Of a DNA stretch of 64,000 nucleotides, positions 1 to 64,000 are shown in pieces. The stretch is from a virus: IMG/VR virus record IMGVR_UViG_3300045988_037604; one strand, 5' to 3'. Each line of letters begins with the position of its first letter. Within the stretch, counting starts at the first letter, position 1. The notes beneath the pieces were generated by a model. That model had not been told where the DNA came from, did no database searches, and saw only the letters and a program-made list of their open reading frames with translations. Position numbers and translations under genes: made by a program.

Positions 1-1955
1 CTGCTCATTTCAATGCTATTCAAGATAATAAATATATGCTGTTCTATGGAAAAGAAATGATTGATAGAATGGAAGTATATGAAAAGAATATTGGTTGGGC
101 TAATCTTAAACGAGATGGTCAAAGAGGAGCTAAAGATGAAATTAATTATCTTAAACAAAAAGATACTAGACTTCAAGGTCAATATGAAAATTGGATAAGA
201 AGATTAATTTATAATCAATTTAAAGAAAGTAATGCTAATTATACTAAAGTTGCTAGTGTTATGCAAGCATTTACATCTGCCAAATTTATGATGCTTAATA
301 TAACTGGTGGTATTGGTAACGTTACTGTAGGAGAATCTTCTATTGCTGGAGAATATATAGCTAAAGAGTTCTTTGATAAATCTGATTATCTTAAAGGTAA
401 AGAAATGTGGACAAATGCAGCAATTAGTTTTGTTAGAGGTGTTTATAGTAAAGATTCTACAACTCTTGCTGATGCTATATGCAAATTCTTTAATGTTGTT
501 GATTTTGACCAATTAGCAGGAATTAGTGATGGTAATAAACTTGATGCTGGTACTGCTTTTGAAAAACTTAGAAACTTCCTTTATTCTCCTAATGCTATGG
601 GTGAACATTTTATGCAAAATGGTGCTATGTTTAGTATGATGTTTGCTAATAGACTTGTACCTGTTGCAGATAATGTAAACAAAGGAAGAATAGCATATCG
701 TGCAATGAATAGATATGAATATATAGCTAAATGTCATGAAGATGCTATGAAACAAATTCTTGATGGTACTGAACTTGAAGAAGAATTTAATAACTTTATT
801 TCTTCTATAAAAGAAGATGCTAATAAACTTAAAGAATATGTTTTTGGTCGTAGAGATTTTGTTACTGAATTTGCATATACAAGACTTACTGGTAAAAATT
901 CTGATAAAAAGAAACAATTTGTTGCTAAGAAGAAAGAATTAGAAAAGAAAGCAGAAATAGAATTTAAGAAGAATTCAACAATAATGGAGCAATTAGACCT
1001 TAAAGATGGTAAACTTGCTTTTAAAGATGGAAGTATTCTTGCTGAACTTGATGCTAATTCTCAAGACAAAGAAGTTTCTGATGCTTATAGATTACTTGGA
1101 GAATTTAAAGGAAAAGTTATATCAGTTAATAAAGAAATTCATGGTGTATATGATAGACTTGGTGCTGCTCAAGTCGAAAAGCATTGGTGGGGAAGTCTTG
1201 CTATGCAATATCATAAGCATATGTATCCTGGTATTCTTAAACATTTTAGAAGACAAGGTTATTTTAATGAAGAAAGAGGAGCAATGACTATTGGTTGTGG
1301 ACCTGCTTTACTTGATTTTCTTTCTCTTCCTATTCGTAAAATGAAAGCAGATAGAGAACTTAATGATAAACAAGTTGAAGCACTTGAAAGTCTTCAAACT
1401 TTATTTAAAGGTTATGTTGATTTAGCTACTAACTTTAAGACTAATTGGAATATACTTCCTCGTTATCAAAGAGCTGCTATACTTAGAGCGATGGGTAATG
1501 CTTGTGGTGCAGTAGCTGCTATAGCTGTAGCTCTTGCAACAAGATGTATATGGGACAATAAAGAATTAGAAGATAGTACTACTGCTAATCTTCTTCTTTA
1601 TGAAGCAGATAGTCTTGCTAGTCAAGCTATGATGTATACTCCTCCATTTATTGTTACTGAAGCTAAAAAACTTTATAGTTCTCCTATTGCTGCTCAAACT
1701 ATGCCTAGTGATTTAATTAAAGCTATGGGTATTATAGCAGAAGGATTAATCGAAGGAGATGATTATAATTGGGATTATACTAGTGGACGTTATGCTAAAG
1801 AAAATAAACTTTTTGTACTTACAACTAGACAAATTCCTATTTATCGTGCTTATAGTAATATAGCTGGTCTTGATAAGAGTAATTCATATTATAAACTTGG
1901 AAAGAATGTTTTAGGTTTTATTCCTGTTGATGATATAGCTAATACTATACGATAA
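1..1955 (+). CDS. large virion-associated protein, C-terminal part (5' end outside window)
   Basis: Frame is open from the window edge through M36 to TAA 1953-1955. Contains a hydrophobic helix AAILRAMGNACGAVAAIAVALA. It is the last gene of the rightward block, where crAss-like phages carry giant virion/cargo genes. Function not recognisable. Confidence 0.55.
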   Translation, partial: AHFNAIQDNKYMLFYGKEMIDRMEVYEKNIGWANLKRDGQRGAKDEINYLKQKDTRLQGQYENWIRRLIYNQFKESNANYTKVASVMQAFTSAKFMMLNITGGIGNVTVGESSIAGEYIAKEFFDKSDYLKGKEMWTNAAISFVRGVYSKDSTTLADAICKFFNVVDFDQLAGISDGNKLDAGTAFEKLRNFLYSPNAMGEHFMQNGAMFSMMFANRLVPVADNVNKGRIAYRAMNRYEYIAKCHEDAMKQILDGTELEEEFNNFISSIKEDANKLKEYVFGRRDFVTEFAYTRLTGKNSDKKKQFVAKKKELEKKAEIEFKKNSTIMEQLDLKDGKLAFKDGSILAELDANSQDKEVSDAYRLLGEFKGKVISVNKEIHGVYDRLGAAQVEKHWWGSLAMQYHKHMYPGILKHFRRQGYFNEERGAMTIGCGPALLDFLSLPIRKMKADRELNDKQVEALESLQTLFKGYVDLATNFKTNWNILPRYQRAAILRAMGNACGAVAAIAVALATRCIWDNKELEDSTTANLLLYEADSLASQAMMYTPPFIVTEAKKLYSSPIAAQTMPSDLIKAMGIIAEGLIEGDDYNWDYTSGRYAKENKLFVLTTRQIPIYRAYSNIAGLDKSNSYYKLGKNVLGFIPVDDIANTIR

Positions 1956-1970
1956 CCCGCCCGTAGGAAG
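1956..1970 (-). repeat. GC-rich dispersed motif copy (variant CCCGCCCGTAGRA, intergenic)
   Basis: cccgcccgtaggaag begins on the base after the TAA stop at 1953-1955. Confidence 0.9.
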
Positions 1971-2000
1971 TATTGATATTAAATATTAGTTAAACTCTAA

Positions 2001-2048
2001 ATTACTATTGCTTAGATAGGTAGAAATGCTTATCTTTGCAATAGTAAT
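2001..2048 (+). promoter_or_regulatory. inverted repeat enclosing a Bacteroidota-type -7 box upstream of the tRNA
   Basis: Perfect 11-bp inverted repeat attactattgc (2001-2011) / gcaatagtaat (2038-2048). TATCTTTG at 2031-2038 matches TAnnTTTG and lies 18 nt before the tRNA 5' end. TTG lies 20 nt upstream of the box. Confidence 0.45.
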
Positions 2049-2055
2049 ATTTCAA

Positions 2056-2126
2056 TGGAGTATCGTATAATGGTAGTACAGAAGATTTTGGTTCTTCTAG
2101 CATAGGTTCGATTCCTATTACTCCAA
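2056..2126 (+). tRNA. tRNA-Gln (anticodon UUG)
   Basis: Hand-built 71-nt cloverleaf. Acceptor TGGAGTA/TACTCCA; D stem GTAT/GTAC (one G.T); anticodon stem GAAGA/TCTTC with loop TTTTGGT (anticodon TTG at 2088-2090); T arm ATAGG-TTCGATT-CCTAT; discriminator A. CCA is not encoded. Confidence 0.85.
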
Positions 2127-2214
2127 CTAATAGTAAAATTTAAGTTGTTACTTATAATGTTAGGTTAAGTGGTTAAAGATAGGCTGTTTTGAATGGTAAT
2201 TATCCCATGTTCGT

Positions 2215-2249
2215 CCCAAGGTTATCGTGATGATAATCTTGGGATTTTT
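2215..2249 (+). terminator. intrinsic terminator candidate closing the rightward block
   Basis: Stem CCCAAG (2215-2220) / CTTGGG (2238-2243) with a 17-nt loop, followed by ATTTTT. Confidence 0.5.
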
Positions 2250-2466
2250 CATATATGTCGGTTTCATGTCGCTGATAATAATTAAAAAAAAGGTGAAGCT
2301 CAACCTCACGGTCAAACTCCACCAAATAAAAATAGAAAACTAACAAAACAATTTAAATCACAATTTCTCTACAAATTTATATACTAATATGAAATTTAAT
2401 ATTTTAATTTCCTTTCTGAACGATTATTTATATCATGTTTAATAACTAATCATAATCGAATAATAA

Positions 2467-2566
2467 TTGTCATAGAAACAAATTATCAATGTATATTTCA
2501 AATTTTATCTATTATATGTAGTCGGCTAACAATTCATATTGATACAATAATTTGTTTCCATGTCAA
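2467..2566. repeat. long imperfect inverted repeat in the convergent intergenic zone
   Basis: ttgtcatagaaacaaattat (2467-2486) pairs with ataatttgtttccatgtcaa (2547-2566) at 18 of 20 positions. Spacer is 60 nt, with further tatcaat/attgata pairing inside. Confidence 0.7.
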
Positions 2567-2653
2567 TTTAATAGTACGACTGAATGATTATTCAGAAGAT
2601 GAAGTATAAATCCTTAAATGAGAAATTAAATTCTTATATAATATATTATGAAA

Positions 2654-2890
2654 CTATTTAATAATAATATCTTTATAAAGTTTCCCAGTATCATCTACTT
2701 TATAAATTGTATCAATACTAATAGTATCATAGTCTTGATTAAGAGTATCTACAATATAACTATAATCAATGCCACAAGGTTCATTGTCAATATTATTATC
2801 TTTATGTTGAGCACAACATATTAGTATAAAAATAATGATTACAAAACCTATAGTTGTTTTAATTAAATGTTTATTATAATCTTTATTCAT
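2654..2890 (-). CDS. small putative lipoprotein
   Basis: 78 aa. N-terminal hydrophobic helix ends in FILICCAQ (lipobox-like Cys). Last gene of the leftward block. Confidence 0.5.
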   Translation of the reverse strand: MNKDYNKHLIKTTIGFVIIIFILICCAQHKDNNIDNEPCGIDYSYIVDTLNQDYDTISIDTIYKVDDTGKLYKDIIIK

Positions 2891-2904
2891 ATTTCTTTTA
2901 AATT

Positions 2905-2937
2905 AAAAACCCTTACTATTTTCACAAACAGTAAGGG
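2905..2937 (-). terminator. GNRA-capped intrinsic terminator (family member 1)
   Basis: On the minus strand: CCCUUACUGUUU-GUGA-AAAUAGUAAGGG, a 12-bp stem including one G.U, then UUUUU. The G.U position is an A.C mismatch on the plus strand, so the hairpin is strand-specific. Confidence 0.75.
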
Positions 2938-2964
2938 CAAAATCAACCATTTATGGCAACACGT

Positions 2965-3264
2965 CTAGCACTTCTTCTTTATATATAAATCTATATATCT
3001 AGTAATACATATAGCAGGAGTAGAACCAGTCATTTTAAAAGTAATAACATTATCTACCATAAAAATTGTAGTTGGAAAATCTTTAAGAAAAACTCTTTTA
3101 TTTCTATATTCAATAATTTCTTTTTTAGTAAGAGTATCAAAGTCTATAACTTCAAAACCAATATTAATTTTACTATTAATAATAGCTTTTTCGATATTTT
3201 CTCTTTGAATCCTACAACCAACACAACCTTTAGTTGTTATAAGAATTATCTTTCTATTAGCCAT
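2965..3264 (-). CDS. thioredoxin/glutaredoxin-like (NrdH-like) redox protein
   Basis: 99 aa. N-terminal IILITTKGCVGCR carries a CxxC motif after a beta-strand, as in the thioredoxin fold. Confidence 0.55.
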   Translation of the reverse strand: MANRKIILITTKGCVGCRIQRENIEKAIINSKINIGFEVIDFDTLTKKEIIEYRNKRVFLKDFPTTIFMVDNVITFKMTGSTPAICITRYIDLYIKKKC

Positions 3265-3523
3265 TTTTCTTAGAAGTATTTATTTCAGCTATATTCTCAA
3301 AATATTTACCATCAGGAGTAAATTCAATACCTTCATTATGAAGACAAACTTCCAATGTCTTAGCAAGATTTTTATAATCTCTAATAAGAAGAGCTACATT
3401 AGCAGCAGTTATTTTACTTACTTTATCATTCTTTACAGCACTATTAAAATAAGAAGTGTTTGCATTAATACGTTTAAGAGCATTAGCGTGCTCTTCAATC
3501 ATAATTCTAACATTTGTATTCAT
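3257..3523 (-). CDS. hypothetical protein
   Basis: 88-aa ORF in a co-oriented, tightly packed array. Overlaps the next gene by 8 nt. Confidence 0.5.
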   Translation of the reverse strand: MNTNVRIMIEEHANALKRINANTSYFNSAVKNDKVSKITAANVALLIRDYKNLAKTLEVCLHNEGIEFTPDGKYFENIAEINTSKKNG

Positions 3524-3550
3524 ATCTTTATAATTTAATTTGTTAATAAT

Positions 3551-4144
3551 TTATTTACCTGTACTTCCAAAAGCACCATCACCTCTATCAGTTATTCCTA
3601 AATCTTCAAGATTATCGACTTTTTGCCACATAGCTTGACGATGATGAGGAACTTCTAATTGACCAATAACATCACCTGCGATAATTCCAGTAGCTACAGC
3701 ATTACTATCAATAGGTCTAAATACAATGAAGATTTCACCACGATAACTTTCATCAATAGTACAAGGAGAATTGGCAATAACCAAACCCATCTTAGTAATA
3801 CGACTATTAGGACGAATAGTTATAGAATCTCTATCTTCAGTAGCAACGTGAATACCTGTACCACATTTAATACGACCATCTCTTGTATACTCTACAGAAG
3901 TAGCTTTTATATCACAACAAGCATCTGTAGCATGACCAAACTCTCCATTAATATAATGAGCATATTCAGGAAGAGTAGCTTCAACTTTAGGGTCAAGCCA
4001 AATTTTAACTGGAACAAAATCAATAGCTTTATGAAGAGATTCTTTAAGTTCTATTTCTGCTAATTCACGATTGTCTGGAGTTTCTTTAAAAGCATTAACA
4101 TAATTAATAAATGCTTCTGCAATACGATTACTTAATTGACTCAT
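3551..4144 (-). CDS. dut: dUTPase with N-terminal extension
   Basis: The C-terminal ~140 aa carry dUTPase motifs: ATDACCDI, RPNSR, TIDESYRGEI, GDVIGQL, RGDGAFGSTG. Confidence 0.85.
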   Translation of the reverse strand: MSQLSNRIAEAFINYVNAFKETPDNRELAEIELKESLHKAIDFVPVKIWLDPKVEATLPEYAHYINGEFGHATDACCDIKATSVEYTRDGRIKCGTGIHVATEDRDSITIRPNSRITKMGLVIANSPCTIDESYRGEIFIVFRPIDSNAVATGIIAGDVIGQLEVPHHRQAMWQKVDNLEDLGITDRGDGAFGSTGK

Positions 4145-4148
4145 AATT

Positions 4149-4712
4149 TTAATTGTTTTCTCTTTGTCTTTGTTCTAAAATATCTTTTCTAAGTTTTCTA
4201 ATACTACCTCTATAAAGATAATTATGATTTATAACATAAGTATTCTTAGGAAGAATATTATTTGGTATTTTATCACATAGTCTTCCTATAACATCAAGTT
4301 CAACTAATCTTTTAATAGCTTTACTAATATGACTTTTATCACAATTATATTGTTTAGCAATAATAGAAGCATTTAAAGATAAGTGATTAACATTATAAGG
4401 AATATTATCTACGATATATCGTACAACAATACCTACATACTTAGATTCTTCACTAAGTATTGTAACTAGACTATTATCTATAAGCACCTTATCTTCCATA
4501 TAATAAATAGTTTTATTGTACTTATTTCCACTATCATCTTCATCTTTAATTCTAAGACCTTTTACAGATAGAGGATAGCTATAATCAATACTATCTTTAG
4601 CAAGTTTATTAATAACTTTATCATTCATATCTTTATCAATTTTATTAGCAACAATACAAAGATAATAAAAAGTAGCAGATTTTAGCCACATTTTTATAAA
4701 AAATAGCATCAA
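4149..4712 (-). CDS. putative winged-helix DNA-binding protein
   Basis: ORF-track ORF. The more likely start is ATG at 4628 (MNDKVINK...). The segment IAKQYNCDKSHISKAIKRLVELDVIGR looks like an HTH recognition unit. Confidence 0.45.
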   Translation of the reverse strand: MMLFFIKMWLKSATFYYLCIVANKIDKDMNDKVINKLAKDSIDYSYPLSVKGLRIKDEDDSGNKYNKTIYYMEDKVLIDNSLVTILSEESKYVGIVVRYIVDNIPYNVNHLSLNASIIAKQYNCDKSHISKAIKRLVELDVIGRLCDKIPNNILPKNTYVINHNYLYRGSIRKLRKDILEQRQRENN

Positions 4713-4761
4713 CCTGCCACTTATTATGTGCTAACTAATTGATATTCAGATAGTTAAGTAG

Positions 4762-4795
4762 TATAATATAATATAATATAATATATTATATATTA
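4762..4795. repeat. (TATAA)n microsatellite in a 5' leader
   Basis: TATAA x4 at 4762-4781, followed by degenerate tatat units. Confidence 0.8.
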
Positions 4796-4817
4796 CTGAT
4801 ATAACTTATCTGCACTA

Positions 4818-4825
4818 CAAACATA
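4818..4825 (-). promoter_or_regulatory. candidate Bacteroidota-type -7 box (leftward)
   Basis: Plus strand caaacata equals TATGTTTG on the minus strand (TAnnTTTG). It lies in the 306-nt gap upstream of gene 4149..4712. Confidence 0.35.
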
Positions 4826-4896
4826 CTCATTATCTTTAAAACTAGCAACATTATCAATAGAATAATTACTATAATAAAGAAAGTTTAATAATTCAG

Positions 4897-4912
4897 CCTC
4901 TCTACGGGGGGT
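4897..4912 (+). repeat. GC-rich dispersed motif copy (intergenic)
   Basis: cctctctacggggggt. Forms an inverted pair with the copy at 4983-5000. Confidence 0.9.
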
Positions 4913-4982
4913 TTCTAGTTCATCTAGTACTTCTAAAACTTCTAATGACATTATTAGACATATTAGTACTAAGATTAATATA

Positions 4983-5000
4983 GCCTGCCCGTAGGGAGAC
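4983..5000 (-). repeat. GC-rich dispersed motif copy (intergenic)
   Basis: gcctgcccgtagggagac, 19 nt beyond the stop of gene 5019..5297. Confidence 0.9.
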
Positions 5001-5018
5001 TTATTTATTGGCTTATAA

Positions 5019-5297
5019 TCAACTCAATTGTTTACTTACATTATTAATCCATTTTTTAGCTTCATCTTCATTTGTAAATACAAGATTTTCAGAAACATAA
5101 ACTGTAGTTGCATTATCAAATAATTGTATTTCATAAGCTATAGTTTGATAATTAGCTGTTTTTGTAAGTTGAATTTGAATTATTACACCATAAGAAAATT
5201 CAGCTTTAACATAGTCAAATAATAAAACTTCATTACCAATATAATGTTTAGGAATTGTTATTCCGTTACCATCATTATTATTAAAACTAACTTGCAT
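5019..5297 (-). CDS. hypothetical protein
   Basis: 92-aa ORF overlapping the upstream gene by 11 nt. Confidence 0.5.
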   Translation of the reverse strand: MQVSFNNNDGNGITIPKHYIGNEVLLFDYVKAEFSYGVIIQIQLTKTANYQTIAYEIQLFDNATTVYVSENLVFTNEDEAKKWINNVSKQLS

Positions 5298-6342
5298 AAG
5301 CTATAACGTTATTAAGAGCTTTATTCATATTGTTATTAGCAGAACCCCAAACAAGAGAGTTCATTCTCTTTTCTCCTTCAAGATTTGCAACATTACAATA
5401 AAAGCCAGTAACGGCATTATAAGCACCCCAAGCAGTACCATAAATATCTTTCTGACCAATGCCATCATTATAATAATCAAACATATTAGAAAGAATATTA
5501 GCTTTTCTAGTAGATATTTCAGTTGCTTCAAGAAGTCTATAATCTCTATTGATAAGACGTTTAAAACCTGTTTTATTATCATATTGCATTATTTTTTGAA
5601 TTTCAGCAGGAGTTAATTGAAGATTACAAAGATATTCATAAACTTGTTCATCTTTCATAGTAACTTTAGCTAATTGTCTATACATTTCTTGAGCATCAAG
5701 AGCGTGTTCACAAGCAACTTTAAGAACTTGTGCTCCTAATTCAAGTTTTTCTTTTACAGACTTAGTATGACGAAGACGAATATGACAATCTGCTTTATTT
5801 ATAGCACCATTAAGCATATTAGTACATATAACTCTAACAGGTGTAATCATAATATCAACAGATGAATTACCATCATGTCCGTTACTAAATATAAGATAAT
5901 TATCTACCACATCATTACTATTAGCTACAGAAGTTTGTACAGGAAGTTTAGCACTTACATAAACTTTTTCGCCAAAGTTAAGACAAGCAGCTTTATCCCA
6001 CTTAGCAAGATTTTCACCAATAGCATTATTAAAGAAATTAAAAGCATCCATATTTTGAACAACTTCATATTTTTCTTTAACTAATCCTAAAGGATAATTA
6101 TTATCTGTACGATAAGTAGCATAAGCATTATTCATTTCTCTATAAATGTTTCCATCGTGTTGAAATGCGCAATCGTCTACATTATTATTTCCATTAATTC
6201 TAAATGGCATTTTAGCTACTAATTCGCATTTAGCTACAGACCAATCAAGTCCAGCTTTAGTCATAACTTCTTGAGCAGTTTGACAATTAGAAACGTCTTT
6301 ACCTAAAGCCCAAGGAAGACCACCAGTATTATATTTACTCAT
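5287..6342 (-). CDS. DUF932 / TIGR03299-like phage-plasmid protein
   Basis: 351 aa. The N-terminal pattern GLPWALGKDV...AGLDWSVAK and the size are typical of this family, recognised from memory. Confidence 0.5.
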   Translation of the reverse strand: MSKYNTGGLPWALGKDVSNCQTAQEVMTKAGLDWSVAKCELVAKMPFRINGNNNVDDCAFQHDGNIYREMNNAYATYRTDNNYPLGLVKEKYEVVQNMDAFNFFNNAIGENLAKWDKAACLNFGEKVYVSAKLPVQTSVANSNDVVDNYLIFSNGHDGNSSVDIMITPVRVICTNMLNGAINKADCHIRLRHTKSVKEKLELGAQVLKVACEHALDAQEMYRQLAKVTMKDEQVYEYLCNLQLTPAEIQKIMQYDNKTGFKRLINRDYRLLEATEISTRKANILSNMFDYYNDGIGQKDIYGTAWGAYNAVTGFYCNVANLEGEKRMNSLVWGSANNNMNKALNNVIAYAS

Positions 6343-6374
6343 AATTCAGCATTATTTAAATTATTATACTATGT

Positions 6375-6530
6375 TTATTTATCATATAAAGTTACAGAGT
6401 TTTCATCAGCTCTAATATCTTCAATAGTTGCATCAACATCATTTTCTCCAATTATTGTCATAGTAACAGGAATGTCACCGTATTTATCAAGAGCATTATT
6501 TAGTTCTTTTATTACTTCACTAATTTTCAT
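6375..6530 (-). CDS. small acidic hypothetical protein (below ORF-track cutoff)
   Basis: 51 codons, MKISEVIKELNNALDKYGDIPV.... ATG 6528-6530 overlaps the upstream stop as TAATG. TAA at 6375-6377. Confidence 0.4.
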   Translation of the reverse strand: MKISEVIKELNNALDKYGDIPVTMTIIGENDVDATIEDIRADENSVTLYDK

Positions 6531-6982
6531 TATTCAGCAATTAAATTATATTTATTCTTAAAAGTATTATAAGTACTTATTACTACAGAACTAGAAATTT
6601 GTTCATCTTCAGGAAGATGTCTATTTCTATTATCTACACGAATAAGACAATCTTTAAGAGGAGTATTAAATAGTTTATATTCTATTGATATATTTGGTTT
6701 AATACTTTTAATTAATTCAACAAGTTCATTAATAGTATTATTACTCAAATTCATATCATCAGAAACAACATCATAACCATCAAGAATAGCTTCTTCAATA
6801 CACGCATTTCTTGTATGTTTAACAAGCTTTTCTCTATCAGGAAGCCAATATTTGCCAAACATTTTACGAATAGAATCTTTATTAACTCTAATACGTTTAA
6901 TTGGATTTTCTTTAACCCAATCCAAAGCCCAGGTAGATTTACCTGAGCCTTGAATACCTTGTAAAATAATAAATTTACTCAT
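6530..6982 (-). CDS. P-loop nucleotide/polynucleotide kinase-like protein
   Basis: 150 aa with Walker A GIQGSGKST at residues 8-16. Size and layout resemble a PNK or dNMP kinase domain. Confidence 0.65.
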   Translation of the reverse strand: MSKFIILQGIQGSGKSTWALDWVKENPIKRIRVNKDSIRKMFGKYWLPDREKLVKHTRNACIEEAILDGYDVVSDDMNLSNNTINELVELIKSIKPNISIEYKLFNTPLKDCLIRVDNRNRHLPEDEQISSSVVISTYNTFKNKYNLIAE

Positions 6983-6985
6983 ATA

Positions 6986-7228
6986 TTATTTATCTTCTTT
7001 TGGTTTATCAGGATTTAATTCATTATCACCAGCAAAAGTATTTATATGAACGTCATGTACAATTACTTCAGCACTTATGATATGTTTTTCTAATTTTTCA
7101 CCATTATATTTTAAATAACTAGCAGAATTTATAGCATCTACAAAATTTTCACCAGCAACATTGACGTGAAGTTTATTTTTATCTTCTTTTACAATGTCAG
7201 TTTTAATACGATATACATCGTTTTTCAT
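6986..7228 (-). CDS. hypothetical protein
   Basis: 80-aa ORF in the tightly spaced leftward array. Confidence 0.5.
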   Translation of the reverse strand: MKNDVYRIKTDIVKEDKNKLHVNVAGENFVDAINSASYLKYNGEKLEKHIISAEVIVHDVHINTFAGDNELNPDKPKEDK

Positions 7229-7229
7229 A

Positions 7230-7994
7230 CTATCTTATATTTAAATTTTCGTTATTAACAACTTTTCCAATATTAGAAGTACAGCCTTCTTCTACAATTT
7301 TGGTTTTAAGAGTTTTCTTATCAACAGTAGGTTTAAAATCCCAATTATCAGGACTAGTATGACCTACTTGTTCCATAAGTTTATAACCTTCACCATTAAG
7401 AAGTTTAGCAGCAGGTACAGGAATAGTAACATTAATTGTAATATCATCTAAATCTTCAATTTCTACTTCACCAGCAGCTACATTATTTTCTGCAACAGCA
7501 GTTTGTTGAATAGAATCAAGAAGACTATTAATATCTACAGAATCATTACATTGTAATGTATTCATAAATATACCATTAGCAAATACTCCTTTGATAGTTT
7601 CAGTTATATGATCAATTTTATTAGTATCAACTTCTACAGAAATAGAAGGACGAATACTAACTTTACCAGTACCCCAATCAAAGAACTTCTTACCTTTCTT
7701 ATCTTCTTTACCAAAAGTATTAATCGCATAAAGAACAAGATTAGTAAGAGATTTTATAGTATTATCTTTACTCTTGTCTAAAGATGCAAGTCTATCTTTT
7801 TCTGCTTTGATAGCAGTTTTATCAGCTTTAAGTTTATTAATATACTCAACATAATTCTTAACTTTAGAAGTTACTTCTTCTTTATTAAGTTTAAGTTTTT
7901 CTTTAATTTCAGGAGTAAGTTCACCACCATTTTCTTCAAGTTCTTCAAATATATCAAGAAGTTCTCTATCAATATCAAATATGCTTTTTCCCAT
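7230..7994 (-). CDS. Gp157-like protein
   Basis: 254 aa. N-terminal coiled coil with LLDIFEELEENGGELTPEIKEKL and KAEKDRL, the pattern I associate with the Siphovirus Gp157 family. Confidence 0.45.
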   Translation of the reverse strand: MGKSIFDIDRELLDIFEELEENGGELTPEIKEKLKLNKEEVTSKVKNYVEYINKLKADKTAIKAEKDRLASLDKSKDNTIKSLTNLVLYAINTFGKEDKKGKKFFDWGTGKVSIRPSISVEVDTNKIDHITETIKGVFANGIFMNTLQCNDSVDINSLLDSIQQTAVAENNVAAGEVEIEDLDDITINVTIPVPAAKLLNGEGYKLMEQVGHTSPDNWDFKPTVDKKTLKTKIVEEGCTSNIGKVVNNENLNIR

Positions 7995-8000
7995 AATTAA

Positions 8001-8219
8001 TTATTTATCAGTTCTAACACCTCTACTATCTACTAAATAATTAGCATCAGTAGCAACAAATTCAATTTTAATTTTACCACAATTAATACAACGAGAAATA
8101 ATATTAATTCCTACAGTCGTATCGTTAGTATAATTAGAATCTTTAACTTCTAATTCTTTATAAACTTCATAATGATGAAGTCCAATAAAACATTGTTTAT
8201 TCAGTCCCATATTAAACAT
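8001..8219 (-). CDS. hypothetical protein
   Basis: 72-aa ORF containing CINCGK. Overlaps the next gene by 8 nt. Confidence 0.45.
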   Translation of the reverse strand: MFNMGLNKQCFIGLHHYEVYKELEVKDSNYTNDTTVGINIISRCINCGKIKIEFVATDANYLVDSRGVRTDK

Positions 8220-8766
8220 AATCTAAAAGTAAAACTCTATTTGGACAAGTTCCATATTCTATATTAAAATATTTAGCAAAAGCATTATATTTATTAGCAA
8301 ACCATTTACAACCTAATAAATATTGATACCATGTAGCTTTAACACTAGCGTGATATTCTTTAACTTCAATAAAAGGTTTATAATGTTCTTTCCAATCCCA
8401 ATAGGTAATAGCAGAATCTATATTGACATTATATTTTTCTATTAAAATCCAAAGATAAGTTATAAAACGATTTGTTCTATAACTAGCATCTTTAGGTTTA
8501 CTTCTTTGGTCATAAATAACTCTAATTGAAATTTTATTTTCACCAATATATTTCCAAATATTATTATCTACAAATCCATAATCAACTTTATTATGAACAA
8601 AATGCCATTCCTCATTATAAAGATTAATACGAATATCAAAATAATCAACACCTGTATTGAATTGTTCTTCAATAGTTTTATCTTGACATTTGTTCCAAAG
8701 TCTTGTTATCTTCCCACAAAGATTTTTAGGAGGAAGATAACTTAAAGTATTATGACTACCTATCAT
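8212..8766 (-). CDS. hypothetical protein, weak PLC-like phosphodiesterase resemblance
   Basis: 184 aa. GSHNTLSY and DYFDIRI resemble PI-PLC X-domain catalytic motifs. Weak, by eye only. Confidence 0.3.
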   Translation of the reverse strand: MIGSHNTLSYLPPKNLCGKITRLWNKCQDKTIEEQFNTGVDYFDIRINLYNEEWHFVHNKVDYGFVDNNIWKYIGENKISIRVIYDQRSKPKDASYRTNRFITYLWILIEKYNVNIDSAITYWDWKEHYKPFIEVKEYHASVKATWYQYLLGCKWFANKYNAFAKYFNIEYGTCPNRVLLLDYV

Positions 8767-8975
8767 AGTGGCATATCTATTATAGTTTGTGTATTACCAT
8801 CATAAATTTCAGGAGCATCATTGGTTATCATATAAGATATATTATTTGGATTATAACCTTCTTTAGATAACCAATAATCAACAACTTCGTTTTCAGTAGG
8901 AGCAATATTTTCATATTCACTAATATCATGAATTTCAATTTGACCCGAATTATAATTTAAAATACTTATCCACAT
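8763..8975 (-). CDS. hypothetical protein
   Basis: 70-aa ORF with a 4-nt overlap with its neighbour. Confidence 0.5.
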   Translation of the reverse strand: MWISILNYNSGQIEIHDISEYENIAPTENEVVDYWLSKEGYNPNNISYMITNDAPEIYDGNTQTIIDMPL

Positions 8976-8977
8976 AA

Positions 8978-9976
8978 TTATTTATTTATAAGTTTAACTA
9001 ATTTATCAGCAAGTTCTTTCATACAAGGATGAACTTTACCACTAGCTTCATTACTACGTAATTTAAGCCAATGCTGCCAATCACCAACAAAAGCAGTATG
9101 AACTACTTGAGTTTTAGTATTAAGAGGAAGAATTTCTCTAGCTTGTTGAGCAGTCCAACCAAGTTCAATACATTTACAATATACAAGATTTGCTATTTGA
9201 AGACCATAAAGAAACCAATTTATAGCAGTCCAATTTTTAGTAAAATGAGGTACAATCTTATTATCATTACATATTTCATTATCGGAATATAATCCAGTAA
9301 GATAACCTTGACAAGCAGAATTAGCAATGTCAATCCAAGGAACTTTAGCAACACTTATATTATTACCAAATTTATCAGCATTATAACGACAATAACGAGT
9401 AGATTCTTCACTTATACTATTAACTCTATGACGATTTAATTCACGACTAGCGCCAATATCTGTTATAAAATTAACAGTAGTTCTTTCTATGTAATAAGGA
9501 CAATTAGGAGTATTATCTATAAATTCAAGAGTATCAATAGCGTAATTTTCTATTATTACTCTAAGATTTGTAGTAACATAGAGATACCCCTCATGTTCAT
9601 TGGTTTTACTATATTTATTGGTTCTATATATATTTTCCCATATAGCAGCAGCTCTAGGCATAAAACCAGGAAATTTAAGATGAACTGTACCATGTTCACA
9701 ACAACTTAAATGAAGACTTGTTAAATCTACATTACCATAAGCATTTGGAGAAAGTTTTCCTTTAGAAGAATTATTAGGGTCTACTTTATGATAGCCAAAG
9801 AAATCATGTCCTTTAAAAATAGTTCTAAGAAGAAAATTATAAGCATCTTCATCTTTACTTTTAGAAGTACTTTGATAACAAACTCTAGCACATCTAGCTA
9901 TATGTTTCCAAATAGCATCAAGAGTATAACCTTCTTGTTTCCAAATTTCAACACTAGGATTTACAACTTTAATCAT
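8978..9976 (-). CDS. thyX: flavin-dependent thymidylate synthase ThyX
   Basis: 332 aa. The ThyX signature RHRxxSxxxxSxRY is present as RHRVNSISEESTRY. Confidence 0.85.
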   Translation of the reverse strand: MIKVVNPSVEIWKQEGYTLDAIWKHIARCARVCYQSTSKSKDEDAYNFLLRTIFKGHDFFGYHKVDPNNSSKGKLSPNAYGNVDLTSLHLSCCEHGTVHLKFPGFMPRAAAIWENIYRTNKYSKTNEHEGYLYVTTNLRVIIENYAIDTLEFIDNTPNCPYYIERTTVNFITDIGASRELNRHRVNSISEESTRYCRYNADKFGNNISVAKVPWIDIANSACQGYLTGLYSDNEICNDNKIVPHFTKNWTAINWFLYGLQIANLVYCKCIELGWTAQQAREILPLNTKTQVVHTAFVGDWQHWLKLRSNEASGKVHPCMKELADKLVKLINK

Positions 9977-9978
9977 AA

Positions 9979-10242
9979 TTACAATTCAATTAATTTTTCA
10001 CTTAAACAAAAATTAAAAGCTTTATTAATAGCTTCTTCAGGAGTATCACCAGTAATATTACATATTGCATCATTTTCATCATCAATCCACTCTACTTGAT
10101 AATTTTTATTATAATAATATAAAGTTGGTGTATATCCTTCATCTTGTTGTTTATCTACTTTTGTAAGTTCTCCTTCTTCAAACATAGTTATATTAGGAAG
10201 AAGAACAAATTTTTCAAGAGCACTTAATTTACTTTTATCCAT
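9979..10242 (-). CDS. hypothetical protein
   Basis: 87-aa acidic ORF in the array. Confidence 0.5.
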   Translation of the reverse strand: MDKSKLSALEKFVLLPNITMFEEGELTKVDKQQDEGYTPTLYYYNKNYQVEWIDDENDAICNITGDTPEEAINKAFNFCLSEKLIEL

Positions 10243-10244
10243 AA

Positions 10245-10895
10245 TTATTTTTCTTCACACATATTAGAAGCTTTCCAATTATCACTAACAGCAATTACTT
10301 GCCGTTTATTGTTATTAGTGACTATAATCATAGAACCATCTTTATTTTCATTATATACAAAGCCATCATCGTCTTTATATAAACCTTCAAAACCATAAGT
10401 TGCATGAATTTCTCCAGTAACATCTTCATAAGTTTCTTCATCTAAAAGATGAATTTTGTTTGTACGAAGAAGTTGATATAGTTCTATATAAACAGTATTG
10501 TCTTTATTACTTTTTATATGTTCAACAACTTTTTTATTTTCTTGATTGTATTTATCTTTCCAAGCCAATAACATATTACAATAATTAGCTAAATCTTGAA
10601 TAGTATCAAACATACTTTCATCTTCAACATTAGGTTTATTATCACCTTGAAATTCATCTTCAATAAGATGAATTAAACGATTAGCTTTATCATACATTCT
10701 AGCTAGACCATATCTATAACCTAGTTTATCACAACCTTTATTGAAAGCATTACCATAATCAGCATTCTTTTTAGCCATAAGATTAAGCATCTTATTTTGC
10801 TGGTCACGTAAAGCAACAACTTCAGGAGTAATAAGTTCTTTTGGAACTACTCCATTAAGAGCAGCTTTCCAATACTTTAAATCATTTTCTGTCAT
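10245..10895 (-). CDS. DUF1599 / MazG-like domain protein
   Basis: 216 aa. The N-terminal ~110 aa (NADYGNAF...YGLARMYDKANRL) resemble the all-alpha DUF1599 / NTP pyrophosphohydrolase fold. Confidence 0.4.
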   Translation of the reverse strand: MTENDLKYWKAALNGVVPKELITPEVVALRDQQNKMLNLMAKKNADYGNAFNKGCDKLGYRYGLARMYDKANRLIHLIEDEFQGDNKPNVEDESMFDTIQDLANYCNMLLAWKDKYNQENKKVVEHIKSNKDNTVYIELYQLLRTNKIHLLDEETYEDVTGEIHATYGFEGLYKDDDGFVYNENKDGSMIIVTNNNKRQVIAVSDNWKASNMCEEK

Positions 10896-10913
10896 AATTA
10901 TTATTTTATTAAA

Positions 10914-12386
10914 TTAAACATTAATTGTTCCTACAGCACTAATAGTTTTTCCACTAGATAAATGAATCAAATGATTTTCCATACATTCAACAGTAGTTTT
11001 ATCTAGAGGAAAACTAAGTCTATCTTGCAGATTATAATATCTAGCAAAATTTTTAATATCATCAAACCATAATATGTGACACCCTATACAGAATTTCCAT
11101 TCTTTATAACCTAATTTATCAGGTCTATCACAATAACATCTAATAGCATCAACAAATTTATCTTCATAAGAAATACTTGATACACAAAATGAACCAATTC
11201 TAAATTCATCATGTTTAAAACTAAAAATAGTTTTACCACTAAGAATATAATTAGTATAAAGTTGATTAAATACATTAATAGCAACATCAAGAGGAACTAA
11301 AGCACCACGACTAGTTTCAACCCAATTAGGTCTACCAGGTTTAAGTCTAAGCTGAGTATTACTAAATTGATATTGTAATCTACGACGAATAGGAGTAATA
11401 GTTCTTTTCTTTTCATTGACATAATAATCAATATATGAAAGAATATTATTAGAATCACTTCCTTTTCTCCAATAATCAATATTATTCTTTGACTCAATTA
11501 AAGCAGCCCTACGATTAACTCCAGCTTTAATATTATATTTTTCTACTTTTTCAAGAAAAGCTTTATAATTAGCTTTATCTTTATCTTCTATTTCTTTAGC
11601 ATATTCATCAGACCATTTTTCATTAACTTCTTTCCAACTAATTCCTTTACAATAACAGAACTTTGTATAGAACTTACATTTCTTAATATGAAGTTTTTGT
11701 TCATCAGTAAACAAATTATCATTAAGAATATTTTTTATAGAAGGAAATGGAACTTTAAAATTACTAATATAAATATCTTTATTTGATAAACGTTTAACTT
11801 TAGGAACAAATCTATATTTATCAGCTAAATATTTTATTTCATTGAAATATTTAGTTCTATTACAAGTTGTATAACTATTATTAAGAATATATTTACTTAC
11901 ACTATTAAGTACTTTATACTCATTATAAAAAGTTTCAATATATTGTTTAATAATATATTTTATATGTGTATTAATAAGTATCTTTTTATTTTTTGTTTCA
12001 GTTATATTATAAATAGGAATAAGTTCATCAGTTTTATAAATACTATAACCACTAGGAAGACCTCTTTCAATATCCCAAGCATATTCAGTATCTACTTTAA
12101 TTACAGCTATTTTATGTTTACGGTCAATAATTGCCATACAAGAATCTTTAACTCCTTTATACCAATTTTCACTATCCCAATTATCTTTAATATATTCAGG
12201 AGTAAGTTTCTCACCTAAACTTTTACCTCTATGAAAGAAATAGCCATAACCAAAACAATAAGGATGATAAGTACTTTCAAACCATCCAGGTTCATCACGA
12301 TGAATACCTTCGTGAATACCTTCATGTTGACAAAATATATGTTTAATTCTTTTCTTAGGTTCAGCACCTACTTTACTTTTAACCAT
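10914..12386 (-). CDS. hypothetical protein (490 aa)
   Basis: Long ORF. Only a duplicated HEGIHEGIH near the N-terminus and a Cys/His cluster (CIGCH) near the C-terminus were noticed. Confidence 0.6.
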   Translation of the reverse strand: MVKSKVGAEPKKRIKHIFCQHEGIHEGIHRDEPGWFESTYHPYCFGYGYFFHRGKSLGEKLTPEYIKDNWDSENWYKGVKDSCMAIIDRKHKIAVIKVDTEYAWDIERGLPSGYSIYKTDELIPIYNITETKNKKILINTHIKYIIKQYIETFYNEYKVLNSVSKYILNNSYTTCNRTKYFNEIKYLADKYRFVPKVKRLSNKDIYISNFKVPFPSIKNILNDNLFTDEQKLHIKKCKFYTKFCYCKGISWKEVNEKWSDEYAKEIEDKDKANYKAFLEKVEKYNIKAGVNRRAALIESKNNIDYWRKGSDSNNILSYIDYYVNEKKRTITPIRRRLQYQFSNTQLRLKPGRPNWVETSRGALVPLDVAINVFNQLYTNYILSGKTIFSFKHDEFRIGSFCVSSISYEDKFVDAIRCYCDRPDKLGYKEWKFCIGCHILWFDDIKNFARYYNLQDRLSFPLDKTTVECMENHLIHLSSGKTISAVGTINV

Positions 12387-12396
12387 ATCTTTAATA

Positions 12397-12528
12397 TTAT
12401 AAGTTTATAAACTTTAAAAATATAGACATCTTGAATAACAAATCAATTATTATCAAGAAGATAAATATTATTGGAAGAATTATATATATAAAACATCCAA
12501 TATTATCTGTTTTATTTTCTTTATTCAT
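12397..12528 (-). CDS. small membrane protein (below ORF-track cutoff)
   Basis: 43 codons, MNKENKTDNIGCFIYIILPIIFIFLIIIDLLF..., with one TM helix. ATG at 12526-12528, TAA at 12397-12399. Confidence 0.35.
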   Translation of the reverse strand: MNKENKTDNIGCFIYIILPIIFIFLIIIDLLFKMSIFLKFINL

Positions 12529-12593
12529 AACATTTTATTCAGTACAATTATAATTATTCATTTTATTTAATATTTCAAATTCTTATTTGTTCA

Positions 12594-12601
12594 CAAATAT
12601 A
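12594..12601 (-). promoter_or_regulatory. candidate Bacteroidota-type -7 box (leftward)
   Basis: Plus strand caaatata equals TATATTTG on the minus strand. It lies in a 314-nt gap, upstream of a partial copy of the shared leader element (12563-12585). Confidence 0.35.
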
Positions 12602-12675
12602 ATCATTTCTGATTAATTATATTACAGACATAATAAAACCGCTCACGTAAAAGAAAAACTGCATAAATGCGAATA

Positions 12676-12694
12676 TTTCCTACGGGGCGGTTAT
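12676..12694 (+). repeat. GC-rich dispersed motif copy (variant, intergenic)
   Basis: tttcctacggggcggttat, 7 nt beyond the stop of gene 12701..13051. The leftward RNA would read CCGCCCCGUAGGAAA. Confidence 0.9.
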
Positions 12695-12700
12695 ATTGAT

Positions 12701-13051
12701 TTAATGAAATCTATAGACTTCACCATCTTCTTGAGAAGAATCAAGTATAAGATTAATATTTATATCTTTACTTATTCCTTTAAAACAATTATCATATACA
12801 GAACCTAAATTATATTTAAGTCGATTATAATTATCCTTAATAGTCTTAGCATAAGGTCTATCAGGAATAATATTATCAGAAGTAATAAGATAAAATTCTT
12901 CTTTATCAGTATTAGGATTATATCTTTTACCAAAAGCATAATAAGTTCTATATTTGATTTGCTTGCTAACTATACGTTTATTATTATAGTCAAGCCAAGT
13001 CTTTTTTTTATCTATTTTATTATCTACTTTATCATAAGCTGCGAGATTCAT
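12701..13051 (-). CDS. hypothetical protein
   Basis: 116-aa ORF in the array. Confidence 0.55.
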   Translation of the reverse strand: MNLAAYDKVDNKIDKKKTWLDYNNKRIVSKQIKYRTYYAFGKRYNPNTDKEEFYLITSDNIIPDRPYAKTIKDNYNRLKYNLGSVYDNCFKGISKDININLILDSSQEDGEVYRFH

Positions 13052-13054
13052 AGT

Positions 13055-13483
13055 TTAATCATTATAAGTTTGAGTACAAAAATTAATATCATCATCATAG
13101 ATATTAAACTCATCAAGATTAATTACATAGCCCATATTATCTTCAGGAACAAATATTCCCAATTGAAGAACACCAACATTAATTTTAGAAGTAACATTAG
13201 CTGGTTTTTCAGATATAGATAAATCAAGTAATAATGAAATTATAGTCATTTTAGTAATAACACCTATATGTTTTTTAGGAATATATGTATTTCCATAAGT
13301 GTTAATACATCTTTCTTGATTAGTTGGAACATAATGAATTTTAGAACCTACTCTAAGACCAGAATGTTTATTAATTATTTCTCTTATAGAGAAATTAATA
13401 TTATCTTCTGTTTCTCCATTAATTCTCATTTGCTGTTCTTTAATATAAGCTTCAGCAATACCTTCTAAAAGACCTTCAATCAT
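13055..13483 (-). CDS. hypothetical protein
   Basis: 142-aa ORF in the array. Confidence 0.55.
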   Translation of the reverse strand: MIEGLLEGIAEAYIKEQQMRINGETEDNINFSIREIINKHSGLRVGSKIHYVPTNQERCINTYGNTYIPKKHIGVITKMTIISLLLDLSISEKPANVTSKINVGVLQLGIFVPEDNMGYVINLDEFNIYDDDINFCTQTYND

Positions 13484-13492
13484 AATTATAAT

Positions 13493-14683
13493 TTAATTAA
13501 TTGTTATAACTTTGGCATGAAAAGGAACTTGATTAACTCCGCTTCTCTCACGAAATTCTACAATAGCATATTTACCGATATATTTATCTTTATCTTTAAG
13601 AATCATTTCTTGATAAGTATGACTAGCATTTATAGTACATTCAAATTGATTATCATTAATATCATTTTGAAGAACTAGTTTACATAAATCTTTTCTAACT
13701 CCTTCAGGAATAATATCAATAATTTTAAATTTGCCATCATCAACTCGTTTGTATTTAAACATAGCAGCATTACGTTTACCAAATTGATATTCAGATAAAG
13801 GATTACGAATAATAAGACCTTCAAAACCAAGAGAAATAAATTTATCTCTATATCTTGTAGCTTCATTAAAATTTGTAATTAGAACATCAGGTAAAAGTAT
13901 TAATTGAGATTTATTATTAAGATGTTGTGTAATATCTTCAAAAGTATAACAAAGTTTTTTAATGTTTTCTTTTCTAAAGTTACTACGAGTTTCAGCATTC
14001 ATATTCTCAATCAAAACATCATAACACCAATATTGAAGAAGTTTATGTTGAGGAAGAGTAGGATTCTTAACAAAACTATTTATATTATTTACAGTTTGTC
14101 CAGGAATATAAAGTTCTCCATCAAGACAAGCTCCTTCATCAAGCATAGCATCAATCAATTCATCATATAGATTTGGAAGAATAATATCATCCATCCAACT
14201 AAGTTGATTCCAAAGAGTTCCTTCTCTAGAATGATATACAAGTTTAATAGGTTTAAACATATCATTAGTTTTTTGAGCACTAATTATACATCTAACACCA
14301 TTAATCTTATATTGTCCTAAGAAAGGAGTTTTAAGAAAAGGTTTATTATCTTTGAGAACTTTAGCAAGCATCGGAAATATAAATCCATCGCTAGTAGTAT
14401 TGTTTTTAGGAAGATAAGTATTAAGATAATTAATTAAACCTATAGTATCAAGTATTTTATCAGGTCCACTATCTTTTAATTCACAAAGTTGTTTATAACC
14501 TTCTTTACGTTTAGCCTTAATTCTAGATTCAACTTCATTAGCTTTAACTAATTTCTTAGGAATACTTTCTTGATGACCATTACAACCAACAATACCATAA
14601 TCTAAAAGAATATTACCTTTAAAACCTTCTTGTATAGACCAATATTGAGGTTCACCTTTAGCATTTCTTTTGTATAAAATCAT
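13493..14683 (-). CDS. ATP-dependent DNA ligase
   Basis: 396 aa. Nucleotidyltransferase motif I as YKINGVR (KxDG-like), motif IV EGLIIRN, motif V FKYKR. Confidence 0.7.
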   Translation of the reverse strand: MILYKRNAKGEPQYWSIQEGFKGNILLDYGIVGCNGHQESIPKKLVKANEVESRIKAKRKEGYKQLCELKDSGPDKILDTIGLINYLNTYLPKNNTTSDGFIFPMLAKVLKDNKPFLKTPFLGQYKINGVRCIISAQKTNDMFKPIKLVYHSREGTLWNQLSWMDDIILPNLYDELIDAMLDEGACLDGELYIPGQTVNNINSFVKNPTLPQHKLLQYWCYDVLIENMNAETRSNFRKENIKKLCYTFEDITQHLNNKSQLILLPDVLITNFNEATRYRDKFISLGFEGLIIRNPLSEYQFGKRNAAMFKYKRVDDGKFKIIDIIPEGVRKDLCKLVLQNDINDNQFECTINASHTYQEMILKDKDKYIGKYAIVEFRERSGVNQVPFHAKVITIN

Positions 14684-15165
14684 TTTATTTTTAATTTTAT
14701 ATTTCCAAGTATAGCTTTTCTTATATCAGCATTTAAAGACTTTTGTTGAATTTTATTATTTTCAAATCCATCAATAGTAGCTTCTTTTACTTTCTTACGA
14801 GTAGTACGAGCATTTTTTACTTTTTTAGATTTATCATAAATTATAGGAGGATTATCTTTTTCATATTTAAGATTAGCTTTATGAATTTCAGCAATCTTAT
14901 TATAATATAAAGAAAGTTTATCTTCTTCATCATCTGATAAATATGTATCAAGCATATATGCAAGTTTAGACATTTCATATTGATAAGGAGTACCTATAGT
15001 TTGCATTAATCTTAGACCATTAACTATTCTAGTACAATCTAAATAATGTAATTGATTTTCTATAGCTTTATCAATACCATATTCAGCAACAGAATTACTA
15101 CAAATTCTTTTTATACTATCATCAAGAGGAATAATATATCTTTTAGAAATAGGAAAATCTCTCAT
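14680..15165 (-). CDS. hypothetical protein
   Basis: 161-aa ORF with a 4-nt overlap with the ligase gene. Confidence 0.55.
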   Translation of the reverse strand: MRDFPISKRYIIPLDDSIKRICSNSVAEYGIDKAIENQLHYLDCTRIVNGLRLMQTIGTPYQYEMSKLAYMLDTYLSDDEEDKLSLYYNKIAEIHKANLKYEKDNPPIIYDKSKKVKNARTTRKKVKEATIDGFENNKIQQKSLNADIRKAILGNIKLKIK

Positions 15166-15166
15166 G

Positions 15167-15622
15167 TCATCTAGTTTTAAATATTAAAACTCTATCAGGT
15201 TTACCTAATACTCCATAAGTATAACGACAAACTTCTGCTATATTACTACATTCACAACTTCTATATCTTTTAATAGGACTTCTACAAGTATGAGTTTTTA
15301 AATCATAATCTATAGGAATATGTACTACTTTATTAAAATGTATAAGTTCTTGTAACTGATAATAATCATCAGAGTTTATATTAAAATCTATATGACCATA
15401 ACAAATAACATTACCTCTACCATTAGGAATATTAAAAGTTTTGTCATTTCTAGTTATTTTTATAGCTTCTCCTTTATCTAATTTAATTTCCTCTTTTTCT
15501 GTTATATATGTCATTACGATGTCAATACCATCACGTTCAGTACGGCAAATCAAAGTTTGATAGCCTTTCATAATAGGCATCGGAATTACATAGATTTTCT
15601 TTTCTGTATCGTAGTTCGACAT
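15167..15622 (-). CDS. hypothetical protein
   Basis: 151-aa ORF. If the ATG at 15622 is used, its first 86 nt overlap the primase 3' end. An internal start (MPIMKGY...) is possible. Confidence 0.5.
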   Translation of the reverse strand: MSNYDTEKKIYVIPMPIMKGYQTLICRTERDGIDIVMTYITEKEEIKLDKGEAIKITRNDKTFNIPNGRGNVICYGHIDFNINSDDYYQLQELIHFNKVVHIPIDYDLKTHTCRSPIKRYRSCECSNIAEVCRYTYGVLGKPDRVLIFKTR

Positions 15623-16808
15623 AACTAAGAGTTTCTTTAATAAATTTATCTATTTCATCTTTAGTGTATTTATCATGCAAATCTGCAAAATCTTTACATC
15701 CATAATCACTAAGACCAAATTCACCACAAGTAATAAATAAATAAGGAATATTATATGTTTCTAGAAGATATTCAGCTCCTTCTCGACCAGTTCTGTCAAA
15801 ATCTAGAAAACTAAGTATCATTCCATTATTAGATAATTTCTTTTTTATCCATTCATATTCATTAGCTTTAAGTCTATAATTCTCACTAGGAAGATTAATT
15901 ACTCCTATTTTTAGAAGTTTTCCAGCCCCCCCGTAAAGAGGTTTGTTTGTTAAATGACTTCCTAAACTAAGTCTATCTTTACTACTTTTAGTAATTATAA
16001 TATAATCATAATCATCTAATTCAAGATTAGGTAGACCTTCGAGAACATTACAATTAGTAATAAACTTTAAATCAATATGTCTATTCCTAAGAGGAAAATA
16101 TAGTTTAATCAAATAAATACCTTGTTTATTTTGTCCAAGCATATAAGCATAACAAGGGTCTTTACTAACATATCTATATTTAGGTTCAGGATTAGAACTT
16201 CTATTGATGTAATATTGGTCAACAGGAATTACAAAATGAGTATTAAGATAAGCAAGATTTACATTCCATTTATCCCATATTCTTTTATCTTCTTTATTCC
16301 ATGAACGTGGAACAAGTTCAATAATAGCTTTACGATCTTTACTTTTAAATAAAGCATTTTTTATATCATCATCTGTAGAATAATCATGTTCACGATTATC
16401 TATAACATCTGCAAATGTTCTATAAATATGTTTTAATATAAAATAAAAATCTTGTTTGTTATCAGTACTAATAAGTCTTTCATAAGCAATACTAAGAACA
16501 TAAGCTACAACTCCATATACATCTTCAAAGAAACCAAAACCTCCAAAATCTCTGACTTTAAGTCTACCTTTTCTATTATAAGCAATACCCATACTACCAT
16601 CAGTATCATCATCTCTAAATACAGATTTTATAAGATTATTATGTTCAATACAATTTTGAACAGTTTCTATGGGAATATTTAGATATTTACTTACAATATC
16701 TTCTTGACTTATACGAGATTCAATAAATGCTTTAGTTAAATGAGCAGTATTTATATTTCGTTTCATATTATACTTAAAAAGAAAAGGGATAACATGAGTT
16801 GCACTCAC
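15537..16808 (-). CDS. DNA primase (Toprim-containing)
   Basis: 423 aa. Acidic Toprim-like motif FLDFDRTGREGA. Located among replication genes. Confidence 0.55.
   Translation of the reverse strand: MSATHVIPFLFKYNMKRNINTAHLTKAFIESRISQEDIVSKYLNIPIETVQNCIEHNNLIKSVFRDDDTDGSMGIAYNRKGRLKVRDFGGFGFFEDVYGVVAYVLSIAYERLISTDNKQDFYFILKHIYRTFADVIDNREHDYSTDDDIKNALFKSKDRKAIIELVPRSWNKEDKRIWDKWNVNLAYLNTHFVIPVDQYYINRSSNPEPKYRYVSKDPCYAYMLGQNKQGIYLIKLYFPLRNRHIDLKFITNCNVLEGLPNLELDDYDYIIITKSSKDRLSLGSHLTNKPLYGGAGKLLKIGVINLPSENYRLKANEYEWIKKKLSNNGMILSFLDFDRTGREGAEYLLETYNIPYLFITCGEFGLSDYGCKDFADLHDKYTKDEIDKFIKETLSYVELRYRKENLCNSDAYYERLSNFDLPY
15924..15941 (-). repeat. GC-rich dispersed motif copy (inside primase ORF, slightly degenerate)
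   Basis: agcccccccgtaaagagg. On the coding strand this reads CTTTACGGGGGGGCT and encodes LYGGA. Confidence 0.75.
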
Positions 16809-16870
16809 ATTATCCCTAACAATAAAATCATAGAACCTATTAGCAGAATTATTCTAAAGATAATTTATCT

Positions 16871-17818
16871 TTAGAAAGGTAAATCATCTGCTGCTCCAGC
16901 AAATGCGGCATTATCAGCAGCATTTGGAATAGGAGAAGCACCAGGAATAGCAATTCCTGCTCCCATACCAGGCATCTGAGGAACACCTACAGAAGGAGTC
17001 TTATTTACTTGCTTTGGAGTAATAGATTCTTTAGCTGCATCTATACGAAGAATTGCTGGAGGATTAGTACCTCTAACAATTTCAATAGCACCACTACCAA
17101 CAAAACCTGTGAAACTCAATTCTCCACCTTTATCTACATTAACCCAATCTCCTTTACGATTACGAACCGCACGAAGAAGTTTAATCCAAACAGGAATAAA
17201 GTTACCATTTGGGTCTTTATATGTAGGTTTAGCAGTCTCTCCATCAGCAAGATTAAAGTTACCATTAAGCATTGCTGCAATATTGTCAAATACATGACGA
17301 TAACCATCAACAACTTCTTGAGGGTCAATAGCTACATATTGAACTTGACCATTCTCATCTTCTGCAAAATCTTCAAATGGAAGAGTCAAAGCATCTTCTT
17401 CTTCAGCAGTCATCTCTCGACCTTTAAAATAGAATATGTCAAGAATGTGCTTACCCCAATTAAGAACATTATCTACTTGCCAAGCATCCTTTCCATCAGG
17501 AATAGTATCTACATTACTTTCAATAGGGAAAAGTGTCTTAGTAACATAACGTCTTTCATTAACATTAGAATGATTACTAGCAAAAGTAAATACAAGACGA
17601 GGAACTCTAAGACCTGTAAAAGCTTTAGCATCAGCATTTACACTCCATTCTACAGAAACAGAATCAAGATGTCCAATAAACAAAGCATTACCAGCAGCAT
17701 CTTTCTCATGAAATTTAAGACGATTAACTGCATGACGACTGTTGTTAATACCTCTACGATTTACTTTCTTTGCAGCACCATTTGCAACTGCTGCTGCATT
17801 TTCTTTTTCATTTGTCAT
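16871..17818 (-). CDS. SSB-like protein
   Basis: 315 aa ending in AGAADDLPF, the acidic D-D-x-P-F tail typical of SSBs, preceded by a Gly/Pro/Ala-rich linker. GC content is visibly higher than in neighbouring genes. Confidence 0.45.
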   Translation of the reverse strand: MTNEKENAAAVANGAAKKVNRRGINNSRHAVNRLKFHEKDAAGNALFIGHLDSVSVEWSVNADAKAFTGLRVPRLVFTFASNHSNVNERRYVTKTLFPIESNVDTIPDGKDAWQVDNVLNWGKHILDIFYFKGREMTAEEEDALTLPFEDFAEDENGQVQYVAIDPQEVVDGYRHVFDNIAAMLNGNFNLADGETAKPTYKDPNGNFIPVWIKLLRAVRNRKGDWVNVDKGGELSFTGFVGSGAIEIVRGTNPPAILRIDAAKESITPKQVNKTPSVGVPQMPGMGAGIAIPGASPIPNAADNAAFAGAADDLPF

Positions 17819-17855
17819 AACTTAATTAAGTTTTTATTGTTTAAAAATTGAGTTT

Positions 17856-17885
17856 AAAAAAGGGAACTGAAACTAATCAGTTCCC
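17856..17885 (-). terminator. intrinsic terminator
   Basis: Stem GGGAACTGA (17862-17870) / TCAGTTCCC (17877-17885). On the minus strand it is followed by UUUUUU. Confidence 0.75.
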
Positions 17886-17909
17886 TTATAAATAATTACT
17901 TGTTAATAA

Positions 17910-18746
17910 TTACTCAGCAGGCTGAGCATCAGTATCAGCATCAGCATCGTCTTTCTTACCGATACGAGAAGGCTTCTCATCTACATAGTCACCAACAGAA
18001 TAAAGAACTACGTCAACATCCTCAAAACCATTACTCATCTTAACAGATACTGGGTTCTTAACATCTACATCAAATACACGCTTAACAGCAGTCTTATCAT
18101 CAAGGTCAGACTTCAACTGCTCCCAAGTAGAAGTATCAGAGAAAGTAAGCTTCAAACCTACACCAGGAGTATTACCATTAGAAGCAACCTTAGCACCAAC
18201 AAAAGCTTGTGTCTCAGGAGATGCAATATCGTTGACAGTAAGATGAGACTTAATCTCCTCATCAGAAGCATCAGCAGAAAGCTCAAACTTCTCAATAAGA
18301 GTCTCACGATTTTCAGCTACAATAGTATCAGCCTGACTAGCAAGAAGCTCCTCCTTCTCCTCATTTGTCATACGAACAGTAGTCATAACTGGAGCACCAG
18401 TCTTAGACTTCTTAGCATAAGCCTTACCGATAAACCAACGAGTAATAGCATTAAGCAAAGTCTGAGCATCAACTTCATTATCAAGGTCAAGGTTATTCTC
18501 CTCAGCAATCTTAATAACCTCCTCATCACGAGTAGCAATAGCATTCTCAGCCCAAGCGAGGTTATTTACAAACATAATATTGTCACCTGTAGACAATACA
18601 AGAGCCTTAGATACAGCAGGAGTAATAGCAAAACCACCCTTTGTAGAAAGAGCAATAAGCTGTGGAGCAACATTAGCAACTACCTTAGCACCGCTATTAA
18701 CAACACTCAAAGAACCCAAACCAAATGATACATTACCTAATTTCAT
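17910..18746 (-). CDS. hypothetical acidic protein, GC-richer codon usage
   Basis: 278 aa with an acidic C-terminus (DDADADTDAQPAE). Many C/G-ending codons. Has its own terminator. Confidence 0.6.
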   Translation of the reverse strand: MKLGNVSFGLGSLSVVNSGAKVVANVAPQLIALSTKGGFAITPAVSKALVLSTGDNIMFVNNLAWAENAIATRDEEVIKIAEENNLDLDNEVDAQTLLNAITRWFIGKAYAKKSKTGAPVMTTVRMTNEEKEELLASQADTIVAENRETLIEKFELSADASDEEIKSHLTVNDIASPETQAFVGAKVASNGNTPGVGLKLTFSDTSTWEQLKSDLDDKTAVKRVFDVDVKNPVSVKMSNGFEDVDVVLYSVGDYVDEKPSRIGKKDDADADTDAQPAE

Positions 18747-18807
18747 AATTGTTTAATTTTAAAAAGTTAATAATATTATTAATTATAACTTCAATATGAA
18801 GTTTATT

Positions 18808-19737
18808 TTAATCTTGAGTAGAAGAACTAATTTCTTCAACATTTACAAAGTCATCGGTATCAAGATTAGTATTACCAATAACTTCCATAATTTCGTCATC
18901 AGTCATGACACCCATAAGATAATCACTTGCTATATCTCTAGCACCATAAGCAAAAGCTCTATGTGATATTAAAATACGAGGATATTTCTTATAAGTATCT
19001 TTTTCAAATAATCCAGCATTAGCAGCTTCACTATAAGAAAAATGACTTTTTGCGTGCATCTCTACAACTTTACCATTTATAGTCTTAAATCTAGTAAATT
19101 CATATTCAGTAACAAAATCTATAGGTTGAGCTGGAATCCTAATAATAGGAAATTTACCTTCATTGGCAACCTTAATAGCTTGTATTTTATTTATACATTT
19201 AACACATTGAGCATTAATCTCAAATTCGTTATATTTGTTACCTTTTAAATCTGCATAATATCTAAGAGGATAAACACCTACAACATCATCGTTAGTTTTT
19301 TCTTCTGCTTCTTTAGCATTTCTACACTTAACAATATATTGTGGAAGTTGTGTTTCTAGATAAACCGTATTACCGTCAGTATATTGATACTGAGGTACAT
19401 AATCTTTAGTACAATTCCAGACTATACCTGCCCTCAGTAATAACGCCTTAACTATATGAACATCAACACCTGTCTTACCATTAATAACATGGATATGTTC
19501 TATACAAGTGCTAAAAGGCAAATTTAGGTCTTTAGCTCTCAACATAATGGCTAAACCATCTTGAACACTTTTAAGACCACTTTTTTCACTTGTAAGAATC
19601 TTCTTTAGAAAATACTCTGCTTGAGCAATATCTTTTTCATCAAGAAGATTAATATTAGCAAGAGCAGTGTCTAGTTCTTCACGTTTAACAACCATTGTAC
19701 GATTGTCATTCTTACTTTCTTTATTCATTACTTTCAA
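18808..19737 (-). CDS. RecT-like single-strand annealing protein
   Basis: 309 aa. The central LAIMLRAKDLNLPFSTCIEHIHVINGKTGVDVHIVKALLLRAG resembles the RecT family core. Confidence 0.45.
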   Translation of the reverse strand: MKVMNKESKNDNRTMVVKREELDTALANINLLDEKDIAQAEYFLKKILTSEKSGLKSVQDGLAIMLRAKDLNLPFSTCIEHIHVINGKTGVDVHIVKALLLRAGIVWNCTKDYVPQYQYTDGNTVYLETQLPQYIVKCRNAKEAEEKTNDDVVGVYPLRYYADLKGNKYNEFEINAQCVKCINKIQAIKVANEGKFPIIRIPAQPIDFVTEYEFTRFKTINGKVVEMHAKSHFSYSEAANAGLFEKDTYKKYPRILISHRAFAYGARDIASDYLMGVMTDDEIMEVIGNTNLDTDDFVNVEEISSSTQD

Positions 19738-19790
19738 AGAGCATTAATAAGTTTATTTCTTATTTCTGTTGCAAATATAATAACTTTATT

Positions 19791-21203
19791 TTAATCTACA
19801 ATACAATAATCAGAATTATTATCAATTTTAACATCTATATCTTTTTTATTAACAATAACATGATTAGATGATAGTTGTTTATCATTGATTGCTTTTTCTT
19901 CTAATGTATTTTCGCAATAAAGACTATATAATATAATAGGTATATTAAACTTACATTTACTCAATCTGTATATATAAGATTTTATATCATCACAAAGACT
20001 TGACGTAATTATTAAAACGTCTACATCTATATTAAGTTCTTTATCAGGACTATTTGTTGTTGATATAATGCTTATTTTTCCAAGATTAAATAATTGTTGG
20101 ATAAGTTTCTTTTGGTTCGTTACACCCATTATTTTTTGCTTACCTTTCTTAGCTCCAGTTTTATAATAAATAGGATTACCATCCTTGTCTATAGCTGGAA
20201 TTGATTCTAATTTGTCATGAAAACTTTTACATACTTCTTTATTATATTTAATGTTTATATTATTAGTTAATTCATCTGCAAAATCTGCAAACTTATTTAT
20301 TATAAGAATCTTTTTATCTTTATAACTATCAATAATATCTATAATAGCATTAATCTTATTTGAATAATTAGCAAGAAGTCTAGCTCTTTTTCTAATCATT
20401 TCATAAGTAGAATTAGCTCTTTCTTTTATTGCTATAGGATTATAAAGCTTATCTATTTGTTGATTATATTCTGTACTCATATCTAGATATTCATTCCAAC
20501 CATTATCTCTAGCAAGTTTATCACAATATGCCATACTAGAAGCATTATTTGTGTTATTACCAGACATAGCAATTTTTATATTATCTAGACCTCCAAATAT
20601 ATTAAGTGACATTCTAATATTGTCATTATAGTATTGAAGAAGTTTAGCATCATTAGTATCATCTTTAATAGTGATAGGAATACGATACTCTTCTACGGGG
20701 GGGTTAGTACGAATATTATCGACATCATTTTGCTTAAACTCTTTAACAATAGGACAACAAGAATAAAAACTATCTTTAGTTCTACCATCAAGAGGTTTAG
20801 TAATAATTACTAATTTATATGTGCTTTTATCTAATATTCCTAAATGAACAAAAGTAAAACTAATAGGATTGTAAATAATAGTAAGAGTAGGTTTATACAG
20901 ATTAATATTATCAGCAACCCAACTATCAGTTAATACATGAATTTGTCCTTTATTAATCAAATTTAGAAAAATACTATCATAATTATTCTTTTGATTAGTA
21001 AGATATTCTTTGATATAATCTTTATCTTCAAAGTCTTTAACTAAAATAAGTACATTACACGTAGGACTTCTATTAAATAGTCTAGGAAGAAGAAGATAAA
21101 TAGGTCTAACACTATCTAAAGGATGAGGTATTAGAAGACTTCCATTACCATTACGAGCATTCCATCTTTCGATAGCATCATTAAACATTTCTTCTTGTGT
21201 CAT
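19791..21203 (-). CDS. hypothetical protein, weak SF2 helicase C-domain resemblance
   Basis: 470 aa. KILIINKFADFADEL and ISTTNSPDKELNIDVDVLIITSS resemble helicase motifs IV-VI. No Walker A was found. Confidence 0.3.
   Translation of the reverse strand: MTQEEMFNDAIERWNARNGNGSLLIPHPLDSVRPIYLLLPRLFNRSPTCNVLILVKDFEDKDYIKEYLTNQKNNYDSIFLNLINKGQIHVLTDSWVADNINLYKPTLTIIYNPISFTFVHLGILDKSTYKLVIITKPLDGRTKDSFYSCCPIVKEFKQNDVDNIRTNPPVEEYRIPITIKDDTNDAKLLQYYNDNIRMSLNIFGGLDNIKIAMSGNNTNNASSMAYCDKLARDNGWNEYLDMSTEYNQQIDKLYNPIAIKERANSTYEMIRKRARLLANYSNKINAIIDIIDSYKDKKILIINKFADFADELTNNINIKYNKEVCKSFHDKLESIPAIDKDGNPIYYKTGAKKGKQKIMGVTNQKKLIQQLFNLGKISIISTTNSPDKELNIDVDVLIITSSLCDDIKSYIYRLSKCKFNIPIILYSLYCENTLEEKAINDKQLSSNHVIVNKKDIDVKIDNNSDYCIVD
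20688..20706 (+). repeat. GC-rich dispersed motif copy (inside ORF)
   Basis: ctcttctacgggggggtta. The coding strand reads AACCCCCCCGTAGAAGAG and encodes NPPVEE. Confidence 0.9.
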
Positions 21204-21206
21204 TTT

Positions 21207-23480
21207 TTACATTTCTTCATTATCAAATAAATTGTTATATAAACCAAAGTTCTTCTTTAAAAGAGCTTTTCCGCTAAGAGTTTTATTATCCTTATTACTT
21301 TTTTGATTAGGACTAATGCCAAGCTTAATAGGATTTATAATCTTATAAGCTTCTTCATAATAATATTTATAATCTATATTACGAAGAGCAATATCTTTAT
21401 CGTCAAGTTTATTAAGAATAATTACAGGTTTTCCACTAGCTAGAACACTACGTTTCTTATCATGAACATTCTCTTTCATTATAACAACTCCTTTAGTAGA
21501 AACATAGAAACGAACATGACGTTGACTATGAACATCAATTACTTTTCCATGCTCTACTTTTTGATAAACAACTTCAAATTGTTTACCTACATTTTGAGTC
21601 TTACAAAAATCAAGAATATCTTTATGATTACGAAGTGTTTCCATAACTGGAACACTATGTGCAAAATATTCAAATACAGCTTTAGCAACTACAGGCATAT
21701 CATAACCTTTTTTCAAATCTTTAAGATATTGTTTAGGGTCAAGACCACCTTTATATTCAATCTTATCATTACTTTGAATATTAAAATAATTATTAATATC
21801 CCTAGCAACAAAAAGTTTATATTGTTCTGAATCTGCACCTAATTTATTTTGAGCACACCAATCATCAGTTATACGTTTGAAATCTTCTTCTTTACTTTTA
21901 GGAAGCTTTACAATAATGCCATCAGTATTAGCACTAACAACATGAATGCCATCAAGTTCGAGAGCTTCTACTACCATCATTACCATTAGCTGTCCATTGA
22001 TAGTTACTTGCATCTGCGCAAATCTATCAAACAAAAAGAACATTTCAAAACCAAACTTTCCATAAATTGCATTAATAACAATCTTTAAAGCTTCAGCTGC
22101 TAGTTTATTATGAACTCCTGTTATTACAAGACCATCTTCATCTTTTGTATGTTTACATTTAATACGAGTTAGACGAAAATAATCAACCATTTTAACAAAT
22201 ACATTATTATTTAAATGTTTAGGAGCAATATTATACGCAACCATAACACTAGGATAAAATGAACTTATATCGTAATGTATATAAGTATAATCATCTGTAC
22301 TTGTTAATACAGCAGGTCTATCTTGTGAATGTAAACCTCCAGTAGCAATAGTATAAACAGTACCATAAAAATTTATTACTTTTTCAAAAGCATCTTTATT
22401 AGTTCTATAAATAACAACTTTCTTCATATCTTCAAGAACTTTTTGAAGTTCAGGAGTTTTAAAACATATATGAGGAAATATTATCTTATTAAAACTAAGA
22501 GCAGTTCTTTGAGTACGTAGATTTTTAAAAGCATCTATTTGTAAACCACTACGTTCAGAATAAAATTTATAAAGAAGTTTATCAGCAATAGTACTTCTAG
22601 CAGCACATAAAAGATTAAGATTAAATGCAACACCTAAAGAATATCTAAGTTTAATCTCATCAGGCTTTTGTCTAGCAATTTCACAAACTAGATATACATC
22701 ATTCTTATTATAATGAAGCATAGGTTTAACATATTTAGGAAGAATATACCTATCAAAATCATTAGTAATCAAATAATTAAGTTGTTCATTACTCATGCCT
22801 TCATATTCCATTTCTTTCCTATATATATCTCCTTCTTCATCATCTATAGGAGGTAATGTAAAATCTAGAAGATTATGCCATTTAAGATTAATACTAACTT
22901 GTTTAAGAGATTTACCAAACTTTTTTCTTTCACCAGTACTTTTATCAATATTAACACCAGCAGAATTAAGAGCATAAATTTTAAACAAATCAACAGTTGC
23001 CCAAGGAAGTCTATATTTACGAATCAAATCAAGTTCTCTATCTTTCCATAAAGCATCTTTATCATCTTGAAGACTAAGAAGTTTATCATTAATTTCTTTA
23101 AGTTTATGACAAAGTTGTTTAGTAGTATCAAAACGATTAAAATACATCATGAAAGCTTTAAACATCATATCATCATAACCTTGATTATTATATCCAAATA
23201 CATCATATCTAACAGGATTTCCATCTTCGTCAAAATAAGCTTCCATACTATTAATATAAGAAACAAGTTTTAGAAGTTGAGAATCATCAGTATCACTAAT
23301 ATAAAATATTTTAGATTTAACAGATTCAAGTCTAGACTCTATCTCAGCGACACTTAAACATTCAGTAAGTGCCATACCTTCACAATCTTTGAATACTCTA
23401 AGATAATCTTGAACATCAACAAAAGTTGCACTAAAAAGATTTTTAAAACATTCAATATCTGTGGCAATACTACGTATCAT
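21207..23480 (-). CDS. family B DNA polymerase
   Basis: 757 aa with DISSFYPS (DxxSLYPS), KIVINAIYGKFG (KxxxNSxYG) and ANTDGI (DTD motif). Confidence 0.9.
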   Translation of the reverse strand: MIRSIATDIECFKNLFSATFVDVQDYLRVFKDCEGMALTECLSVAEIESRLESVKSKIFYISDTDDSQLLKLVSYINSMEAYFDEDGNPVRYDVFGYNNQGYDDMMFKAFMMYFNRFDTTKQLCHKLKEINDKLLSLQDDKDALWKDRELDLIRKYRLPWATVDLFKIYALNSAGVNIDKSTGERKKFGKSLKQVSINLKWHNLLDFTLPPIDDEEGDIYRKEMEYEGMSNEQLNYLITNDFDRYILPKYVKPMLHYNKNDVYLVCEIARQKPDEIKLRYSLGVAFNLNLLCAARSTIADKLLYKFYSERSGLQIDAFKNLRTQRTALSFNKIIFPHICFKTPELQKVLEDMKKVVIYRTNKDAFEKVINFYGTVYTIATGGLHSQDRPAVLTSTDDYTYIHYDISSFYPSVMVAYNIAPKHLNNNVFVKMVDYFRLTRIKCKHTKDEDGLVITGVHNKLAAEALKIVINAIYGKFGFEMFFLFDRFAQMQVTINGQLMVMMVVEALELDGIHVVSANTDGIIVKLPKSKEEDFKRITDDWCAQNKLGADSEQYKLFVARDINNYFNIQSNDKIEYKGGLDPKQYLKDLKKGYDMPVVAKAVFEYFAHSVPVMETLRNHKDILDFCKTQNVGKQFEVVYQKVEHGKVIDVHSQRHVRFYVSTKGVVIMKENVHDKKRSVLASGKPVIILNKLDDKDIALRNIDYKYYYEEAYKIINPIKLGISPNQKSNKDNKTLSGKALLKKNFGLYNNLFDNEEM

Positions 23481-24046
23481 ATAATATTAATTTCATATCC
23501 ATTATAATTATTATCTTTACTAGCACTATACCATTTAGTTAGATGATTACAAAATTCTTTATATTTATCATCATCTATGTATTTAATAAAAGGAGAATAA
23601 CTAACACAATATCCTCTAATATTACCATTATCTTTAGTAATATATAGTTTATCAGTTTTATTACTTATATCTGTTATAGATAAAAATAGTTTAGCTGCAT
23701 CACCAAGTAATAATATTTTTACGGCATGAGTATTAACAATATCTCTAATTGTATGTATAATACATCTACTAATAATATTACTATTTAGAGGACATTTATC
23801 AGTCAATTTACATCTAATAAGTGGAACTATAAAATAATCGTTTAGCCCCCCCGTAGAAGGACTTAATGCTTCATTTATTATTTCCACATATTTACTAAAT
23901 GTCATTCCTTTATTCTTATAAGCATTATAATCAACATTAGGTACAACTATTATTTTACCATAAAGAGGATTACCAACACCTTTAAGACAATGACATTTAT
24001 CATTAAATAGTCTTAGAGGACAATCTTTACATACATTATAAGTCAT
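23477..24046 (-). CDS. uracil-DNA glycosylase, family 4-like
   Basis: 189 aa starting with CKDCPL...GVGNPLYGKIIVVPNVD, like family-4 UDGs. Adjacent to the polymerase gene. Confidence 0.55.
   Translation of the reverse strand: MTYNVCKDCPLRLFNDKCHCLKGVGNPLYGKIIVVPNVDYNAYKNKGMTFSKYVEIINEALSPSTGGLNDYFIVPLIRCKLTDKCPLNSNIISRCIIHTIRDIVNTHAVKILLLGDAAKLFLSITDISNKTDKLYITKDNGNIRGYCVSYSPFIKYIDDDKYKEFCNHLTKWYSASKDNNYNGYEINII
23843..23862 (-). repeat. GC-rich dispersed motif copy (inside UDG-like ORF)
   Basis: tagcccccccgtagaaggac. The coding strand reads CCTTCTACGGGGGGGCTA and encodes PSTGGL. Confidence 0.9.
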
Positions 24047-24170
24047 AAAGACCTAAAAATTCATATGAACTAAACATACTACAAGGATATTTAGCAGTTT
24101 TCATAAGACTAGGAAAATCACAACCATTTTTAATACGATTACGAGCTTTAATTTTATAACCTTTTTTCAT
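24036..24170 (-). CDS. small basic protein (below ORF-track cutoff)
   Basis: 44 codons, MKKGYKIKARNRIKNGCDFPS.... ATG at 24168-24170. The stop at 24036-24038 overlaps the UDG start by 11 nt. Confidence 0.35.
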   Translation of the reverse strand: MKKGYKIKARNRIKNGCDFPSLMKTAKYPCSMFSSYEFLGLYDL

Positions 24171-24176
24171 AATTAA

Positions 24177-24572
24177 TTAATCTTTAGTAGGTTCAACATA
24201 ATTTTCTACTTTGGTATAATTACTATTATTATAATTATTATACATAGAACCAATAAATATAAAATTGTTATCACGCTTACCCCAAGTTTTATCTAATTTA
24301 CGTTTATAGCCATAAACAGTAACAGTACCATCAACATCAGCATCAAGTTTAGCAACTTTATAATAGTTACGTTTGACACCAAAAGCAGTATTAATTTCGA
24401 TTGTATAAACATCACCAATTTTAATAGGACAATTAGCAATAATATCAGCACATGCTTCTTCAGTAAGAGCATGAAGCCTATTCTTATAATCATTAATTAT
24501 TTCATCTCTTTTATTAATGTAACATTGTACACGTTCTTTAAAAGAAAGATTATTATTACTTGTATTACACAT
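24177..24572 (-). CDS. hypothetical protein
   Basis: 131-aa ORF, first gene after a 122-nt gap. Confidence 0.55.
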   Translation of the reverse strand: MCNTSNNNLSFKERVQCYINKRDEIINDYKNRLHALTEEACADIIANCPIKIGDVYTIEINTAFGVKRNYYKVAKLDADVDGTVTVYGYKRKLDKTWGKRDNNFIFIGSMYNNYNNSNYTKVENYVEPTKD

Positions 24573-24573
24573 T

Positions 24574-24609
24574 TTATTTAATATTTTAATTTTACATATA
24601 AAGCCTTCA
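24574..24609 (-). promoter_or_regulatory. conserved 36-nt 5' leader element, copy A
   Basis: ttatttaatattttaattttacatataaagccttca. Abuts the ATG at 24572. 31 of 36 nt identical to copy B. Confidence 0.7.
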
Positions 24610-24634
24610 TTTTAAAAGGTCGATTAATCAATAA

Positions 24635-24642
24635 CAAATATA
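24635..24642 (-). promoter_or_regulatory. candidate Bacteroidota-type -7 box (leftward)
   Basis: Plus strand caaatata equals TATATTTG on the minus strand, ~60 nt upstream of the ATG at 24572. Confidence 0.4.
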
Positions 24643-24694
24643 TTCAGAATAGTTCTTGATTGAAATAAACTGTCAAAAATCCAATTTTCAACAA

Positions 24695-26164
24695 TCAAAC
24701 TCCATACCTAATAAATAATTTATTCTTACATCTACTACAAGCAACATAAAGTCGTTTATTAGTTTCTACAGCATTAGTATAAGCATCGCCATGTCTATCA
24801 TATACAATATCATTAACGTCAACCATTACTGTATCATAAGTAGAACCTTGACTTTTATGAGCACTAATACTAAAGCCATAATCTAAATCTCTAGTAAATG
24901 CAATACTTCCGTCTTTATTTCCAATATTAATCAGAAGAAGACAACCATTTTTAAATTTATAATATTCTTTCCATTTAGAAGCTCTAGTACTAGAATTAGC
25001 ACTTTTAGCACTATTAATTAGATTGTTACTAATTTTGCAATAATATTGTAAACTAAAATTATCAGTATGGTCAAGAATAAATAATGGACTAGTAATATGT
25101 CCACCATGTATAGCTTGAAATTTAACCATAAATCCTTTTATTTTATAAACAGGATGTACATAATTCACAATATCATAAACAATATAATCTTCACTATTTC
25201 TAATAATAGCATCATTAAAATCATCTACTAATGTAACATAAGAAGTAAACAAATCATTCTTAGTTATAGGAGATTTATCTGCATCTTTAATAATGCTATT
25301 TCTTACAAACTTATTCCAATTACCAACAGCTCTATTAGTATAAGCTACTATTCTAACAAAATCTGTATTAGTAGTTATTTGTTCATCATTAAATTGTTTA
25401 TCTACTTCTTCTTCAAAATCTTTACAACCTAAAACTTTATATCCTTTAGTATAATTACTATCAAAAGCTTCTCTATGATTAGTAATATAATTAAGAAAAT
25501 TATAAGTTTTATGTTCTATATCATCTCGAAGCATACTAAGAAGAGGACGAATAGGATTGTCTTCATCTTGACGAACAATTTGATTAAGTCTATAAGATTT
25601 AACTCCATTGAAAGCTTCAGAACGAAATTCATTTATAGGGCTAAGTTGTTTATCATCTCCACAATAAATTACTTTACAATGATTTTCTTTTAATACTCTT
25701 TCTATAAATCGAAGAAGACCTTTATTTATCATAGAAGCTTCATCTATTATATAAAGATTATAATTTTCAACTTTAACACTACCTTTTGGGTCAAATGGAG
25801 GATTATTAATATCAAACTTTTCTATATCAAAATTAAGTCTTAAACCGAAATCTGATTGAACAGTATTGACATTATTAGTAACTCCAATTAGATTTTCACG
25901 AAGAACTCTGCAAGCTTTATGACTAGGAGCAGATAAACCTATAGTGGAATAAGCATACTTACAATTCTTAATTATAGCTTTAAGAATATAAGTTTTCCCA
26001 GTACCAGCTGGACCAATTAAAGCTCTTTTAAAATCATTTTCATTATAATCTGCATTTATAAATTCTATAAGTCCTGTATAAGCTTTCTTTTGGTCATCAG
26101 TTAAATTACCAATACTAGCTGGATTTTTACCATTAGCAAGACTTAAAGTACTATCTATATTCAT
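24695..26164 (-). CDS. SF1B helicase (RecD/Dda/Pif1-like)
   Basis: 489 aa with Walker A GPAGTGKT, Walker B IIDEASM, plus SAHKSQGSTYD and YVACSRCK motifs. Confidence 0.85.
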   Translation of the reverse strand: MNIDSTLSLANGKNPASIGNLTDDQKKAYTGLIEFINADYNENDFKRALIGPAGTGKTYILKAIIKNCKYAYSTIGLSAPSHKACRVLRENLIGVTNNVNTVQSDFGLRLNFDIEKFDINNPPFDPKGSVKVENYNLYIIDEASMINKGLLRFIERVLKENHCKVIYCGDDKQLSPINEFRSEAFNGVKSYRLNQIVRQDEDNPIRPLLSMLRDDIEHKTYNFLNYITNHREAFDSNYTKGYKVLGCKDFEEEVDKQFNDEQITTNTDFVRIVAYTNRAVGNWNKFVRNSIIKDADKSPITKNDLFTSYVTLVDDFNDAIIRNSEDYIVYDIVNYVHPVYKIKGFMVKFQAIHGGHITSPLFILDHTDNFSLQYYCKISNNLINSAKSANSSTRASKWKEYYKFKNGCLLLINIGNKDGSIAFTRDLDYGFSISAHKSQGSTYDTVMVDVNDIVYDRHGDAYTNAVETNKRLYVACSRCKNKLFIRYGV

Positions 26165-26700
26165 TTTTTTCCATATTTATTAGCTTTAAACCACTCAAAT
26201 TCATCATCATCTAGAAGTCCTTTATATCTATAATCATATCCATTTATAGTAACAAGATTTCTAAATTTAAATTGAAGAACATTATTGATTTTAACAATCC
26301 ATCCTCTAACTATCCAATTAGGAGCAAAAGGAACATATTTATCAGGATTATAATTACCAAATACTATTTGACTTTCAGTCCTAACAAGACTTAAATATCC
26401 ATATTTAGTTTTATCCCTAGTAAATATAGTTCTAAATTGTTTAATATCATAAGATTCTTCAGTAAAAGGTATATTAAGAGATTTAGCAATATCAGTAATT
26501 TCAATTATATCTGTATTTCCAAACAGACGTTCATTAAAATCATAATATTGAACAAAACAATAATATTTTCCATCTATAAGAACAACTTTACCATTAACTA
26601 ACTTAGTAAGTTTCTTAGGAGGAATTTCTTTAGGCTCAACTCTTTTAGTAGGTTTAACTATTTTAAGTTTGAGTTTTACATTACTAAGATTTACTCTCAT
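26161..26700 (-). CDS. hypothetical protein
   Basis: 179-aa ORF with 4-nt overlaps on both sides. Confidence 0.55.
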   Translation of the reverse strand: MRVNLSNVKLKLKIVKPTKRVEPKEIPPKKLTKLVNGKVVLIDGKYYCFVQYYDFNERLFGNTDIIEITDIAKSLNIPFTEESYDIKQFRTIFTRDKTKYGYLSLVRTESQIVFGNYNPDKYVPFAPNWIVRGWIVKINNVLQFKFRNLVTINGYDYRYKGLLDDDEFEWFKANKYGKK

Positions 26701-26966
26701 TTCTTCTTATTAGTTAGTTTGTGTTCTTTACGAATCTTTTTAGCTTCTCTTGCAGAAGTTTTAGATTCATCAAACTTTAAATTAGAAGGTTTAGCTCCAC
26801 ATTCATAATGAACATGATAACCACAATAATGTACAAGAAAATCAATCTTACCCCAAGTATGAATACCTACAGCAGATTTATCACCAATAATAATGTGATT
26901 ACCATTAATACGAGCAATACGTGAAACACTCATCAAATCCTTTCTTTCGTCATGCTTTTTAGCCAT
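26697..26966 (-). CDS. hypothetical basic protein
   Basis: 89-aa ORF with Lys-rich termini. Confidence 0.5.
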   Translation of the reverse strand: MAKKHDERKDLMSVSRIARINGNHIIIGDKSAVGIHTWGKIDFLVHYCGYHVHYECGAKPSNLKFDESKTSAREAKKIRKEHKLTNKKK

Positions 26967-27017
26967 TTTACAAAAAGTTTAATTGTTAATATATTAATTA
27001 CATCATCAATAAGATGA

Positions 27018-27317
27018 TTATATTTTCTTTATCTCTTCTATATTACAATAAATATATGTGTTTTTATTTGTAAAACACATAATTCTTGGAGTTTTATCTC
27101 TATCTATTACTATTCTATATATTACAGCATTAATATGAGATTTTCCATAAATGTTTTTACGTACATTACAGATAACTTTATCACCCACTTGTAGAGAAAT
27201 ATGATTATCATTAAAGAATTTATTAGTTAAATTTTTAATTCTATTATCATAATCTTTACGAGCATTATCTAACTCTTTAATAAAGCAAGAAATAGTTTCT
27301 TCTTTAATTTCACACAT
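27018..27317 (-). CDS. hypothetical protein
   Basis: 99-aa ORF, first gene after a 97-nt structured gap. Confidence 0.5.
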   Translation of the reverse strand: MCEIKEETISCFIKELDNARKDYDNRIKNLTNKFFNDNHISLQVGDKVICNVRKNIYGKSHINAVIYRIVIDRDKTPRIMCFTNKNTYIYCNIEEIKKI

Positions 27318-27347
27318 AACTATTTTAATTTATTTATTAATATTAGT

Positions 27348-27404
27348 AGTTTGACTCGGTTTCGCACCATAAGCTGTAGTATAAGCTGCACTTAGTCAAA
27401 CTTA
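27348..27404 (-). promoter_or_regulatory. inverted repeat overlapping a candidate -7 box
   Basis: agtttgact (27348-27356) / agtcaaact (27394-27402). Plus strand caaactta at 27397-27404 equals TAAGTTTG on the minus strand. The spacer contains ataagctg twice. Confidence 0.4.
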
Positions 27405-27414
27405 AAGTGAATTA

Positions 27415-27750
27415 TTAAGCTCCCCCATAGAGGAACTTAATAATGTCAGCATTTTCTTCTTCTATTTTCTTACAAGCATTAAGAATAACATCAATACTTT
27501 TATGTCTAACTTTAATTATATCTCTAATTACAGTAGTCATATCATGTTGACTTAATCTCATAAGATGATAAATTGTTTTAAAACCTTTACGAGTATTAAG
27601 AGAAAAGTTATAAGGAATAATATAACCTCTACGATGTGGAGGATTCTTATTAGTTTTAAGAACATAACCACTACATTCTACAACTTCTCCAAAAACAGGT
27701 CCACCACAATGTTTTAAATCATAATTATAAGCACAAGTAGTACATAACAT
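27415..27750 (-). CDS. hypothetical protein
   Basis: 111-aa ORF, Cys-rich at the N-terminus (CTTCAY...HCGG). Confidence 0.5.
   Translation of the reverse strand: MLCTTCAYNYDLKHCGGPVFGEVVECSGYVLKTNKNPPHRRGYIIPYNFSLNTRKGFKTIYHLMRLSQHDMTTVIRDIIKVRHKSIDVILNACKKIEEENADIIKFLYGGA
27418..27436 (-). repeat. GC-rich dispersed motif copy (degenerate, at ORF 3' end)
   Basis: agctcccccatagaggaac. The coding strand reads CTCTATGGGGGAGCT and encodes the C-terminal LYGGA. Confidence 0.6.
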
Positions 27751-27755
27751 AATAT

Positions 27756-27926
27756 TTATTCTTTATCATTTACGACATCTATTCTATGAATATGTATGTC
27801 TTTATTTAATGTAATCTTAAATAAACTATTACCTATTACAGATTTAATAATAGTTTCTACAGTTTTATCATCATAAAAACTTTTATTATCATAAGTAATA
27901 GTTACCTTAACATTTATTTCTTTCAT
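27756..27926 (-). CDS. small hypothetical protein (below ORF-track cutoff)
   Basis: 56 codons, MKEINVKVTITYDNKSFYDDK.... The ATG overlaps the upstream stop as ATGA. Confidence 0.4.
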   Translation of the reverse strand: MKEINVKVTITYDNKSFYDDKTVETIIKSVIGNSLFKITLNKDIHIHRIDVVNDKE

Positions 27927-28090
27927 AATCTACCTTTTCTTTTTCTAAGTTCTCTGCGTCTAACTTCTCTACGATTATCTTTACCATCAGGATAATAGTT
28001 ATTACAAGACCTAAGTCCAGGAGAATTACTATCTATAATAGCACCATGAAAATCGTGATAATTTTTAAATTCATATTCTTTGTCATTCAT
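27923..28090 (-). CDS. small basic hypothetical protein (below ORF-track cutoff)
   Basis: 55 codons, MNDKEYEFKNYHDFHG...RREVRRRELRKRKGRL. Confidence 0.4.
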   Translation of the reverse strand: MNDKEYEFKNYHDFHGAIIDSNSPGLRSCNNYYPDGKDNRREVRRRELRKRKGRL

Positions 28091-28092
28091 AA

Positions 28093-29070
28093 TTATTCCC
28101 CTACATCTTTAGTTGTACCTAATAAACTTTCGTTACCTTCATAAGGAATACAATACTTCCAAGCAATACTTGTAGTTACATATCTTTTATATTCATTTAT
28201 ATAACTAAAAAAAGCTGCTCTCCAAGCTTCACTACGACAATCTCTTACAAGCACTTTTTCAAAAGGCTTGAATTGATATTCAGTTTTAATATCTTCAACA
28301 ACTTTCTTTTCAGCATTCCAATGTTTACCTATAGCAACTAAAGCTTTGAAAAGTCTTTTCTTTTCTTCTTCTGTAGCATATCTTACAATTTCGTTTCTAG
28401 AACACCAAGGAATATGTTGATTATATACAAAGTCCCAATCATCAATACCAACATAACAATTCAAATCTTTATTTTCATCATAATTCTTAAATATAAAAAC
28501 ACCATTAGGTCTATTAGGTATAACTGAATTACTAAGTATATCCCCATCTTTAAACCCTAATTGAGTTTTCTCAATCTTTAAGGTTTTAAAATTAAGTTTA
28601 CCACCAAATTTTTCTTCAATAGCATTAATATAAGTTTTAGAAGCATTTTTATCTTCAAGAGAAAACTTTTCAGTAGCACATGTAAGTGATTCATAATAAA
28701 TAGCCTTATCTTTATTCTCTTTATTTAGATGATGTTTACCATAAAACCTAGTATAATTATCATCATACCATCTACTAAAGATAACATGACTTTTACCATC
28801 ATTGCTAACAAGAATATCACCTTGCTTCCAAGCAAACTTATTCCAATCACGCATTTTCTTTGAAGGAACTAAGATAGGTTCTCCATATTTATTATATTTT
28901 CCATCATTATAAAAAATATAAAGCATAGATGTGTTATTTTTAGCATAAATAGCATTAACATTATTAACTTTAAGACATTCAAGACTAAGTTCTCCAAAAG
29001 CATCAGCATAAAGCTTAGTACCAGTTGGCTTATCTTTTAGTATAGCTGCTATATTTAATTCTTTTTCCAT
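28093..29070 (-). CDS. hypothetical protein
   Basis: 325-aa ORF. No motif recognised. Confidence 0.6.
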   Translation of the reverse strand: MEKELNIAAILKDKPTGTKLYADAFGELSLECLKVNNVNAIYAKNNTSMLYIFYNDGKYNKYGEPILVPSKKMRDWNKFAWKQGDILVSNDGKSHVIFSRWYDDNYTRFYGKHHLNKENKDKAIYYESLTCATEKFSLEDKNASKTYINAIEEKFGGKLNFKTLKIEKTQLGFKDGDILSNSVIPNRPNGVFIFKNYDENKDLNCYVGIDDWDFVYNQHIPWCSRNEIVRYATEEEKKRLFKALVAIGKHWNAEKKVVEDIKTEYQFKPFEKVLVRDCRSEAWRAAFFSYINEYKRYVTTSIAWKYCIPYEGNESLLGTTKDVGE

Positions 29071-29091
29071 AATCTTATTGTTTTTAGTTTA

Positions 29092-29574
29092 TTAATTAAA
29101 AAATGAACTTAAATATTCTTTTGTCCACTTTATATAAGGATAAGCTCTTTTTAAAATTTCAATTCTATCAGTGTTAAGAAGTTTATCAAGAGAATAAGTA
29201 ATATTATATTCTTCAATTCTTTCTTCTTTTATACATTCAGGAGAACTACAACCATAATGACCTAAATTCCAATTATCATATTGAGCAGGATAAACTATTC
29301 TTTTATGATATATAAATTTTCCATCTTCAAATGTAGATTCAAGAAGTTTAAGAATACTATCCTTTGTAGGCATTTTTAATCCTATTATTCTTGGGTCAAT
29401 ATTTAAATTAGTTTCTCTAATAAGCCAATAAATATATTGTATGTCATAAGACATAACTTCTTCAAAAGTTTCTCCTTTATGTTTACCAATAGATATTATA
29501 GTATTTAAAGCCTTATTTTTAATATTTTCAATTTCATTAATGAGACTAGTATATCTTTTATTTTCATTTATCAT
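29092..29574 (-). CDS. hypothetical protein
   Basis: 160-aa ORF. No motif recognised. Confidence 0.55.
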   Translation of the reverse strand: MINENKRYTSLINEIENIKNKALNTIISIGKHKGETFEEVMSYDIQYIYWLIRETNLNIDPRIIGLKMPTKDSILKLLESTFEDGKFIYHKRIVYPAQYDNWNLGHYGCSSPECIKEERIEEYNITYSLDKLLNTDRIEILKRAYPYIKWTKEYLSSFFN

Positions 29575-29613
29575 AATAAAATAATTTATATAAGTATTTT
29601 AAAGTATATTATT

Positions 29614-30327
29614 TTAACATTTATAAATAGTATCAAGAATATCTCTAAAATTAGGATTATCTATAACCTCTTGAGCATCTTCTTTATTTTTAAAGAATAC
29701 AATGCCATGATTTATTTCAAATCTATATCCTATATCATAATCATTTTTATTAATATTACTGCTAAACCTAATATAATATTTATTTTCCTCGTAATCATTC
29801 CAATTAGGTTTCCAACCTTTATTGTAATAATTAGCAATATCTATTAATTTAGCAATAGCTGTTAATTTATTACCAAGCTTACTTTCTGTAAGTATTACTA
29901 AATTTATCGCATATTCTGTATTATCATCTTTATAAATATCTTCAAGAGTAATATTATATTTCTTAAATTTAATAATACCTTTAGATAAATCACTATGTTC
30001 TACATCTATAGAATATCCTTTAGGACAATCAATATGTAAATCATTTAAAGAATTATCTGTATTAAAAGTTGGATTTATAATATTAATATTATCAGAATCT
30101 TTATTCATAGTCTTATCATTTATTTGTTCATAATATATTTGAATATGGTCTTGTCTATTACGAGGAACACAATATCCTCTAATACTTTTAAGATTATCAC
30201 AATAAAGTTTACCAAAAGCACAAAGAGAACAAGGATTAAATTTTGAATCAGTTATACAAACTTTATATTTATTACCATTATAAGTAAATATAGTACCTAT
30301 AGGTAAAGTTCTAAATTCGTTTGCCAT
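29614..30327 (-). CDS. hypothetical protein
   Basis: 237-aa ORF with an N-terminal Cys cluster (CITD...CSLCAFGKLYC). Confidence 0.55.
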   Translation of the reverse strand: MANEFRTLPIGTIFTYNGNKYKVCITDSKFNPCSLCAFGKLYCDNLKSIRGYCVPRNRQDHIQIYYEQINDKTMNKDSDNINIINPTFNTDNSLNDLHIDCPKGYSIDVEHSDLSKGIIKFKKYNITLEDIYKDDNTEYAINLVILTESKLGNKLTAIAKLIDIANYYNKGWKPNWNDYEENKYYIRFSSNINKNDYDIGYRFEINHGIVFFKNKEDAQEVIDNPNFRDILDTIYKC

Positions 30328-30340
30328 AATATTATCTTAT

Positions 30341-30376
30341 TTATTTAATATTTTAATTTTGAATATAAAGCTCTCA
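30341..30376 (-). promoter_or_regulatory. conserved 36-nt 5' leader element, copy B
   Basis: ttatttaatattttaattttgaatataaagctctca, 13 nt upstream of the ATG at 30327. Confidence 0.7.
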
Positions 30377-30447
30377 AATTATATCAATGAATAAGCATTC
30401 ATAAAAATAATTCAAGAGCCAAGAAACTAATGTAATTTAATGAAAAT

Positions 30448-30455
30448 CAAAATTA
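30448..30455 (-). promoter_or_regulatory. candidate Bacteroidota-type -7 box (leftward)
   Basis: Plus strand caaaatta equals TAATTTTG on the minus strand. Overlaps the stop of gene 30453..30626. Confidence 0.35.
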
Positions 30456-30626
30456 TGGTTCGACTATATCCATCAAACCTGACTTATATTGGTCAACCCA
30501 GTAATCAGTTTCTACATAATCAACCATATCTTGATATTCATCATTATCACCATTATAAATATCAGCTAAAACATCATCAGGAAGAATAATTGTATCAGGA
30601 GTTGAAGGAAGAATATTAGCAGTCAT
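30453..30626 (-). CDS. small acidic hypothetical protein (below ORF-track cutoff)
   Basis: 57 codons, MTANILPSTPDTIILPDDVLADIYNGDNDEY.... Confidence 0.4.
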   Translation of the reverse strand: MTANILPSTPDTIILPDDVLADIYNGDNDEYQDMVDYVETDYWVDQYKSGLMDIVEP

Positions 30627-30864
30627 AGTTATATTTAATATTTAAATTGTCAACAATAACATATTTAATACTATTAAAATCTTTATATTGTTTTTTAATA
30701 GTATTAATATCATTTTGAATATATTCATTACTAATACAATAGTATATGTGACTAAAACCATAATTATCAAGCCAAACAATGACACTATCTTCTGGTTCAA
30801 TTATTACATCATTATATCCAAATGCACCACAACTTATTGAATATATTTTATTTTGTTTCTTCAT
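30616..30864 (-). CDS. hypothetical protein
   Basis: 82-aa ORF in the array. Confidence 0.5.
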   Translation of the reverse strand: MKKQNKIYSISCGAFGYNDVIIEPEDSVIVWLDNYGFSHIYYCISNEYIQNDINTIKKQYKDFNSIKYVIVDNLNIKYNYDC

Positions 30865-31033
30865 AATATCCTTTATTAATTAAGTGAACACTTGTACAAT
30901 CAATAGTTACACCATCAGTAAAACCATTAATTATACATAAATTTCTAATAGCACAGTCTTTACAACTTATACCACCATCAACAACATCATATAGAACATC
31001 ATTGATTATTATCTTGTCTATTTTTATCTTCAT
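30848..31033 (-). CDS. hypothetical protein
   Basis: 61-aa ORF, Cys-containing. Confidence 0.45.
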   Translation of the reverse strand: MKIKIDKIIINDVLYDVVDGGISCKDCAIRNLCIINGFTDGVTIDCTSVHLINKGYYEETK

Positions 31034-31045
31034 ACGTAATAAAAT

Positions 31046-31079
31046 AAAAAACCTCTACTACTTTCACAAGCAATAGAGG
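31046..31079 (-). terminator. GNRA-capped intrinsic terminator (family member 2)
   Basis: On the minus strand: CCUCUAUUGCUU-GUGA-AAGUAGUAGAGG, a 12-bp stem with two G.U pairs, then UUUUUU. Confidence 0.8.
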
Positions 31080-31118
31080 CAAAAATTGTTGATATTTTAA
31101 TTGTTTAATTTAAACCAT

Positions 31119-31547
31119 TTAGAATATCAATTCTATAGTAAAAACAATAACAGCTCCTAATAGAAGTCCATAACCAAAACATTTAGAATTAGATTTAACT
31201 AATCTATTAATTTTATCTTGAAGCGAGAATATATCATTATCATAATGCTGAATAGTATTCAAACTATCTTTAAGTTTACTATTTGTTTCTTTATAAACTT
31301 TATTAAGTTTATCAAAAGAATTATTTACACTCACATTAATATCTTCAAGTTTCTGATAATCTTCTTCAAGACCTTTAGCTTTCTTTTCAAGACCATCAAT
31401 GGTTATTTTCAAATATTTAATAAGTTTATTATTCTTACGTTCAATATCATCTTTACGAAGAATAATATTTACTAATTCATCAATACTCTTTTTGCTAAGT
31501 TTAGTTTTACGAGTTTTCTCAGCTACACTCAATTCTTTTTCTTTCAT
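31119..31547 (-). CDS. coiled-coil protein with C-terminal TM anchor
   Basis: 142 aa. Heptad-like K/E-rich body and a C-terminal GYGLLLGAVIVFTIELIF. Preceded by TAAGGAGAACTTATT immediately before the ATG. Confidence 0.55.
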   Translation of the reverse strand: MKEKELSVAEKTRKTKLSKKSIDELVNIILRKDDIERKNNKLIKYLKITIDGLEKKAKGLEEDYQKLEDINVSVNNSFDKLNKVYKETNSKLKDSLNTIQHYDNDIFSLQDKINRLVKSNSKCFGYGLLLGAVIVFTIELIF

Positions 31548-31573
31548 AATAAGTTCTCCTTAATTATTAATTG

Positions 31574-31714
31574 TTATTCAAATTCTATATCACAATCATC
31601 GTTGTTATCTTCAACCATGATTTCACCAAATAAATCATAATCATCAATATCATGATTTACACAATAAGCATCTATATCAACAGAAGCTTCATCAATATAA
31701 TCATTATCTATCAT
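31574..31714 (-). CDS. small very acidic protein (below ORF-track cutoff)
   Basis: 46 codons, MIDNDYIDEASVDIDAYCVNHDIDDYDLF.... Confidence 0.35.
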   Translation of the reverse strand: MIDNDYIDEASVDIDAYCVNHDIDDYDLFGEIMVEDNNDDCDIEFE

Positions 31715-31730
31715 AACAATATAAAAATTA

Positions 31731-31816
31731 AATAGGTGGTGTGCATTTAAATTTGCGACGGAATTGTATTAACTCTTAAACACTAAAGCGAATACTTAGT
31801 TTGACTTCCACCTATT
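31731..31816 (-). ncRNA. structured 5' leader candidate
   Basis: A 9-bp closing stem aataggtgg (31731-31739) / ccacctatt (31808-31816) encloses a relatively GC-rich 68 nt. It lies between a candidate promoter (31835-31842) and the ATG at 31714. Confidence 0.35.
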
Positions 31817-31834
31817 ATATTAATTAATCTATTG

Positions 31835-31842
31835 CAAAGATA
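31835..31842 (-). promoter_or_regulatory. candidate Bacteroidota-type -7 box (leftward)
   Basis: The minus strand reads TTATCTTTGCAATAG, a 15-mer identical to the box context upstream of the tRNA (2030-2044). Confidence 0.5.
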
Positions 31843-31854
31843 AACAATAATATC

Positions 31855-31875
31855 TTTCTACGGGCGGGTTATACC
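31855..31875 (+). repeat. GC-rich dispersed motif copy (variant, intergenic)
   Basis: ctttctacgggcgggttatac, 30 nt beyond the stop of gene 31906..32340. The leftward RNA would read CCCGCCCGUAGAAAG. Confidence 0.9.
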
Positions 31876-31905
31876 AATAATTTAATGATTAGTAACATCT
31901 TGATA

Positions 31906-32340
31906 CTAATTAAGTACAATACGTTTACTATTTTTACCATTGATTATAACCAAAGCACAATTAGCACCAAATTGTTTAGCCAATTTATACTTCTCAACTA
32001 CAGTCTTACTTGTATTTACAAGTTCTCCTTTATAAATAAAGTAATATTTAATAGTTTTATTGCCTTTACTATTAGTTGTAGGATACTCAATAACTTTAGT
32101 TATTTTAGTATTATCAACTCTGAGAGTATCAGAAATATTAGCTGCATTTACATTTAAAACAAAACATAAACACATAACGAAAGTAATAGCAGCACATCTA
32201 ATTGCTTTACCTTTATAACCATACTCTTTAAACTTATCTTTAGCATATTTCTTAGCTTTAGACAAAGTTTTACAACTGATAAGCATAACGCCTGTCATAC
32301 CATCTTCAGCTCGATTACTACGAAAATAAAATTTACACAT
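31906..32340 (-). CDS. membrane-associated hypothetical protein
   Basis: 144 aa with an internal hydrophobic helix (AAITFVMCLCFVLNV). Preceded by TAAGGAGAACTTATT immediately before the ATG. Confidence 0.5.
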   Translation of the reverse strand: MCKFYFRSNRAEDGMTGVMLISCKTLSKAKKYAKDKFKEYGYKGKAIRCAAITFVMCLCFVLNVNAANISDTLRVDNTKITKVIEYPTTNSKGNKTIKYYFIYKGELVNTSKTVVEKYKLAKQFGANCALVIINGKNSKRIVLN

Positions 32341-32360
32341 AATAAGTTCTCCTTATTTAA

Positions 32361-32392
32361 TAGTAGTGATAGCATTATAACTATCACTACTA
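32361..32392 (-). other. perfect 12-bp hairpin between two genes
   Basis: tagtagtgatag (32361-32372) / ctatcactacta (32381-32392) with an 8-nt loop. No U-run follows. It sits between the stop at 32404 and the SD of the next gene. Confidence 0.7.
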
Positions 32393-32403
32393 ATTGTATT
32401 ATA

Positions 32404-32907
32404 CTATCGAATATTAACTCCAGTTATTTGTTCAACAATTCCTAGAGCAACAGCTTCACCAATCTTACTAAACTCAAGAATTTGAGTTACATGATTGTAG
32501 TAAGAATTATGTTCAACAACAGAAGTATTATCTTCGTTACTACTGAAAGGATTATGATATTCCTGACCTTCAGCTACAGCTTCCTGAACAATCTCAATCT
32601 TAGCACGAGAAAGAATAGCTTTGATAGCATTAGGATTGTCACGAAGATAATCACCAATACAAGCATACTCAGTTTCACGAAGAGCAGAAATCAAAGAGAA
32701 AGAACTAACAAAGATAATATTAGTTTCACCTTCCTTATAATTACCTTCGTCATCAGCAATATAACCTTTAACAGGAACATCAAGAGTCAATGCTACTCTT
32801 TGCCAAGTAGTCATATCTGTAACATTAACGTTACGAACATGAGCAATAGCTACATTGTTAATCTTAACACCTTTCAAATCATTAATTACTTTCTTAAAAT
32901 CTTTCAT
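32404..32907 (-). CDS. hypothetical protein, GC-richer codon usage
   Basis: 167-aa ORF that follows a terminator and has visibly more G/C-ending codons. Confidence 0.6.
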   Translation of the reverse strand: MKDFKKVINDLKGVKINNVAIAHVRNVNVTDMTTWQRVALTLDVPVKGYIADDEGNYKEGETNIIFVSSFSLISALRETEYACIGDYLRDNPNAIKAILSRAKIEIVQEAVAEGQEYHNPFSSNEDNTSVVEHNSYYNHVTQILEFSKIGEAVALGIVEQITGVNIR

Positions 32908-32954
32908 AATTGTAAAATTTAAATTGTTATTTGTATGTTAATTAACACGATAAT

Positions 32955-32990
32955 CTAAAGAAAGACTACTACTTTCACAAGCAATAGTCT
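32955..32990 (-). terminator. GNRA-capped intrinsic terminator (family member 3)
   Basis: On the minus strand: AGACUAUUGCUU-GUGA-AAGUAGUAGUCU, then UUCUUU. The inner 6 bp and loop are identical to member 2, while the outer 6 bp differ with compensatory changes. Confidence 0.75.
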
Positions 32991-33038
32991 TATGAATACA
33001 CTTTAATCAAATGGGATTTTGTTTGTCACTACAAACAT

Positions 33039-33389
33039 TTAATTACCAACATGTATTAGTTTATATACTTTATTTCTTGCAGTATTATATTGACTTTTAT
33101 CAATCTTATCAAATGTTTCAGGTTCAAGTTCCCAAATAGCATCTATCATATTTTCAGTATTCTTATAATACTCTTTATAAGCATTAATTCTTTCACTTTC
33201 AATTTCATAATAAGCACGAAAAGATACTATAAAACATATAAGACCATAAAGTGCAACATATATACCAAACACAACAGGTTTAATTGGTATATCTTTATTA
33301 TTTGTAAAACTACAAGTAATAGCCATCGCAATAATAACTATTGTAGCCATAATTCCTTGTATCAAGAATATATATTCTATCTCTTTCAT
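33039..33389 (-). CDS. membrane protein (two TM helices)
   Basis: 116 aa with IFLIQGIMATIVIIAMAITC and VVFGIYVALYGLICFIVSF. Confidence 0.55.
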   Translation of the reverse strand: MKEIEYIFLIQGIMATIVIIAMAITCSFTNNKDIPIKPVVFGIYVALYGLICFIVSFRAYYEIESERINAYKEYYKNTENMIDAIWELEPETFDKIDKSQYNTARNKVYKLIHVGN

Positions 33390-33418
33390 AATCTTTATAT
33401 TAATTATTAATAAAATTA

Positions 33419-33598
33419 TTATTTAAAAGAATTTTTCATTATATTAATAGCCCTATCAAGTCTATTAAGAGATATTTCAAGATGATGATTAATACTTTTT
33501 CTATTATCAATATCAAGATTAGTATCATCTATATGTTTAGCTAAAAAATTAGCTGTAGCTTGAATTTCATCAAGAAGTAATTTATTGTATGTATTCAT
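33419..33598 (-). CDS. small hypothetical protein (below ORF-track cutoff)
   Basis: 59 codons, MNTYNKLLLDEIQATANFLAKHIDD.... Confidence 0.4.
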   Translation of the reverse strand: MNTYNKLLLDEIQATANFLAKHIDDTNLDIDNRKSINHHLEISLNRLDRAINIMKNSFK

Positions 33599-33687
33599 AA
33601 TCAGTAATATTTAATTGTTATATACTAATAATAAAACTTCTATTACGAAGCTCATTATAAACAAAATCTATAATATAATTATCATTA

Positions 33688-33969
33688 TTAATAATATCTT
33701 AATGCTTTAAATAAACATGATAAAAACATCAAAAGACTAAAGCATAAGACTGTGATAATGAACAATATATTTATTATTTTATCTAATTTATCGGTATGAA
33801 TGAACGCATCCACAAGCATTAAAATGACATCTATAAATAATAAAAATAATGTCAGTAATACTAATATTGTTATAATAATCATAAGTATAAACTTTATTAG
33901 AAATAGAATGATGATAATAAAGAGTAGATAAAAGTGTAGTAGGAGGGATACTCTCAGCAACACTTTCAT
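33688..33969 (-). CDS. very hydrophobic small membrane protein
   Basis: 93 aa with about three TM helices. L/I/F-rich, so a spurious AT-rich ORF cannot be fully excluded. Confidence 0.4.
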   Translation of the reverse strand: MKVLLRVSLLLHFYLLFIIIILFLIKFILMIIITILVLLTLFLLFIDVILMLVDAFIHTDKLDKIINILFIITVLCFSLLMFLSCLFKALRYY

Positions 33970-33988
33970 CTACATCTTTTCATGTATA

Positions 33989-34204
33989 TCAAAGATTACT
34001 TACTTTAATTCCAACAACTTTATCATACTCTAAATATACTTCATCATCATAGTCATCAACAAATTCTATATGATTATCATCATAATAGATTCCATTATAC
34101 ACTTGATAATTTTCAACTTTAGTTTCAACAGTATATTTTACCGATGTAGTATCAATAGCTTTATTTGTTACAGCTATTATATTTTGAATTAACGTTTTAT
34201 CCAT
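33989..34204 (-). CDS. hypothetical protein
   Basis: 71-aa acidic ORF. Confidence 0.5.
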   Translation of the reverse strand: MDKTLIQNIIAVTNKAIDTTSVKYTVETKVENYQVYNGIYYDDNHIEFVDDYDDEVYLEYDKVVGIKVSNL

Positions 34205-34211
34205 ATCTACA

Positions 34212-34541
34212 TTATTTATTTATAACAGTATCACAATAATACATACCAGACACCTTAAACTTTTGCCTATCTCTTCTAAAGAGATTGATACCACCAGGAA
34301 TAAAATCCATTTTATAATCTTTATAATCTATTCCCCAAGGCATAACATCAGTATGACCAAGAAAATCAAGTTCTTTAGTATCATTATTATAACCAAATCG
34401 TTTGGCATCAACATAACCTTCTTCATTTTGCTTACGCTCAGGGATAAACATAAGACAATCATACATACCTTTGTCTTTAAGACCTTTCTTAACTGCTTTT
34501 TCAATAGCAGCATTTAATTCTTCAGGATTATATTTGTTCAT
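34212..34541 (-). CDS. hypothetical protein
   Basis: 109-aa ORF. Confidence 0.55.
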   Translation of the reverse strand: MNKYNPEELNAAIEKAVKKGLKDKGMYDCLMFIPERKQNEEGYVDAKRFGYNNDTKELDFLGHTDVMPWGIDYKDYKMDFIPGGINLFRRDRQKFKVSGMYYCDTVINK

Positions 34542-34553
34542 ATCTTTATTATT

Positions 34554-34793
34554 TTAATGACTAGCTCTTACTACAACACGACCAACATGAGTAACATCAA
34601 TCGTATTATACTTTTTATTATCACTCTCAACATTAAGTAAAGGATAATCTTCATATCTATTAGTTACAATAAAATGATTAGTATCAATATACTTAACAAC
34701 ATAACATCTATAAGTTATACCATTATTCATAGTAATACCAATTTTAATGTTTCTGCCTTTTACAGCATTTAATAAAACTCTTATACTATTCAT
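34554..34793 (-). CDS. hypothetical protein
   Basis: 79-aa ORF. Confidence 0.5.
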   Translation of the reverse strand: MNSIRVLLNAVKGRNIKIGITMNNGITYRCYVVKYIDTNHFIVTNRYEDYPLLNVESDNKKYNTIDVTHVGRVVVRASH

Positions 34794-34805
34794 ATCTTTA
34801 CTATT

Positions 34806-35033
34806 TTATTTCATTCCTACAAGAGCCATGTGGTCTGCAAATTGAATATCAATAATATCATCAAATAAAATAGAATATAACTTATTATGATTATCAATTA
34901 TATCAACAAAATTAAATTCTATGTTTTGAATACGACAATCATTATAAGTATGTTCATAAGTCACAATACTCAAACAACCATCATTGATGTCCATATAAGC
35001 ACTTAAAATTTTAGTTATTAAAGCTTTATTCAT
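34806..35033 (-). CDS. hypothetical protein
   Basis: 75-aa ORF preceded by GAAGGAG 8 nt before the ATG. Confidence 0.5.
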   Translation of the reverse strand: MNKALITKILSAYMDINDGCLSIVTYEHTYNDCRIQNIEFNFVDIIDNHNKLYSILFDDIIDIQFADHMALVGMK

Positions 35034-35118
35034 ATCTTAAACTCCTTCTCTATTTATATGATTATAAGGATATTCATAATCATTAATATTATCATAAATA
35101 TCCTCATAATCAATATTA

Positions 35119-35274
35119 TTATTCAACTTCATTTTCATTTTCATCAACAATTACAACTCTTCTACTAAAGAAAGACATAGCAAGTTTACTTCTTTTATCT
35201 CTTGCTTCTTCAATAGTTTCAGCAGTATCCCAAGCCTTATAATCATCATAAGGTCTAATCTTAAATTTAGCCAT
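35119..35274 (-). CDS. small hypothetical protein (below ORF-track cutoff)
   Basis: 51 codons, MAKFKIRPYDDYKAWDTAETIEEARDKRSK.... Preceded by TAAGGAGAACTTATT immediately before the ATG. Confidence 0.45.
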   Translation of the reverse strand: MAKFKIRPYDDYKAWDTAETIEEARDKRSKLAMSFFSRRVVIVDENENEVE

Positions 35275-35347
35275 AATAAGTTCTCCTTATTTATTAGTCA
35301 TATGAACATTTATTTTAATTCCTCGCTCAATATTAGGAATAGAGAGA

Positions 35348-35372
35348 TATAAGTCTTATAAGTCTTATAAGT
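35348..35372. repeat. 9-nt tandem repeat
   Basis: tataagtct x2.8. Confidence 0.8.
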
Positions 35373-35409
35373 ATTTTAACTTCTTCTCTCCAGTTCTTGT
35401 TTATTTTAT

Positions 35410-35468
35410 TTGTTGTCAAATCTTGTTTGTTTTCTTGTTGTCAAGATTTGTTTTCTTCTTGTTGTCAA
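35410..35468 (-). repeat. direct-repeat array (3 x TTGTTGTCAA, 24-25 nt period)
   Basis: Copies at 35410-35419, 35435-35444 and 35459-35468. The minus strand reads TTGACAACAA(GAA). The array lies between the stop of 35519..36103 and the start of 35119..35274. Confidence 0.8.
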
Positions 35469-35518
35469 AGTTCAGAATGAATAGCAAGAGCAGGATTTCT
35501 CTCACTCTTGCATTTTCA

Positions 35519-36103
35519 TTACTCAGCAGTTGCAGCATCAGCTTTCTCAGCAGCTTTCTCAGCAGCTTTGTCAGTAGCAAAATCAAACTTTTTGCCACGA
35601 GCTTGATTAGCAGCTTTGATGATAGCCAACATCTTGGTCATGTCTTTTGGCGCACCAAAGCCAAAATCATTACCAAAGTCAGACAGCACAATATCATTGA
35701 TACGAGTATGAAATGTAACTCCATCAGAAGTCATTTCCTCACCATCAATCTCATTGATGAAAGTCTCGCCGTCTTCAAAACGTTCAACTTTAACATCAAG
35801 AGTTGCGCCAACAAGCAAATTATAATACTCTTCCTGAGTCATGGTTTCCTTGTAGTAACCACGCTCTTTAGGAGCAAGATAATATTGCATCATAGTAGCT
35901 GTCTCGAAGAAGATGATATGTCCGAACTGACGCAATGGCATCTTAATATCATTAGCAAAACCAGCAACAAGTTCACCAGTAGTCTTGTCAAGGCGACGAG
36001 CAGGTATCTGTTCATTGATAGCAAAACTAATCATCTGACGACCTTCATCAGTGAGATACAAACTAACATTAGCAACTGTAACTTTACAATTCAAGCTTTT
36101 CAT
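35519..36103 (-). CDS. hypothetical protein, GC-richer codon usage; first gene of leftward block
   Basis: 194 aa with a C-terminal Ala/Lys/Glu tail (DKAAEKAAEKADAATAE). Flanked on both sides by the repeat arrays. Confidence 0.6.
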   Translation of the reverse strand: MKSLNCKVTVANVSLYLTDEGRQMISFAINEQIPARRLDKTTGELVAGFANDIKMPLRQFGHIIFFETATMMQYYLAPKERGYYKETMTQEEYYNLLVGATLDVKVERFEDGETFINEIDGEEMTSDGVTFHTRINDIVLSDFGNDFGFGAPKDMTKMLAIIKAANQARGKKFDFATDKAAEKAAEKADAATAE

Positions 36104-36184
36104 AATTAAAACATATTAAATTAATGAATAAACAGCATAAGCTGTAGCATGAATCCTTTCCATGCCAAAACTTGTTTCTTTTCT

Positions 36185-36236
36185 TGTTGTTGAAATTGTC
36201 TCTTTCTTGATGTCAAAATCTTGAGTTTGATGACAG
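36185..36236 (-). repeat. direct-repeat array (3 degenerate copies of TTGWTGWYRA, 20-22 nt period)
   Basis: ttgttgttga at 36185-36194, ttgatgtcaa at 36207-36216, ttgatgacag at 36227-36236. Upstream of gene 35519..36103. Confidence 0.65.
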
Positions 36237-36321
36237 GGGATTTCGATACGTACATTAATCGGTGGGGGTCTAACTACATACCCTCCTCCTCACATTTATT
36301 TAATATATTATATAGTATAGC

Positions 36322-36345
36322 CTTTATCTTTATCTTTATCTTTAT
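36322..36345. repeat. (CTTTAT)x4 tandem repeat
   Basis: Four exact units at the start of a ~330-nt low-complexity AT tract. Confidence 0.8.
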
Positions 36346-36640
36346 TTTCATTATTAACTTTAACAATTTAATCTTCAATTTCATCATTCTAATTAATATC
36401 ATTATTATTTTTATCATCATCTTCTTTAATAGATTTATAATTATTATATTGACTTTTATTAATATTAGTATTAGCTTTATCATAAACCTTATTATAACAA
36501 TAATAATCATTATTATATATTATATCTTCATTTTATCTAATTATTATTTCATTAGTATTATCTATATAAATAGTATATATTTTGTCATTATAAGTATTAG
36601 AAGTTCTAGTCGAATCTTAAAGTATTAGATGTCTATAAAT

Positions 36641-36657
36641 CCCGCCCGTAGAAGGAC
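36641..36657 (-). repeat. GC-rich dispersed motif copy (variant, in hub)
   Basis: cccgcccgtagaaggac. Confidence 0.9.
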
Positions 36658-36749
36658 TTGATGATTGATTCTTTACTTTATCTTTATAATTATTTCTTTG
36701 ATTATCTTTATGATTATTAGTATAAGTAGTTTGTTGAGTATTAGAAATG

Positions 36750-36782
36750 AAAAAGGCTACTAGAGAATTAACTCTAGCAGCC
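36750..36782 (-). terminator. intrinsic terminator inside the hub
   Basis: On the minus strand: GGCUGCUAGAG-UUAAUU-CUCUAGUAGCC, 11 bp with one G.U that is an A.C mismatch on the plus strand, followed by UUUUU. Confidence 0.65.
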
Positions 36783-37195
36783 TTTACTTGGTAAGGTCTG
36801 AGGTTTTATGACACTTCATAAAAGTATTTTATTTAGCATTTTATTTTTATAAGACATAATAAGTCTTTTGACTATTATCAAGAAGTATCGAAATTGCTAC
36901 TCAATAATAGATTCGATGTTTATCTGATAAATCTTTATGATTAATATCTTTACGATTAACATCTTGGGTCGCTGTCCACATTAGCAAGAACTATCCACAC
37001 AACTTGTTAGTTAATTGGGAAGAACTAATGCAGTGTCAGGCTTGTAATTAAGATTACTACCACCATCATGTATTTAAACAATCATCTAAGTAGCAAGAGC
37101 TTTACAATCAGCTTCAAGAGAAGTTTCACTATTTGTTACTTCTTCATTACTATTAATGATAATAATTATATTGTCATTAATATCTCTGACCCCAC
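36783..37195 (-). ncRNA. candidate non-coding leftward transcription unit
   Basis: Bounded by a candidate -7 box (37202-37209) and the terminator at 36750-36782. The longest ATG ORF is 26 codons. Contains several local hairpins (ttatga-cact-tcataa, atcgaa...ttcgat, ttagtt...aactaa). Confidence 0.3.
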
Positions 37196-37201
37196 CATCA
37201 G

Positions 37202-37209
37202 CAAATATA
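37202..37209 (-). promoter_or_regulatory. candidate Bacteroidota-type -7 box (leftward)
   Basis: Plus strand caaatata equals TATATTTG(C) on the minus strand. Divergent from the rightward box about 95 bp away. Confidence 0.4.
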
Positions 37210-37303
37210 CATTATATTATATAAGCTACAAGCAATTTACAAATTTTAACATTTAAATTCTATTTTTATTAGCATTAGTCATTGTATTATTAATATAATT
37301 ATC

Positions 37304-37311
37304 TATATTTG
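37304..37311 (+). promoter_or_regulatory. candidate Bacteroidota-type -7 box (rightward)
   Basis: TATATTTGCAGCA, with TTG 19 nt upstream. Shares TAnnTTTGCAGCA with the box at 46694. Confidence 0.5.
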
Positions 37312-37426
37312 CAGCATGAACATGAACACCTATTATATTAGTATAATGATTGGTAGTGTTTTGAAAATATTAAATAACATAAAAGATGATAGTATTAATC
37401 TAGTTATTAATTTTAAATATTGAATT

Positions 37427-37963
37427 ATGGTAAGTTTAAAAGTAAATTATCAAGGTAAGAATTGTGTACTTAATCTTCCTACTATGTTTAATGAAGTAAA
37501 CATGGATTATCTTAAAAGTCTTGTTGCTAATGTAGAAGTTGCTCCTTATTATAGTCTTGTGGCTGTATTATTTAAAGAGCGTCCTACAGCAGTCATTAGT
37601 AGTTTGAAAGAAAATAAAGCAAGTAGTGTTCAAGGAGTTTCAGTTATGATTAAACAAGGTGCTAATAAAGATTCAGAATTTATTAATAATATAAAAGCTG
37701 GAACTTTACTTAATGTTTCAGGTAGTGATTTAGCTTTAGGTTATCATGTAGCTCCTAGATATAATACTCTTAGTGCTAAATTCTTAACTAAATTATGTAT
37801 TGAAAATCCAACACTTTATAAAACTTGTATGGAAGAAGTTAAAGAACCTACTTATTTTGTTGAATTTAAAATTATTCCTAATACTGCTATTCATGCTGCT
37901 ATTAGTAATGATAGTAAACCTGTAATAGATTATTACTTTAGAGAAGAAGTAGAAAGTAATTAA
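37427..37963 (+). CDS. hypothetical protein, first gene of rightward block
   Basis: 178-aa ORF. Confidence 0.6.
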   Translation: MVSLKVNYQGKNCVLNLPTMFNEVNMDYLKSLVANVEVAPYYSLVAVLFKERPTAVISSLKENKASSVQGVSVMIKQGANKDSEFINNIKAGTLLNVSGSDLALGYHVAPRYNTLSAKFLTKLCIENPTLYKTCMEEVKEPTYFVEFKIIPNTAIHAAISNDSKPVIDYYFREEVESN

Positions 37964-37977
37964 GACTAATTCATCAA

Positions 37978-37993
37978 CCTCTCTACGGGGAGG
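37978..37993 (+). repeat. GC-rich dispersed motif copy (intergenic hairpin)
   Basis: CCTCTC-TACG-GGGAGG, a 6-bp stem with a UACG loop. Its GGAGG lies 7 nt before the ATG at 37999. Confidence 0.9.
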
Positions 37994-37998
37994 CTATA

Positions 37999-38559
37999 AT
38001 GACTAATCAGTGCGGAGATGAAGCCGTTGGAACAACGGCTGAAGCTCCAAACGGTAATACTTATAAAATTATGATTAAACCTGATGGTACAGAAATAAGA
38101 AAGTTTCCTAATGGTTATGATGTTAGAGTTGTAAGAAAACAAGACATTCTTAATTGTATAGATGAAAATATTATTGATAAAGAAATAGCTTTAGAACTTA
38201 TAACTCAATGTGAAATAGATGCTTGTCAATATATTAATGAAGGTAAATGGACTGGTCTTCCTTACATAGGTTCTGTTAGATTAAATGATGGAGGAAAGAT
38301 TTTAAGAGAAAATAAAGAATTACTTAATGAAGCTAAAGAAAAATTAGATGATGATAAATATATATTGTTTAAGAAGTCTTTAGTTATTGAAGGTAAAACT
38401 AAACTTAAAAAGTCTAGATATTTTAATTATATTGTTAGTATTTATGCTAATCATAATCGAAAAGTTTATAAAGAACTTGTAGCTAATAATGGTGAAAACT
38501 TTGCTAAAGTTATATTATTTAGTTTTGCTAATATGGAAGTAGTTGGTGATAATATTTAA
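37999..38559 (+). CDS. hypothetical protein
   Basis: 186-aa ORF. Confidence 0.6.
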   Translation: MTNQCGDEAVGTTAEAPNGNTYKIMIKPDGTEIRKFPNGYDVRVVRKQDILNCIDENIIDKEIALELITQCEIDACQYINEGKWTGLPYIGSVRLNDGGKILRENKELLNEAKEKLDDDKYILFKKSLVIEGKTKLKKSRYFNYIVSIYANHNRKVYKELVANNGENFAKVILFSFANMEVVGDNI

Positions 38560-38569
38560 TATTAATGTT

Positions 38570-39184
38570 ATGATTAATGATAAACTAATTATAGATAAAT
38601 TAATTACCATAGATGATAATGGTATGCCTGCTGCTCCTAATATTAGACAACTATTAGATGCTGATGTTAGGAAACTATATGAAAGAGATAAAACTGCTGA
38701 TAAATCTAAATACATTAAAGATTGTATTATAATTTATTATTTAGGTGACCCTAAATCTCCTGCTAAACAAGCTGGTCTTAGTGATAGAGAAGCTCTCAAA
38801 ATGGCTTGTGAACAAGCTGGAGTTAAAGTTGAAGCTCCTGATATGTTAGTACTTAAAATAATAAAAAAGTATTATGAACAAAATATAACTGAAGCTGGAA
38901 GAGTTGTTGAGAATATTCTTAAAGGTCTTCATAATATTAATGTTGCTATTACTGCTATGAATGATATTCTTAATACTAAGTTATCTAAAAAAGAAGAAAT
39001 AGATATTGCTAGTATGGGAGAAATTCTTGCTTTAGTAGATGCTGTTAATAAAAAAGCTGGAGAACTTCCTACTATAATGAAGAAACTTGAAGAAGCTAAA
39101 CAAAATCTTCTATATGAAAAAGAAACTGAAATAGCTAGAGGTGGTAATACTGTTTCTTCTAGTATGGATGCTAGTGAATATTAA
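38570..39184 (+). CDS. hypothetical protein
   Basis: The ORF-track ORF starts at TTG 38543. The first ATG at 38570 (MINDKLIIDK...) avoids overlap with the upstream gene. Confidence 0.55.
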   Translation: MINDKLIIDKLITIDDNGMPAAPNIRQLLDADVRKLYERDKTADKSKYIKDCIIIYYLGDPKSPAKQAGLSDREALKMACEQAGVKVEAPDMLVLKIIKKYYEQNITEAGRVVENILKGLHNINVAITAMNDILNTKLSKKEEIDIASMGEILALVDAVNKKAGELPTIMKKLEEAKQNLLYEKETEIARGGNTVSSSMDASEY

Positions 39185-39193
39185 ACTTTGCTT

Positions 39194-40186
39194 ATGAATA
39201 GTATTTATAATGATAATTTCCTTTATTTCCAAGAAGAAGGTCATAAATATAATGATACTTATGGAAACGAATATACTTCTGTTACTACTATAATAGGAGA
39301 TTATGCGCCTAAGTTTGATAAAAAATATTGGCTTCATAAAAAAGCTCAAGAACTTGGAATAACTGAAAAAGAACTTGATAAACGTTGGAAAGATATTACA
39401 ACAGAAGCTTGTAATAGAGGAAGTAAAACTCATAATGGTCTTGAAGATGGAATTAAAGGTAATAGTATGTTTAAAAATGCTATTCAATATTTAACTAAAG
39501 TTGAAACTGGCAGATGTATTACTGTTGCAGATATTCCAAATCTTAAAGCTGTTCCTCTTGATATTGATGGGTTTAAAGAAGCTACTAATAATAAATATCA
39601 AAAGATATATGATGTTTTTAATTATTATATTAAAGGTGGCTATACTATTTATTCAGAAATAGGTGTCTTTTTACCTGAACTTCTAATTAGTGGAACTATT
39701 GATGTTTTGGCTATTAGACCTGATAAATTTGTAATTCTAGATTGGAAAACAAATAAAGATGGTCTTCATTTCACAAGTGGATATTATAAAAAGGATAAAA
39801 CTTCTAAACCTGTTCAACTTACAAATCAATGGGTTGATAAAGATGAAAAGATGCTTCCTCCTTTTAATACACTTCCAGAATGTAATGGTAGTCATTATAC
39901 AATACAACTTTCTACTTATGCTAGAATGGTTGAACTAATTTTAGGTATTCCTTGTGTTGGTTGTGGACTTTGTCATATAGGTACACCTTTTAAACTTAAT
40001 AAATATGGAATGCCTTATCGTGATGAAAAAGGACTTTATGAAATAGATAAAAATGGTGAAGAAACAGTTAATTGGTATCATATACAATATATTAGAAATA
40101 TGATTGATGCTATGTTTCAAGATAGACGTATTTATTTAAATAGTAAAGGACTTCTTAATAAACAAACAGAATTAAATTTTGATTAA
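39194..40186 (+). CDS. PD-(D/E)XK nuclease (RecB/Cas4-like fold)
   Basis: ~330 aa with GTIDVLAI...FVILDWKTNK (D...D/ExK). The first ATG is at 39194. Confidence 0.6.
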   Translation: MNSIYNDNFLYFQEEGHKYNDTYGNEYTSVTTIIGDYAPKFDKKYWLHKKAQELGITEKELDKRWKDITTEACNRGSKTHNGLEDGIKGNSMFKNAIQYLTKVETGRCITVADIPNLKAVPLDIDGFKEATNNKYQKIYDVFNYYIKGGYTIYSEIGVFLPELLISGTIDVLAIRPDKFVILDWKTNKDGLHFTSGYYKKDKTSKPVQLTNQWVDKDEKMLPPFNTLPECNGSHYTIQLSTYARMVELILGIPCVGCGLCHIGTPFKLNKYGMPYRDEKGLYEIDKNGEETVNWYHIQYIRNMIDAMFQDRRIYLNSKGLLNKQTELNFD

Positions 40187-40187
40187 T

Positions 40188-40793
40188 ATGGATAAACTTC
40201 TTGAAAAAATTAAGAGTGCTGATTTTAGTAAAATACTAGTAAATAAAGGTTATGCTTATTTTACTAATGGTAAATATAATCTTAATATTATTGGTATTCG
40301 TAGAGCAGGTACTAAAGTTACAAATCAATTTGATGATTATATAGTAGTTGAATATGTAGATATGTATGGTATTAAAACTAGAGATGTATTTCCAGCTACT
40401 ACTGACCCTGGACTTAGTTCTATGACTAAACCTATGTCAACTAAAGGTTGTGCTATTCTAGTTCCTGGTCAATATAGAAGTTCTTGGATGATTGGTTATC
40501 ATAAAGGTAAATATGAAGCTTTAGTTCAATGTAAACCTCTTAAAGTTTATAGAGATAACGATAAAGATAATGTTTATGATTTAAATCCTAAAACTATTGA
40601 AGAAGGAAATTTTGGAATTAATATTCATAAGGCTGGAGATGATTCTACTATAGTAAATGGTTGGTCTGCTGGTTGTCAAGTTTTAAAGCGTAAAGTAAAT
40701 TTTGATAAACTTATGAAACTTGCTCATTATCAATTTAGTCAAGGTATGGGTGCTCGTTATACTTATACATTAATCAATGAGGAGGATTTGTAA
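40188..40793 (+). CDS. putative peptidoglycan-acting enzyme (endolysin-like)
   Basis: ~200 aa with NIIGIRR, TTDPG, INIHKAG and WSAGCQV, an H...SxGC pattern reminiscent of YkuD-like or phage lysin domains. Sits immediately upstream of TM and lipoprotein ORFs. Confidence 0.4.
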   Translation: MDKLLEKIKSADFSKILVNKGYAYFTNGKYNLNIIGIRRAGTKVTNQFDDYIVVEYVDMYGIKTRDVFPATTDPGLSSMTKPMSTKGCAILVPGQYRSSWMIGYHKGKYEALVQCKPLKVYRDNDKDNVYDLNPKTIEEGNFGINIHKAGDDSTIVNGWSAGCQVLKRKVNFDKLMKLAHYQFSQGMGARYTYTLINEEDL

Positions 40794-41077
40794 TGCCATG
40801 TGATAAAATTCCTATATGTAATACTCCTATAACTTTAGATAACATAATAAATTGTCTTAAAGAAACATACAATGGTCCTGAAACTGAAACAATTTATATT
40901 CCTAATAAAGGATTAGCTACTATTCCTTTAAAAGAATATCGTAAAATAATGTTTTATGATGGTAGTTGTCTTATTTGTTCTAAAGAAATGGAAGAAAGAA
41001 TTAATAAAGAAATGATTGAAGAATTACACAAAGGTAAATATGAATTACTTTCTACTAAATTATTAAATATGAAATAG
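40793..41077 (+). CDS. hypothetical protein
   Basis: 94-aa ORF. ATG overlaps the upstream stop (TAATG). Confidence 0.5.
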   Translation: MPCDKIPICNTPITLDNIINCLKETYNGPETETIYIPNKGLATIPLKEYRKIMFYDGSCLICSKEMEERINKEMIEELHKGKYELLSTKLLNMK

Positions 41078-41078
41078 T

Positions 41079-41330
41079 ATGGGTGGACGTAATATTTTTA
41101 TAACTTTATATGGTATTCCTATAGCTATAGCTATTATAGGTTTATTGATATATAATTTTTATACTATTAAAGATAACAGTTATAAAGAAGATACAGTTAT
41201 AGAAAAAGTTAATGATAGTATTAAAGTTGAAGTTAAACAATTAGATAGTATTAAAAATGCAAAAGTTATTGAAGTTAAAACACTTGATAATGATAGTACT
41301 ATTAAGCTGTTCTACAAGCTTATCAAGTAG
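41079..41330 (+). CDS. N-terminal TM protein (holin or i-spanin-like)
   Basis: 83 aa with TM helix IFITLYGIPIAIAIIGLLIY followed by a charged periplasmic-type tail. Confidence 0.45.
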   Translation: MGGRNIFITLYGIPIAIAIIGLLIYNFYTIKDNSYKEDTVIEKVNDSIKVEVKQLDSIKNAKVIEVKTLDNDSTIKLFYKLIK

Positions 41331-41619
41331 AGGTCAAACAATATACTCTTCTACGGGGGGGTTTACAGATGATAGCGTTAAAGTTGCTATTAATGATTTA
41401 CGTAAAGCAAATATTAAACTTATACAATTAGATTATGAAAAAGATATTAATAAAAAACTTAGACGAATTATTGCAAATGATAGTGTACTTGCAGAACAAG
41501 CTAGACAAAGATATTTGGTACTGGATAGGTCATGCAAGAAAATAAAGAAACAACGTAATATTGGAGTAGGTGTTGCTATTGGCAGCATACTACTCCTTAT
41601 TGTTTCATTAATCAAGTAA
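41257..41619 (+). CDS. lipoprotein-like ORF with C-terminal TM (spanin-like), overlapping previous ORF out of frame
   Basis: 120 aa. Signal plus lipobox-like IVLLSC, a coiled middle part, and C-terminal IGVGVAIGSILLLIVSLI. Starts 74 nt inside the previous ORF. Confidence 0.4.
   Translation: MQKLLKLKHLIMIVLLSCSTSLSSRGQTIYSSTGGFTDDSVKVAINDLRKANIKLIQLDYEKDINKKLRRIIANDSVLAEQARQRYLVLDRSCKKIKKQRNIGVGVAIGSILLLIVSLIK
41346..41364 (+). repeat. GC-rich dispersed motif copy (inside ORF)
   Basis: ctcttctacgggggggttt, encoding SSTGGF. Lies 16 nt after the TAG stop of the overlapping ORF. Confidence 0.9.
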
Positions 41620-41621
41620 CT

Positions 41622-43901
41622 ATGGAAGAAGAAAAACTTCATATCGAAAAATATATAGATGAATATCCTTTTCGTCAATATATACTTGAAGATAAATCTC
41701 AATATAAAAGAGCTAAAGACCTTGGATATAATGACCCTAATGATTTATTTCTTGTAGGAGAAAGTGGAGGTTTTTTAATGGACATTGAAGTAGGAGATAA
41801 GTTTGTAAATACTCATCTCCTACATGAAATGGCTGACTTTTATAATGCTAATGGTAAATATACTTTTTATAAAGAAGATTCTATCCCTCATAGACAACTT
41901 CGTAAACGTGAAGAATATAGAAGAAGTCATGGATATGAAGCTCCATGTTTTATGAGAAATGGAGAAGTTCGTCAATTACATATTAGTGGAGATATGTATA
42001 ATTATCTAAACTATATTATAATTGAACAACTTGATGAAAAAACTATTATTCATACTGATAGAGGTTCTGTTGCTAAGAAGAAACAAGATTTTCCTAAATT
42101 TATTGATGCTCAATTTTGGACTTTTTCTATTATAGAATTTTGTGAACTTAATGGTTTACATCTTTTAATAGATAAAACTAGACGTGGAGGTTTTTCTTAT
42201 ATTATGGCTAGTCATAGTGCTAATAAGATAAATCTTCAACCAAATAAAGTTGCTATTCATGTTGCAGCAGATAGCAAATATCTTACTAAACGTGGAGGTC
42301 TTACTGATTTTACAATTAAAAATCTTTATTTTTATGAGAATAATACTTTTTTTAAAAGAGGTATATTAACTCGTTCTGATGTAAACTTTACTCTCGGTTT
42401 TAAACTTCCTAATGGAGATATTAGTCCTAAATCTTGGAATAGTGCATTATTTAGTGCTTCTGCTAATAATAATCCTGATTGTGCTATTGGTAAGGACGCT
42501 GTTAGTGTTAAGACTGAGGAGGTTTCTACAATGGAAAACTTTGATGATTATATGAATGTTACTGAACCTGCTATGCGTACTGGTAGTTATGTTACAGGTA
42601 ATCTTTTTGCTTGGGGTACTGCTACTAGTGGTAATATGCAAGTATTTGAAAGAAACTTCTATAATCCTAATAAGTTTCATTTTATGCCTTTTGAGAATGT
42701 TTGGGATAAAGATTCTCGTAATGAAGTTTGCGGATATTTTAAACCTTATTGTTGGGGTCTTCAAGGTCAGATTGGTGATATGTATGCAATGGATAAAGAT
42801 GGAAATTCTAATATAGATATAGGTCTTAGAATTGCATATAATGAACGTAAAGAAAAGAAAAATAGTAGTAAGTCTTTTGCTGATTATATTAATTATCTAG
42901 GTCAATATGCTAATATGCCTAGTGAATCATTTAGTTCTACTACTGAGAATATATTTACTTCTGAAAAACTTCTTCTTTGGGAAGAAACATTAAAGAATGA
43001 TAATACTTATCATTTTTATACTGATGGTAAATTTGTTGAGGAAGAAAATAAAGTTATTTTTAAAACTAATGAACGTATTCGTAAAGAAGGTGGTAAACTT
43101 AATGTTGATTATTATGATTGGATAGAAGGAGTTCCTCGTAAATCTCATGAACATCCTCATGGTTGTGTTCGTAAATGGTTTAATCCTATTAGGATTCCTG
43201 GTATTGGAATACCTATAGGACAATATTCTATAAGTTATGACCCAGTAGGTGTAGATAAAGAAAAGGATGCTATTACAAATAAACATTCTCATAATAGTAT
43301 AAAAGTTTGGGAAAATCCTACTCAATATAATGGATTTAAAACTAAATTAGTATGCGCTTATTATGGTCGTCCTGAAAAACTTGAAGATGCTGATTGGATA
43401 TGTTATTTGATGGCTCGTTATTATAATTGTATTGGAACTACAGGTGTTGAAGTAAACCGAGGTGAAACTGTTAGAAACTTTACTAAATGGAAAGCATTAA
43501 AGTACTTAATGAAAGACCCAGTGGAACTATGGGATAATTCAGTTAAAGCTAAAGCTTCTGCTACTTATGGAATTAATATGGGTGGTGGTGCTGGTCAAGC
43601 TGGAGTTGGTACTAAAGTTCTTGAAGGTCTTCGTTTGCTTAAAGAAATGTTATATAGTGAAGTTGGTAAAAATGCTCTTGGTCAACCTATATATGTATTT
43701 CAAACAATATATGATTATCAAACTATTCTTGAAGTTATAAAATGGAATAGTAAAGGTAATTTCGATAGAGTTTCAGAAATGATTATTCGTGCTCTTCAAT
43801 GGAGACTTAGTGACGTTCAAGCTGCTAAAGAACTTTCTCATAGAAAGAAAGCTACTGTAAATAATTATAAAGACGATATATTATCTAGAGGATGGTATTG
43901 A
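41622..43901 (+). CDS. terL: terminase large subunit
   Basis: 759 aa. Position immediately before a portal-sized gene. P-loop-like DKTRRGGFS. Size fits crAss-type TerL. Confidence 0.6.
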   Translation: MEEEKLHIEKYIDEYPFRQYILEDKSQYKRAKDLGYNDPNDLFLVGESGGFLMDIEVGDKFVNTHLLHEMADFYNANGKYTFYKEDSIPHRQLRKREEYRRSHGYEAPCFMRNGEVRQLHISGDMYNYLNYIIIEQLDEKTIIHTDRGSVAKKKQDFPKFIDAQFWTFSIIEFCELNGLHLLIDKTRRGGFSYIMASHSANKINLQPNKVAIHVAADSKYLTKRGGLTDFTIKNLYFYENNTFFKRGILTRSDVNFTLGFKLPNGDISPKSWNSALFSASANNNPDCAIGKDAVSVKTEEVSTMENFDDYMNVTEPAMRTGSYVTGNLFAWGTATSGNMQVFERNFYNPNKFHFMPFENVWDKDSRNEVCGYFKPYCWGLQGQIGDMYAMDKDGNSNIDIGLRIAYNERKEKKNSSKSFADYINYLGQYANMPSESFSSTTENIFTSEKLLLWEETLKNDNTYHFYTDGKFVEEENKVIFKTNERIRKEGGKLNVDYYDWIEGVPRKSHEHPHGCVRKWFNPIRIPGIGIPIGQYSISYDPVGVDKEKDAITNKHSHNSIKVWENPTQYNGFKTKLVCAYYGRPEKLEDADWICYLMARYYNCIGTTGVEVNRGETVRNFTKWKALKYLMKDPVELWDNSVKAKASATYGINMGGGAGQAGVGTKVLEGLRLLKEMLYSEVGKNALGQPIYVFQTIYDYQTILEVIKWNSKGNFDRVSEMIIRALQWRLSDVQAAKELSHRKKATVNNYKDDILSRGWY

Positions 43902-43917
43902 TTAAATTAATAATGTT

Positions 43918-46344
43918 ATGATTGATATTAGAACTGATTTTCAATTTCCACAACAAAAAGTTAGTGGAGAAGAAAAAGCCAAACCTAAATGGTATGCTAA
44001 TAGTATAGATTATATTATTAGTCTTGGTCAAAGTATGAATGATAGAAGTGACGATGAAATTAAACTTCGTGTGCTTCATGGTGATATACCTAAAGAGTTT
44101 TATAAGAAAACTTTAAATCCTTATAATGCTAGTCAAGAAAAATATAAACATTTTCCTGCTACACTTCGTAATTATGATATAATGTCTGATATTGTTAGAC
44201 GTTATATTGGTGAATATTTTAAAGGTAATCATCAATTTATAGTTGGAGCTAATAATCCAAATATTGTTATAAATAGAGATGCTACTTTAAAGAAAAAAAT
44301 AACAGAAGCTGCTCAACAAGCTTTTCAACAAGAATTTCAAAAAAGGTATCAACAATTAGTTCAACAAGCTCGACAACAAGGTCAAAGTCCTGATAGTGTT
44401 GACCCACAAAATGCTATGCCTGATGCTGAAGAATTTATTAATAATTTTAATAGAGATTATATAGATAAAGAAAGTAAACAAGGTCAAGACATTCTCGATT
44501 ACGTTAAAGACATGACTGATGATGTTATTATTTATCTTACTAATTTCTTTAATTATTGTTCTCTTGGAGAATGTTATAGTTATTCTGAGATTCGTAATCA
44601 TAAAATATATAAAGAGTCTGTTCCTGTTCTAGAAGCATATCCTATTCCAAATAATAATATGTTTATAGAAGACCATGATATGTTTGCTCGTAAACTTATG
44701 ATGTCTTATAATCAAATAATGGATATGTTTGATAATGATTTGACAGATAAAGATAAAACTTATCTAGAAAATTATTATTCTAATTATAGAGATTCTAGTA
44801 CTACAAGAACTTTATCATATAAAGAGTTTTATGAAGCTTATAATAATGTTTGTGATAAGTTCTCTAAAGATGAAAGAAACTTTTTTAAACAAAACAATCT
44901 TGCTCCTTATAATAACAATAGTAATCTTTATGAAGTTTGGCACGTAGTTTGGAAAGGATTTGCCAAAAGAGGTATTCTTACTTTTACTAATGAAATAGGT
45001 ATGCAAGACCAAAGAGTTGTAGAAGAAGATTATCAATTAAATCCTGAAGCTGGAGATATTAATATTGAATGGATTTGGGAACAACAAGTTTATGAAGGAT
45101 ATAGAATTGGTACTCGTTATACTGGTATTTATCCTATTAAAGCTAGACCTATAGCATATCAACGTAAAGGTAAATTGCCTTATAATGGTATTATGGAAGT
45201 AATTCCTTATATGGGTAAATTTAGTATTATAAGTATAATAACTCCTTTCCAAGTTCTTAGAAATATTATAGCTTATCATCAAGAAATGGTTATAGCAAAG
45301 AATAAGATGATGATTCTTATGTTGCCTAAATCATTAATAGTAAATGATGCTGAGGATGTTATTTATAAAATGGCTGCTGATGGTACTTTATTAGTAGATG
45401 ATGAAGATGATGCAGGAGGTATTAAAATGCAACAAGTTCGTATGCTTAATGCTAATATGGGTCAATATATTACAGAGCTTACTAATTTAAAGGAACAAAT
45501 TAAACTTGAAGCTCGTGAACTTGTTGATATGAATGCTCAACGTTATGGTCAAATTGCTCAATCTGCTGGTGCTTCTACTACTCAAAATGCAATTAGTCAA
45601 TCCTCTACAGGTTCTATTATTATATTCCAAATGTTTGATGAATTTAGACGTAAAGATTATGATAGAGATATGGACTATGCCAAATTAGCATTTATTGATG
45701 GACTTGATGTAGCTTATAATGACAAAATAAATGGTAAACGACATTATCTTAGTCTTGATGTTAATAGTTTTATTAATTCTGATTATTCAGTTACAGTTCG
45801 TAATACTGCTAAAGAAGTAGATAAAGTTCAACAACTTAAACAATGGGCATTTAGTGCTGCACAAAATGGAGATTTGGAAGCTGCTCTTGCAGCTATAACT
45901 GGAGATAATGTTTCTGCTATATCTGATTCTATTAAACAGTTTACTGAACTTAAACGTAAACATGAGGAAGCAATGAAACAAGTTGACCAACAAATTCAAG
46001 AACAAGCTAATCAAATGAAGCTAGCTGAAATTCAAGCTAAAGGTGAACAAGATAGACAAACTCTTGCACTTAAAGCACAATATGATTTACAACTTGAATA
46101 TGCTAAAGGCGATATAGCTTTACTTGGAGATCAAGATCCAAATAATGATGCAATAGCAACTGCTAATATTACAAGACTTCAAGAAGAAACTAAACGCGCT
46201 ATTGAACAATCTAAAGTTCAACTTGAAAGAGAAAAAATTGCTATGGATAGTTATAATGCTGCTGCCGATAGACAAGTAAAACGAGAACAAATGAAGAATG
46301 ATTTAAGAATAGCTAAAGCAAATAAAAACAAATATGATAAGTAA
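43918..46344 (+). CDS. portal protein
   Basis: 808 aa. Follows TerL. Gln-rich coiled-coil C-terminal region. The call rests on synteny and size. Confidence 0.55.
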   Translation: MIDIRTDFQFPQQKVSGEEKAKPKWYANSIDYIISLGQSMNDRSDDEIKLRVLHGDIPKEFYKKTLNPYNASQEKYKHFPATLRNYDIMSDIVRRYIGEYFKGNHQFIVGANNPNIVINRDATLKKKITEAAQQAFQQEFQKRYQQLVQQARQQGQSPDSVDPQNAMPDAEEFINNFNRDYIDKESKQGQDILDYVKDMTDDVIIYLTNFFNYCSLGECYSYSEIRNHKIYKESVPVLEAYPIPNNNMFIEDHDMFARKLMMSYNQIMDMFDNDLTDKDKTYLENYYSNYRDSSTTRTLSYKEFYEAYNNVCDKFSKDERNFFKQNNLAPYNNNSNLYEVWHVVWKGFAKRGILTFTNEIGMQDQRVVEEDYQLNPEAGDINIEWIWEQQVYEGYRIGTRYTGIYPIKARPIAYQRKGKLPYNGIMEVIPYMGKFSIISIITPFQVLRNIIAYHQEMVIAKNKMMILMLPKSLIVNDAEDVIYKMAADGTLLVDDEDDAGGIKMQQVRMLNANMGQYITELTNLKEQIKLEARELVDMNAQRYGQIAQSAGASTTQNAISQSSTGSIIIFQMFDEFRRKDYDRDMDYAKLAFIDGLDVAYNDKINGKRHYLSLDVNSFINSDYSVTVRNTAKEVDKVQQLKQWAFSAAQNGDLEAALAAITGDNVSAISDSIKQFTELKRKHEEAMKQVDQQIQEQANQMKLAEIQAKGEQDRQTLALKAQYDLQLEYAKGDIALLGDQDPNNDAIATANITRLQEETKRAIEQSKVQLEREKIAMDSYNAAADRQVKREQMKNDLRIAKANKNKYDK

Positions 46345-46351
46345 TAAAGTT

Positions 46352-46383
46352 AAGGTTCATCTATATGATGAGCCTTTTCTTTT
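46352..46383 (+). terminator. intrinsic terminator
   Basis: AAGGTTCATC (46352-46361) / GATGAGCCTT (46367-46376), 10 bp with one G.T, then TTCTTTT. Confidence 0.7.
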
Positions 46384-46396
46384 ATGTCATGATATG

Positions 46397-46416
46397 TTAT
46401 TTAATATTTTAATTTT
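46397..46416 (-). repeat. third exact copy of the 20-nt core of the shared leader element
   Basis: ttatttaatattttaatttt is identical to 24574-24593 and 30341-30360. Here it lies in the rightward block, with no adjacent leftward gene. Confidence 0.7.
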
Positions 46417-46693
46417 ATTTCTAACGTGTTGTATATAAAAATCAATATAGTTATTCATTTATCAATAATAAATCAATTAGAAACAAAATAAAACATATCC
46501 ATGCCAATATTTATACCAATTATAACTTATTGATTTATGAAGCGATAACCTATAAAGATATTAATAGAAATGAAGAAGCAGATAATGTTTGAAGTCAGTA
46601 ATAGGTTTCACGTGTTCATTATATAAATGCTAATCAAAATAATAATAAATATTAAATAAGTACTTATGGTTATCATAATTAAAATAAAGCTAT

Positions 46694-46701
46694 TACATTT
46701 G
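46694..46701 (+). promoter_or_regulatory. candidate Bacteroidota-type -7 box (rightward)
   Basis: TACATTTGCAGCA, 54 nt before the ATG at 46755 and downstream of the terminator at 46352. Confidence 0.5.
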
Positions 46702-46754
46702 CAGCAACTAACGATTGTTAGACTAATTTGATTAATTAATTAAAAGTTTTTATT

Positions 46755-48107
46755 ATGTTTGTATTTCGTAATACTTTAGGTTTTTACCAACATAAAAGAC
46801 TTCAAAGTCCTGTTGGTGATATTGATTTTACTGGAGATGGTGGTGGTGTTACACCTCCTCCTTCAAATCCTCAAGATTCTCCTGATATAAATGGAGGTAA
46901 AGGAAGTGACATTAATGGTAATGACAATCCTGATAAAGATAATGATAAAGATAATCCTGATGGTGGTACAGAACCTCCTGCTAATGGTGGAGAAGGAAAA
47001 GATGGAAAAGGTGAAAAAGATAACAACCCTTCTACGGGGGAGCTTGAAGAAGGAACTAACATCGAATTAGATGGTGTGACTTATACTGTCGATAAAGATG
47101 GAAATGTTGTAGATGCTGATGGTAAGATTTTTAAAGAAGCTAAGTATGTTCAAGAATGGCTTAAAACTTTTAATGTAGATAATCAAAATCCTGAAGATAA
47201 AGAATTATCTATTGCTTCTATTCAAAAAGCTATTGGTGAAGAAATTGTTGATGAAAAAGGTCAACCTATTGAATTTACAAATGATGTAGAAGGAGTTAAA
47301 TCTTATATAGATAATGTTATTGCTCTTCGTTCTAATGAACTTCAGCAAGCAGCAGTTAATAAAGTATTTAATGATAATCCTATTCTCGCTCAATTTGCTA
47401 ATTATTTAGCTGTTACTGGTTCTCCTAGAGGCTTTGGAGAAATGCCTGATAGAAGTGGTATTAAACTTGATGCTAATAATGAAGAACAACAAATTGCTAT
47501 TATTAAAGCCGCTGCTAAAGAATTTGGAAATACTACACTTAATGATAATTACATTAAGTATTTGAAAGATGGTGGTGGACTTTATGATGAAGCTAAACTA
47601 CAGCTCCAAAATCTTCAAAATGCTGATAAACAACGTAATGAGGAATATGCTCGTCAAGCAGAAGCTCAACGTAAAGAAGAAGAAGAAGCTACTAATACCT
47701 ATTGGGAAAATGTTCATGAAAAACTTAATTCTCATAAGATTGGTGAATATCAACTTCCTGAATCTTTTGTTCGTGAAGTAAATGGTCAAAAAATTACTAC
47801 TACTATTGACGATTTCTTTAATTATATTTATAGAACTACGGAAGACGAAGATGGAAATTATACAACTGCTTATCAAAAAGACTTAAAGTCTAGAACAGCA
47901 GATGATAATATTAATGAACAACTTATTGCTGCATGGCTGACTTTTACAGGAGGAAGTTATAAAGACCTTGTGAATATGGCTGTTAGAGAAAAAGAAGTTA
48001 AAACTCTAAGACTTAAAGCTAAGGAAAATGATGGTCGTAAAACTGTTGTAATTACTAAACCAGCAAATGCTAATAAAACAATAGATATAGATAATCTAGT
48101 GTTTTAA
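46755..48107 (+). CDS. head-associated protein (scaffold-like?), disordered acidic N-terminus
   Basis: 450 aa. The first ~110 aa are G/D/N/P-rich. Has a coiled-coil segment QRNEEYARQAEAQRKEEEEA. Located between the portal and MCP genes. Confidence 0.55.
   Translation: MFVFRNTLGFYQHKRLQSPVGDIDFTGDGGGVTPPPSNPQDSPDINGGKGSDINGNDNPDKDNDKDNPDGGTEPPANGGEGKDGKGEKDNNPSTGELEEGTNIELDGVTYTVDKDGNVVDADGKIFKEAKYVQEWLKTFNVDNQNPEDKELSIASIQKAIGEEIVDEKGQPIEFTNDVEGVKSYIDNVIALRSNELQQAAVNKVFNDNPILAQFANYLAVTGSPRGFGEMPDRSGIKLDANNEEQQIAIIKAAAKEFGNTTLNDNYIKYLKDGGGLYDEAKLQLQNLQNADKQRNEEYARQAEAQRKEEEEATNTYWENVHEKLNSHKIGEYQLPESFVREVNGQKITTTIDDFFNYIYRTTEDEDGNYTTAYQKDLKSRTADDNINEQLIAAWLTFTGGSYKDLVNMAVREKEVKTLRLKAKENDGRKTVVITKPANANKTIDIDNLVF
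47027..47045 (+). repeat. GC-rich dispersed motif copy (inside ORF)
   Basis: cccttctacgggggagctt, encoding PSTGEL. Confidence 0.9.
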
Positions 48108-48137
48108 CTTATTGTTTAACAAATAAATTTATTAATT

Positions 48138-49613
48138 ATGTATGCGTTAAGAGAAGTACAACGTGGTAATTATGACGATAGAGGTTATTCTAATGAAGAG
48201 ACTATCGCTCATCTTATGCTTAGTAAACCTTCTGAGATTAATTCTACTCTGACCTATACTTTTGGTATGGACGATGATAGATTTCCTCTTAATTTCTTGA
48301 CTGAGGGTCAAGGTAAAGAAGGTGTTGTAGATATTACTACTGTAGATTGGACTTGGAAGACTATGGGTCGTATGAAGTTTAACGATTCTGTTCTTTGGGT
48401 TGCTAGTAAAACAAATGTTGGTAAAGGTGGTGTAACATTTGAAATTGAGTTTAAGACTCATTGGTTTATTGAGCAATATGGTTTGGTTGCTCCTGATGGT
48501 AAAACTCAAGTTCGTATTATGAAAGACCTTGGAGCTGGTACTCATGGTGGCTATCTTTATCGTCTTCGTCTTACTACCCCAGACCCTAATGCTTTTGTTA
48601 ATGAGGAGAATCTTGAAACAGGAAAGTATTGGTCTATGACTGCTCCTACTATTCCACAAAGTTATTCTAAGGGTAATAGAACTAATGTCATGGGACCTGG
48701 TAAGATGACTAGTCAACTTGAGTTCCATAGATTTTCTAAGGAGATTGCTGGTAATCTTGCAAACACTGTAGTTACTTATGAGTTTAAGACTAAAGGTGGT
48801 GGTACTACTAATCTTTGGATTAATGAAGAGATGCGTCAATTTGAGCTTCAGCAACGTGTAGTTAATGAAGAGCGTCTTTGGTTTGCTGAGTATAATAAGA
48901 GTGTAAATGGTGAGATTACTCTTGTAGATGAAGATAATAATCAACCTATTCCTCATACTGCTGGTATGCAACAAATTTGTGATGAATCTAATTATGATAC
49001 TTATGGTGAGGAACTTACTCTGAATAAGATTTCTCGTACTATCGGTGATGTTCTTGACAAAGATACTGATACTGGTAATATGAATGTAGTTCTTCTTTGT
49101 GGTAAGGGCTTCTTTGAAGATTTTGATAGAGCTATTAAGAATGATGCTAAGGATAGTGGTTTCCTTACTCCTCTTGGTGATAAGATGATTGGAGAAGAAG
49201 GTGGCGATTTGACTTATGGTAAGTACTTCCGTAAGTATAAGACTGTAGATGGTCATATTGTTACTTTGAAAAATATGTCATTCCTTACTAAGGGCACTAT
49301 GGCTGAGAATGATAAGGCTAATGGTCGTATCCATCCTCGTACAGGTCTTCCTATTAGTTCTCACCAAGCATTTATGATTGACCTTTCTTCTTATGATGGA
49401 CATCAGAATGTTCGTAAAGTTCGTATGAAGGGTCAAGAACATATCGCTGGTGTTATTAAAGGACTTTCTCCAATTCCTGCTTCTTGGGGTGCTGTTCCTA
49501 CAAATAGTTTTGCAACAGATGTAGATGTATCTCGTTATGAAGTTAAGGATTCTTATGGTCTTCAAGTAGATAAGGCTACTAAGTTCTTCCATTTAAAGTG
49601 TATTCTCGATTAA
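48138..49613 (+). CDS. major capsid protein
   Basis: 491 aa. Higher GC and biased codon usage. Position after portal and a scaffold-like gene. Size fits crAss-type HK97-fold MCP. No search was possible. Confidence 0.55.
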   Translation: MYALREVQRGNYDDRGYSNEETIAHLMLSKPSEINSTLTYTFGMDDDRFPLNFLTEGQGKEGVVDITTVDWTWKTMGRMKFNDSVLWVASKTNVGKGGVTFEIEFKTHWFIEQYGLVAPDGKTQVRIMKDLGAGTHGGYLYRLRLTTPDPNAFVNEENLETGKYWSMTAPTIPQSYSKGNRTNVMGPGKMTSQLEFHRFSKEIAGNLANTVVTYEFKTKGGGTTNLWINEEMRQFELQQRVVNEERLWFAEYNKSVNGEITLVDEDNNQPIPHTAGMQQICDESNYDTYGEELTLNKISRTIGDVLDKDTDTGNMNVVLLCGKGFFEDFDRAIKNDAKDSGFLTPLGDKMIGEEGGDLTYGKYFRKYKTVDGHIVTLKNMSFLTKGTMAENDKANGRIHPRTGLPISSHQAFMIDLSSYDGHQNVRKVRMKGQEHIAGVIKGLSPIPASWGAVPTNSFATDVDVSRYEVKDSYGLQVDKATKFFHLKCILD

Positions 49614-49633
49614 ACTTATAAAATATAAAAGCT

Positions 49634-50743
49634 ATGACTGATATTAAAGTTAATATACCTACTAATAGTCAACAAAATAGTAAAGAGTCTTCTAATAATG
49701 AAGCTCCTAAAACTGACACTAAGGCTGATGTTAAAACAGATAAAGCTGCTGAACTTGATGAGGAATATACAGAAGTTAAGAAAGTAATAATTGCTTCTAT
49801 TGCTAGAGTTTCTGCTTATCGAGCTATTAATAGTTTAGCTATCGGTAAACCAAAAACTGTAATTGGTAGTTCAATAAATTCTACTCGTAAACTTATTGCT
49901 AATAAAGGTGAAGTAGAAGCTTATTACCCTGAACTTGTTGGTATGTCAGCTAATAATCCTGATTTTATTACTACAGTTAAACGTTATTTAAGTAATATTC
50001 AAATTGTAGTAGATGGACAAAAAGAACTTGATGCTTCTTTTGTTTATTATCATAAGAAGGATTATTTAGATATTAAGAGTAAGCTTGATGCTGTTGAAGC
50101 TAAGTATAATAATTCAAATAAAACTGAAAAAGATGCTTCTCTTCGTAATGACGAAATTAATCGTATTGAATCTACAAAGTATAAATATGGTTATCCAATA
50201 AATTATGCTGAATATATTGCATATCGTCATTGTCTTCTTTATGGTGAAGTAGCTAAAGATACTAGCTTTATCGGTGGTAATCCTAATCTTCGTTTTTATA
50301 TTAAAGATGTTGCTAAGGAGAAAGAACGTCAGAAGAAACTTCTTATTTCTCGTAAGAAAGCTATGACCAACTTTATTGAAGTAAATGCTTCACCTGATAA
50401 GATGACTGCAATTTATGTTGCATATCTTACATATAAACATAGAAATATTGCTATTGGTCTTGCTAATGATGTTTCTGTACGTGAACAAGAACTTATTAAC
50501 TTTGTTAATGAAGACCCAAATAAGTTTAACTCTTTTGTTGAAGATAAAAATATTCAAGTTAAGTGTTTTGTAGAACTTTGTGTTGCTAGGGGAGAACTTG
50601 TTAGGTCAGAACTTAATCAACAGATTTCTACTCCAGATGGTCAGTTTATTGGTGAGAATATGAATGCTGCTGTAGCTTATTTCAACAATCCAAATAATGC
50701 TGCCATTAAAACACAACTTGAAAATAAGATGAAACTTATTTAA
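49634..50743 (+). CDS. virion structural protein (putative)
   Basis: 369-aa ORF directly after the MCP gene. Confidence 0.55.
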   Translation: MTDIKVNIPTNSQQNSKESSNNEAPKTDTKADVKTDKAAELDEEYTEVKKVIIASIARVSAYRAINSLAIGKPKTVIGSSINSTRKLIANKGEVEAYYPELVGMSANNPDFITTVKRYLSNIQIVVDGQKELDASFVYYHKKDYLDIKSKLDAVEAKYNNSNKTEKDASLRNDEINRIESTKYKYGYPINYAEYIAYRHCLLYGEVAKDTSFIGGNPNLRFYIKDVAKEKERQKKLLISRKKAMTNFIEVNASPDKMTAIYVAYLTYKHRNIAIGLANDVSVREQELINFVNEDPNKFNSFVEDKNIQVKCFVELCVARGELVRSELNQQISTPDGQFIGENMNAAVAYFNNPNNAAIKTQLENKMKLI

Positions 50744-50755
50744 ATAATATAAGTT

Positions 50756-51601
50756 ATGGATATACAAGAAATGCACGTGATGTTCAGGCAGTATGCTCAA
50801 CAAATGGGTATGCAGAACGTCCGTGCAATTCTCCCTGAACAAATTGACTTGTTAATAAATAATAGTATTAATGATACTATTAATCAGATTGTGACTCAAA
50901 ATATTGGTATTACTAATGATAGAGTTATAACTGATAATTCTAAGCTTAATCAAGTCAATGCTCTTAAATCTCTTTATAAAGTATGGAATGGTACTGTTAC
51001 TTTTGGTGATTCTAAAACTTCTTATATTATAAGTTATGAATTGCCTTTATTAGGATTTAAAAGTGCTGGAACTTATTTAAACGATAATGTTAAAGAAACT
51101 GCTATTCAATATATTTATATTGTAGATTTAAGTCTTGATTATAATGATACTAAAAATCAATTTACTACTAATATTTTTCCAATTCGTATAATTGATGATA
51201 TGTATTTGGCAGATGTAGTAAATGATTTTATACTTCATCCTACACTTAGAAGTCCTGTAGCTACAATACATGATAATAATATTGAACTTTATATAGATAA
51301 AGCAGATGCTGGAGGAAGTAAATCTAATCACACTTTTAAAGGTTTAAAACCTAATAAACTAAGATTATCTTATATAGCTAAACCTGCTGTAGTTAAATTC
51401 TTAGATGATGTTGGTGGAACAAGTGTTGATTGTGACCTTCCTGAATATCTTCATGTTGATATTGTTAAACACGCTGTAGAACTTTATAGGACTGCTGTAA
51501 CTGGAAGTATAGCTGTTACTCAACAAGCTCAAGAAGCTCAACAAAGGGAGAATTTAAGAAACAATTATCGTCAAAGCGATAATGATAATAGTAATCGTTA
51601 A
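50756..51601 (+). CDS. virion structural protein (putative)
   Basis: 281-aa ORF in the head/tail array. Confidence 0.55.
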   Translation: MDIQEMHVMFRQYAQQMGMQNVRAILPEQIDLLINNSINDTINQIVTQNIGITNDRVITDNSKLNQVNALKSLYKVWNGTVTFGDSKTSYIISYELPLLGFKSAGTYLNDNVKETAIQYIYIVDLSLDYNDTKNQFTTNIFPIRIIDDMYLADVVNDFILHPTLRSPVATIHDNNIELYIDKADAGGSKSNHTFKGLKPNKLRLSYIAKPAVVKFLDDVGGTSVDCDLPEYLHVDIVKHAVELYRTAVTGSIAVTQQAQEAQQRENLRNNYRQSDNDNSNR

Positions 51602-51614
51602 AATTTAAATAATT

Positions 51615-52562
51615 ATGAAACAACTTTTTATTATACCTAGTGGTACTGCTTATCCTACTGAGGCTACAGTAGCTACTGATGGTACTAAGCTTTTAGCTGG
51701 TCAAATGGCTTTTACTCAAATGGCTGGTAGTGGTGATAATAGGATTCCTACTCTTATCGGTAAAGATGCTAAGGTTGATAAAGGTAAGGCTGAAATGAAA
51801 GAAGATGATATTTTCTTTATTTATGGTCGTGGAGAAAATAGTCAAGTTATTACTGGTGTAATTGATGCACTTACTCATACTGTAACAAAAGCTACTCCTA
51901 AAGCTGGTGTAAAGTTTAGTCGTGAAATTACTCTTCCTATTCCTGAAAAAGGACTTAATTATAGTCTTGAACTTCAGAAGAAAGGTGTAGTTTTCCATGA
52001 ACGTAATCTTTGGACTGTTACTGACACTTATCGTCAAGGTAAAGTTACAACTGCTGAACAACTTGCTAAATCTCTTGGTGAACAATTTAAGAATATGGCT
52101 GATAATGGTGAGTTGAATATCACAGTTACTATTACAGATGCTAAAGTTAAGATTGAAGGTAAAGATTATCAAGATTGGGATTTTGAAGCTGTAGATGATG
52201 CTTATGGTTTGGTTACACTTGGCGAACAAACTCAAGCTCAAGCTCCAGTTGGTGACAAGAATTATGTTAAGAATCTTGCTTCTGTTTGTGCTCAAAATCG
52301 CGGTTTTGACAATACTTATGCTGATGGTGCTACTATCTATCCAGGTTATCCTATGGAATTAAGTGATGATTGGTATGACATTTATACCATTCATTACAAG
52401 TATGGTCGAAAAGCTTCTCGTACTCGTGATGAGGCAATATGGCAAGATGTTATTATTGCTGTAGGTCGTACTAAGGGTGATGATTCTACACTTGCTAATG
52501 CTAAAGAAAATGCAGATTATAGTGCTGCTATTCCAGCTATCTTTGTAGTTGATAAGGCGTAA
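51615..52562 (+). CDS. virion structural protein (putative), GC-richer codon usage
   Basis: 315-aa ORF followed by a terminator-like hairpin. Confidence 0.55.
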   Translation: MKQLFIIPSGTAYPTEATVATDGTKLLAGQMAFTQMAGSGDNRIPTLIGKDAKVDKGKAEMKEDDIFFIYGRGENSQVITGVIDALTHTVTKATPKAGVKFSREITLPIPEKGLNYSLELQKKGVVFHERNLWTVTDTYRQGKVTTAEQLAKSLGEQFKNMADNGELNITVTITDAKVKIEGKDYQDWDFEAVDDAYGLVTLGEQTQAQAPVGDKNYVKNLASVCAQNRGFDNTYADGATIYPGYPMELSDDWYDIYTIHYKYGRKASRTRDEAIWQDVIIAVGRTKGDDSTLANAKENADYSAAIPAIFVVDKA

Positions 52563-52578
52563 TATAAAACCAATAATG

Positions 52579-52615
52579 CAGCTCTTCTACGGGGGAGCTG
52601 TATTTATTTATTTAT
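52579..52615 (+). terminator. terminator-like hairpin built from a GC-rich motif copy
   Basis: CAGCTCTTC-TACG-GGGGAGCTG (52579-52600), a 9-bp stem including two G.U pairs with a UACG loop, followed by tatttatttatttat. Confidence 0.6.
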
Positions 52616-52625
52616 GTAAAATACT

Positions 52626-53249
52626 ATGGGTGACTTTAATGAAGTTAATCAAGTAGTTAATGATGCTATTAAAGATTCATCTTATATTACGGTTTTAATA
52701 AGTAGTGGAATTTATATAGCTTATACTCTTATAGTTAAAATAGTTGATTTGTTTAAAGCTAAAGATAGAAATAAGCCTATTATCGAAATGGCTTCTGCTA
52801 TCAAACAAGTTAGTGAAAACGTAGTTAAACTTAATGGAGTTTTAGATAAAGCTTTCCAAGATGCTGAAAGTAAAGAACAAGATAAAATAAAAAATGTTAT
52901 TGTATTAGGTTTTGATAGTTTTAAAGTTAATGTGAGTAATATTTGTAATAGTATTATAATTCACAATAATATTGATACTAATAAAGACTTAATAAAACAA
53001 AATGTTTTTAGATTAGTAAGTACTGAATATTATAAACTATATAATGTTTTTTCAGCTTATGAAATAAATGGAGTTAATATTTCTACCAAACTTAAAGATG
53101 AATGGATAGATGATATAACTAAAGAATGTTTAGATATAATCTATAATGGTCAAGATGCTTTAATTAGAATTAGTCAACTTACTAATCGTCTTGACATTAT
53201 TGCAGATGAACATTCTGTTTTTGTAAATAATAAAGTTTTTAATCATTAA
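52626..53249 (+). CDS. hypothetical protein with N-terminal TM helix
   Basis: 207 aa with YITVLISSGIYIAYTLIV. Confidence 0.55.
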   Translation: MGDFNEVNQVVNDAIKDSSYITVLISSGIYIAYTLIVKIVDLFKAKDRNKPIIEMASAIKQVSENVVKLNGVLDKAFQDAESKEQDKIKNVIVLGFDSFKVNVSNICNSIIIHNNIDTNKDLIKQNVFRLVSTEYYKLYNVFSAYEINGVNISTKLKDEWIDDITKECLDIIYNGQDALIRISQLTNRLDIIADEHSVFVNNKVFNH

Positions 53250-53261
53250 TAAGATGTTCTT

Positions 53262-53486
53262 ATGAATAATGATTTAGCTATAAAGAAATCTCAAAGTAAC
53301 CTTGAGAAGATTGAAGTTAATATAGTTAAGACTATAAACGCTTTGTCTTCTCAAGGTTATTTAGTTAATACAAGTAAAGTTCTTAAACTTAGTGTAATTC
53401 AAATGGTTAAACATTGCTATGAAAATATTACACTTCTTACAGATAGAGAAGTTAATAATTTAAGTGATGTAGTGATTAATATTTAA
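53262..53486 (+). CDS. hypothetical protein
   Basis: 74-aa ORF. Confidence 0.5.
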   Translation: MNNDLAIKKSQSNLEKIEVNIVKTINALSSQGYLVNTSKVLKLSVIQMVKHCYENITLLTDREVNNLSDVVINI

Positions 53487-53495
53487 TATAATAAT

Positions 53496-54062
53496 ATGAA
53501 TGATAATATAAATAACCCCCCCGTAGAAGGTATGGATGCTTCTACACTTAATGCGGTTAATTCTCCATATAATGAAGTTTATGTTGAGAATGATGAATAT
53601 GATGCAGGTACTAATATAGATGTTGAAGTTGTATATCTTACTATTCCTACTAAATGGATTCCTGTTTATCGTAAATTACTTAGTCTTGTAGCTAATGGAG
53701 GTAAAGCTATTCTTGATGATTGTAATTATGGTTGCAAAGGTAATGGTAGTATTGTATTTAATTGTTGGAATATATTTCAATCTGCTTGTGCTGCTCATAC
53801 TGAAGGAAAAGAAGATGAAGCAAATTTGTTTATAGATTATGTTTCTAAACAAATAGATGCTTATAATAAATCAAATAGTATTATAGTAAATGATAGTAAT
53901 TTTAAATATACTATTACTCCTGATGGTAAAGCTAAAGCTGATGGAGTTATTGAAGATAATGTTGTAAGTTTAAGTCTTGATAAAGAAAATAAAGAAGCTT
54001 ATGATAATTATCAAGCAAATAAAGATAATGGTAAAATTTATGTTGAACAAGATAATGAATAA
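53496..54062 (+). CDS. hypothetical protein
   Basis: 188-aa ORF. Confidence 0.55.
   Translation: MNDNINNPPVEGMDASTLNAVNSPYNEVYVENDEYDAGTNIDVEVVYLTIPTKWIPVYRKLLSLVANGGKAILDDCNYGCKGNGSIVFNCWNIFQSACAAHTEGKEDEANLFIDYVSKQIDAYNKSNSIIVNDSNFKYTITPDGKAKADGVIEDNVVSLSLDKENKEAYDNYQANKDNGKIYVEQDNE
53514..53532 (-). repeat. GC-rich dispersed motif copy (inside ORF, codons 7-12)
   Basis: aacccccccgtagaaggta, encoding NPPVEG. Confidence 0.9.
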
Positions 54063-54066
54063 TGTT

Positions 54067-54354
54067 ATGTTTAAAATTAATGATTTAGTAAATAAAGTTG
54101 GTACTGATAAATTTATTCATTTATTGGTTTGTATAATTATTGCAGAGAATGTTGCAACTTATGACGCACAAGTATTTAATCGTAATGCTATTGTTGCTGC
54201 TGCTATAGGTGTTATTACTCCTATTGTTATAGGTATTGGTAAAGAAGTTATTGATTTCTTTAGGAATGGTTTATTTGATGTCAATGATTTAAAATTTGAT
54301 ACCTATGGTGCGTTCATTGGTGGTCTGTTAGCATTAATTTTATTAGTGATATAA
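54067..54354 (+). CDS. small membrane protein (about three TM helices)
   Basis: The ORF-track ORF begins at 53977, overlapping the upstream gene. The ATG at 54067 (MFKINDLV...) gives 95 aa with hydrophobic helices. Confidence 0.5.
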   Translation: MFKINDLVNKVGTDKFIHLLVCIIIAENVATYDAQVFNRNAIVAAAIGVITPIVIGIGKEVIDFFRNGLFDVNDLKFDTYGAFIGGLLALILLVI

Positions 54355-54409
54355 AATATCAACTGAATAATTTTAGTCGTTTGTAGAACAATTTAAAATA
54401 TTAGATAAC

Positions 54410-55639
54410 ATGAAAATAAAACAACTAAAAGAAAAGACTATTAAAGGATTTATAGATTTTCTTCCTAAAGTAGTAGTCGATAATATAGAAGGTTTTTCAA
54501 ATATTCTTAATGACAAACTTTCTAAAAGTGAAGGAGGTGAAGTTAATAAACCTATTGTTGTTACTAATAAAGATAGTGATTATTCTATTACAATAAATCC
54601 TGATGGCAGTATTTATATTTGGAGTAAAACTGAAAAAGAAAACCTTTTTAGTTTAAAAATAGATAATAAAGATATTAATCATTTTGTTATTATTAATGAT
54701 GATATTTATAGAGGTTTATGTATAAATAAAATTCATGCTTTATGTGGACAAAATGGTGATTTATGTTATGATGGTGTTTTTGGTAATTTTTATGCTAGCA
54801 AATACATAATAGAAGGTAGTAATAATACACGAGTTCTTTTAGGTGATGGTAGTACTACTGGTAAATTAGTTAAAGATATAAGAGTAAATCGAGACGGTGT
54901 TGATAAAAAAAATACTTTACTACTAATGCTTCAATATATAGATGGTACAGCATTAGGAACTGAATTTCCTGCCGCTACTAAAAAATTAGCAGGACTTATG
55001 ACTGCTGATGATAAGGCTAAGCTTGATAATATTGAAAATACTTATATATCTTCTCAAAATGGAAATATTTATTCAGAATATGATACTAATAATGGTAATA
55101 CTATATTAGATGTTACAGGTAATTATGATGAAGAAGGTTCTGCAGGTAGAATTAGACTTAAATACACAGAAGATAATAAAGGTAAACTTTCTATTATGTT
55201 AGATGGAAGTGAAAGCTCTGTTAATGCTGAAAAGTTTAGTTCAATAATTTTTCCAAATAAAAATGAAGTATGGAGTACTGATGGTGGTCGTATTAATATA
55301 TTAAATCTTCTTTCAAATGCTGCTATATATGTTGCTGGAGGAAAAGAAGGAACACAACCACAAAGTATAAATCATACTACAGTAATAGATAATCCTGATA
55401 ATATAATATTTGATTTAAGAATGAAAATGTTTCTTGCTAGAAAAGGTTTAGTTTATTACTCTCATTGGAATGCTGATATTTCTAAAAATATAGCTCCTCC
55501 CAGTAGATATGGTATAGAAAATGATAATGGAGTTTTTCCTTTTAATAATCAAATGTATAAATTTAGTAATTATGATGATATTTATATTGCTACTTGTTCT
55601 AATGGTATTTGTATTATGGAAAAATTAACTTTAAAGTAA
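54410..55639 (+). CDS. tail fibre/appendage-like protein (putative)
   Basis: 409-aa ORF, Gly/Asn/Asp-rich and beta-rich in composition. Confidence 0.5.
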   Translation: MKIKQLKEKTIKGFIDFLPKVVVDNIEGFSNILNDKLSKSEGGEVNKPIVVTNKDSDYSITINPDGSIYIWSKTEKENLFSLKIDNKDINHFVIINDDIYRGLCINKIHALCGQNGDLCYDGVFGNFYASKYIIEGSNNTRVLLGDGSTTGKLVKDIRVNRDGVDKKNTLLLMLQYIDGTALGTEFPAATKKLAGLMTADDKAKLDNIENTYISSQNGNIYSEYDTNNGNTILDVTGNYDEEGSAGRIRLKYTEDNKGKLSIMLDGSESSVNAEKFSSIIFPNKNEVWSTDGGRINILNLLSNAAIYVAGGKEGTQPQSINHTTVIDNPDNIIFDLRMKMFLARKGLVYYSHWNADISKNIAPPSRYGIENDNGVFPFNNQMYKFSNYDDIYIATCSNGICIMEKLTLK

Positions 55640-55645
55640 TGACAA

Positions 55646-55984
55646 ATGAATGATAAAGAAAAAGAATTATGGAGAGTTATAGATAATGTTATTAAATGTT
55701 GTGCTATAACTACTCTTAATGGAACTCTAAGTATTACAAGAGAGGAAGTTCTTGGTAAATCTCGTGCTGAAAATCTTGTAATGGCTAGATGTATGGTGGT
55801 AGAACAAATGATTCATGCTGGTTTTAGTGTTACAACTATAGCTCAAATTCTTAATAGAACTGCTCAAGCTGTTAGACATTTAGAAAAACTTGCTTTTAGT
55901 TATTTAAAAACTTCTAGAGTTTATAGACTTGCTACTGCTAAAGCTACACTTCTTAATAAAGATGTAGAACCTATGTGTATTTAG
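55646..55984 (+). CDS. HTH DNA-binding protein (DnaA domain IV-like)
   Basis: 112 aa. SRAENLVMARCMVVEQMIHAGFSVTTIAQILNRTAQAVRHLEK resembles the DnaA C-terminal HTH. Confidence 0.4.
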   Translation: MNDKEKELWRVIDNVIKCCAITTLNGTLSITREEVLGKSRAENLVMARCMVVEQMIHAGFSVTTIAQILNRTAQAVRHLEKLAFSYLKTSRVYRLATAKATLLNKDVEPMCI

Positions 55985-56040
55985 AAAATAAAAGAAAAAT
56001 AAAGAGATTATTAAAATCCTTTTATGACTTACCTTATCAT

Positions 56041-56078
56041 GCAGATAAACTAGAACATAACTAGTTTATCTGCTTTTT
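56041..56078 (+). terminator. strong intrinsic terminator
   Basis: Perfect 13-bp stem GCAGATAAACTAG (56041-56053) / CTAGTTTATCTGC (56061-56073) with a 7-nt loop, then TTTTT. Confidence 0.85.
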
Positions 56079-56099
56079 GTTTATAATAGAAATCATCCT

Positions 56100-56107
56100 T
56101 ATCTTTG
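56100..56107 (+). promoter_or_regulatory. candidate Bacteroidota-type -7 box (rightward)
   Basis: TATCTTTGC, 22 nt after the terminator T-run, with TTTG 20 nt upstream. The ATG at 56166 follows. Confidence 0.55.
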
Positions 56108-56165
56108 CGATGTACAAAATACTAGTATAGTACATTTATTTATTAATTATTTAACTTTTTAAATT

Positions 56166-57092
56166 ATGGATGATTCTAAAGTTTTTATGTTCCCTGATGG
56201 TGGAACTAAGCAAACAAGTGACGTTAATAGTTTGCTTCCTCTTCTTATGATGAGTAATGGAGGTATGAATGGTGGAGGTTGGATGTGGATTATCTTTCTG
56301 TTTTTCCTTTATCCTCTTATGCGTAATGGCGGTTTGTTTGGTAATGCTGGTGGAAATGGCAATGGTTGCTTAGGTCCTCTTGCTAATATGGTTAATAACA
56401 ATGATGGACGAGATTTAATTATGCAAGCTATTAATGGTAATGGTGCTGCTGTTCAGAGATTAGCCACTATGTTTGGTACTAAAGTTGATATGATTCAGGC
56501 AGCTATTTCTCAAGCAAATAATGCTATTACTCAAGTTGGTTGTAAGATTGATTCTTCTACTGGTGCTCTTCTTAATGCTGGTACTCAGAATACAATGACT
56601 CTTGCTCAACAGTTGGCTAATTGCTGCTGCAATTTGAAGACTATGATTAGTGATACTGCTCATCAGTCGCAACTTGAAACTCTTCGTCAGACAGATACTA
56701 TTAAAGAATCTGTAGGTGCTGTGGGTAGTAATGTTACTCGTGGCTTTGCTGATGTAGGTTATGCACTTCGTGACCAGACTTGTAATCTTGAGAAATCAAT
56801 AGATGGTGTAGGTGATAGGGTTATTGCAAAACTTGATGCTACTGAAAAAGCTGCAATGCAAGATAAGATTAATGCTCTTCAGACACAGCTTACTACTGAA
56901 CATCAGAGTGGAGTTATTGCTCAGCAAATTGCTGCTGCTGTTAATCCTATTGCTGCTGCTGTTCAGGAAATTAAGTGCGCTCAACCTCAGACTGTAACAG
57001 TTCCTTATCAGCCATTCCAGGCAGTACCAAATTGTGTTGCTTATCAGTATGGTATGTATAATAATGGTAATCTTAATGGTTTTTGGATGTAA
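56166..57092 (+). CDS. virion protein (putative) with Gly/Asn/Met-rich N-terminus and TM segment
   Basis: 308 aa with GGWMWIIFLFFLYPLM and a Q/A-rich coiled body. GC-richer codon usage. Confidence 0.55.
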   Translation: MDDSKVFMFPDGGTKQTSDVNSLLPLLMMSNGGMNGGGWMWIIFLFFLYPLMRNGGLFGNAGGNGNGCLGPLANMVNNNDGRDLIMQAINGNGAAVQRLATMFGTKVDMIQAAISQANNAITQVGCKIDSSTGALLNAGTQNTMTLAQQLANCCCNLKTMISDTAHQSQLETLRQTDTIKESVGAVGSNVTRGFADVGYALRDQTCNLEKSIDGVGDRVIAKLDATEKAAMQDKINALQTQLTTEHQSGVIAQQIAAAVNPIAAAVQEIKCAQPQTVTVPYQPFQAVPNCVAYQYGMYNNGNLNGFWM

Positions 57093-57110
57093 TCTATAGG
57101 AGGTAATATT

Positions 57111-57428
57111 ATGGCTTTAAATAATGAATTCATTGGTAATCGTGGTGGTATACCTTTAGTAGCTGCTACTCAAACGACTGCTGGCAGTGCTACTGCTAAT
57201 GCTGTTTTTAGTATGCCTAATCATACTTTCAGAGCTATGGGAGTTGCTGGTATTATGGTAATTAATTTTAATGCAGCTACAACTACTGCAACTGGTTTTG
57301 AAATTATGGTTAATAATAGTACTCTTCCTCTTTTGGCAAGTAATGGAGAAGCTCTTACTGCTCTTACAGCAGGTCTTCACATTATAGTATTTGATAAACA
57401 AAATAATAAACTTCAACTTATAGTATAA
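57111..57428 (+). CDS. hypothetical protein
   Basis: 105-aa ORF preceded by TAGGAGGT, 8 nt before the ATG. Confidence 0.55.
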   Translation: MALNNEFIGNRGGIPLVAATQTTAGSATANAVFSMPNHTFRAMGVAGIMVINFNAATTTATGFEIMVNNSTLPLLASNGEALTALTAGLHIIVFDKQNNKLQLIV

Positions 57429-57898
57429 TGTTTTCTGCACTAAATCAAGGTAGTCTTGTTTATATTCTAGATAAGACTGATGGAGTCAAATTTAAGATTG
57501 GTGAAATTGTTGGTACAACTGTTCCTCAATTTGCTGTTGATGGTTCAGGAATGGTAATGAAATTATCAGTTAAGATAAACGGAAATGTTGCTGAATATAA
57601 TAATGTTCCAAGTGCTGCAACTATAGTTTCTTATAATAATGGTAAATTTATTATTGCTGAAACCAAACAAAGTATTCAATCTGAAGTAGAGTCTACTCTT
57701 CATAATGCTAATTATATTATAGAACATATTGAAGATTATAAATCTCAAATTACTCAATGTGAAAACGTCCTTAAAGAACTAAATCCACAATATGCTAAAG
57801 ATAAAGCTCGTGATGAAGAGATAGCTGGTATTAAATCTGAAGTTGCTGGAATGAAAGGTGATATAGCTAAAATTCTAGCTGCTGTAACTAACAAATAA
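57428..57898 (+). CDS. hypothetical protein
   Basis: 156-aa ORF with an ATG/TAA overlap (TAATG). Confidence 0.55.
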   Translation: MFSALNQGSLVYILDKTDGVKFKIGEIVGTTVPQFAVDGSGMVMKLSVKINGNVAEYNNVPSAATIVSYNNGKFIIAETKQSIQSEVESTLHNANYIIEHIEDYKSQITQCENVLKELNPQYAKDKARDEEIAGIKSEVAGMKGDIAKILAAVTNK

Positions 57899-57902
57899 AA
57901 TT

Positions 57903-58124
57903 ATGATGATTATGATAAAGACAGGAAAGAAGTCACTCTCTGAAATGAAAGAGAAACTTCATAGAATGAGAATGGAAATTCAAGAACTTGAAGAAGATAT
58001 TGAAGAATGTGAGCGTAAAGATAATTATGATTACGATGATGACTATGATTCTCGTAGGAGAAATCGCCGTGATGATGACGATAGAGAACGAGAAAGAACT
58101 CGTCGTAGTAGATATGATTATTAA
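57903..58124 (+). CDS. small Arg/Asp-rich protein
   Basis: 73 aa. Coiled N-terminal half, then DYDDDYDSRRRNRRDDDDRERERTRRSRYDY. Confidence 0.5.
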   Translation: MMIMIKTGKKSLSEMKEKLHRMRMEIQELEEDIEECERKDNYDYDDDYDSRRRNRRDDDDRERERTRRSRYDY

Positions 58125-58134
58125 CTAACTGAAG

Positions 58135-58174
58135 CGTAGAAGAGTAATACTAAACACTCTTCTACGTGGGGGTT
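58135..58174 (+). terminator. hairpin formed by a GC-rich motif copy and an inverted half-copy
   Basis: CGTAGAAGAGT (58135-58145) pairs with ACTCTTCTACG (58156-58166), 11 bp. The 3' arm continues as tgggggtt, completing the motif ctcttctacgtgggggtt. Confidence 0.6.
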
Positions 58175-58188
58175 GTAATACTAATAGT

Positions 58189-58608
58189 ATGACTAGAGAC
58201 TCTTTTGACCAATATGATAAACTTCCTGAAGATATGATTATATATCTAAAATATAATGGAAGACATTTTAATAGACGGCTTGCTGAATTTGCTATTGGTA
58301 AAATGACAACTAGAGATTCTAATAATAATGAAGTTCCTTTAGCTGTTATTACTAAAGAACGTCTTAAAGAATTGCTTAATAACAATAATATTCATATTGA
58401 CAATGATTATATTTATGATGCTTTATTTGTAATTAACATGGGTAAAGCTGATTATTTAGGAAGTAGCATACCTGATGAAAATCATTTAGCTAAATATGTT
58501 AATGATGTGATTAATGATGTTGATGGTTATGATGGACTTCCTTTTAATAGATGGTATGCAGATATGGTTCATAAAGGTATTCCTATAGATTGGTATGAAT
58601 GTAGATAA
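58189..58608 (+). CDS. hypothetical protein
   Basis: 139-aa ORF. Confidence 0.55.
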   Translation: MTRDSFDQYDKLPEDMIIYLKYNGRHFNRRLAEFAIGKMTTRDSNNNEVPLAVITKERLKELLNNNNIHIDNDYIYDALFVINMGKADYLGSSIPDENHLAKYVNDVINDVDGYDGLPFNRWYADMVHKGIPIDWYECR

Positions 58609-58613
58609 TAATT

Positions 58614-58647
58614 AAGTGCTTATTACAATCAGTAATAAGCACTTTTT
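58614..58647 (+). terminator. intrinsic terminator
   Basis: Perfect 13-bp stem AAGTGCTTATTAC (58614-58626) / GTAATAAGCACTT (58632-58644), loop AATCA, T-run to 58647. Confidence 0.8.
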
Positions 58648-58705
58648 ATTTGCTTAAAAATAAAGTTAAAACTAATGATATAACTCATGCTTATAATAAA
58701 GGAGT

Positions 58706-58713
58706 TATCTTTG
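58706..58713 (+). promoter_or_regulatory. candidate Bacteroidota-type -7 box (rightward)
   Basis: TATCTTTG, 59 nt after the terminator and 24 nt before the ATG at 58737. Confidence 0.45.
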
Positions 58714-58736
58714 TAAATAATAAATATAATAATGTT

Positions 58737-59057
58737 ATGGATATAATTAATGACACTATTCAAAATTTAACTACTAGTTTTGATTTTAGTTATTGTATAG
58801 TAGTAAATGTTCTAGCTTATATTCTTATTACTTGTTTTATAGATATTGCTAGAGGAAATATAACTAGATTTATGAAAAGATTTCTTCTAGTTATTAGTAT
58901 GATTGCTGTTGGTATAGTTTATTATCTTATCGGAGTAGATGTTAAACTTATAGTTAATTCTGCTATTATAACTCCTGTTAGTTGGAGTTGGATAATTAAA
59001 CCTATACTTGCTAAGTTTGGATATGATTATAAAGATATAGATAAACGTTTAAATTAA
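58737..59057 (+). CDS. small membrane protein
   Basis: The ORF-track ORF starts at TTG 58650, inside the terminator/promoter region. The ATG at 58737 (MDIINDTIQ...) gives 106 aa with 2-3 TM helices. Confidence 0.5.
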   Translation: MDIINDTIQNLTTSFDFSYCIVVNVLAYILITCFIDIARGNITRFMKRFLLVISMIAVGIVYYLIGVDVKLIVNSAIITPVSWSWIIKPILAKFGYDYKDIDKRLN

Positions 59058-59070
59058 TTCTTAACTAGTT

Positions 59071-59961
59071 ATGAAACAAATTGATATTGACCGTATGGTT
59101 GATGCTCGGAATATGTCTCCTGAGCATAAAAATATTCTTAGAAAAGCTTTAGGTTATGCTGCTGGTGAAGGTCGTAAAGAAATTCAAGAAAAACTTGATT
59201 CTCTTGATAAAGAAGTAGGTAATATTTTAAGTAGTTTAGGTTCTACTCTTGGAGCTGTAGCTCTAGAAATAGGAAATGACGAAGGAGTTAAAGCTAGAAA
59301 TCTTGCTAAACTTAAAACTGTTACTAGTCATGATTCTTTCTTTGCTGATATTAATTATGGTTTTGGTACTGCTTCTTGGAATGATGGTGTAGGAGGTGTA
59401 GCATTTATTATTACGGCTGGCGGTACAGCTAAACCTTATACTATTGGAGCTGATGGTTCTGTAGGAGGAGGTATAGATATTAATCTTAAAGACCCTAATA
59501 CTGAAGTATTTATTATTCTTGCTGATAACGAAGAACTTCCTACTGATGAATCTAAAATTCAAGGAAAGATTTATTGTAAAAAGAATACTTCTAGTACTGC
59601 TGGAGATAATCAATATAATGAATATATTTATGTTAAGAGTACTAAGAAATGGGAGAAAGTTGGTGAATTTCAAGCTGAACCTGATTTAAGTGGTTATGCT
59701 AAACTTAATGGTGCTTCTTTTACTGGTTCAATTGCAACCTACGGTTGGTTAAAGGTTGTAGGTGGAATATATCCAAGTAATAATAAATATTTACCTATAC
59801 GAAACGATATGTATAATAAATCGAATTATACATATGGAGGAGATGGCAGCATTGCTGATATAGGTACTCCTGAAGATTTAGTTTTTACTCTTGAAGATGG
59901 TTCTACTGTAACTAAATCTATTAGAGTTATTTCTACAACTACTAGTAAAGCTGGTGCTTAA
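59071..59961 (+). CDS. tail fibre-like protein (putative)
   Basis: 296 aa. N-terminal coiled segment followed by a Gly-rich beta-type region. Confidence 0.5.
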   Translation: MKQIDIDRMVDARNMSPEHKNILRKALGYAAGEGRKEIQEKLDSLDKEVGNILSSLGSTLGAVALEIGNDEGVKARNLAKLKTVTSHDSFFADINYGFGTASWNDGVGGVAFIITAGGTAKPYTIGADGSVGGGIDINLKDPNTEVFIILADNEELPTDESKIQGKIYCKKNTSSTAGDNQYNEYIYVKSTKKWEKVGEFQAEPDLSGYAKLNGASFTGSIATYGWLKVVGGIYPSNNKYLPIRNDMYNKSNYTYGGDGSIADIGTPEDLVFTLEDGSTVTKSIRVISTTTSKAGA

Positions 59962-59970
59962 GGAGGTATT

Positions 59971-62088
59971 ATGGATTTTAGTAAAGTAACTGCATTACAA
60001 ATACCTGAAGGTAATGTAACTAAAATAGAAGATAAAGAAGGTAATATTCTTTGGGCTAGTATTAATAAACTTGCTTATGGAGTTCGTTGGGATTCTGTCA
60101 ATCAAGCTACTACTGCTTGTGAAAGAATTGGTAATCTTGAATTTCATAAAACTCTTCCTATTCAAAGTAGGTTTAAAGTCTGTATTCATAAAGGTAAAGA
60201 AATTCAATATTATTGTAATCCAATTGATAGTAGATTTGTTGAAGAAAGTAAAAGAATTCGATTTACACACCAAGGAACTGATTTAAATATTACTGCTTGT
60301 GATGGTCTCCCTGCTGGTGTTGTATCTTGTGAAGAAGATAGTGTAGTTAAATGCAAGTTTATAAATACAACTTTATTTTCTAACTATAGATTTCTATATT
60401 CTTATGTTCTTGTACAAAGTAATACATCAGAACACACAGCTGTTGGTAGAATTGTTTATATTGATACAAATAAAGGAGAAGCTTATATAGATGATTCGGA
60501 TGATATACCTTATAGTACTTATACTAAAGGCGATAAATCTGAGCCATATTATATATATGACACATTAAATGATTATCCTGAATTTGATACTAATTGCACT
60601 GTTGAACTTGGTTGTTCTATTAATGGTTATGATGGAGAAATAGGAGTTGATACAGGTGGCAAATTTTATCAATGGTCTGTAGATAAAGATGGTGCTGGTA
60701 ATGAAGTTTGGCAAAGTCTTCATAAATGTGTTCCTTATGCCAGAGAAATAAAAAGACATATTATTGGTATAGATAGAGCTTGTGTTCTTAATGTTGCTTT
60801 TAATGATGCTAAATGGGGTTGGATTGGTAGTCTAGAAGCTAATACAGCAGTAAATGTTATTAATTATCATACTAATCTTAGAGGTGGAACTAATACTACT
60901 ACTTTTGATAAATACTTAGGAGTTGATTCTTTTAGATGCCAACTTGGTAAAGCTAGAACTAATCTTAATCTTGCTACAATGAGAAGTTACTCTCAAAAGA
61001 CAGATGGTGGGCAAATGCTTTATAAACAGATTTGGGAAGCTATTGTTTGGAGTTATGTTATTGAATATGCAGACTTCGATGTAAAGAAAGAATATACTAA
61101 TTCACTTACTACTGAAGGTTATCATCAAGGAGGATTAGGTAATGGACTTACTGGAGGAAATGACTTAAGCCATTATAACGGTAGTGAAAAGTTTGCTCCT
61201 AATGATTATACTCTCGCATTAGGCAATAATATTGGCATTAAAATTAGAGCTGCTAGACAATGGGATATTCGAGTTGCTGCTAATCATTATTGGAATAACT
61301 ATACTATTGATAATAGTATGCTAACTGCTTTAGATGGTAGTTATAAAGTTCTTACCATTATAAATATTATGAATCCTAATACAGATTATAATATTAAGGC
61401 TTCAGGTAATGTTGTTGGAGGAACAGTTAAATATAAAATTACTGGACTTACTGGTGGTCAAACTGTAGTATTTAAAAGAGAAAAAGGCAATTTAACTATA
61501 ACAACTGATGGAACCTATGATGTAGAATGGGGTACAAGTAATGTCGAAAGAAAGATTTATTTTAATGAATTTCAGTCTAGTTGTAATATAGTTATTGAAA
61601 TTCTTTCTGCTCCTAGTTATAATATAATTCAAGGAAATCAAGTTGCTTGGAATGTTCCTCATTGGAGAGGATTTAATGTTTTTTGGTATGGAGATACTTA
61701 TATTAATATAGATAATATGTTAAGTAAATATGATACTACTAAACAAAAGAGAATTTTCTATTATACAGATGATGTTACTAAATTTAGTGATGATATTAGT
61801 AATAAAGAACATCAAATAGAAAGTTTTACTAAGATAGATAATGAGGATTGGTTAAGAGAAGTAAGAATAAATAATAAAGGAGATATATTTCCTGTTAAAA
61901 ATACAATTATTAATGTTTATAAACACGCTGTAAATATGAGTTCCAAAGACACCAACGTTATTGCTACTTATATTGGTGGTTCAAATGCCATTAGGACAAA
62001 TAGTATCTTTTCTTTTTATTTAAAATATCTTGTTGCTGCAAATTATACTGAAGTAGGTTTTGTTAAGGTTACAATTTTAGATACTTAA
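59971..62088 (+). CDS. tail fibre / receptor-binding protein (putative)
   Basis: 705 aa, preceded by AAGGAGGT. Large, beta-rich, and positioned after a fibre-like gene. Confidence 0.5.
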   Translation: MDFSKVTALQIPEGNVTKIEDKEGNILWASINKLAYGVRWDSVNQATTACERIGNLEFHKTLPIQSRFKVCIHKGKEIQYYCNPIDSRFVEESKRIRFTHQGTDLNITACDGLPAGVVSCEEDSVVKCKFINTTLFSNYRFLYSYVLVQSNTSEHTAVGRIVYIDTNKGEAYIDDSDDIPYSTYTKGDKSEPYYIYDTLNDYPEFDTNCTVELGCSINGYDGEIGVDTGGKFYQWSVDKDGAGNEVWQSLHKCVPYAREIKRHIIGIDRACVLNVAFNDAKWGWIGSLEANTAVNVINYHTNLRGGTNTTTFDKYLGVDSFRCQLGKARTNLNLATMRSYSQKTDGGQMLYKQIWEAIVWSYVIEYADFDVKKEYTNSLTTEGYHQGGLGNGLTGGNDLSHYNGSEKFAPNDYTLALGNNIGIKIRAARQWDIRVAANHYWNNYTIDNSMLTALDGSYKVLTIINIMNPNTDYNIKASGNVVGGTVKYKITGLTGGQTVVFKREKGNLTITTDGTYDVEWGTSNVERKIYFNEFQSSCNIVIEILSAPSYNIIQGNQVAWNVPHWRGFNVFWYGDTYINIDNMLSKYDTTKQKRIFYYTDDVTKFSDDISNKEHQIESFTKIDNEDWLREVRINNKGDIFPVKNTIINVYKHAVNMSSKDTNVIATYIGGSNAIRTNSIFSFYLKYLVAANYTEVGFVKVTILDT

Positions 62089-62402
62089 ATTGATTGTTTT
62101 CATATTTAATAAACTAAAGTTATTACAACTATATAACTTATTAGAAAGCAAGGAGATATAATTCTTCTTGCTTCTTTTGTTATTGATAGTATTGATGATA
62201 ATGTTGATAATAATACTGATAATGATATAATTGATGATTAATAAAATTTATTTTTATTTATATGGCTTATTTTCGCTTTGTCTGTAAGTCTTTAATTATC
62301 AAGCTGATTAATTATTCATCGAATGTTAATAAGACGATTTGTGCACGCACACAGATAGTAATTTGATGACATCATGGATTTGGATAAATGGTTTCAAAGT
62401 TT

Positions 62403-62410
62403 TACCTTTG
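62403..62410 (+). promoter_or_regulatory. candidate Bacteroidota-type -7 box (rightward)
   Basis: TACCTTTGC in the 530-nt gap, ~210 nt before the ATG at 62619. Confidence 0.35.
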
Positions 62411-62555
62411 CCCCTACTAAAGGGACATCAAAAGACATCTAATAGATAAAGTTACTAATAGACTTATAGATGAAACTTTAAATGATAATAAGCCTCCTCG
62501 TTAAGAAGTTGATGATTACCTAAGTAATAGAGATAGAACTCAAACCAAACATCAA

Positions 62556-62576
62556 CATTCTTCTACGGGGGGGCTT
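62556..62576 (+). repeat. GC-rich dispersed motif copy (in 5' leader)
   Basis: attcttctacggggggggctt, flanked by aacatt/aatgtt, which can close a stem. Confidence 0.9.
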
Positions 62577-62618
62577 TAATGTTTTATTAATATTCATATT
62601 ACTAATAATGTTAAAGCT

Positions 62619-63305
62619 ATGGCTAGTATTGCAATGATGGTTAGTGAATTAGCTCATTCTTTAGGTCAACCTAATAATCATGCTTTAAGAGAAAATCTAA
62701 AACTTCTTGTTATTCAAACTCGTAATGAATATATTAGAAGAAGTTATGAAAATCATGGTTATGTAGATAAAGGTCTTACTCAAAGATTTAGAGTTACTTT
62801 AACTGACGTTAATGATGGTGATATAGTTCTACCTGATTCTATCAAAGATTTTGTTGCTATTGATAAAATTAAAAGAACTACTGAAAAAGTTCCTAGACCT
62901 GTTAGACTTACTAATAATCTTCCTTTTGATAGAGTTAGTTCTGTAGGTTATGCTACTAATAGAGAATTTCCTTATATTAAAGAAACTACTGCTAGATTTA
63001 GAAATTCTGTTCCTGGTCTTTGTGGTGCTATTAGTTACGATTATATTAATGAATATATCTATTTATATCCCCCCCGTAGAAGAGCTTTTGATTTACAACA
63101 AATAGTTATTGAGAGTTCTTTTGAACATCCAAATGAAATATCATTTAATAATGGAGAAATAGATAATAATAATCTTATATATGATGATAATGAATATCTT
63201 ATACCTGAAGATATGTATGGAACTATAAAAGATATTATTTATAAACGTGATTTATTAAATCAACATCGAGAAACTGATGAAACTCCTAATAATATTAAAT
63301 TTTAA
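62619..63305 (+). CDS. virion structural protein (putative)
   Basis: 228-aa ORF. Confidence 0.55.
   Translation: MASIAMMVSELAHSLGQPNNHALRENLKLLVIQTRNEYIRRSYENHGYVDKGLTQRFRVTLTDVNDGDIVLPDSIKDFVAIDKIKRTTEKVPRPVRLTNNLPFDRVSSVGYATNREFPYIKETTARFRNSVPGLCGAISYDYINEYIYLYPPRRRAFDLQQIVIESSFEHPNEISFNNGEIDNNNLIYDDNEYLIPEDMYGTIKDIIYKRDLLNQHRETDETPNNIKF
63069..63085 (-). repeat. GC-rich dispersed motif copy (inside ORF)
   Basis: cccccccgtagaagagc, encoding PPRRRA. Confidence 0.9.
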
Positions 63306-63308
63306 GTT

Positions 63309-64000
63309 ATGAGTATTAAAGATAAACCAATAGGACTTCGAGAGTATTACGAAAATGCTAGAGACATTTATACTAAAAAGAAAGAAGTTGCTCAATTAGA
63401 TAATGATAGACTTGAAGAAGTTATAACTAGACAAAGAAATGATATTGTTAAATATTTAGATTTATATAAACTTCCTATAGTTGATTATCCTGAATTTAGA
63501 GAAAATAAATATATTAATGGAAGACTTTTAAATGCAGCTATAGGTTTATATCAAGATAAAAGAATTGGTGCAGAAGTTAAAGGTGCTTGTTTTAAACTTC
63601 TAGTTTTAGCTAAAAATCAAGAAAAATATTATAATAATATTAAGATTATCAATAAAGCTAATAAAGTACTTTCTCTTACTTATAAACAATATATTGCTAT
63701 TATTAGAACCTTTTATAAAGAAGTTCATAAAAAACTTATTCTTGATGGTTATGGTTATGTATTTCATGGAACTATAGGTTGGGTTTGTATCAATAGAGTT
63801 CTTAATACTGATAGATGTCGTAAGATGCTTGACTTTGCAGCAACTAATGCTAAAAAGAAAGAACTTAAAGCTAAAGGTATTAGACTTTATAATAAAGAAG
63901 AAGCTGAATGGTGTAAACAAAATAATGTTCCTTATGATGGAGTTGATTATAAAGTTTATAAGAAAGATGAATGTTGGTATCAATTTTGTCTAATAGGAAG
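63309..64000 (+). CDS. hypothetical protein (3' end outside window)
   Basis: ATG at 63309, 3 nt after the previous stop. I translated the frame by hand and it stays open to the window end (230 codons). Absent from the ORF track because no stop is reached. Confidence 0.55.
   Translation, partial: MSIKDKPIGLREYYENARDIYTKKKEVAQLDNDRLEEVITRQRNDIVKYLDLYKLPIVDYPEFRENKYINGRLLNAAIGLYQDKRIGAEVKGACFKLLVLAKNQEKYYNNIKIINKANKVLSLTYKQYIAIIRTFYKEVHKKLILDGYGYVFHGTIGWVCINRVLNTDRCRKMLDFAATNAKKKELKAKGIRLYNKEEAEWCKQNNVPYDGVDYKVYKKDECWYQFCLIG

Follow-up and report, generated by a model that had tools for sequence, protein, structure and literature searches.

A G-rich word in evenly spaced series on each strand of Intestiviridae phage genomes, possibly a single-strand start or loading signal

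Single-strand initiation (ssi) signals, such as the complementary-strand origin of phage G4 and ssiA and ssiB of plasmid RSF1010, are strand-specific and are read by primase on single-stranded DNA, and RSF1010 carries one such signal per strand. Chi sites are words of 5-8 nt that are set by the host enzyme. DNA uptake sequences reportedly consist of a core of ~10-12 nt plus flanks, and are said to occur about equally in both orientations, to be spread more evenly than chance, to be tolerated in ORFs in particular frames, and to form inverted pairs in intergenic DNA. Localized nick sites have been described in T5/BF23, the phiKMV-like phages and the Pseudomonas phage tf / LUZ24 group, with a consensus of 9-20 nt (5'-TACTRTGMC-3' in tf, 5'-CGACxxxxxCCTACTCCGG-3' in the phiKMV-like phages) in 4-14 copies, and in related phages they lie at similar positions with a slightly differing consensus, their function being unestablished (PMC3517423).

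Here we describe a G-rich word of 16-20 bases that occurs about once per 3-4 kb in a gut phage, in the prototypical crAssphage and in relatives. It looks like an undescribed functional signal that machinery of the phage itself reads, and we disfavour both chance repetition and a mobile element. The analysed stretch, hereafter the window, comprises 64,000 nt of IMGVR_UViG_3300045988_037604, a crAss-like phage of the Intestiviridae (Obtuvirinae) whose nearest record is crAssphage cr8_1 (Crassvirales), with ~79% nucleotide identity in structural genes. This record and a window GC content of 24-34% confirm the AT-rich crAss-like phage that had been recognized in an earlier note, and the literature that we searched held no description of the motif, in agreement with that note's statement that no such element had been described.

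Occurrence and lineage-specific variants

All 18 copies listed in the earlier note are present, within 1-4 nt of the positions it gave (Table 1), and direct reading of the sequence bore out the variant CCCTACGGGCAGG at 4983-5000. Compared with dinucleotide-preserving shuffles, exact CTACGGGGG was observed 9 times against 0.01 expected, and TCTACGGGGGG with at most two mismatches gave 18 matches against 0.85 expected, a count reached by none of 100 shuffles; 17 of these matches are listed copies, and the match at 55497 is probably due to chance. The only G5 run outside the motif lies at 36264-36268, as had been noticed, and 12 of the 13 runs of at least five G or C in the 64 kb fall in copies. 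The previous division into ten intergenic copies and eight in ORFs was roughly right, our recount giving 8-9 intergenic, a five-fold enrichment with non-coding DNA making up only ~9% of the window. Such an enrichment could reflect only the cost of placing the word in an ORF, and a gene-expression signal would show it likewise. The copy at 41347..41363 was counted in ORF 41257-41619; an in-frame ATG lies downstream at ~41369, and the copy may therefore precede the true start.

Table 1. Copies of the word in the window, with their setting and their counterparts in related genomes
Position	Strand	Form	Setting	Counterparts
1954..1970	-	variant CTTCCTACGGGCGGGTT	junction of giant plus-strand gene (end 1955) and minus-strand gene block; adjoins tRNA-Gln	cr8_1, cr271_1 (same place and strand)
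4898..4914	+	CCTCTCTACGGGGGGTT	antisense to local genes; close opposite-strand pair with next copy, 85 nt apart	IMG/VR relative L075
4982..4998	-	degenerate variant TCTCCCTACGGGCAGGC	intergenic, sense	L075, as CTTCCTACGGGCGGGC
12676..12692	+	ATTTCCTACGGGGCGGT	intergenic, antisense	cr8_1, cr271_1 (same place and strand)
15924..15940	-		primase gene, codons 291-294 (LYGG), sense; indel-rich linker	cr8_1, cr271_1, crAssphage, crAss002 (the last in another frame, LRGN where others have LYGG)
20689..20705	+		SNF2-type helicase gene, ~510 nt from start; antisense, PPVE	all five Intestiviridae genomes (same gene, place and strand)
23844..23860	-		uracil-DNA glycosylase (UDG) gene, codons 64-67 (STGG), sense	cr8_1, cr271_1 (identical codon position)
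27418..27434	-	CCTCTATGGGGGAGC, TATG centre	3' end of ORF 27415-27750	cr8_1
31854..31870	+	CTTTCTACGGGCGGGTT	intergenic, antisense	
36639..36655	-		divergent region; sense, upstream of minus-strand gene block	L054, L004
37979..37995	+	CTCTCTACGGGGAGGCT	sense, 6 nt upstream of ATG of ORF 37999-38559	cr8_1, L054, L004
41347..41363	+		sense, just upstream of gene preceding terminase gene	10 aligned relatives; same place and strand in cr8_1, cr271_1, crAss002
47028..47044	+		gene between portal and major capsid protein, codons 93-96 (STGE), sense	cr271_1, crAssphage, crAss002; decayed in cr8_1
52583..52599	+	CTCTTCTACGGGGGAGC	intergenic, 30 nt upstream of ORF 52626-53249; flanks extend the stem (9 bp)	
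53514..53530	-		near 5' end of ORF 53496-54062; antisense, PPVE	
58158..58174	+	CTCTTCTACGTGGGGGT, one G-to-T change	intergenic, sense	relatives, as TACGGGGCGG
62559..62575	+		intergenic; sense, upstream of ORF 62619-63305	cr8_1, cr271_1
63067..63083	-		in ORF 62619-63305; antisense, PPRR	absent at aligned place in cr8_1, an example of site turnover

Every Intestiviridae genome examined has its own variant of the word in 17-31 copies per ~93 kb genome, namely CCTTTTACGGGGSGGCTAGA in cr8_1 (26-27 copies), CTCTTCTACGGGGGAGC in cr271_1 (17), CTCCTTTAYGGGGGAA in crAss002 (29) and CCATCCTCYACGGGGRGT in the prototypical crAssphage (31). The family consensus is YCTTC-TAYG-GGGGGG with lineage-specific flanks, an asymmetric word of ~16-20 nt. 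It varies by lineage, and within one genome all copies change together, orthologous sites included; since a single lineage-specific version occupies all copies of a genome, the reader is probably phage-encoded. A scan of 185,579 species genomes gave no enrichment of the 14-mer in bacteria, only scattered matches, one per stretch except in one case, and the word is not a host repeat.

Conservation of place and sequence

Among relatives at 68-89% identity, the word is kept at 15 of the 18 window sites with alignment, and for 14 of the 18 cr8_1 has a matching copy on the same strand. The synteny that had been thought worth looking for in related crAss-like genomes was thus found, with same-strand copies at orthologous sites, and for the sites in the primase gene, the helicase gene and the gene that lies between portal and capsid such copies extend to all three subfamilies. 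The pre-terminase site recurs by gene position, since in crAssphage the terminase-adjacent gene gp78 begins with a copy in sense orientation (91293). Core positions 0 to +6 are 90-100% identical compared with 62-76% for the flanks, in relatives whose DNA is ~70% identical, and this comparison marks the word as a cis-acting signal whose DNA is under purifying selection. Copies in ORFs translate in several frames (STGG, LYGG, PPVE, PPRR); what is conserved is the DNA word and not a peptide.

Spread of a small, GC-rich mobile element (of GC-cluster, MITE or REP-like type) through the genome would account for a GC-rich island in AT-rich DNA, for turnover (63070 missing in cr8_1, 47031 decayed there, extra copies in cr8_1) and for close inverted pairs that resemble REP doublets, and gene conversion could explain why copies within a genome are homogeneous. 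However, most sites have orthologous counterparts in other genera, and some in three subfamilies, copies lie in frame in essential genes (primase, helicase, UDG), the core is more constrained than the flanking coding sequence, and even per-strand spacing would be unexpected of a selfish insert. Moreover, only ~16 nt are shared, neither target-site duplications nor wider element bodies were noticed, and the syntenic alignments inspected revealed no insertion footprints. A mobile element is hence largely refuted and highly improbable; among the roles suggested in the earlier note the mobile GC cluster finds no support, and a recognition site for a phage protein fits best.

Strand, spacing and the reader of the word

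Comparison of the site lists of five genomes with their annotations gave sense-to-antisense ratios of 11:7, 12:12, 10:7, 19:12 and 15:14 (67:52 in total), and orientation is unrelated to transcription. Each strand carries a separate, evenly spaced series at a density of ~1 copy per 5-7 kb. The CV of same-strand spacing is 0.37-0.56 compared with 0.84-0.91 for random placement (P<=0.001 in four of five genomes), where the five genomes share ancestral sites and their spacing and orientation statistics are not independent. When both strands are pooled the CV is 0.63-0.69, much less regular than within a strand. Same-strand neighbours are never less than 2 kb apart, where random placement gives a median smallest gap of 140-440 nt, and opposite-strand copies come as close as 19-90 nt. 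The alternation of strands that we observe also arises when the minus-strand series is rotated relative to that of the plus strand; each series is independent of the other, and neither depends on gene direction.

These strand data bear on a recognition site in duplex DNA, read like an uptake sequence by an architectural or translocating protein such as an IHF/HU-like virion protein, terminase or the ejection machinery. The length and asymmetry of the word, its high information over 16-20 bp, its lineage-specific consensus, its even spacing and the restricted frames of its ORF copies would all suit such a protein, and IHF-like virion proteins are annotated in all these phages. Yet a duplex binder should care little which strand holds the G run, whereas here regularity is lower for pooled strands than per strand, and copies in opposite orientation lie 19-90 bp apart while those in the same orientation are never closer than 2 kb, which makes this reading unlikely.

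The earlier note had also proposed a hairpin of the UNCG type, with RNA stability or processing as one possible role. The 5' arm of the word is pyrimidine-rich and the 3' arm G-rich, so that G-C and G.U pairs arise on one strand only; the transcribed G strand could form a stem of 5-6 bp with G.U pairs and a C(YACG)G tetraloop of the UNCG/YNMG class, and the complement would have C.A mismatches. The hairpin would then act as a 3'-end stabiliser, a processing site or a terminator/attenuator in transcripts of both strands. Consistent with this, four lineages have UACG or CACG as the loop, A at +8 (cr271_1, crAss002) goes with T at -5, -6:+9 is A:T in 27 of 31 crAssphage copies, folding becomes slightly weaker when halves are swapped between copies (P 0.04-0.18 in four of five genomes), start codons follow several intergenic sense copies at a distance of 6-46 nt, and sense copies are in slight excess (67:52). 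Formally the hairpin is possible, but the controls lend it no support: any pyrimidine faces the G run, so that the 3' partner slid by 1-3 nt pairs equally well, roughly one in two copies of cr8_1 and crAssphage has a C.C or C.A mismatch at -4:+7, and the loop is UAUG in about half of those of crAss002. Covariation is weak, and the flank-extended stems reported at 37978 and 52579 are real yet peculiar to those two copies. Close to half of the copies run antisense to every annotated gene, and an RNA role gives no obvious reason for even spacing on the antisense strand. No Rfam family was matched, and the sequence logo around the word displays neither promoter hexamers nor a T-run, with no downstream U-tract. 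We consider an RNA hairpin doubtful, and 67 sense against 52 antisense copies over five genomes speaks against a stability or processing role.

Localized nick sites, cut by a phage nickase and sealed by a phage ligase as in T5, the phiKMV-like phages and phage tf, would agree with the ATP-dependent DNA ligase that all Intestiviridae examined encode, and the known sites share a short asymmetric consensus and similar positions in related phages (PMC3517423). We find this distinctly unlikely, given that in every known case all sites are on one strand (PMC3517423), whereas both are used about equally here, and that opposite-strand copies 19-41 nt apart in AT-rich DNA would, with nicks at both, leave a staggered double-strand break. 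HNH endonucleases occur only sporadically, and no HNH motif is present in the ligase-adjacent ORFs (13055-13483 in the window, gp25 in crAssphage). A Chi-like polar signal would modulate an exonuclease or helicase on one strand, either host AddAB/RecBCD-type or the phage exonuclease-RecT pair, so that any break meets a correctly oriented site within a few kb. Even series of ~1 per 5-7 kb per strand in both orientations match the needs of protection from either end, and the phages carry genes for an exonuclease, RecT and a Gam-like inhibitor; but the conserved word is 16-20 nt long, it differs between phages of closely related Bacteroides/Phocaeicola hosts, and its 14-mer is unenriched in bacterial genomes, leaving this very unlikely.

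Conserved places and a separate even series per strand point instead to a functional signal that is read by phage machinery, and because spacing along one strand is what matters, the reader probably works along single strands. Our best guess is that an enzyme encoded by the phage, acting on one strand at a time, reads the word as a strand-specific signal, and the process served is most likely priming or loading in replication or recombination, a mechanism that we infer. To the more specific proposal, that the replication-recombination machinery of the phage uses the word as a start or loading site on single strands, we give a probability of roughly 35%. Opening of the duplex would make the G-rich strand available for binding, whether in linear form or folded into a short C(YAYG)G hairpin with G.T/G.U pairs; this binding would prime synthesis of the complementary strand or load a helicase or recombinase, and the even series would leave neither strand unserved beyond a few kb. 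For the reader, the Toprim primase (phrog_12622) is a candidate. DnaG/Toprim-type primases recognise trinucleotides and not 16-20-mers, which counts against a primase; a DNA hairpin of two or three T.G pairs would be unstable, which likewise tells against the start or loading site. An analogous evenly spaced word, CTTCTGGAG, is found in crAss001, which has a DnaB/DnaG-type replisome, and phi14:2, with a similar replisome, has no such word, so that presence tracks no obvious set of replication genes.

Comparison with known systems

Like localized nick sites, the word has a short asymmetric consensus that lies at similar positions among relatives and shifts between phages. Nick sites are confined to one strand, whereas the word forms equal and independent series on both, with 17-31 evenly spaced copies, some of them too close to an opposite-strand copy for both to be nicked. 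With the uptake sequences of Haemophilus (USS) and Neisseria (DUS) it shares the even spread, the two orientations and the tolerance in ORFs, but these number in the thousands and serve DNA uptake by competent bacteria, whereas the word has ~25 copies in a virulent phage or phage-plasmid and probably a phage-encoded reader. Its centre, C-(U/C)ACG-G, matches a tetraloop sequence of the UNCG/YNMG class that is well known for its stability; unlike in such RNA tetraloops, covariation is unconvincing, mismatches are frequent and orientation is free of transcription. REP/BIME elements (RAYT transposases), yeast mitochondrial GC clusters and Rickettsia palindromic elements are also short dispersed GC-rich repeats, sometimes in inverted doublets, and the Rickettsia elements can sit in ORFs. 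They are, however, mobile or vary in presence and absence with bodies of 30-150 nt, whereas the word shares ~16 nt, occupies orthologous sites over long distances and is evenly spaced. Chi resembles it as a polar signal read on a single strand at ~1 per 5 kb, but is shorter (5-8 nt), host-defined and biased by replication direction, the word being phage-lineage-specific and unbiased. Finally, ssi signals are structured hairpins of 40-100 nt that occur once or twice per replicon, in contrast to 16-20 nt with at best a wobble-rich stem of 5-6 bp and ~25 repeats, for which the crAss primase is a candidate reader only; it is these single-strand initiation signals that we would favour as the working model for the word.

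The word in the window and across Intestiviridae

The window is AT-rich, with a GC content of 24-34%, and exact CTACGGGGG occurs in it nine times compared to an expectation of 0.01. For TCTACGGGGGG with up to two mismatches, 18 matches stand against an expectation of 0.85, and the 18 were not reached in any of 100 dinucleotide-preserving shuffles, the control proposed in the earlier note, which rules out chance or base composition as the source of the copies. Reading of the matches together with their flanks bears out all 18 copies listed in that note, including a degenerate one, and leaves one extra match that is probably fortuitous. Twelve of the 13 runs of at least five G or C in the 64 kb lie inside copies, the 13th being the one run that had been named as lying outside them. 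The G run is on the plus strand in ten copies and on the minus strand in eight, with a similar balance in the other genomes. About half of the copies are intergenic, though non-coding sequence makes up only about 9% of the window, and about half lie in frame within ORFs, those of primase, helicase and UDG among them.

This word is a family trait, and each Intestiviridae genome examined carries its own version, a property that could aid classification. The closest deposited genome to the window is crAssphage cr8_1 (Crassvirales, Intestiviridae, Obtuvirinae), about 79% identical to it in the structural genes, while IMG/VR relatives reach 83-89% and a primase 98% identical to that of the window is found in other gut metagenomes. 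A BLAST search of the version of the prototypical crAssphage (Carjivirus communis) against 50,697 phage records returned crAss-like matches and a single weak match to a Pectobacterium phage.

Versions of the word and their orientation in five Intestiviridae genomes (sense, G-rich strand in the direction of local genes)
Genome	Subfamily	Copies	Consensus	Sense:antisense
Window	Obtuvirinae	18 in 64 kb	YCTTCTACGGGGGGG	11:7
cr8_1	Obtuvirinae	26-27	cATACCTTTTACGGGG(C/G)GGCTAGA	12:12
cr271_1	Obtuvirinae	17	CTCTTCTACGGGGGAGC	10:7
crAss002	Churivirinae	29	CTCCTT-TA(C/T)G-GGGGAA	15:14
Carjivirus communis (prototypical crAssphage)	Crudevirinae	31	tCCATCCTC(T/C)ACGGGG(G/A)GT(C/A)	19:12

In bacterial genomes, a contig scan with the window 14-mer gave only scattered chance matches, of which, with a single exception, no stretch had more than one, and a host repeat was rejected on this ground. 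The same result speaks against a Chi-like recombination signal, for which the word is moreover too long (a conserved block of 16-20 nt vs. 5-8 nt) and too phage-specific, differing as it does between phages of related hosts. In a logo of 166 unique copies from AT-rich loci, information is confined to positions -9 to +15 relative to the central TACG, with C-T-A-g-A following the G run; the logo contains no promoter hexamers, and no T-run out to +39. A promoter was ruled out since no hexamers accompany the word, and an intrinsic (Rho-independent) terminator since no T-run follows the GC-rich word.

Several observations concern the genes around the copies. The G7/C7 runs within ORFs are prone to slippage and to errors in sequencing, which makes them a likely source of false frameshifts in assemblies of these phages, a practical warning for sequencing and gene calling in essential ORFs; their length is constant at four aligned sites, which are covered by few near-identical relatives (six contigs at the primase site and one at each of the three others). 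Both the mechanically called pre-terminase ORF of the window and the deposited crAssphage gp78 have starts that run through the copy or begin a few nucleotides upstream of it, and the in-frame ATG about 8 nt downstream of the window copy may be the true start, making that copy intergenic. Near the beginning of the window, a tRNA-Gln gene lies about 90 nt from a copy, and cr8_1 and cr271_1 have an annotated tRNA-Gln at the corresponding place, after a giant gene within which the window begins. The cr8_1 annotation calls this gene 'nuclear pore complex-like protein' (gp93, 13 kb); judged by size and position, it is probably the crAss virion RNA polymerase gene. In the replication module, a 490-aa ORF has only a weak PHROG match of unknown function (phrog_7247) and no Pfam match, and its counterpart was not identified in the cr8_1 annotation table. 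The DNA polymerase of cr271_1 is annotated as two CDSs about 390 nt apart, a gap suggestive of an intron, an intein or a frameshift in the assembly.

Coordinates of features in the window and in related genomes
Genome	Feature	Position	Strand
Window	Gene block	36-1955	+
Window	Gene block	about 2.9 to 36.1 kb	-
Window	Gene block	from 37.4 kb on	+
Window	ORF, C-terminal end of giant gene	36-1955	+
Window	Copy near tRNA-Gln	1954-1970	
Window	tRNA-Gln (anticodon TTG)	2056-2127	+
Window	Degenerate copy	4983-5000	
Window	490-aa ORF, replication module	10914-12386	-
Window	G7/C7 runs within ORFs (primase, helicase, UDG, others)	15926-15932, 20697-20703, 23846-23852, 41355-41361, 53516-53522, 63069-63075	
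Window	Mechanically called pre-terminase ORF	41257-41619	+
Window	In-frame ATG, possible start	41369	
Window	Extra match, probably chance	55497	
cr271_1	DNA polymerase, two CDSs	33336-34385, 34777-36033	
crAssphage	Copy at gp78	about 41293-41303 (second record part)	
crAssphage	Second hairpin, examples	6026-6075, 28083-28000, 28177-28230, 95869-95920	
crAss002	Second hairpin, examples	4214-4260, 47844-47890, 86218-86170	

Orientation and spacing on each strand

Comparison of the site lists with the annotations of the five genomes gives a pooled sense to antisense ratio of 67:52, and the orientation of the word is thus nearly independent of gene direction; other over-represented 9-mers of these genomes, taken as internal controls, simply follow the coding strand. 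The virion RNA polymerase signal suggested in the earlier note, in the form of an N4-type hairpin promoter, does not hold up, as both strands carry copies all through the replication and the structural modules, and these copies are neither limited to early genes nor oriented with transcription.

Within each strand, the copies are spaced with a coefficient of variation of 0.37-0.56, compared to 0.84-0.91 for random placement, with P ≤ 0.001 in four of the five genomes (0.42 and P = 0.0007 in the window), although these tests are not independent replicates because the genomes share ancestral sites. Copies of one strand keep at least 2-3.5 kb apart, the median smallest gap under random placement being 140-440 nt, whereas copies on opposite strands come as close as 19-90 nt. 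Along the genome, successive copies also change orientation more often than they would if strands were assigned at random. However, rotating the minus series against the plus series reproduces the alternation, which was therefore rejected as a property in its own right and is a by-product of even spacing per strand: the underlying property is a pair of independent, evenly spaced, strand-specific series. That the regularity belongs to the single strand disfavours an architectural or translocase signal bound as duplex.

An analogous system appears to exist in another family. Although crAss001 (Steigviridae; NC_049977, first 100 kb) lacks the TACGGGG word, it carries a dispersed 9-mer, CTTCTGGAG, in 27 copies vs. 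about 2 expected, with a sense to antisense ratio of 13:14, a per-strand coefficient of variation of 0.52 (P about 0.001) and a minimum same-strand gap of 1537 nt (P about 0.002). The layout is alike and the word different, both words starting with CTTCT and ending in GG.G. In the Cellulophaga phage phi14:2 (NC_021806), on the other hand, no dispersed 9-mer is strongly over-represented, the best ratio being about 10 with no strand pattern, so that the phenomenon is not universal in Crassvirales; it may be limited to phages of gut Bacteroidales.

Conservation in place and selection on the nucleic acid

Among alignable relatives the word is kept at the same place at 15 of the 18 window sites, and mapping by tblastx finds a coincident same-strand copy at 14 of the 18 in cr8_1 and at nine in cr271_1. 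For three sites, same-strand copies are mapped in every one of the three subfamilies: the site in the primase (sense), that in the SNF2 helicase about 500 nt from the gene start (antisense) and that in the gene separating portal from capsid (sense). The pre-terminase site maps in cr8_1, cr271_1 and crAss002, and crAssphage has its equivalent, judged by gene position, where gp78 begins. Some turnover is seen, as the copy at 63070 has no counterpart in cr8_1, that at 47031 has decayed there, and cr8_1 possesses extra copies. The synteny that the earlier note had asked about largely refutes its option of a small mobile GC cluster, considered here together with MITE and REP elements: such an element should be extragenic, yet about half of the copies lie within ORFs, only about 16 nt are common to the copies, and inspection of the alignments turned up no insertion footprints.

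Over some 50 alignments of a site with a relative, each below 90% identity, the flanks are 62-76% identical, compared to 90-100% at positions 0 to +6 and 82-88% at -4 to -2. The copies within ORFs are translated as STGG, LYGG, PPVE or PPRR. The primase site lies in an indel-rich linker and reads LRGN in crAss002 and LYGG in the others, and at the helicase site a lineage-specific flank alters the neighbouring amino acids while PVEE is unchanged. A peptide motif was rejected, given four reading frames among the copies and a frame shift at an orthologous site. A conserved core in several frames and in lineage-wide versions indicates that selection acts on the nucleic acid; unusually, it overrides protein sequence within the genes for primase, helicase and UDG, among other core genes. 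Since all copies of a genome follow the version of its lineage, the word probably has a reader that co-evolves with it, most simply one that the phage encodes; of the roles the earlier note had offered, a recognition site for a phage protein gains support from these shared versions.

Whether the word is read as a hairpin or as a linear sequence bears on a rival explanation, namely that it works as an RNA hairpin in stability or processing. The G strand can be drawn as a stem of 5-6 bp, in which a pyrimidine arm faces the G run with G.U/G.T pairs, capped by C(YACG)G, and its complement is unable to fold likewise. The UNCG-type tetraloop proposed earlier is present as C(UACG)G in most window copies; crAssphage has UACG or CACG, and UAUG (TATG) occurs in 15 of 29 crAss002 copies and in one of the window (27421). 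Of the 122 copies, 74-100% can form the pairs -1:4 to -5:8, yet a partner displaced by 1-3 nt pairs no worse, shuffle z-scores do not exceed 2, and folding suffers only a little when copies exchange halves (P 0.04-0.83). In cr8_1 and crAssphage, the positions -4:+7 form a C.C or C.A mismatch in about half of the copies. Compensatory changes supporting a UNCG/YNMG stem were not found among the 122 copies beyond hints at the lineage level (-5 is T when +8 is A in cr271_1 and crAss002, and -6:+9 is A:T in crAssphage). The extended stems described at 37978 and 52579 are real and yet local, long flank stems being confined to 27421, 37982 and 52586, and Rfam at gathering threshold finds only the tRNA-Gln. 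A hairpin structure of the word is possible but weakly supported; an RNA hairpin is disfavoured by the lack of both covariation and preference for the sense strand.

A companion element was observed in crAssphage and crAss002, where some of the copies, most of them intergenic, precede by at most 60 nt a second hairpin, likewise GC-rich, that contains GAGCGAAGCG or GCGTAGCG, that is, the GCGAAGC mini-hairpin sequence. Nine of ten GCGAAGC-type sequences in crAssphage and six of ten in crAss002 adjoin a copy, against 0.4 expected; none was found within the window.

A possible strand-specific process and likenesses to known systems

The word is strand-specific, forms an even series on each strand, is not tied to transcription, is deeply conserved in position and changes in concert within each lineage, and these facts together would be best accounted for by a process that moves along, or services, one strand at a time. 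We give a probability of roughly 0.45 to a 'strand punctuation' system, in which each strand would have its own even series of a lineage-specific 16-20 nt word read by a phage-encoded machine; with similar reserve, somewhat short of even odds, we suggest that it has been conserved in place over the existence of the family and written through essential genes, with the prototypical crAssphage among its carriers. Such a system, if real, would add a new class of cis-element, one that organises replication, recombination or genome handling of genomes of about 95 kb.

The mechanism we favour, tentatively, is that the copies would act as single-strand start or loading sites for replication-recombination. 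Strand-specific sites on both strands are expected of single-strand initiation, and they are found here as two independent, evenly spaced series. A candidate reader is the primase, which in the window has a Toprim-like motif (LDFDRTGR, DxD), belongs to a PHROG family merely named 'DNA primase' and gave no Pfam match and no PDB sequence match; a RepB'-like (AEP) primase, taken from a 'relaxase' note on cr8_1, was rejected in view of the DxD motif. Against start or loading sites stand the facts that Toprim-like primases normally recognise trinucleotides, and that crAss001 has its analogous word despite a different replisome while phi14:2 has none.

Among viruses of the human gut, the crAss-like phages are the most abundant, and in them this robust word is apparently undescribed. 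In agreement with the earlier note, no description was found in the literature searched, including a full-text search for the sequence with 'crAss', whose coverage was incomplete so that an earlier description is possible. It is not mentioned in a large comparison of crAss genomes from the gut, in the paper on culturing the prototypical crAssphage or in that on the crAss001 transcriptome. A study of the phi14:2 polymerase reported early transcripts with no common upstream motif and sigma70-like middle promoters (10.1101/2020.03.07.982082), and a 2023 review, which does not mention the word, states the replication mode of crAss-like phages as unknown (PMC10136315). About 25 conserved, strand-specific, even sites hence offer a concrete handle on crAss-like replication biology, testable in culture because crAss002, whose host is cultured, and the recently cultured Carjivirus communis both carry the signal.

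One likeness is to the nick sites of phages T5, phiKMV and tf, which also have a short asymmetric consensus, lineage-specific and of comparable length, at positions common to related phages. However, known phage nick sites are all on one DNA strand (PMC3517423), whereas the window carries ten plus and eight minus copies, and nicking at opposite-strand pairs only 19-41 nt apart would give staggered breaks, so that nicking at every copy is unlikely. An HNH endonuclease was rejected as the reader, as HNH genes occur sporadically and the HNH motif is missing from the ORF next to the ligase gene in both the window and crAssphage. Uptake sequences share with the word both orientations, an even spread and tolerance within ORFs in restricted frames, a likeness of layout only; we know of no uptake machinery in a phage. 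The layout therefore resembles phage nick sites and uptake sequences without their defining features, and there is a substantial chance that the word is something new.

Follow-up and report, generated by a model that had tools for sequence, protein, structure and literature searches.

A previously undescribed gene for a folded non-coding RNA of about 450 bases has been found in the largest intergenic gap of a 64,000-nt stretch of viral DNA (the window), which belongs to an Intestiviridae crAss-like gut phage. This gap is more than control DNA, since about one third of it is occupied by the structured RNA gene and another part by a clade-wide module located upstream of a gene encoding an SSB-like protein. 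As a whole, the gap is best read, with a probability of roughly 60%, as a composite non-coding control region placed at a divergent junction and made up of four units: the RNA gene, a rightward promoter, the module upstream of the SSB-like gene and an AT tract.

Setting and conservation of the gap

The gap extends over 1323 nt (36104-37426). The median gap in the window is 13 nt and the runner-up 698 nt, in agreement with an earlier sequence-only reading that had described a hub of 1.3 kb amid tightly packed genes. Its description as ORF-free needs a qualification: two mechanical open reading frames of 135 aa (+ strand) and 78 aa (- strand) are present in the low-complexity tract, and neither of them is conserved. 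A replication block (DNA polymerase, Dda-like helicase and ligase) lies leftward of the gap and a late block (terminase, portal and capsid) rightward of it, and the phage encodes a family A DNA polymerase.

The comparison of the gap with related genomes, which the sequence-only reading had proposed as a check, revealed several conserved blocks, namely the promoter boxes, the terminator, the RNA structure and a GC-rich element. The non-coding DNA at 36570-37430 is about 75-77% identical to that of the three closest relatives (BLAST), whereas the neighbouring 178-aa protein is merely 47-57% identical to their versions. No near-identical DNA was found in the phage collection, in which the sole match was cr8_1 (70% over 250 nt), and a first scan for related loci seeded with the 178-aa protein yielded no loci. 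The earlier proposal of a replication origin and/or an early-transcription control region has held in its control half, with divergent boxes and a terminator that are conserved; its origin half is weighed below as an alternative. The features located in the gap and next to it are presented in Table 1.

Table 1. Features of the gap and of the adjoining leftward genes. Positions are those of the window.
Feature	Position	Strand	Description and evidence
Three tandem repeats CTTGTTGTCAA	35395-35469		Period 25; TRF score 93, pattern search; same kind as the TTTCTTGWTGTYRAAA repeats
SSB-like gene	35519-36103	-	First leftward gene; 194-aa SSB-like OB-fold protein with low-complexity C-terminal tail; AlphaFold2, Foldseek
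Proximal upstream region of the SSB-like gene	36132-36178	-	Motif CAAGTTTTGGCA..GAAGGA and leader hairpin (36145-36132)
Degenerate direct repeats TTTCTTGWTGTYRAAA	36162-36232		Period about 23; flanked by the GC element and the SSB-like gene; TRF, pattern search
Conserved 75-nt GC element	36233-36305		GAC(A/G)GGGG, about 24 nt, GGGGGT, about 18 nt, CTCnCnCTCTCACA, then TTATA
AT tract	36294-36593		13% GC, nearly G-less on the + strand; lowest GC, least stable duplex, TRF
Dispersed GC motif copy	36641-36655	-	CCCCCCCGTAGAAGG on the + strand
Structured non-coding RNA gene	36745-37197	-	About 450 nt, body and terminator; RNAalifold, covariation, promoter, terminator
Intrinsic terminator of the RNA	36752-36785	-	14-bp stem, 6-nt loop, then UUUUUCAUUU
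Closing helix of the RNA	37197-37188 with 36798-36789	-	Joins the 5' and 3' ends
Internal helices of the RNA (including)	37184-37149, 37096-37054, 37018-36995, 36879-36856	-	Structure model
Promoter -7 box TATATTTG, RNA gene	37202-37209	-	Invariant in 13 of 13 copies
Promoter -7 box TATATTTG(CAGCA), rightward operon	37304-37311	+	Conserved in relatives including cr8_1
Putative 5' leader, rightward operon	37312-37426	+	About 110 nt; downstream of the 37304 box

The structured RNA gene

The RNA gene was absent from the list of elements given in the sequence-only reading. The RNAalifold analysis of six sequences produced 97 pairs, 29 of them compensatory, and the analysis of 11 sequences, which represent about four allele groups, produced 86 pairs. 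When pairs were counted over the 11 related genomes, 96.9% of the cells were paired and 27 pairs had changed on both sides, compared with 1-7 covarying pairs and 30-57% of paired cells in slid controls of the same set, some of the covariation measures being inflated because the structure had been built from the alignment on which it was tested. The counts from the six-sequence set agree with these values, and none of 500 shuffles reached the observed pairing score. In the closing helix, GC, CG, AU and UA variants are found at the same positions among the relatives. The conservation of base pairs by compensatory change thus goes beyond the controls, as is generic for structured RNAs. The single-sequence fold has an energy of -117.9 kcal/mol (z = -5.2), and G.U pairs that never vary identify the - strand as the RNA strand. 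The gene has its own promoter and terminator and no conserved ORF, with stops in all frames of every relative.

The transcript would start near 37197. From the promoter at 37209-37202, the host RNA polymerase would make an abundant and stable leftward RNA of about 450 nt, which would act in trans, as scaffold or decoy, and not as mRNA. This RNA is unlikely to be a primer, because the terminator ends it before the AT tract.

No family of Rfam 15 (including GOLLD, ROOL, 6S, group I/II introns, tmRNA and RNase P) matched the RNA at the gathering threshold, and a search of 35300-37500 with relaxed filters gave best E-values of 1.2-8.9, far below the thresholds in score. Over the whole window, the only Rfam match at the gathering threshold was a tRNA-Gln at 2056-2126. 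A search of the window with filters off detected no paralogues of the RNA, and a search for its antisense targets in the window yielded only chance matches in AT-rich DNA. The model of the RNA 3' module had no significant match in cr8_1, prototypic crAssphage, crAss002, phi14:2 or remoter relatives, and a weak one in the related locus L028 (E = 0.39), at the right place and strand. Negatives obtained with the default filters of cmsearch carry little weight, because under these conditions the window's own copy was missed. According to these sequence searches, the RNA family appears to be confined to a clade at about genus level. No function-defining motif was found in the RNA, and a literature search on non-coding RNAs of crAss-like phages returned nothing relevant.

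The centre of the RNA is mosaic, with a central domain that differs between otherwise similar strains and that in some strains is replaced by a different cassette. These cassette variants retain the promoter, the closing stem, the 3' module and the terminator. The 149-aa protein encoded by the alternative cassette matched no Pfam or PHROG family. The variable centre and the cassette swaps suggest an accessory and quickly evolving function. A more specific proposal, to which we give low odds, is that the host polymerase makes a fast-diversifying RNA at the very start of infection, which acts in trans either by capturing a host factor as a scaffold or by countering a host defence as decoy or sponge, its conserved frame (closing helix, 3' module and terminator) carrying an exchangeable specificity domain, and that the GC element is a new control or initiation site read by a protein. 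Such an exchangeable domain would explain the mosaic alleles and the swaps of whole cassettes between near-identical strains.

Promoter boxes, terminator and dispersed GC motif

Primary-sigma promoters of Bacteroidetes have a -7 element TAnnTTTG and a -33 element TTTG located about 19-21 nt upstream of it. The TATATTTG sequences at 37202-37209 (-) and 37304-37311 (+) fit this -7 consensus. The -33 element is a poor match at the + box (ATTG at about 20 nt) and is badly spaced at the - box, where TTTG is found only at about 30 nt. Both of the divergent promoter-like boxes that had been noticed at 37202 and 37304 are indeed TATATTTG (TAnnTTTG), they are conserved in relatives and they recur before other genes. 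The extended box is present in sense orientation in at least eight intergenic sites, including one before a tRNA, with positions 2031, 12594, 19772, 31835, 46694, 56100 and 58706 in this orientation.

The rightward operon begins with the 178-aa gene at 37427, and the box at 37304 would drive this late-side operon through a leader of about 110 nt. The frame of a 35-aa ORF at 37316-37423 is not conserved and is broken by indels in alignment A1.

The strand-specific terminator previously placed at 36750-36782 was recovered as a 14-bp stem at 36785-36752 with a T-tail on the - strand. The stem contains 6 G-C pairs and is directly followed on this strand by TTTTTCATTT, as in intrinsic terminators. 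It is 100% identical in four relatives, and in the variant terminator of L064 the loop is kept and the stem changes are compensatory. The GC-rich motif reported at 36641 is a dispersed one, with 14 copies in the window (0.11 expected), and its complementary strand can form CCUUC[UACG]GGGGG. The copy in the gap is always located about 55-90 nt downstream of the RNA terminator, a place that is also kept in the L058 and L064 variants.

The SSB-like gene and its upstream module

The AlphaFold2 model of the 194-aa protein has a pLDDT of 76. Foldseek matches of this model in the PDB were almost all bacterial SSBs (E = 1e-4, probability up to 1.0), with TM values of only 0.24-0.41, and those in BFVD were crAss-like homologues, one of them named SSB. 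The protein has no Pfam or PHROG match; more than 80 sequence clusters of it are available.

The module upstream of this gene (36132-36305) consists of the leader hairpin, the direct repeats and the 75-nt GC element. By iterated nhmmer searches the GC element has been located in 33 loci including the window (31 distinct sequences), once in each and at the same place and orientation. Its spacing is fixed and its two G-runs are invariant (alignment A2). The element was not found in prototypic crAssphage or phi14:2, and crAss002 contains a partial look-alike only (E = 0.5). RNAalifold gave no consensus RNA structure for it on either strand. The GGGGGU/ACCCUC hairpin suggested from the sequence does exist in the window; it shows no covariation, and ACCCTC changes to AGGCTC or AGGTTC in relatives while the G-run stays invariant. 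Conserved spacing without conserved pairing suggests that a protein recognises the element as DNA.

The direct repeats, also noticed before, are weak when taken alone (2.4 copies with 71% match by TRF; 4 hits in the pattern search, 1.6 being expected) but nearly invariant in the closest relatives, L003 and L004. Two repeat units of about 20 nt occupy the same place upstream of the SSB-like gene in relatives, and in 7 of 31 relatives the repeat stretch contains a GAA-triloop hairpin whose stem is quite different in sequence. Closer to the gene, the motif CAAGTTTTGGCA..GAAGGA is conserved across the clade and is a candidate -7 box plus transcript start. The leader hairpin is present in every lineage, each time with a different sequence, and in L004 its CAGC/GCTG is compensatorily changed to TAGC/GCTA; a terminator scan flagged this hairpin as terminator-like. 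The whole module likely would control the expression of the SSB-like gene and of early leftward genes. The three tandem copies at 35395-35469, which are better ones, lie outside the gap, right between the end of the SSB-like gene and the next leftward gene.

The AT tract and alternative explanations of the gap

The (CTTTAT)x4 and the low-complexity AT tract described from the sequence were both verified, the former being exact at 36322-36345 and the latter having, with 13.3% (36294-36593), a lower GC content than any other 300-nt window in the 64 kb. Of all 150-nt duplexes in the 64 kb, the one of lowest stability is also located here (36433-36582), with -142 kcal/mol against a mean of -173 (sd 8.9), about 3.5 sd away, so the tract has the low stability of an AT-rich unwinding element. 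Its GC skew is -0.73 to -0.85. Both its length and its sequence vary even in the closest relatives, with large indels in alignment A1, and several public contigs break inside it. Within the composite region, the tract would be an easily melted spacer of variable length between the RNA gene and the module upstream of the SSB-like gene.

It is conceivable, although we are inclined to doubt it, that the gap is a replication origin, in which the 13% GC tract unwinds, while the repeats and the GC element beside it are bound by an initiator or mark the change from RNA to DNA synthesis; a purine-rich leftward read-through RNA from the 37209 promoter could form an R-loop and prime the family A polymerase. 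Such an origin could co-exist with the composite control region. The low stability and GC content of the tract in the 64 kb favour an origin, and so do the extreme strand asymmetry (the leftward RNA is nearly C-less and purine-rich), a strong promoter pointing at the tract, the two invariant G-runs at fixed spacing and the direct repeats on its far side, the adjoining SSB-like gene, the family A polymerase of the phage, and the prediction, in a preprint, of origins near the start of the forward-strand genes of prototypic crAssphage (PMC10983915). The cumulative GC skew, which the sequence-only reading had proposed to compute, has its minimum in the gap (36-37 kb), but the skew reverses precisely where the genes change direction and therefore says nothing independent on the origin. 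The perfectly conserved terminator between the promoter and the AT tract argues against an origin, and DnaA boxes (TTATCCACA, at most one mismatch) are about as frequent in the window as expected (23 versus 21.7), a single one being located in the gap. The number of repeats is low and their sequence degenerate (period 23; 2.4 copies, 71% match). The adjoining gene is SSB-like and not an initiator gene, with no similarity of the 194-aa protein to RepL, and the only RepL-like winged-helix ORF (4149-4712) is 32 kb away. Neither the sequence nor the length of the tract is conserved, though an unwinding element may tolerate this. A different function for part of the same DNA, which seems improbable to us, is that the GC element and the repeats belong to the 5' leader of the SSB mRNA and are a translational operator at which the SSB-like protein would bind to control its own synthesis. 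In T4 gene 32, cooperative binding of the protein is nucleated at a structured 5' element and extends to the start codon over a leader that lacks structure and is rich in repeats. The likeness lies in the long A-rich leader with repeats that follows a GC-rich element ahead of an SSB-like gene: the order on the - strand is the GC-rich element, about 100 nt of A-rich sequence with CAAGAAA-type repeats, the hairpin and the AUG, and this arrangement is kept in all relatives examined despite greatly differing protein sequences. Unlike for the T4 operator, no conserved pseudoknot, helix or other pairing, nested or otherwise, was found for the GC element, its - strand folds are weaker than those of the + strand, and the proteins are not homologous. 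Moreover, a candidate -7 box AAGTTTTG at 36176-36169, predicted from the sequence, would start the mRNA downstream of the element and so leave it outside the transcript.

Two further explanations concern the nature of the gap itself, and both have very little probability. One of them, which we consider very unlikely, is that the gap holds the physical ends of the packaged genome, with terminal repeats or a pac site. Among the related contigs of full length (85-96 kb, about 21 in number), four end in the equivalent gap, about 0.3 being expected, and five others within 3 kb to the left of it, and several shorter contigs end in it too; moreover, terminal repeats have been reported for crAss001 and, as a possibility, for prototypic crAssphage (PMC8042965, PMC10983915). 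However, the contig ends are scattered and mostly fall in low-complexity AT sequence, assemblies can be broken by nothing more than the hypervariability between strains and a GC content of 13%, and pac-type headful packaging with permuted ends has been reported for crAss002, a cultured member of the Intestiviridae (PMC8042965). The contig ends in the gap are assembly breaks and not genome termini. In one contig that was checked for a true terminal repeat, a 55-nt overlap was found, which is an assembly k-mer from a circular graph. That the gap is instead a decayed or recoded coding region, either a pseudogene or one with a reassigned stop codon, is scarcely credible. One frame of the - strand is kept in four relatives over 36980-37210, with indels in multiples of three and with peptide-like stretches in common (SNEGVTNSETSLEAD, DGG..DTA), the AT tract is biased to purines on its - strand in the way that coding strands of this genome are, and real ORFs of 204 aa and 149 aa are found in the same gap of cr8_1 and some strains. 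The kept frame is explained by a covarying hairpin, in whose loop the multiple-of-three indels are located; in addition, the in-frame stops mix TAA and TAG and are present in all relatives, there is no conserved start codon, long genes elsewhere in the window are intact under the standard code, and substitutions are compensatory for RNA pairing instead of concentrated at third codon positions. Stop-codon recoding and a pseudogene were rejected after six-frame translation, which gave a long - frame with mixed TAA and TAG stops. A hidden homologue of cr8_1 gp55 (204 aa) in the gap was also discarded, as no tblastn match was obtained.

Significance and relation to known systems

The crAss-like phages rank with the most abundant gut viruses of humans, and their exact mode of replication is called unknown in a review (PMC10136315). 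A term search found no mention of non-coding regions or origins in that review or in a metagenomic survey (PMC7886860). A seemingly empty gap of 1.3 kb has here been resolved into defined parts: an RNA gene running from promoter to terminator, a 75-nt element and the most meltable DNA in the window. The variation in alleles and cassettes marks a hotspot of strain differences that matters for strain typing and for assembly, since public contigs break there. Should the RNA target host factors or defences, or should the element prove to be the origin, a gap in the biology of these phages would be filled.

GOLLD and ROOL are non-coding RNAs of phages and prophages, several hundred nucleotides long, with many covarying helices and no assigned function. 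The RNA described here is likewise phage-borne, non-coding and several hundred nucleotides long, with many helices supported by covariation. It has no Rfam match, GOLLD and ROOL included, at the gathering threshold or up to E = 10; in contrast to them, it is smaller, it is found in a narrow clade and its centre is mosaic.

Transcription-primed origins include the primary origin of T7, ColE1 RNA II and the mitochondrial conserved sequence blocks. The gap resembles them in a promoter directed into a meltable AT tract, a purine-rich RNA strand, G-runs on the far side and a family A polymerase; the likeness is in layout only, and unlike in those systems the way from the promoter to the tract is barred by a strong, conserved terminator.

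Highly abundant and stable intergenic RNAs, present from the earliest time point and unexplained, are described for phi14:2, a crAss-like Cellulophaga phage, in the region g004-g005-g006 (Drobysheva et al., preprint 10.1101/2020.03.07.982082). The RNA of the window is a candidate counterpart of these RNAs. In phi14:2, too, more than 1 kb of DNA next to small early genes is free of ORFs (NC_021806, 2905-4601). That region is matched neither by the GC-element HMM nor by the RNA model R1, and phi14:2 belongs to the Steigviridae, not to the Intestiviridae as the phage of the window. The available part of that report gives expression and no structure or covariation, whereas here the structure has been obtained from sequence and transcription is predicted.

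In prototypic crAssphage (Carjivirus communis), origins have been placed near repL and directly upstream of it by OriFinder prediction and coverage (Schmidtke et al., PMC10983915). Unlike in the window, the first leftward gene is RepL instead of an SSB-like gene, the gap is of about 500 nt, and the GC element and the RNA both went undetected. The genome position is the same, directly upstream of homologues of the 178-aa and 213-aa genes (KP06_gp86 and gp84), and the two gaps are similar in having direct repeats next to the leftward gene that comes first, together with AT-rich DNA, a block rich in GC and a TAnnTTTG box. In the BK010471 sequence, repL is found at the strand switch, beside two 28-nt direct repeats and AT-rich DNA.

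Genomic setting of the gap

The window, with a GC content of 27%, carries a leftward block (to 36103) with family A DNA polymerase, Dda-like helicase and ligase genes, and a rightward block (from 37427) with genes for a PD-(D/E)XK-type exonuclease, terminase, portal and major capsid protein, which match crAss-like phage families. In the phage collection, DNA similarity was limited to the uncultured phage cr8_1 (Intestiviridae, Obtuvirinae; 70% over 250 nt), whose terminase is 80% identical to that of the window; those of Carjivirus communis and crAss002 reach 53-55%. The sequence-only reading had singled out the gap where the two gene blocks diverge as exceptional, and it was correct because, in a simple gene call of the window, the stretch 36104-37426 (1323 nt) is the largest intergenic one, the median being 13 nt. 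It had also called this gap ORF-free; mechanical ORFs of 135 aa (+) and 78 aa (−) do exist, but they consist of low-complexity sequence that is not conserved. Although largely right, that reading missed the main content of the gap, a structured, rapidly varying RNA gene together with an element found clade-wide ahead of the SSB-like gene. A probability of about 0.6 is assigned to the overall reading of the gap given here.

A total of 45 related loci (L0xx handles, on other phage contigs) were retrieved from viral contigs with the conserved rightward protein 38600-39184, and 14 further loci were reached through homologues of the 194-aa leftward neighbour. Exact-pattern scans for the terminator hairpin gave nothing further among viral contigs and three new loci in metagenome contigs (L051, L052, L053). 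By BLAST, the gap is about 75-77% identical to the three closest genomes, whereas the adjacent 178-aa protein shares only 47-57% identity with the same genomes, so that the non-coding DNA 36570-37430 is under constraint.

Features of the gap, of the rest of the window and of related loci
Feature	Position	Strand	Remarks
Second-largest gap	1956-2653		698 nt; convergent end of both gene blocks
tRNA-Gln(TTG)	2056-2127		within the gap 1956-2653; promoter box TATCTTTGcaatag ahead at 2031-2038
187-aa ORF	4149-4712	−	winged helix; Pfam HTH_27, 22.6 bits (cut-off 22.2)
Three tandem 25-nt repeats (…CTTGTTGTCAA…)	35395-35469		separate the SSB-like gene from the small leftward gene that follows
Small hairpin	36132-36145		upstream of the SSB-like gene; compensatory change in L004
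Conserved motif GTCCTTCTATTGCCAAAACTTG			form in most relatives; between small hairpin and direct repeat units
Terminator hairpin	36785-36752	−	14-bp stem and U-tail
Promoter box TATATTTG	37209-37202	−	just ahead of the RNA gene; about 450 nt before the terminator
Rightward promoter box TATATTTGCAGCA	37304	+	conserved out to cr8_1
Dispersed 15-nt motif CCCCCCCGTAGAAGR	12676, 15926, 20689, 23846, 31854, 36641, 37979, 41347, 47028, 52583, 53516, 58158, 62559, 63069		
RNA allele groups	window/L003/L051; L004/L002/L062/L069; L053/L057/L059/L068		
GAA-triloop hairpins	16-86 nt left of the first G-run		L002, L007, L014, L024, L030, L034, L045
28-nt direct repeats cgaaatctattccatgtatggtataaat	L055 940-1100 (Carjivirus communis BK010471)		about 50 nt apart, abutting the repL start
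crAss002 junction	L072 5282-6031 and L071 1-366		MN917146 92281-93030 and 1-366

A probable gene for a structured RNA

The box and the terminator hairpin of the RNA gene (37197-36745, −) are invariant or nearly so across all copies, and between them every reading frame contains stops in every relative. A seemingly kept protein-coding frame, with indels in threes, was considered and rejected: these indels fall within a hairpin loop, and the stem of that hairpin covaries. RNAalifold predicted 97 pairs from 6 sequences, 29 having changed on both sides in a compensatory way, and 86 pairs from 11 sequences, which represent about four allele groups. In the larger alignment, from which the structure was also derived, 96.9% of cells were paired and 27 pairs had changed on both sides, against 30-57% and 1-7 pairs in controls slid by 1-3 columns; none of 500 column shuffles reached the observed covariation, and pair counting on the 6-sequence set gave the same picture. 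The most telling helix joins the RNA ends (37197-37188 with 36798-36789), and a given position in it can hold GC, CG, AU or UA depending on the allele group; this helix is also present in the minimum-energy fold of the single sequence (−117.9 kcal/mol, z = −5.2 against dinucleotide shuffles). The minus strand is the RNA strand, because its invariant G.U pairs, if read from the opposite strand, would become C.A mismatches. The RNA is very probably real and structured. No Rfam family matched it.

The central domain of the RNA is mosaic, with at least three alignable allele groups, and the flanks of the same genomes are far more alike. In L064-L066, a variant of about 400 nt keeps the promoter, a closing stem and the terminator loop, with compensatory changes in the terminator stem. 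Another cassette replaces the segment 37287-36664 in five loci (L058, L060, L061, L067 and L070). Its 149-aa ORF runs along the opposite strand and matches no Pfam or PHROG family; it also includes an RNA-like stretch, richer in GC, where the 3' module (GATAATAGTCwAAAGACTwATTATGTC) is retained together with a terminator. The flanks of this cassette (L058 2369-2818; also L060, L067 and L070) are 86-94% identical. A 204-aa ORF (gp55) occupies the equivalent place in cr8_1, and in L069 a 149-aa ORF is called within the AT tract.

A covariance model of the 3' module recovered the cassette variants and L045, with no significant match in cr8_1, Carjivirus, crAss002, phi14:2 or more distant loci; the RNA family therefore seems confined to a narrow clade. 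It lies in a hotspot of cassette exchange. Default-filter negatives in AT-rich sequence need caution, since cmsearch with default filters missed the window's own 3' module (36746-36895), which scored 124.8 bits with filters off. A weak match in the distant relative L028 (4824-4976, −; 24.6 bits, E = 0.39), on the expected strand and at the gap position, may be a diverged counterpart. The window holds one copy of the RNA, and no antisense target was found within it.

Downstream of the rightward promoter box, the frame of a 35-aa ORF is not kept among relatives, so 37312-37426 is probably a leader. The extended box also lies, in sense orientation, ahead of other genes and of the tRNA-Gln, where it is the same box as in the gap.

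The SSB-like gene and its upstream module

The 194-aa protein had no match in Pfam or PHROG. Its AlphaFold2 model (pLDDT 76) matched PDB entries of bacterial SSBs (E = 1e-4 and probability up to 1.0, at low TM) and crAss-like proteins in BFVD, one annotated as SSB, and the protein is considered SSB-like with moderate confidence. Upstream of its gene, along the plus strand, are a hairpin, a conserved motif, direct repeat units and a 75-nt GC element. The gene is bracketed by repeats, since those at 35395-35469 are of the same kind as the gap repeats 36162-36232, in better copies.

With iterated nhmmer, the GC element was located in 33 loci, the window among them, in one constant orientation and, in most of them, 82-230 nt from the first leftward ORF. 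The proposed hairpin pairing its second G-run did not hold, the partner segment becoming non-complementary in relatives, and RNAalifold predicted zero pairs on either strand. The G-runs and their spacing are invariant, and this fixed spacing without pairing points to recognition by a protein, as DNA or as unstructured nucleic acid.

Perfect GAA-triloop hairpins of 6-11 bp, with quite different stem sequences, are present in the upstream stretch of 7 of 31 relatives and absent from the window. This pattern recalls the hairpin promoters of the virion polymerase of phage N4. TTTA or TTTT loops take the place of the triloop in L013, L017 and L026.

Possible replication origin and genome termini

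The AT tract (36294-36593; 13.3% GC) is the GC minimum of the window and includes the exact (CTTTAT)x4 that had been described. Its plus strand is nearly devoid of G (skew down to −0.85), and its length and sequence differ largely even between closest relatives. The sequence-only reading had proposed a replication origin and/or transcription control in the gap; the latter is supported and the former unproven. An origin would be compatible with the RNA gene and the clade-wide element and would agree with the least stable duplex of the window in the AT tract, the flanking repeats and G-runs, a promoter aimed at the tract, the purine-rich leftward RNA expected and the adjoining SSB-like gene. Also in its favour is the layout of prototypic crAssphage, where origins near repL have been predicted in a preprint (PMC10983915): beside repL, the strand switch of BK010471 (L055) shows two 28-nt direct repeats, then AT-rich DNA and a GC-rich inverted repeat. 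However, the skew minimum, suggested earlier as a check, does fall in the gap but at the very point where gene direction changes, a conserved terminator precedes the AT tract, DnaA boxes are at chance level and the repeats are few and degenerate. Moreover, the only RepL-like winged-helix ORF, a possible replication initiator that tblastn weakly matched to crAssphage RepL (E = 0.002), is 32 kb away. An origin in the gap is considered possible, at a fairly low probability.

Several public contigs begin or end inside the AT tract, and more contig ends than expected fall within or close to the gap (inside it for 4 of about 21 full-length contigs), as physical genome termini would produce. Nevertheless, the ends are scattered, mostly in low-complexity sequence, the one contig tested had only a 55-nt k-mer overlap, and headful packaging has been reported for the cultured crAss002, of the same family (PMC8042965). 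A simpler account is that hypervariability and the extreme AT content break the assemblies. A perfect AT-rich palindrome of about 100 nt that opens the 93 kb contig of L023 (1-100), directly upstream of the 178-aa gene homologue, is probably an assembly or amplification artefact.

Comparison with known systems and a dispersed motif

The nearest precedent for the gap RNA is phi14:2: long intergenic regions by early genes give abundant, stable non-coding RNAs of unassigned function, and early promoters have no detectable common motif (10.1101/2020.03.07.982082). The phi14:2 record contains a 1.7 kb stretch without ORFs. The junction of crAss002 is likewise ORF-free (about 1.1 kb), with a pair of G-runs, the series GACGGGGG, 22 nt, GGGGGC, and a direct repeat of about 40 nt (AAAATATACTCACGAAAAATAT…) whose two copies are spaced by 170 nt; this cultured phage is a convenient experimental system. 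With the terms searched, no mention of non-coding regions or origins was found in a Crassvirales review (PMC10136315) or a large metagenomic survey (PMC7886860). The RNA family and the conserved GC element are therefore regarded as new, the former within the known kind of large structured phage RNAs.

The 15-nt motif CCCCCCCGTAGAAGR has 14 copies in the window (0.11 expected), on both strands and in genic and intergenic DNA. The complementary strand can fold into CCUUC[UACG]GGGGG, a hairpin whose loop is of the UNCG type, and a compensatory change is present in the 37979 copy; those at 31854 and 12676 are just upstream of a TAnnTTTG box. A related sequence, CTCCCCGTGGAGGATG, is an inverted repeat in the prototypic crAssphage junction (L055, about 1180-1330).
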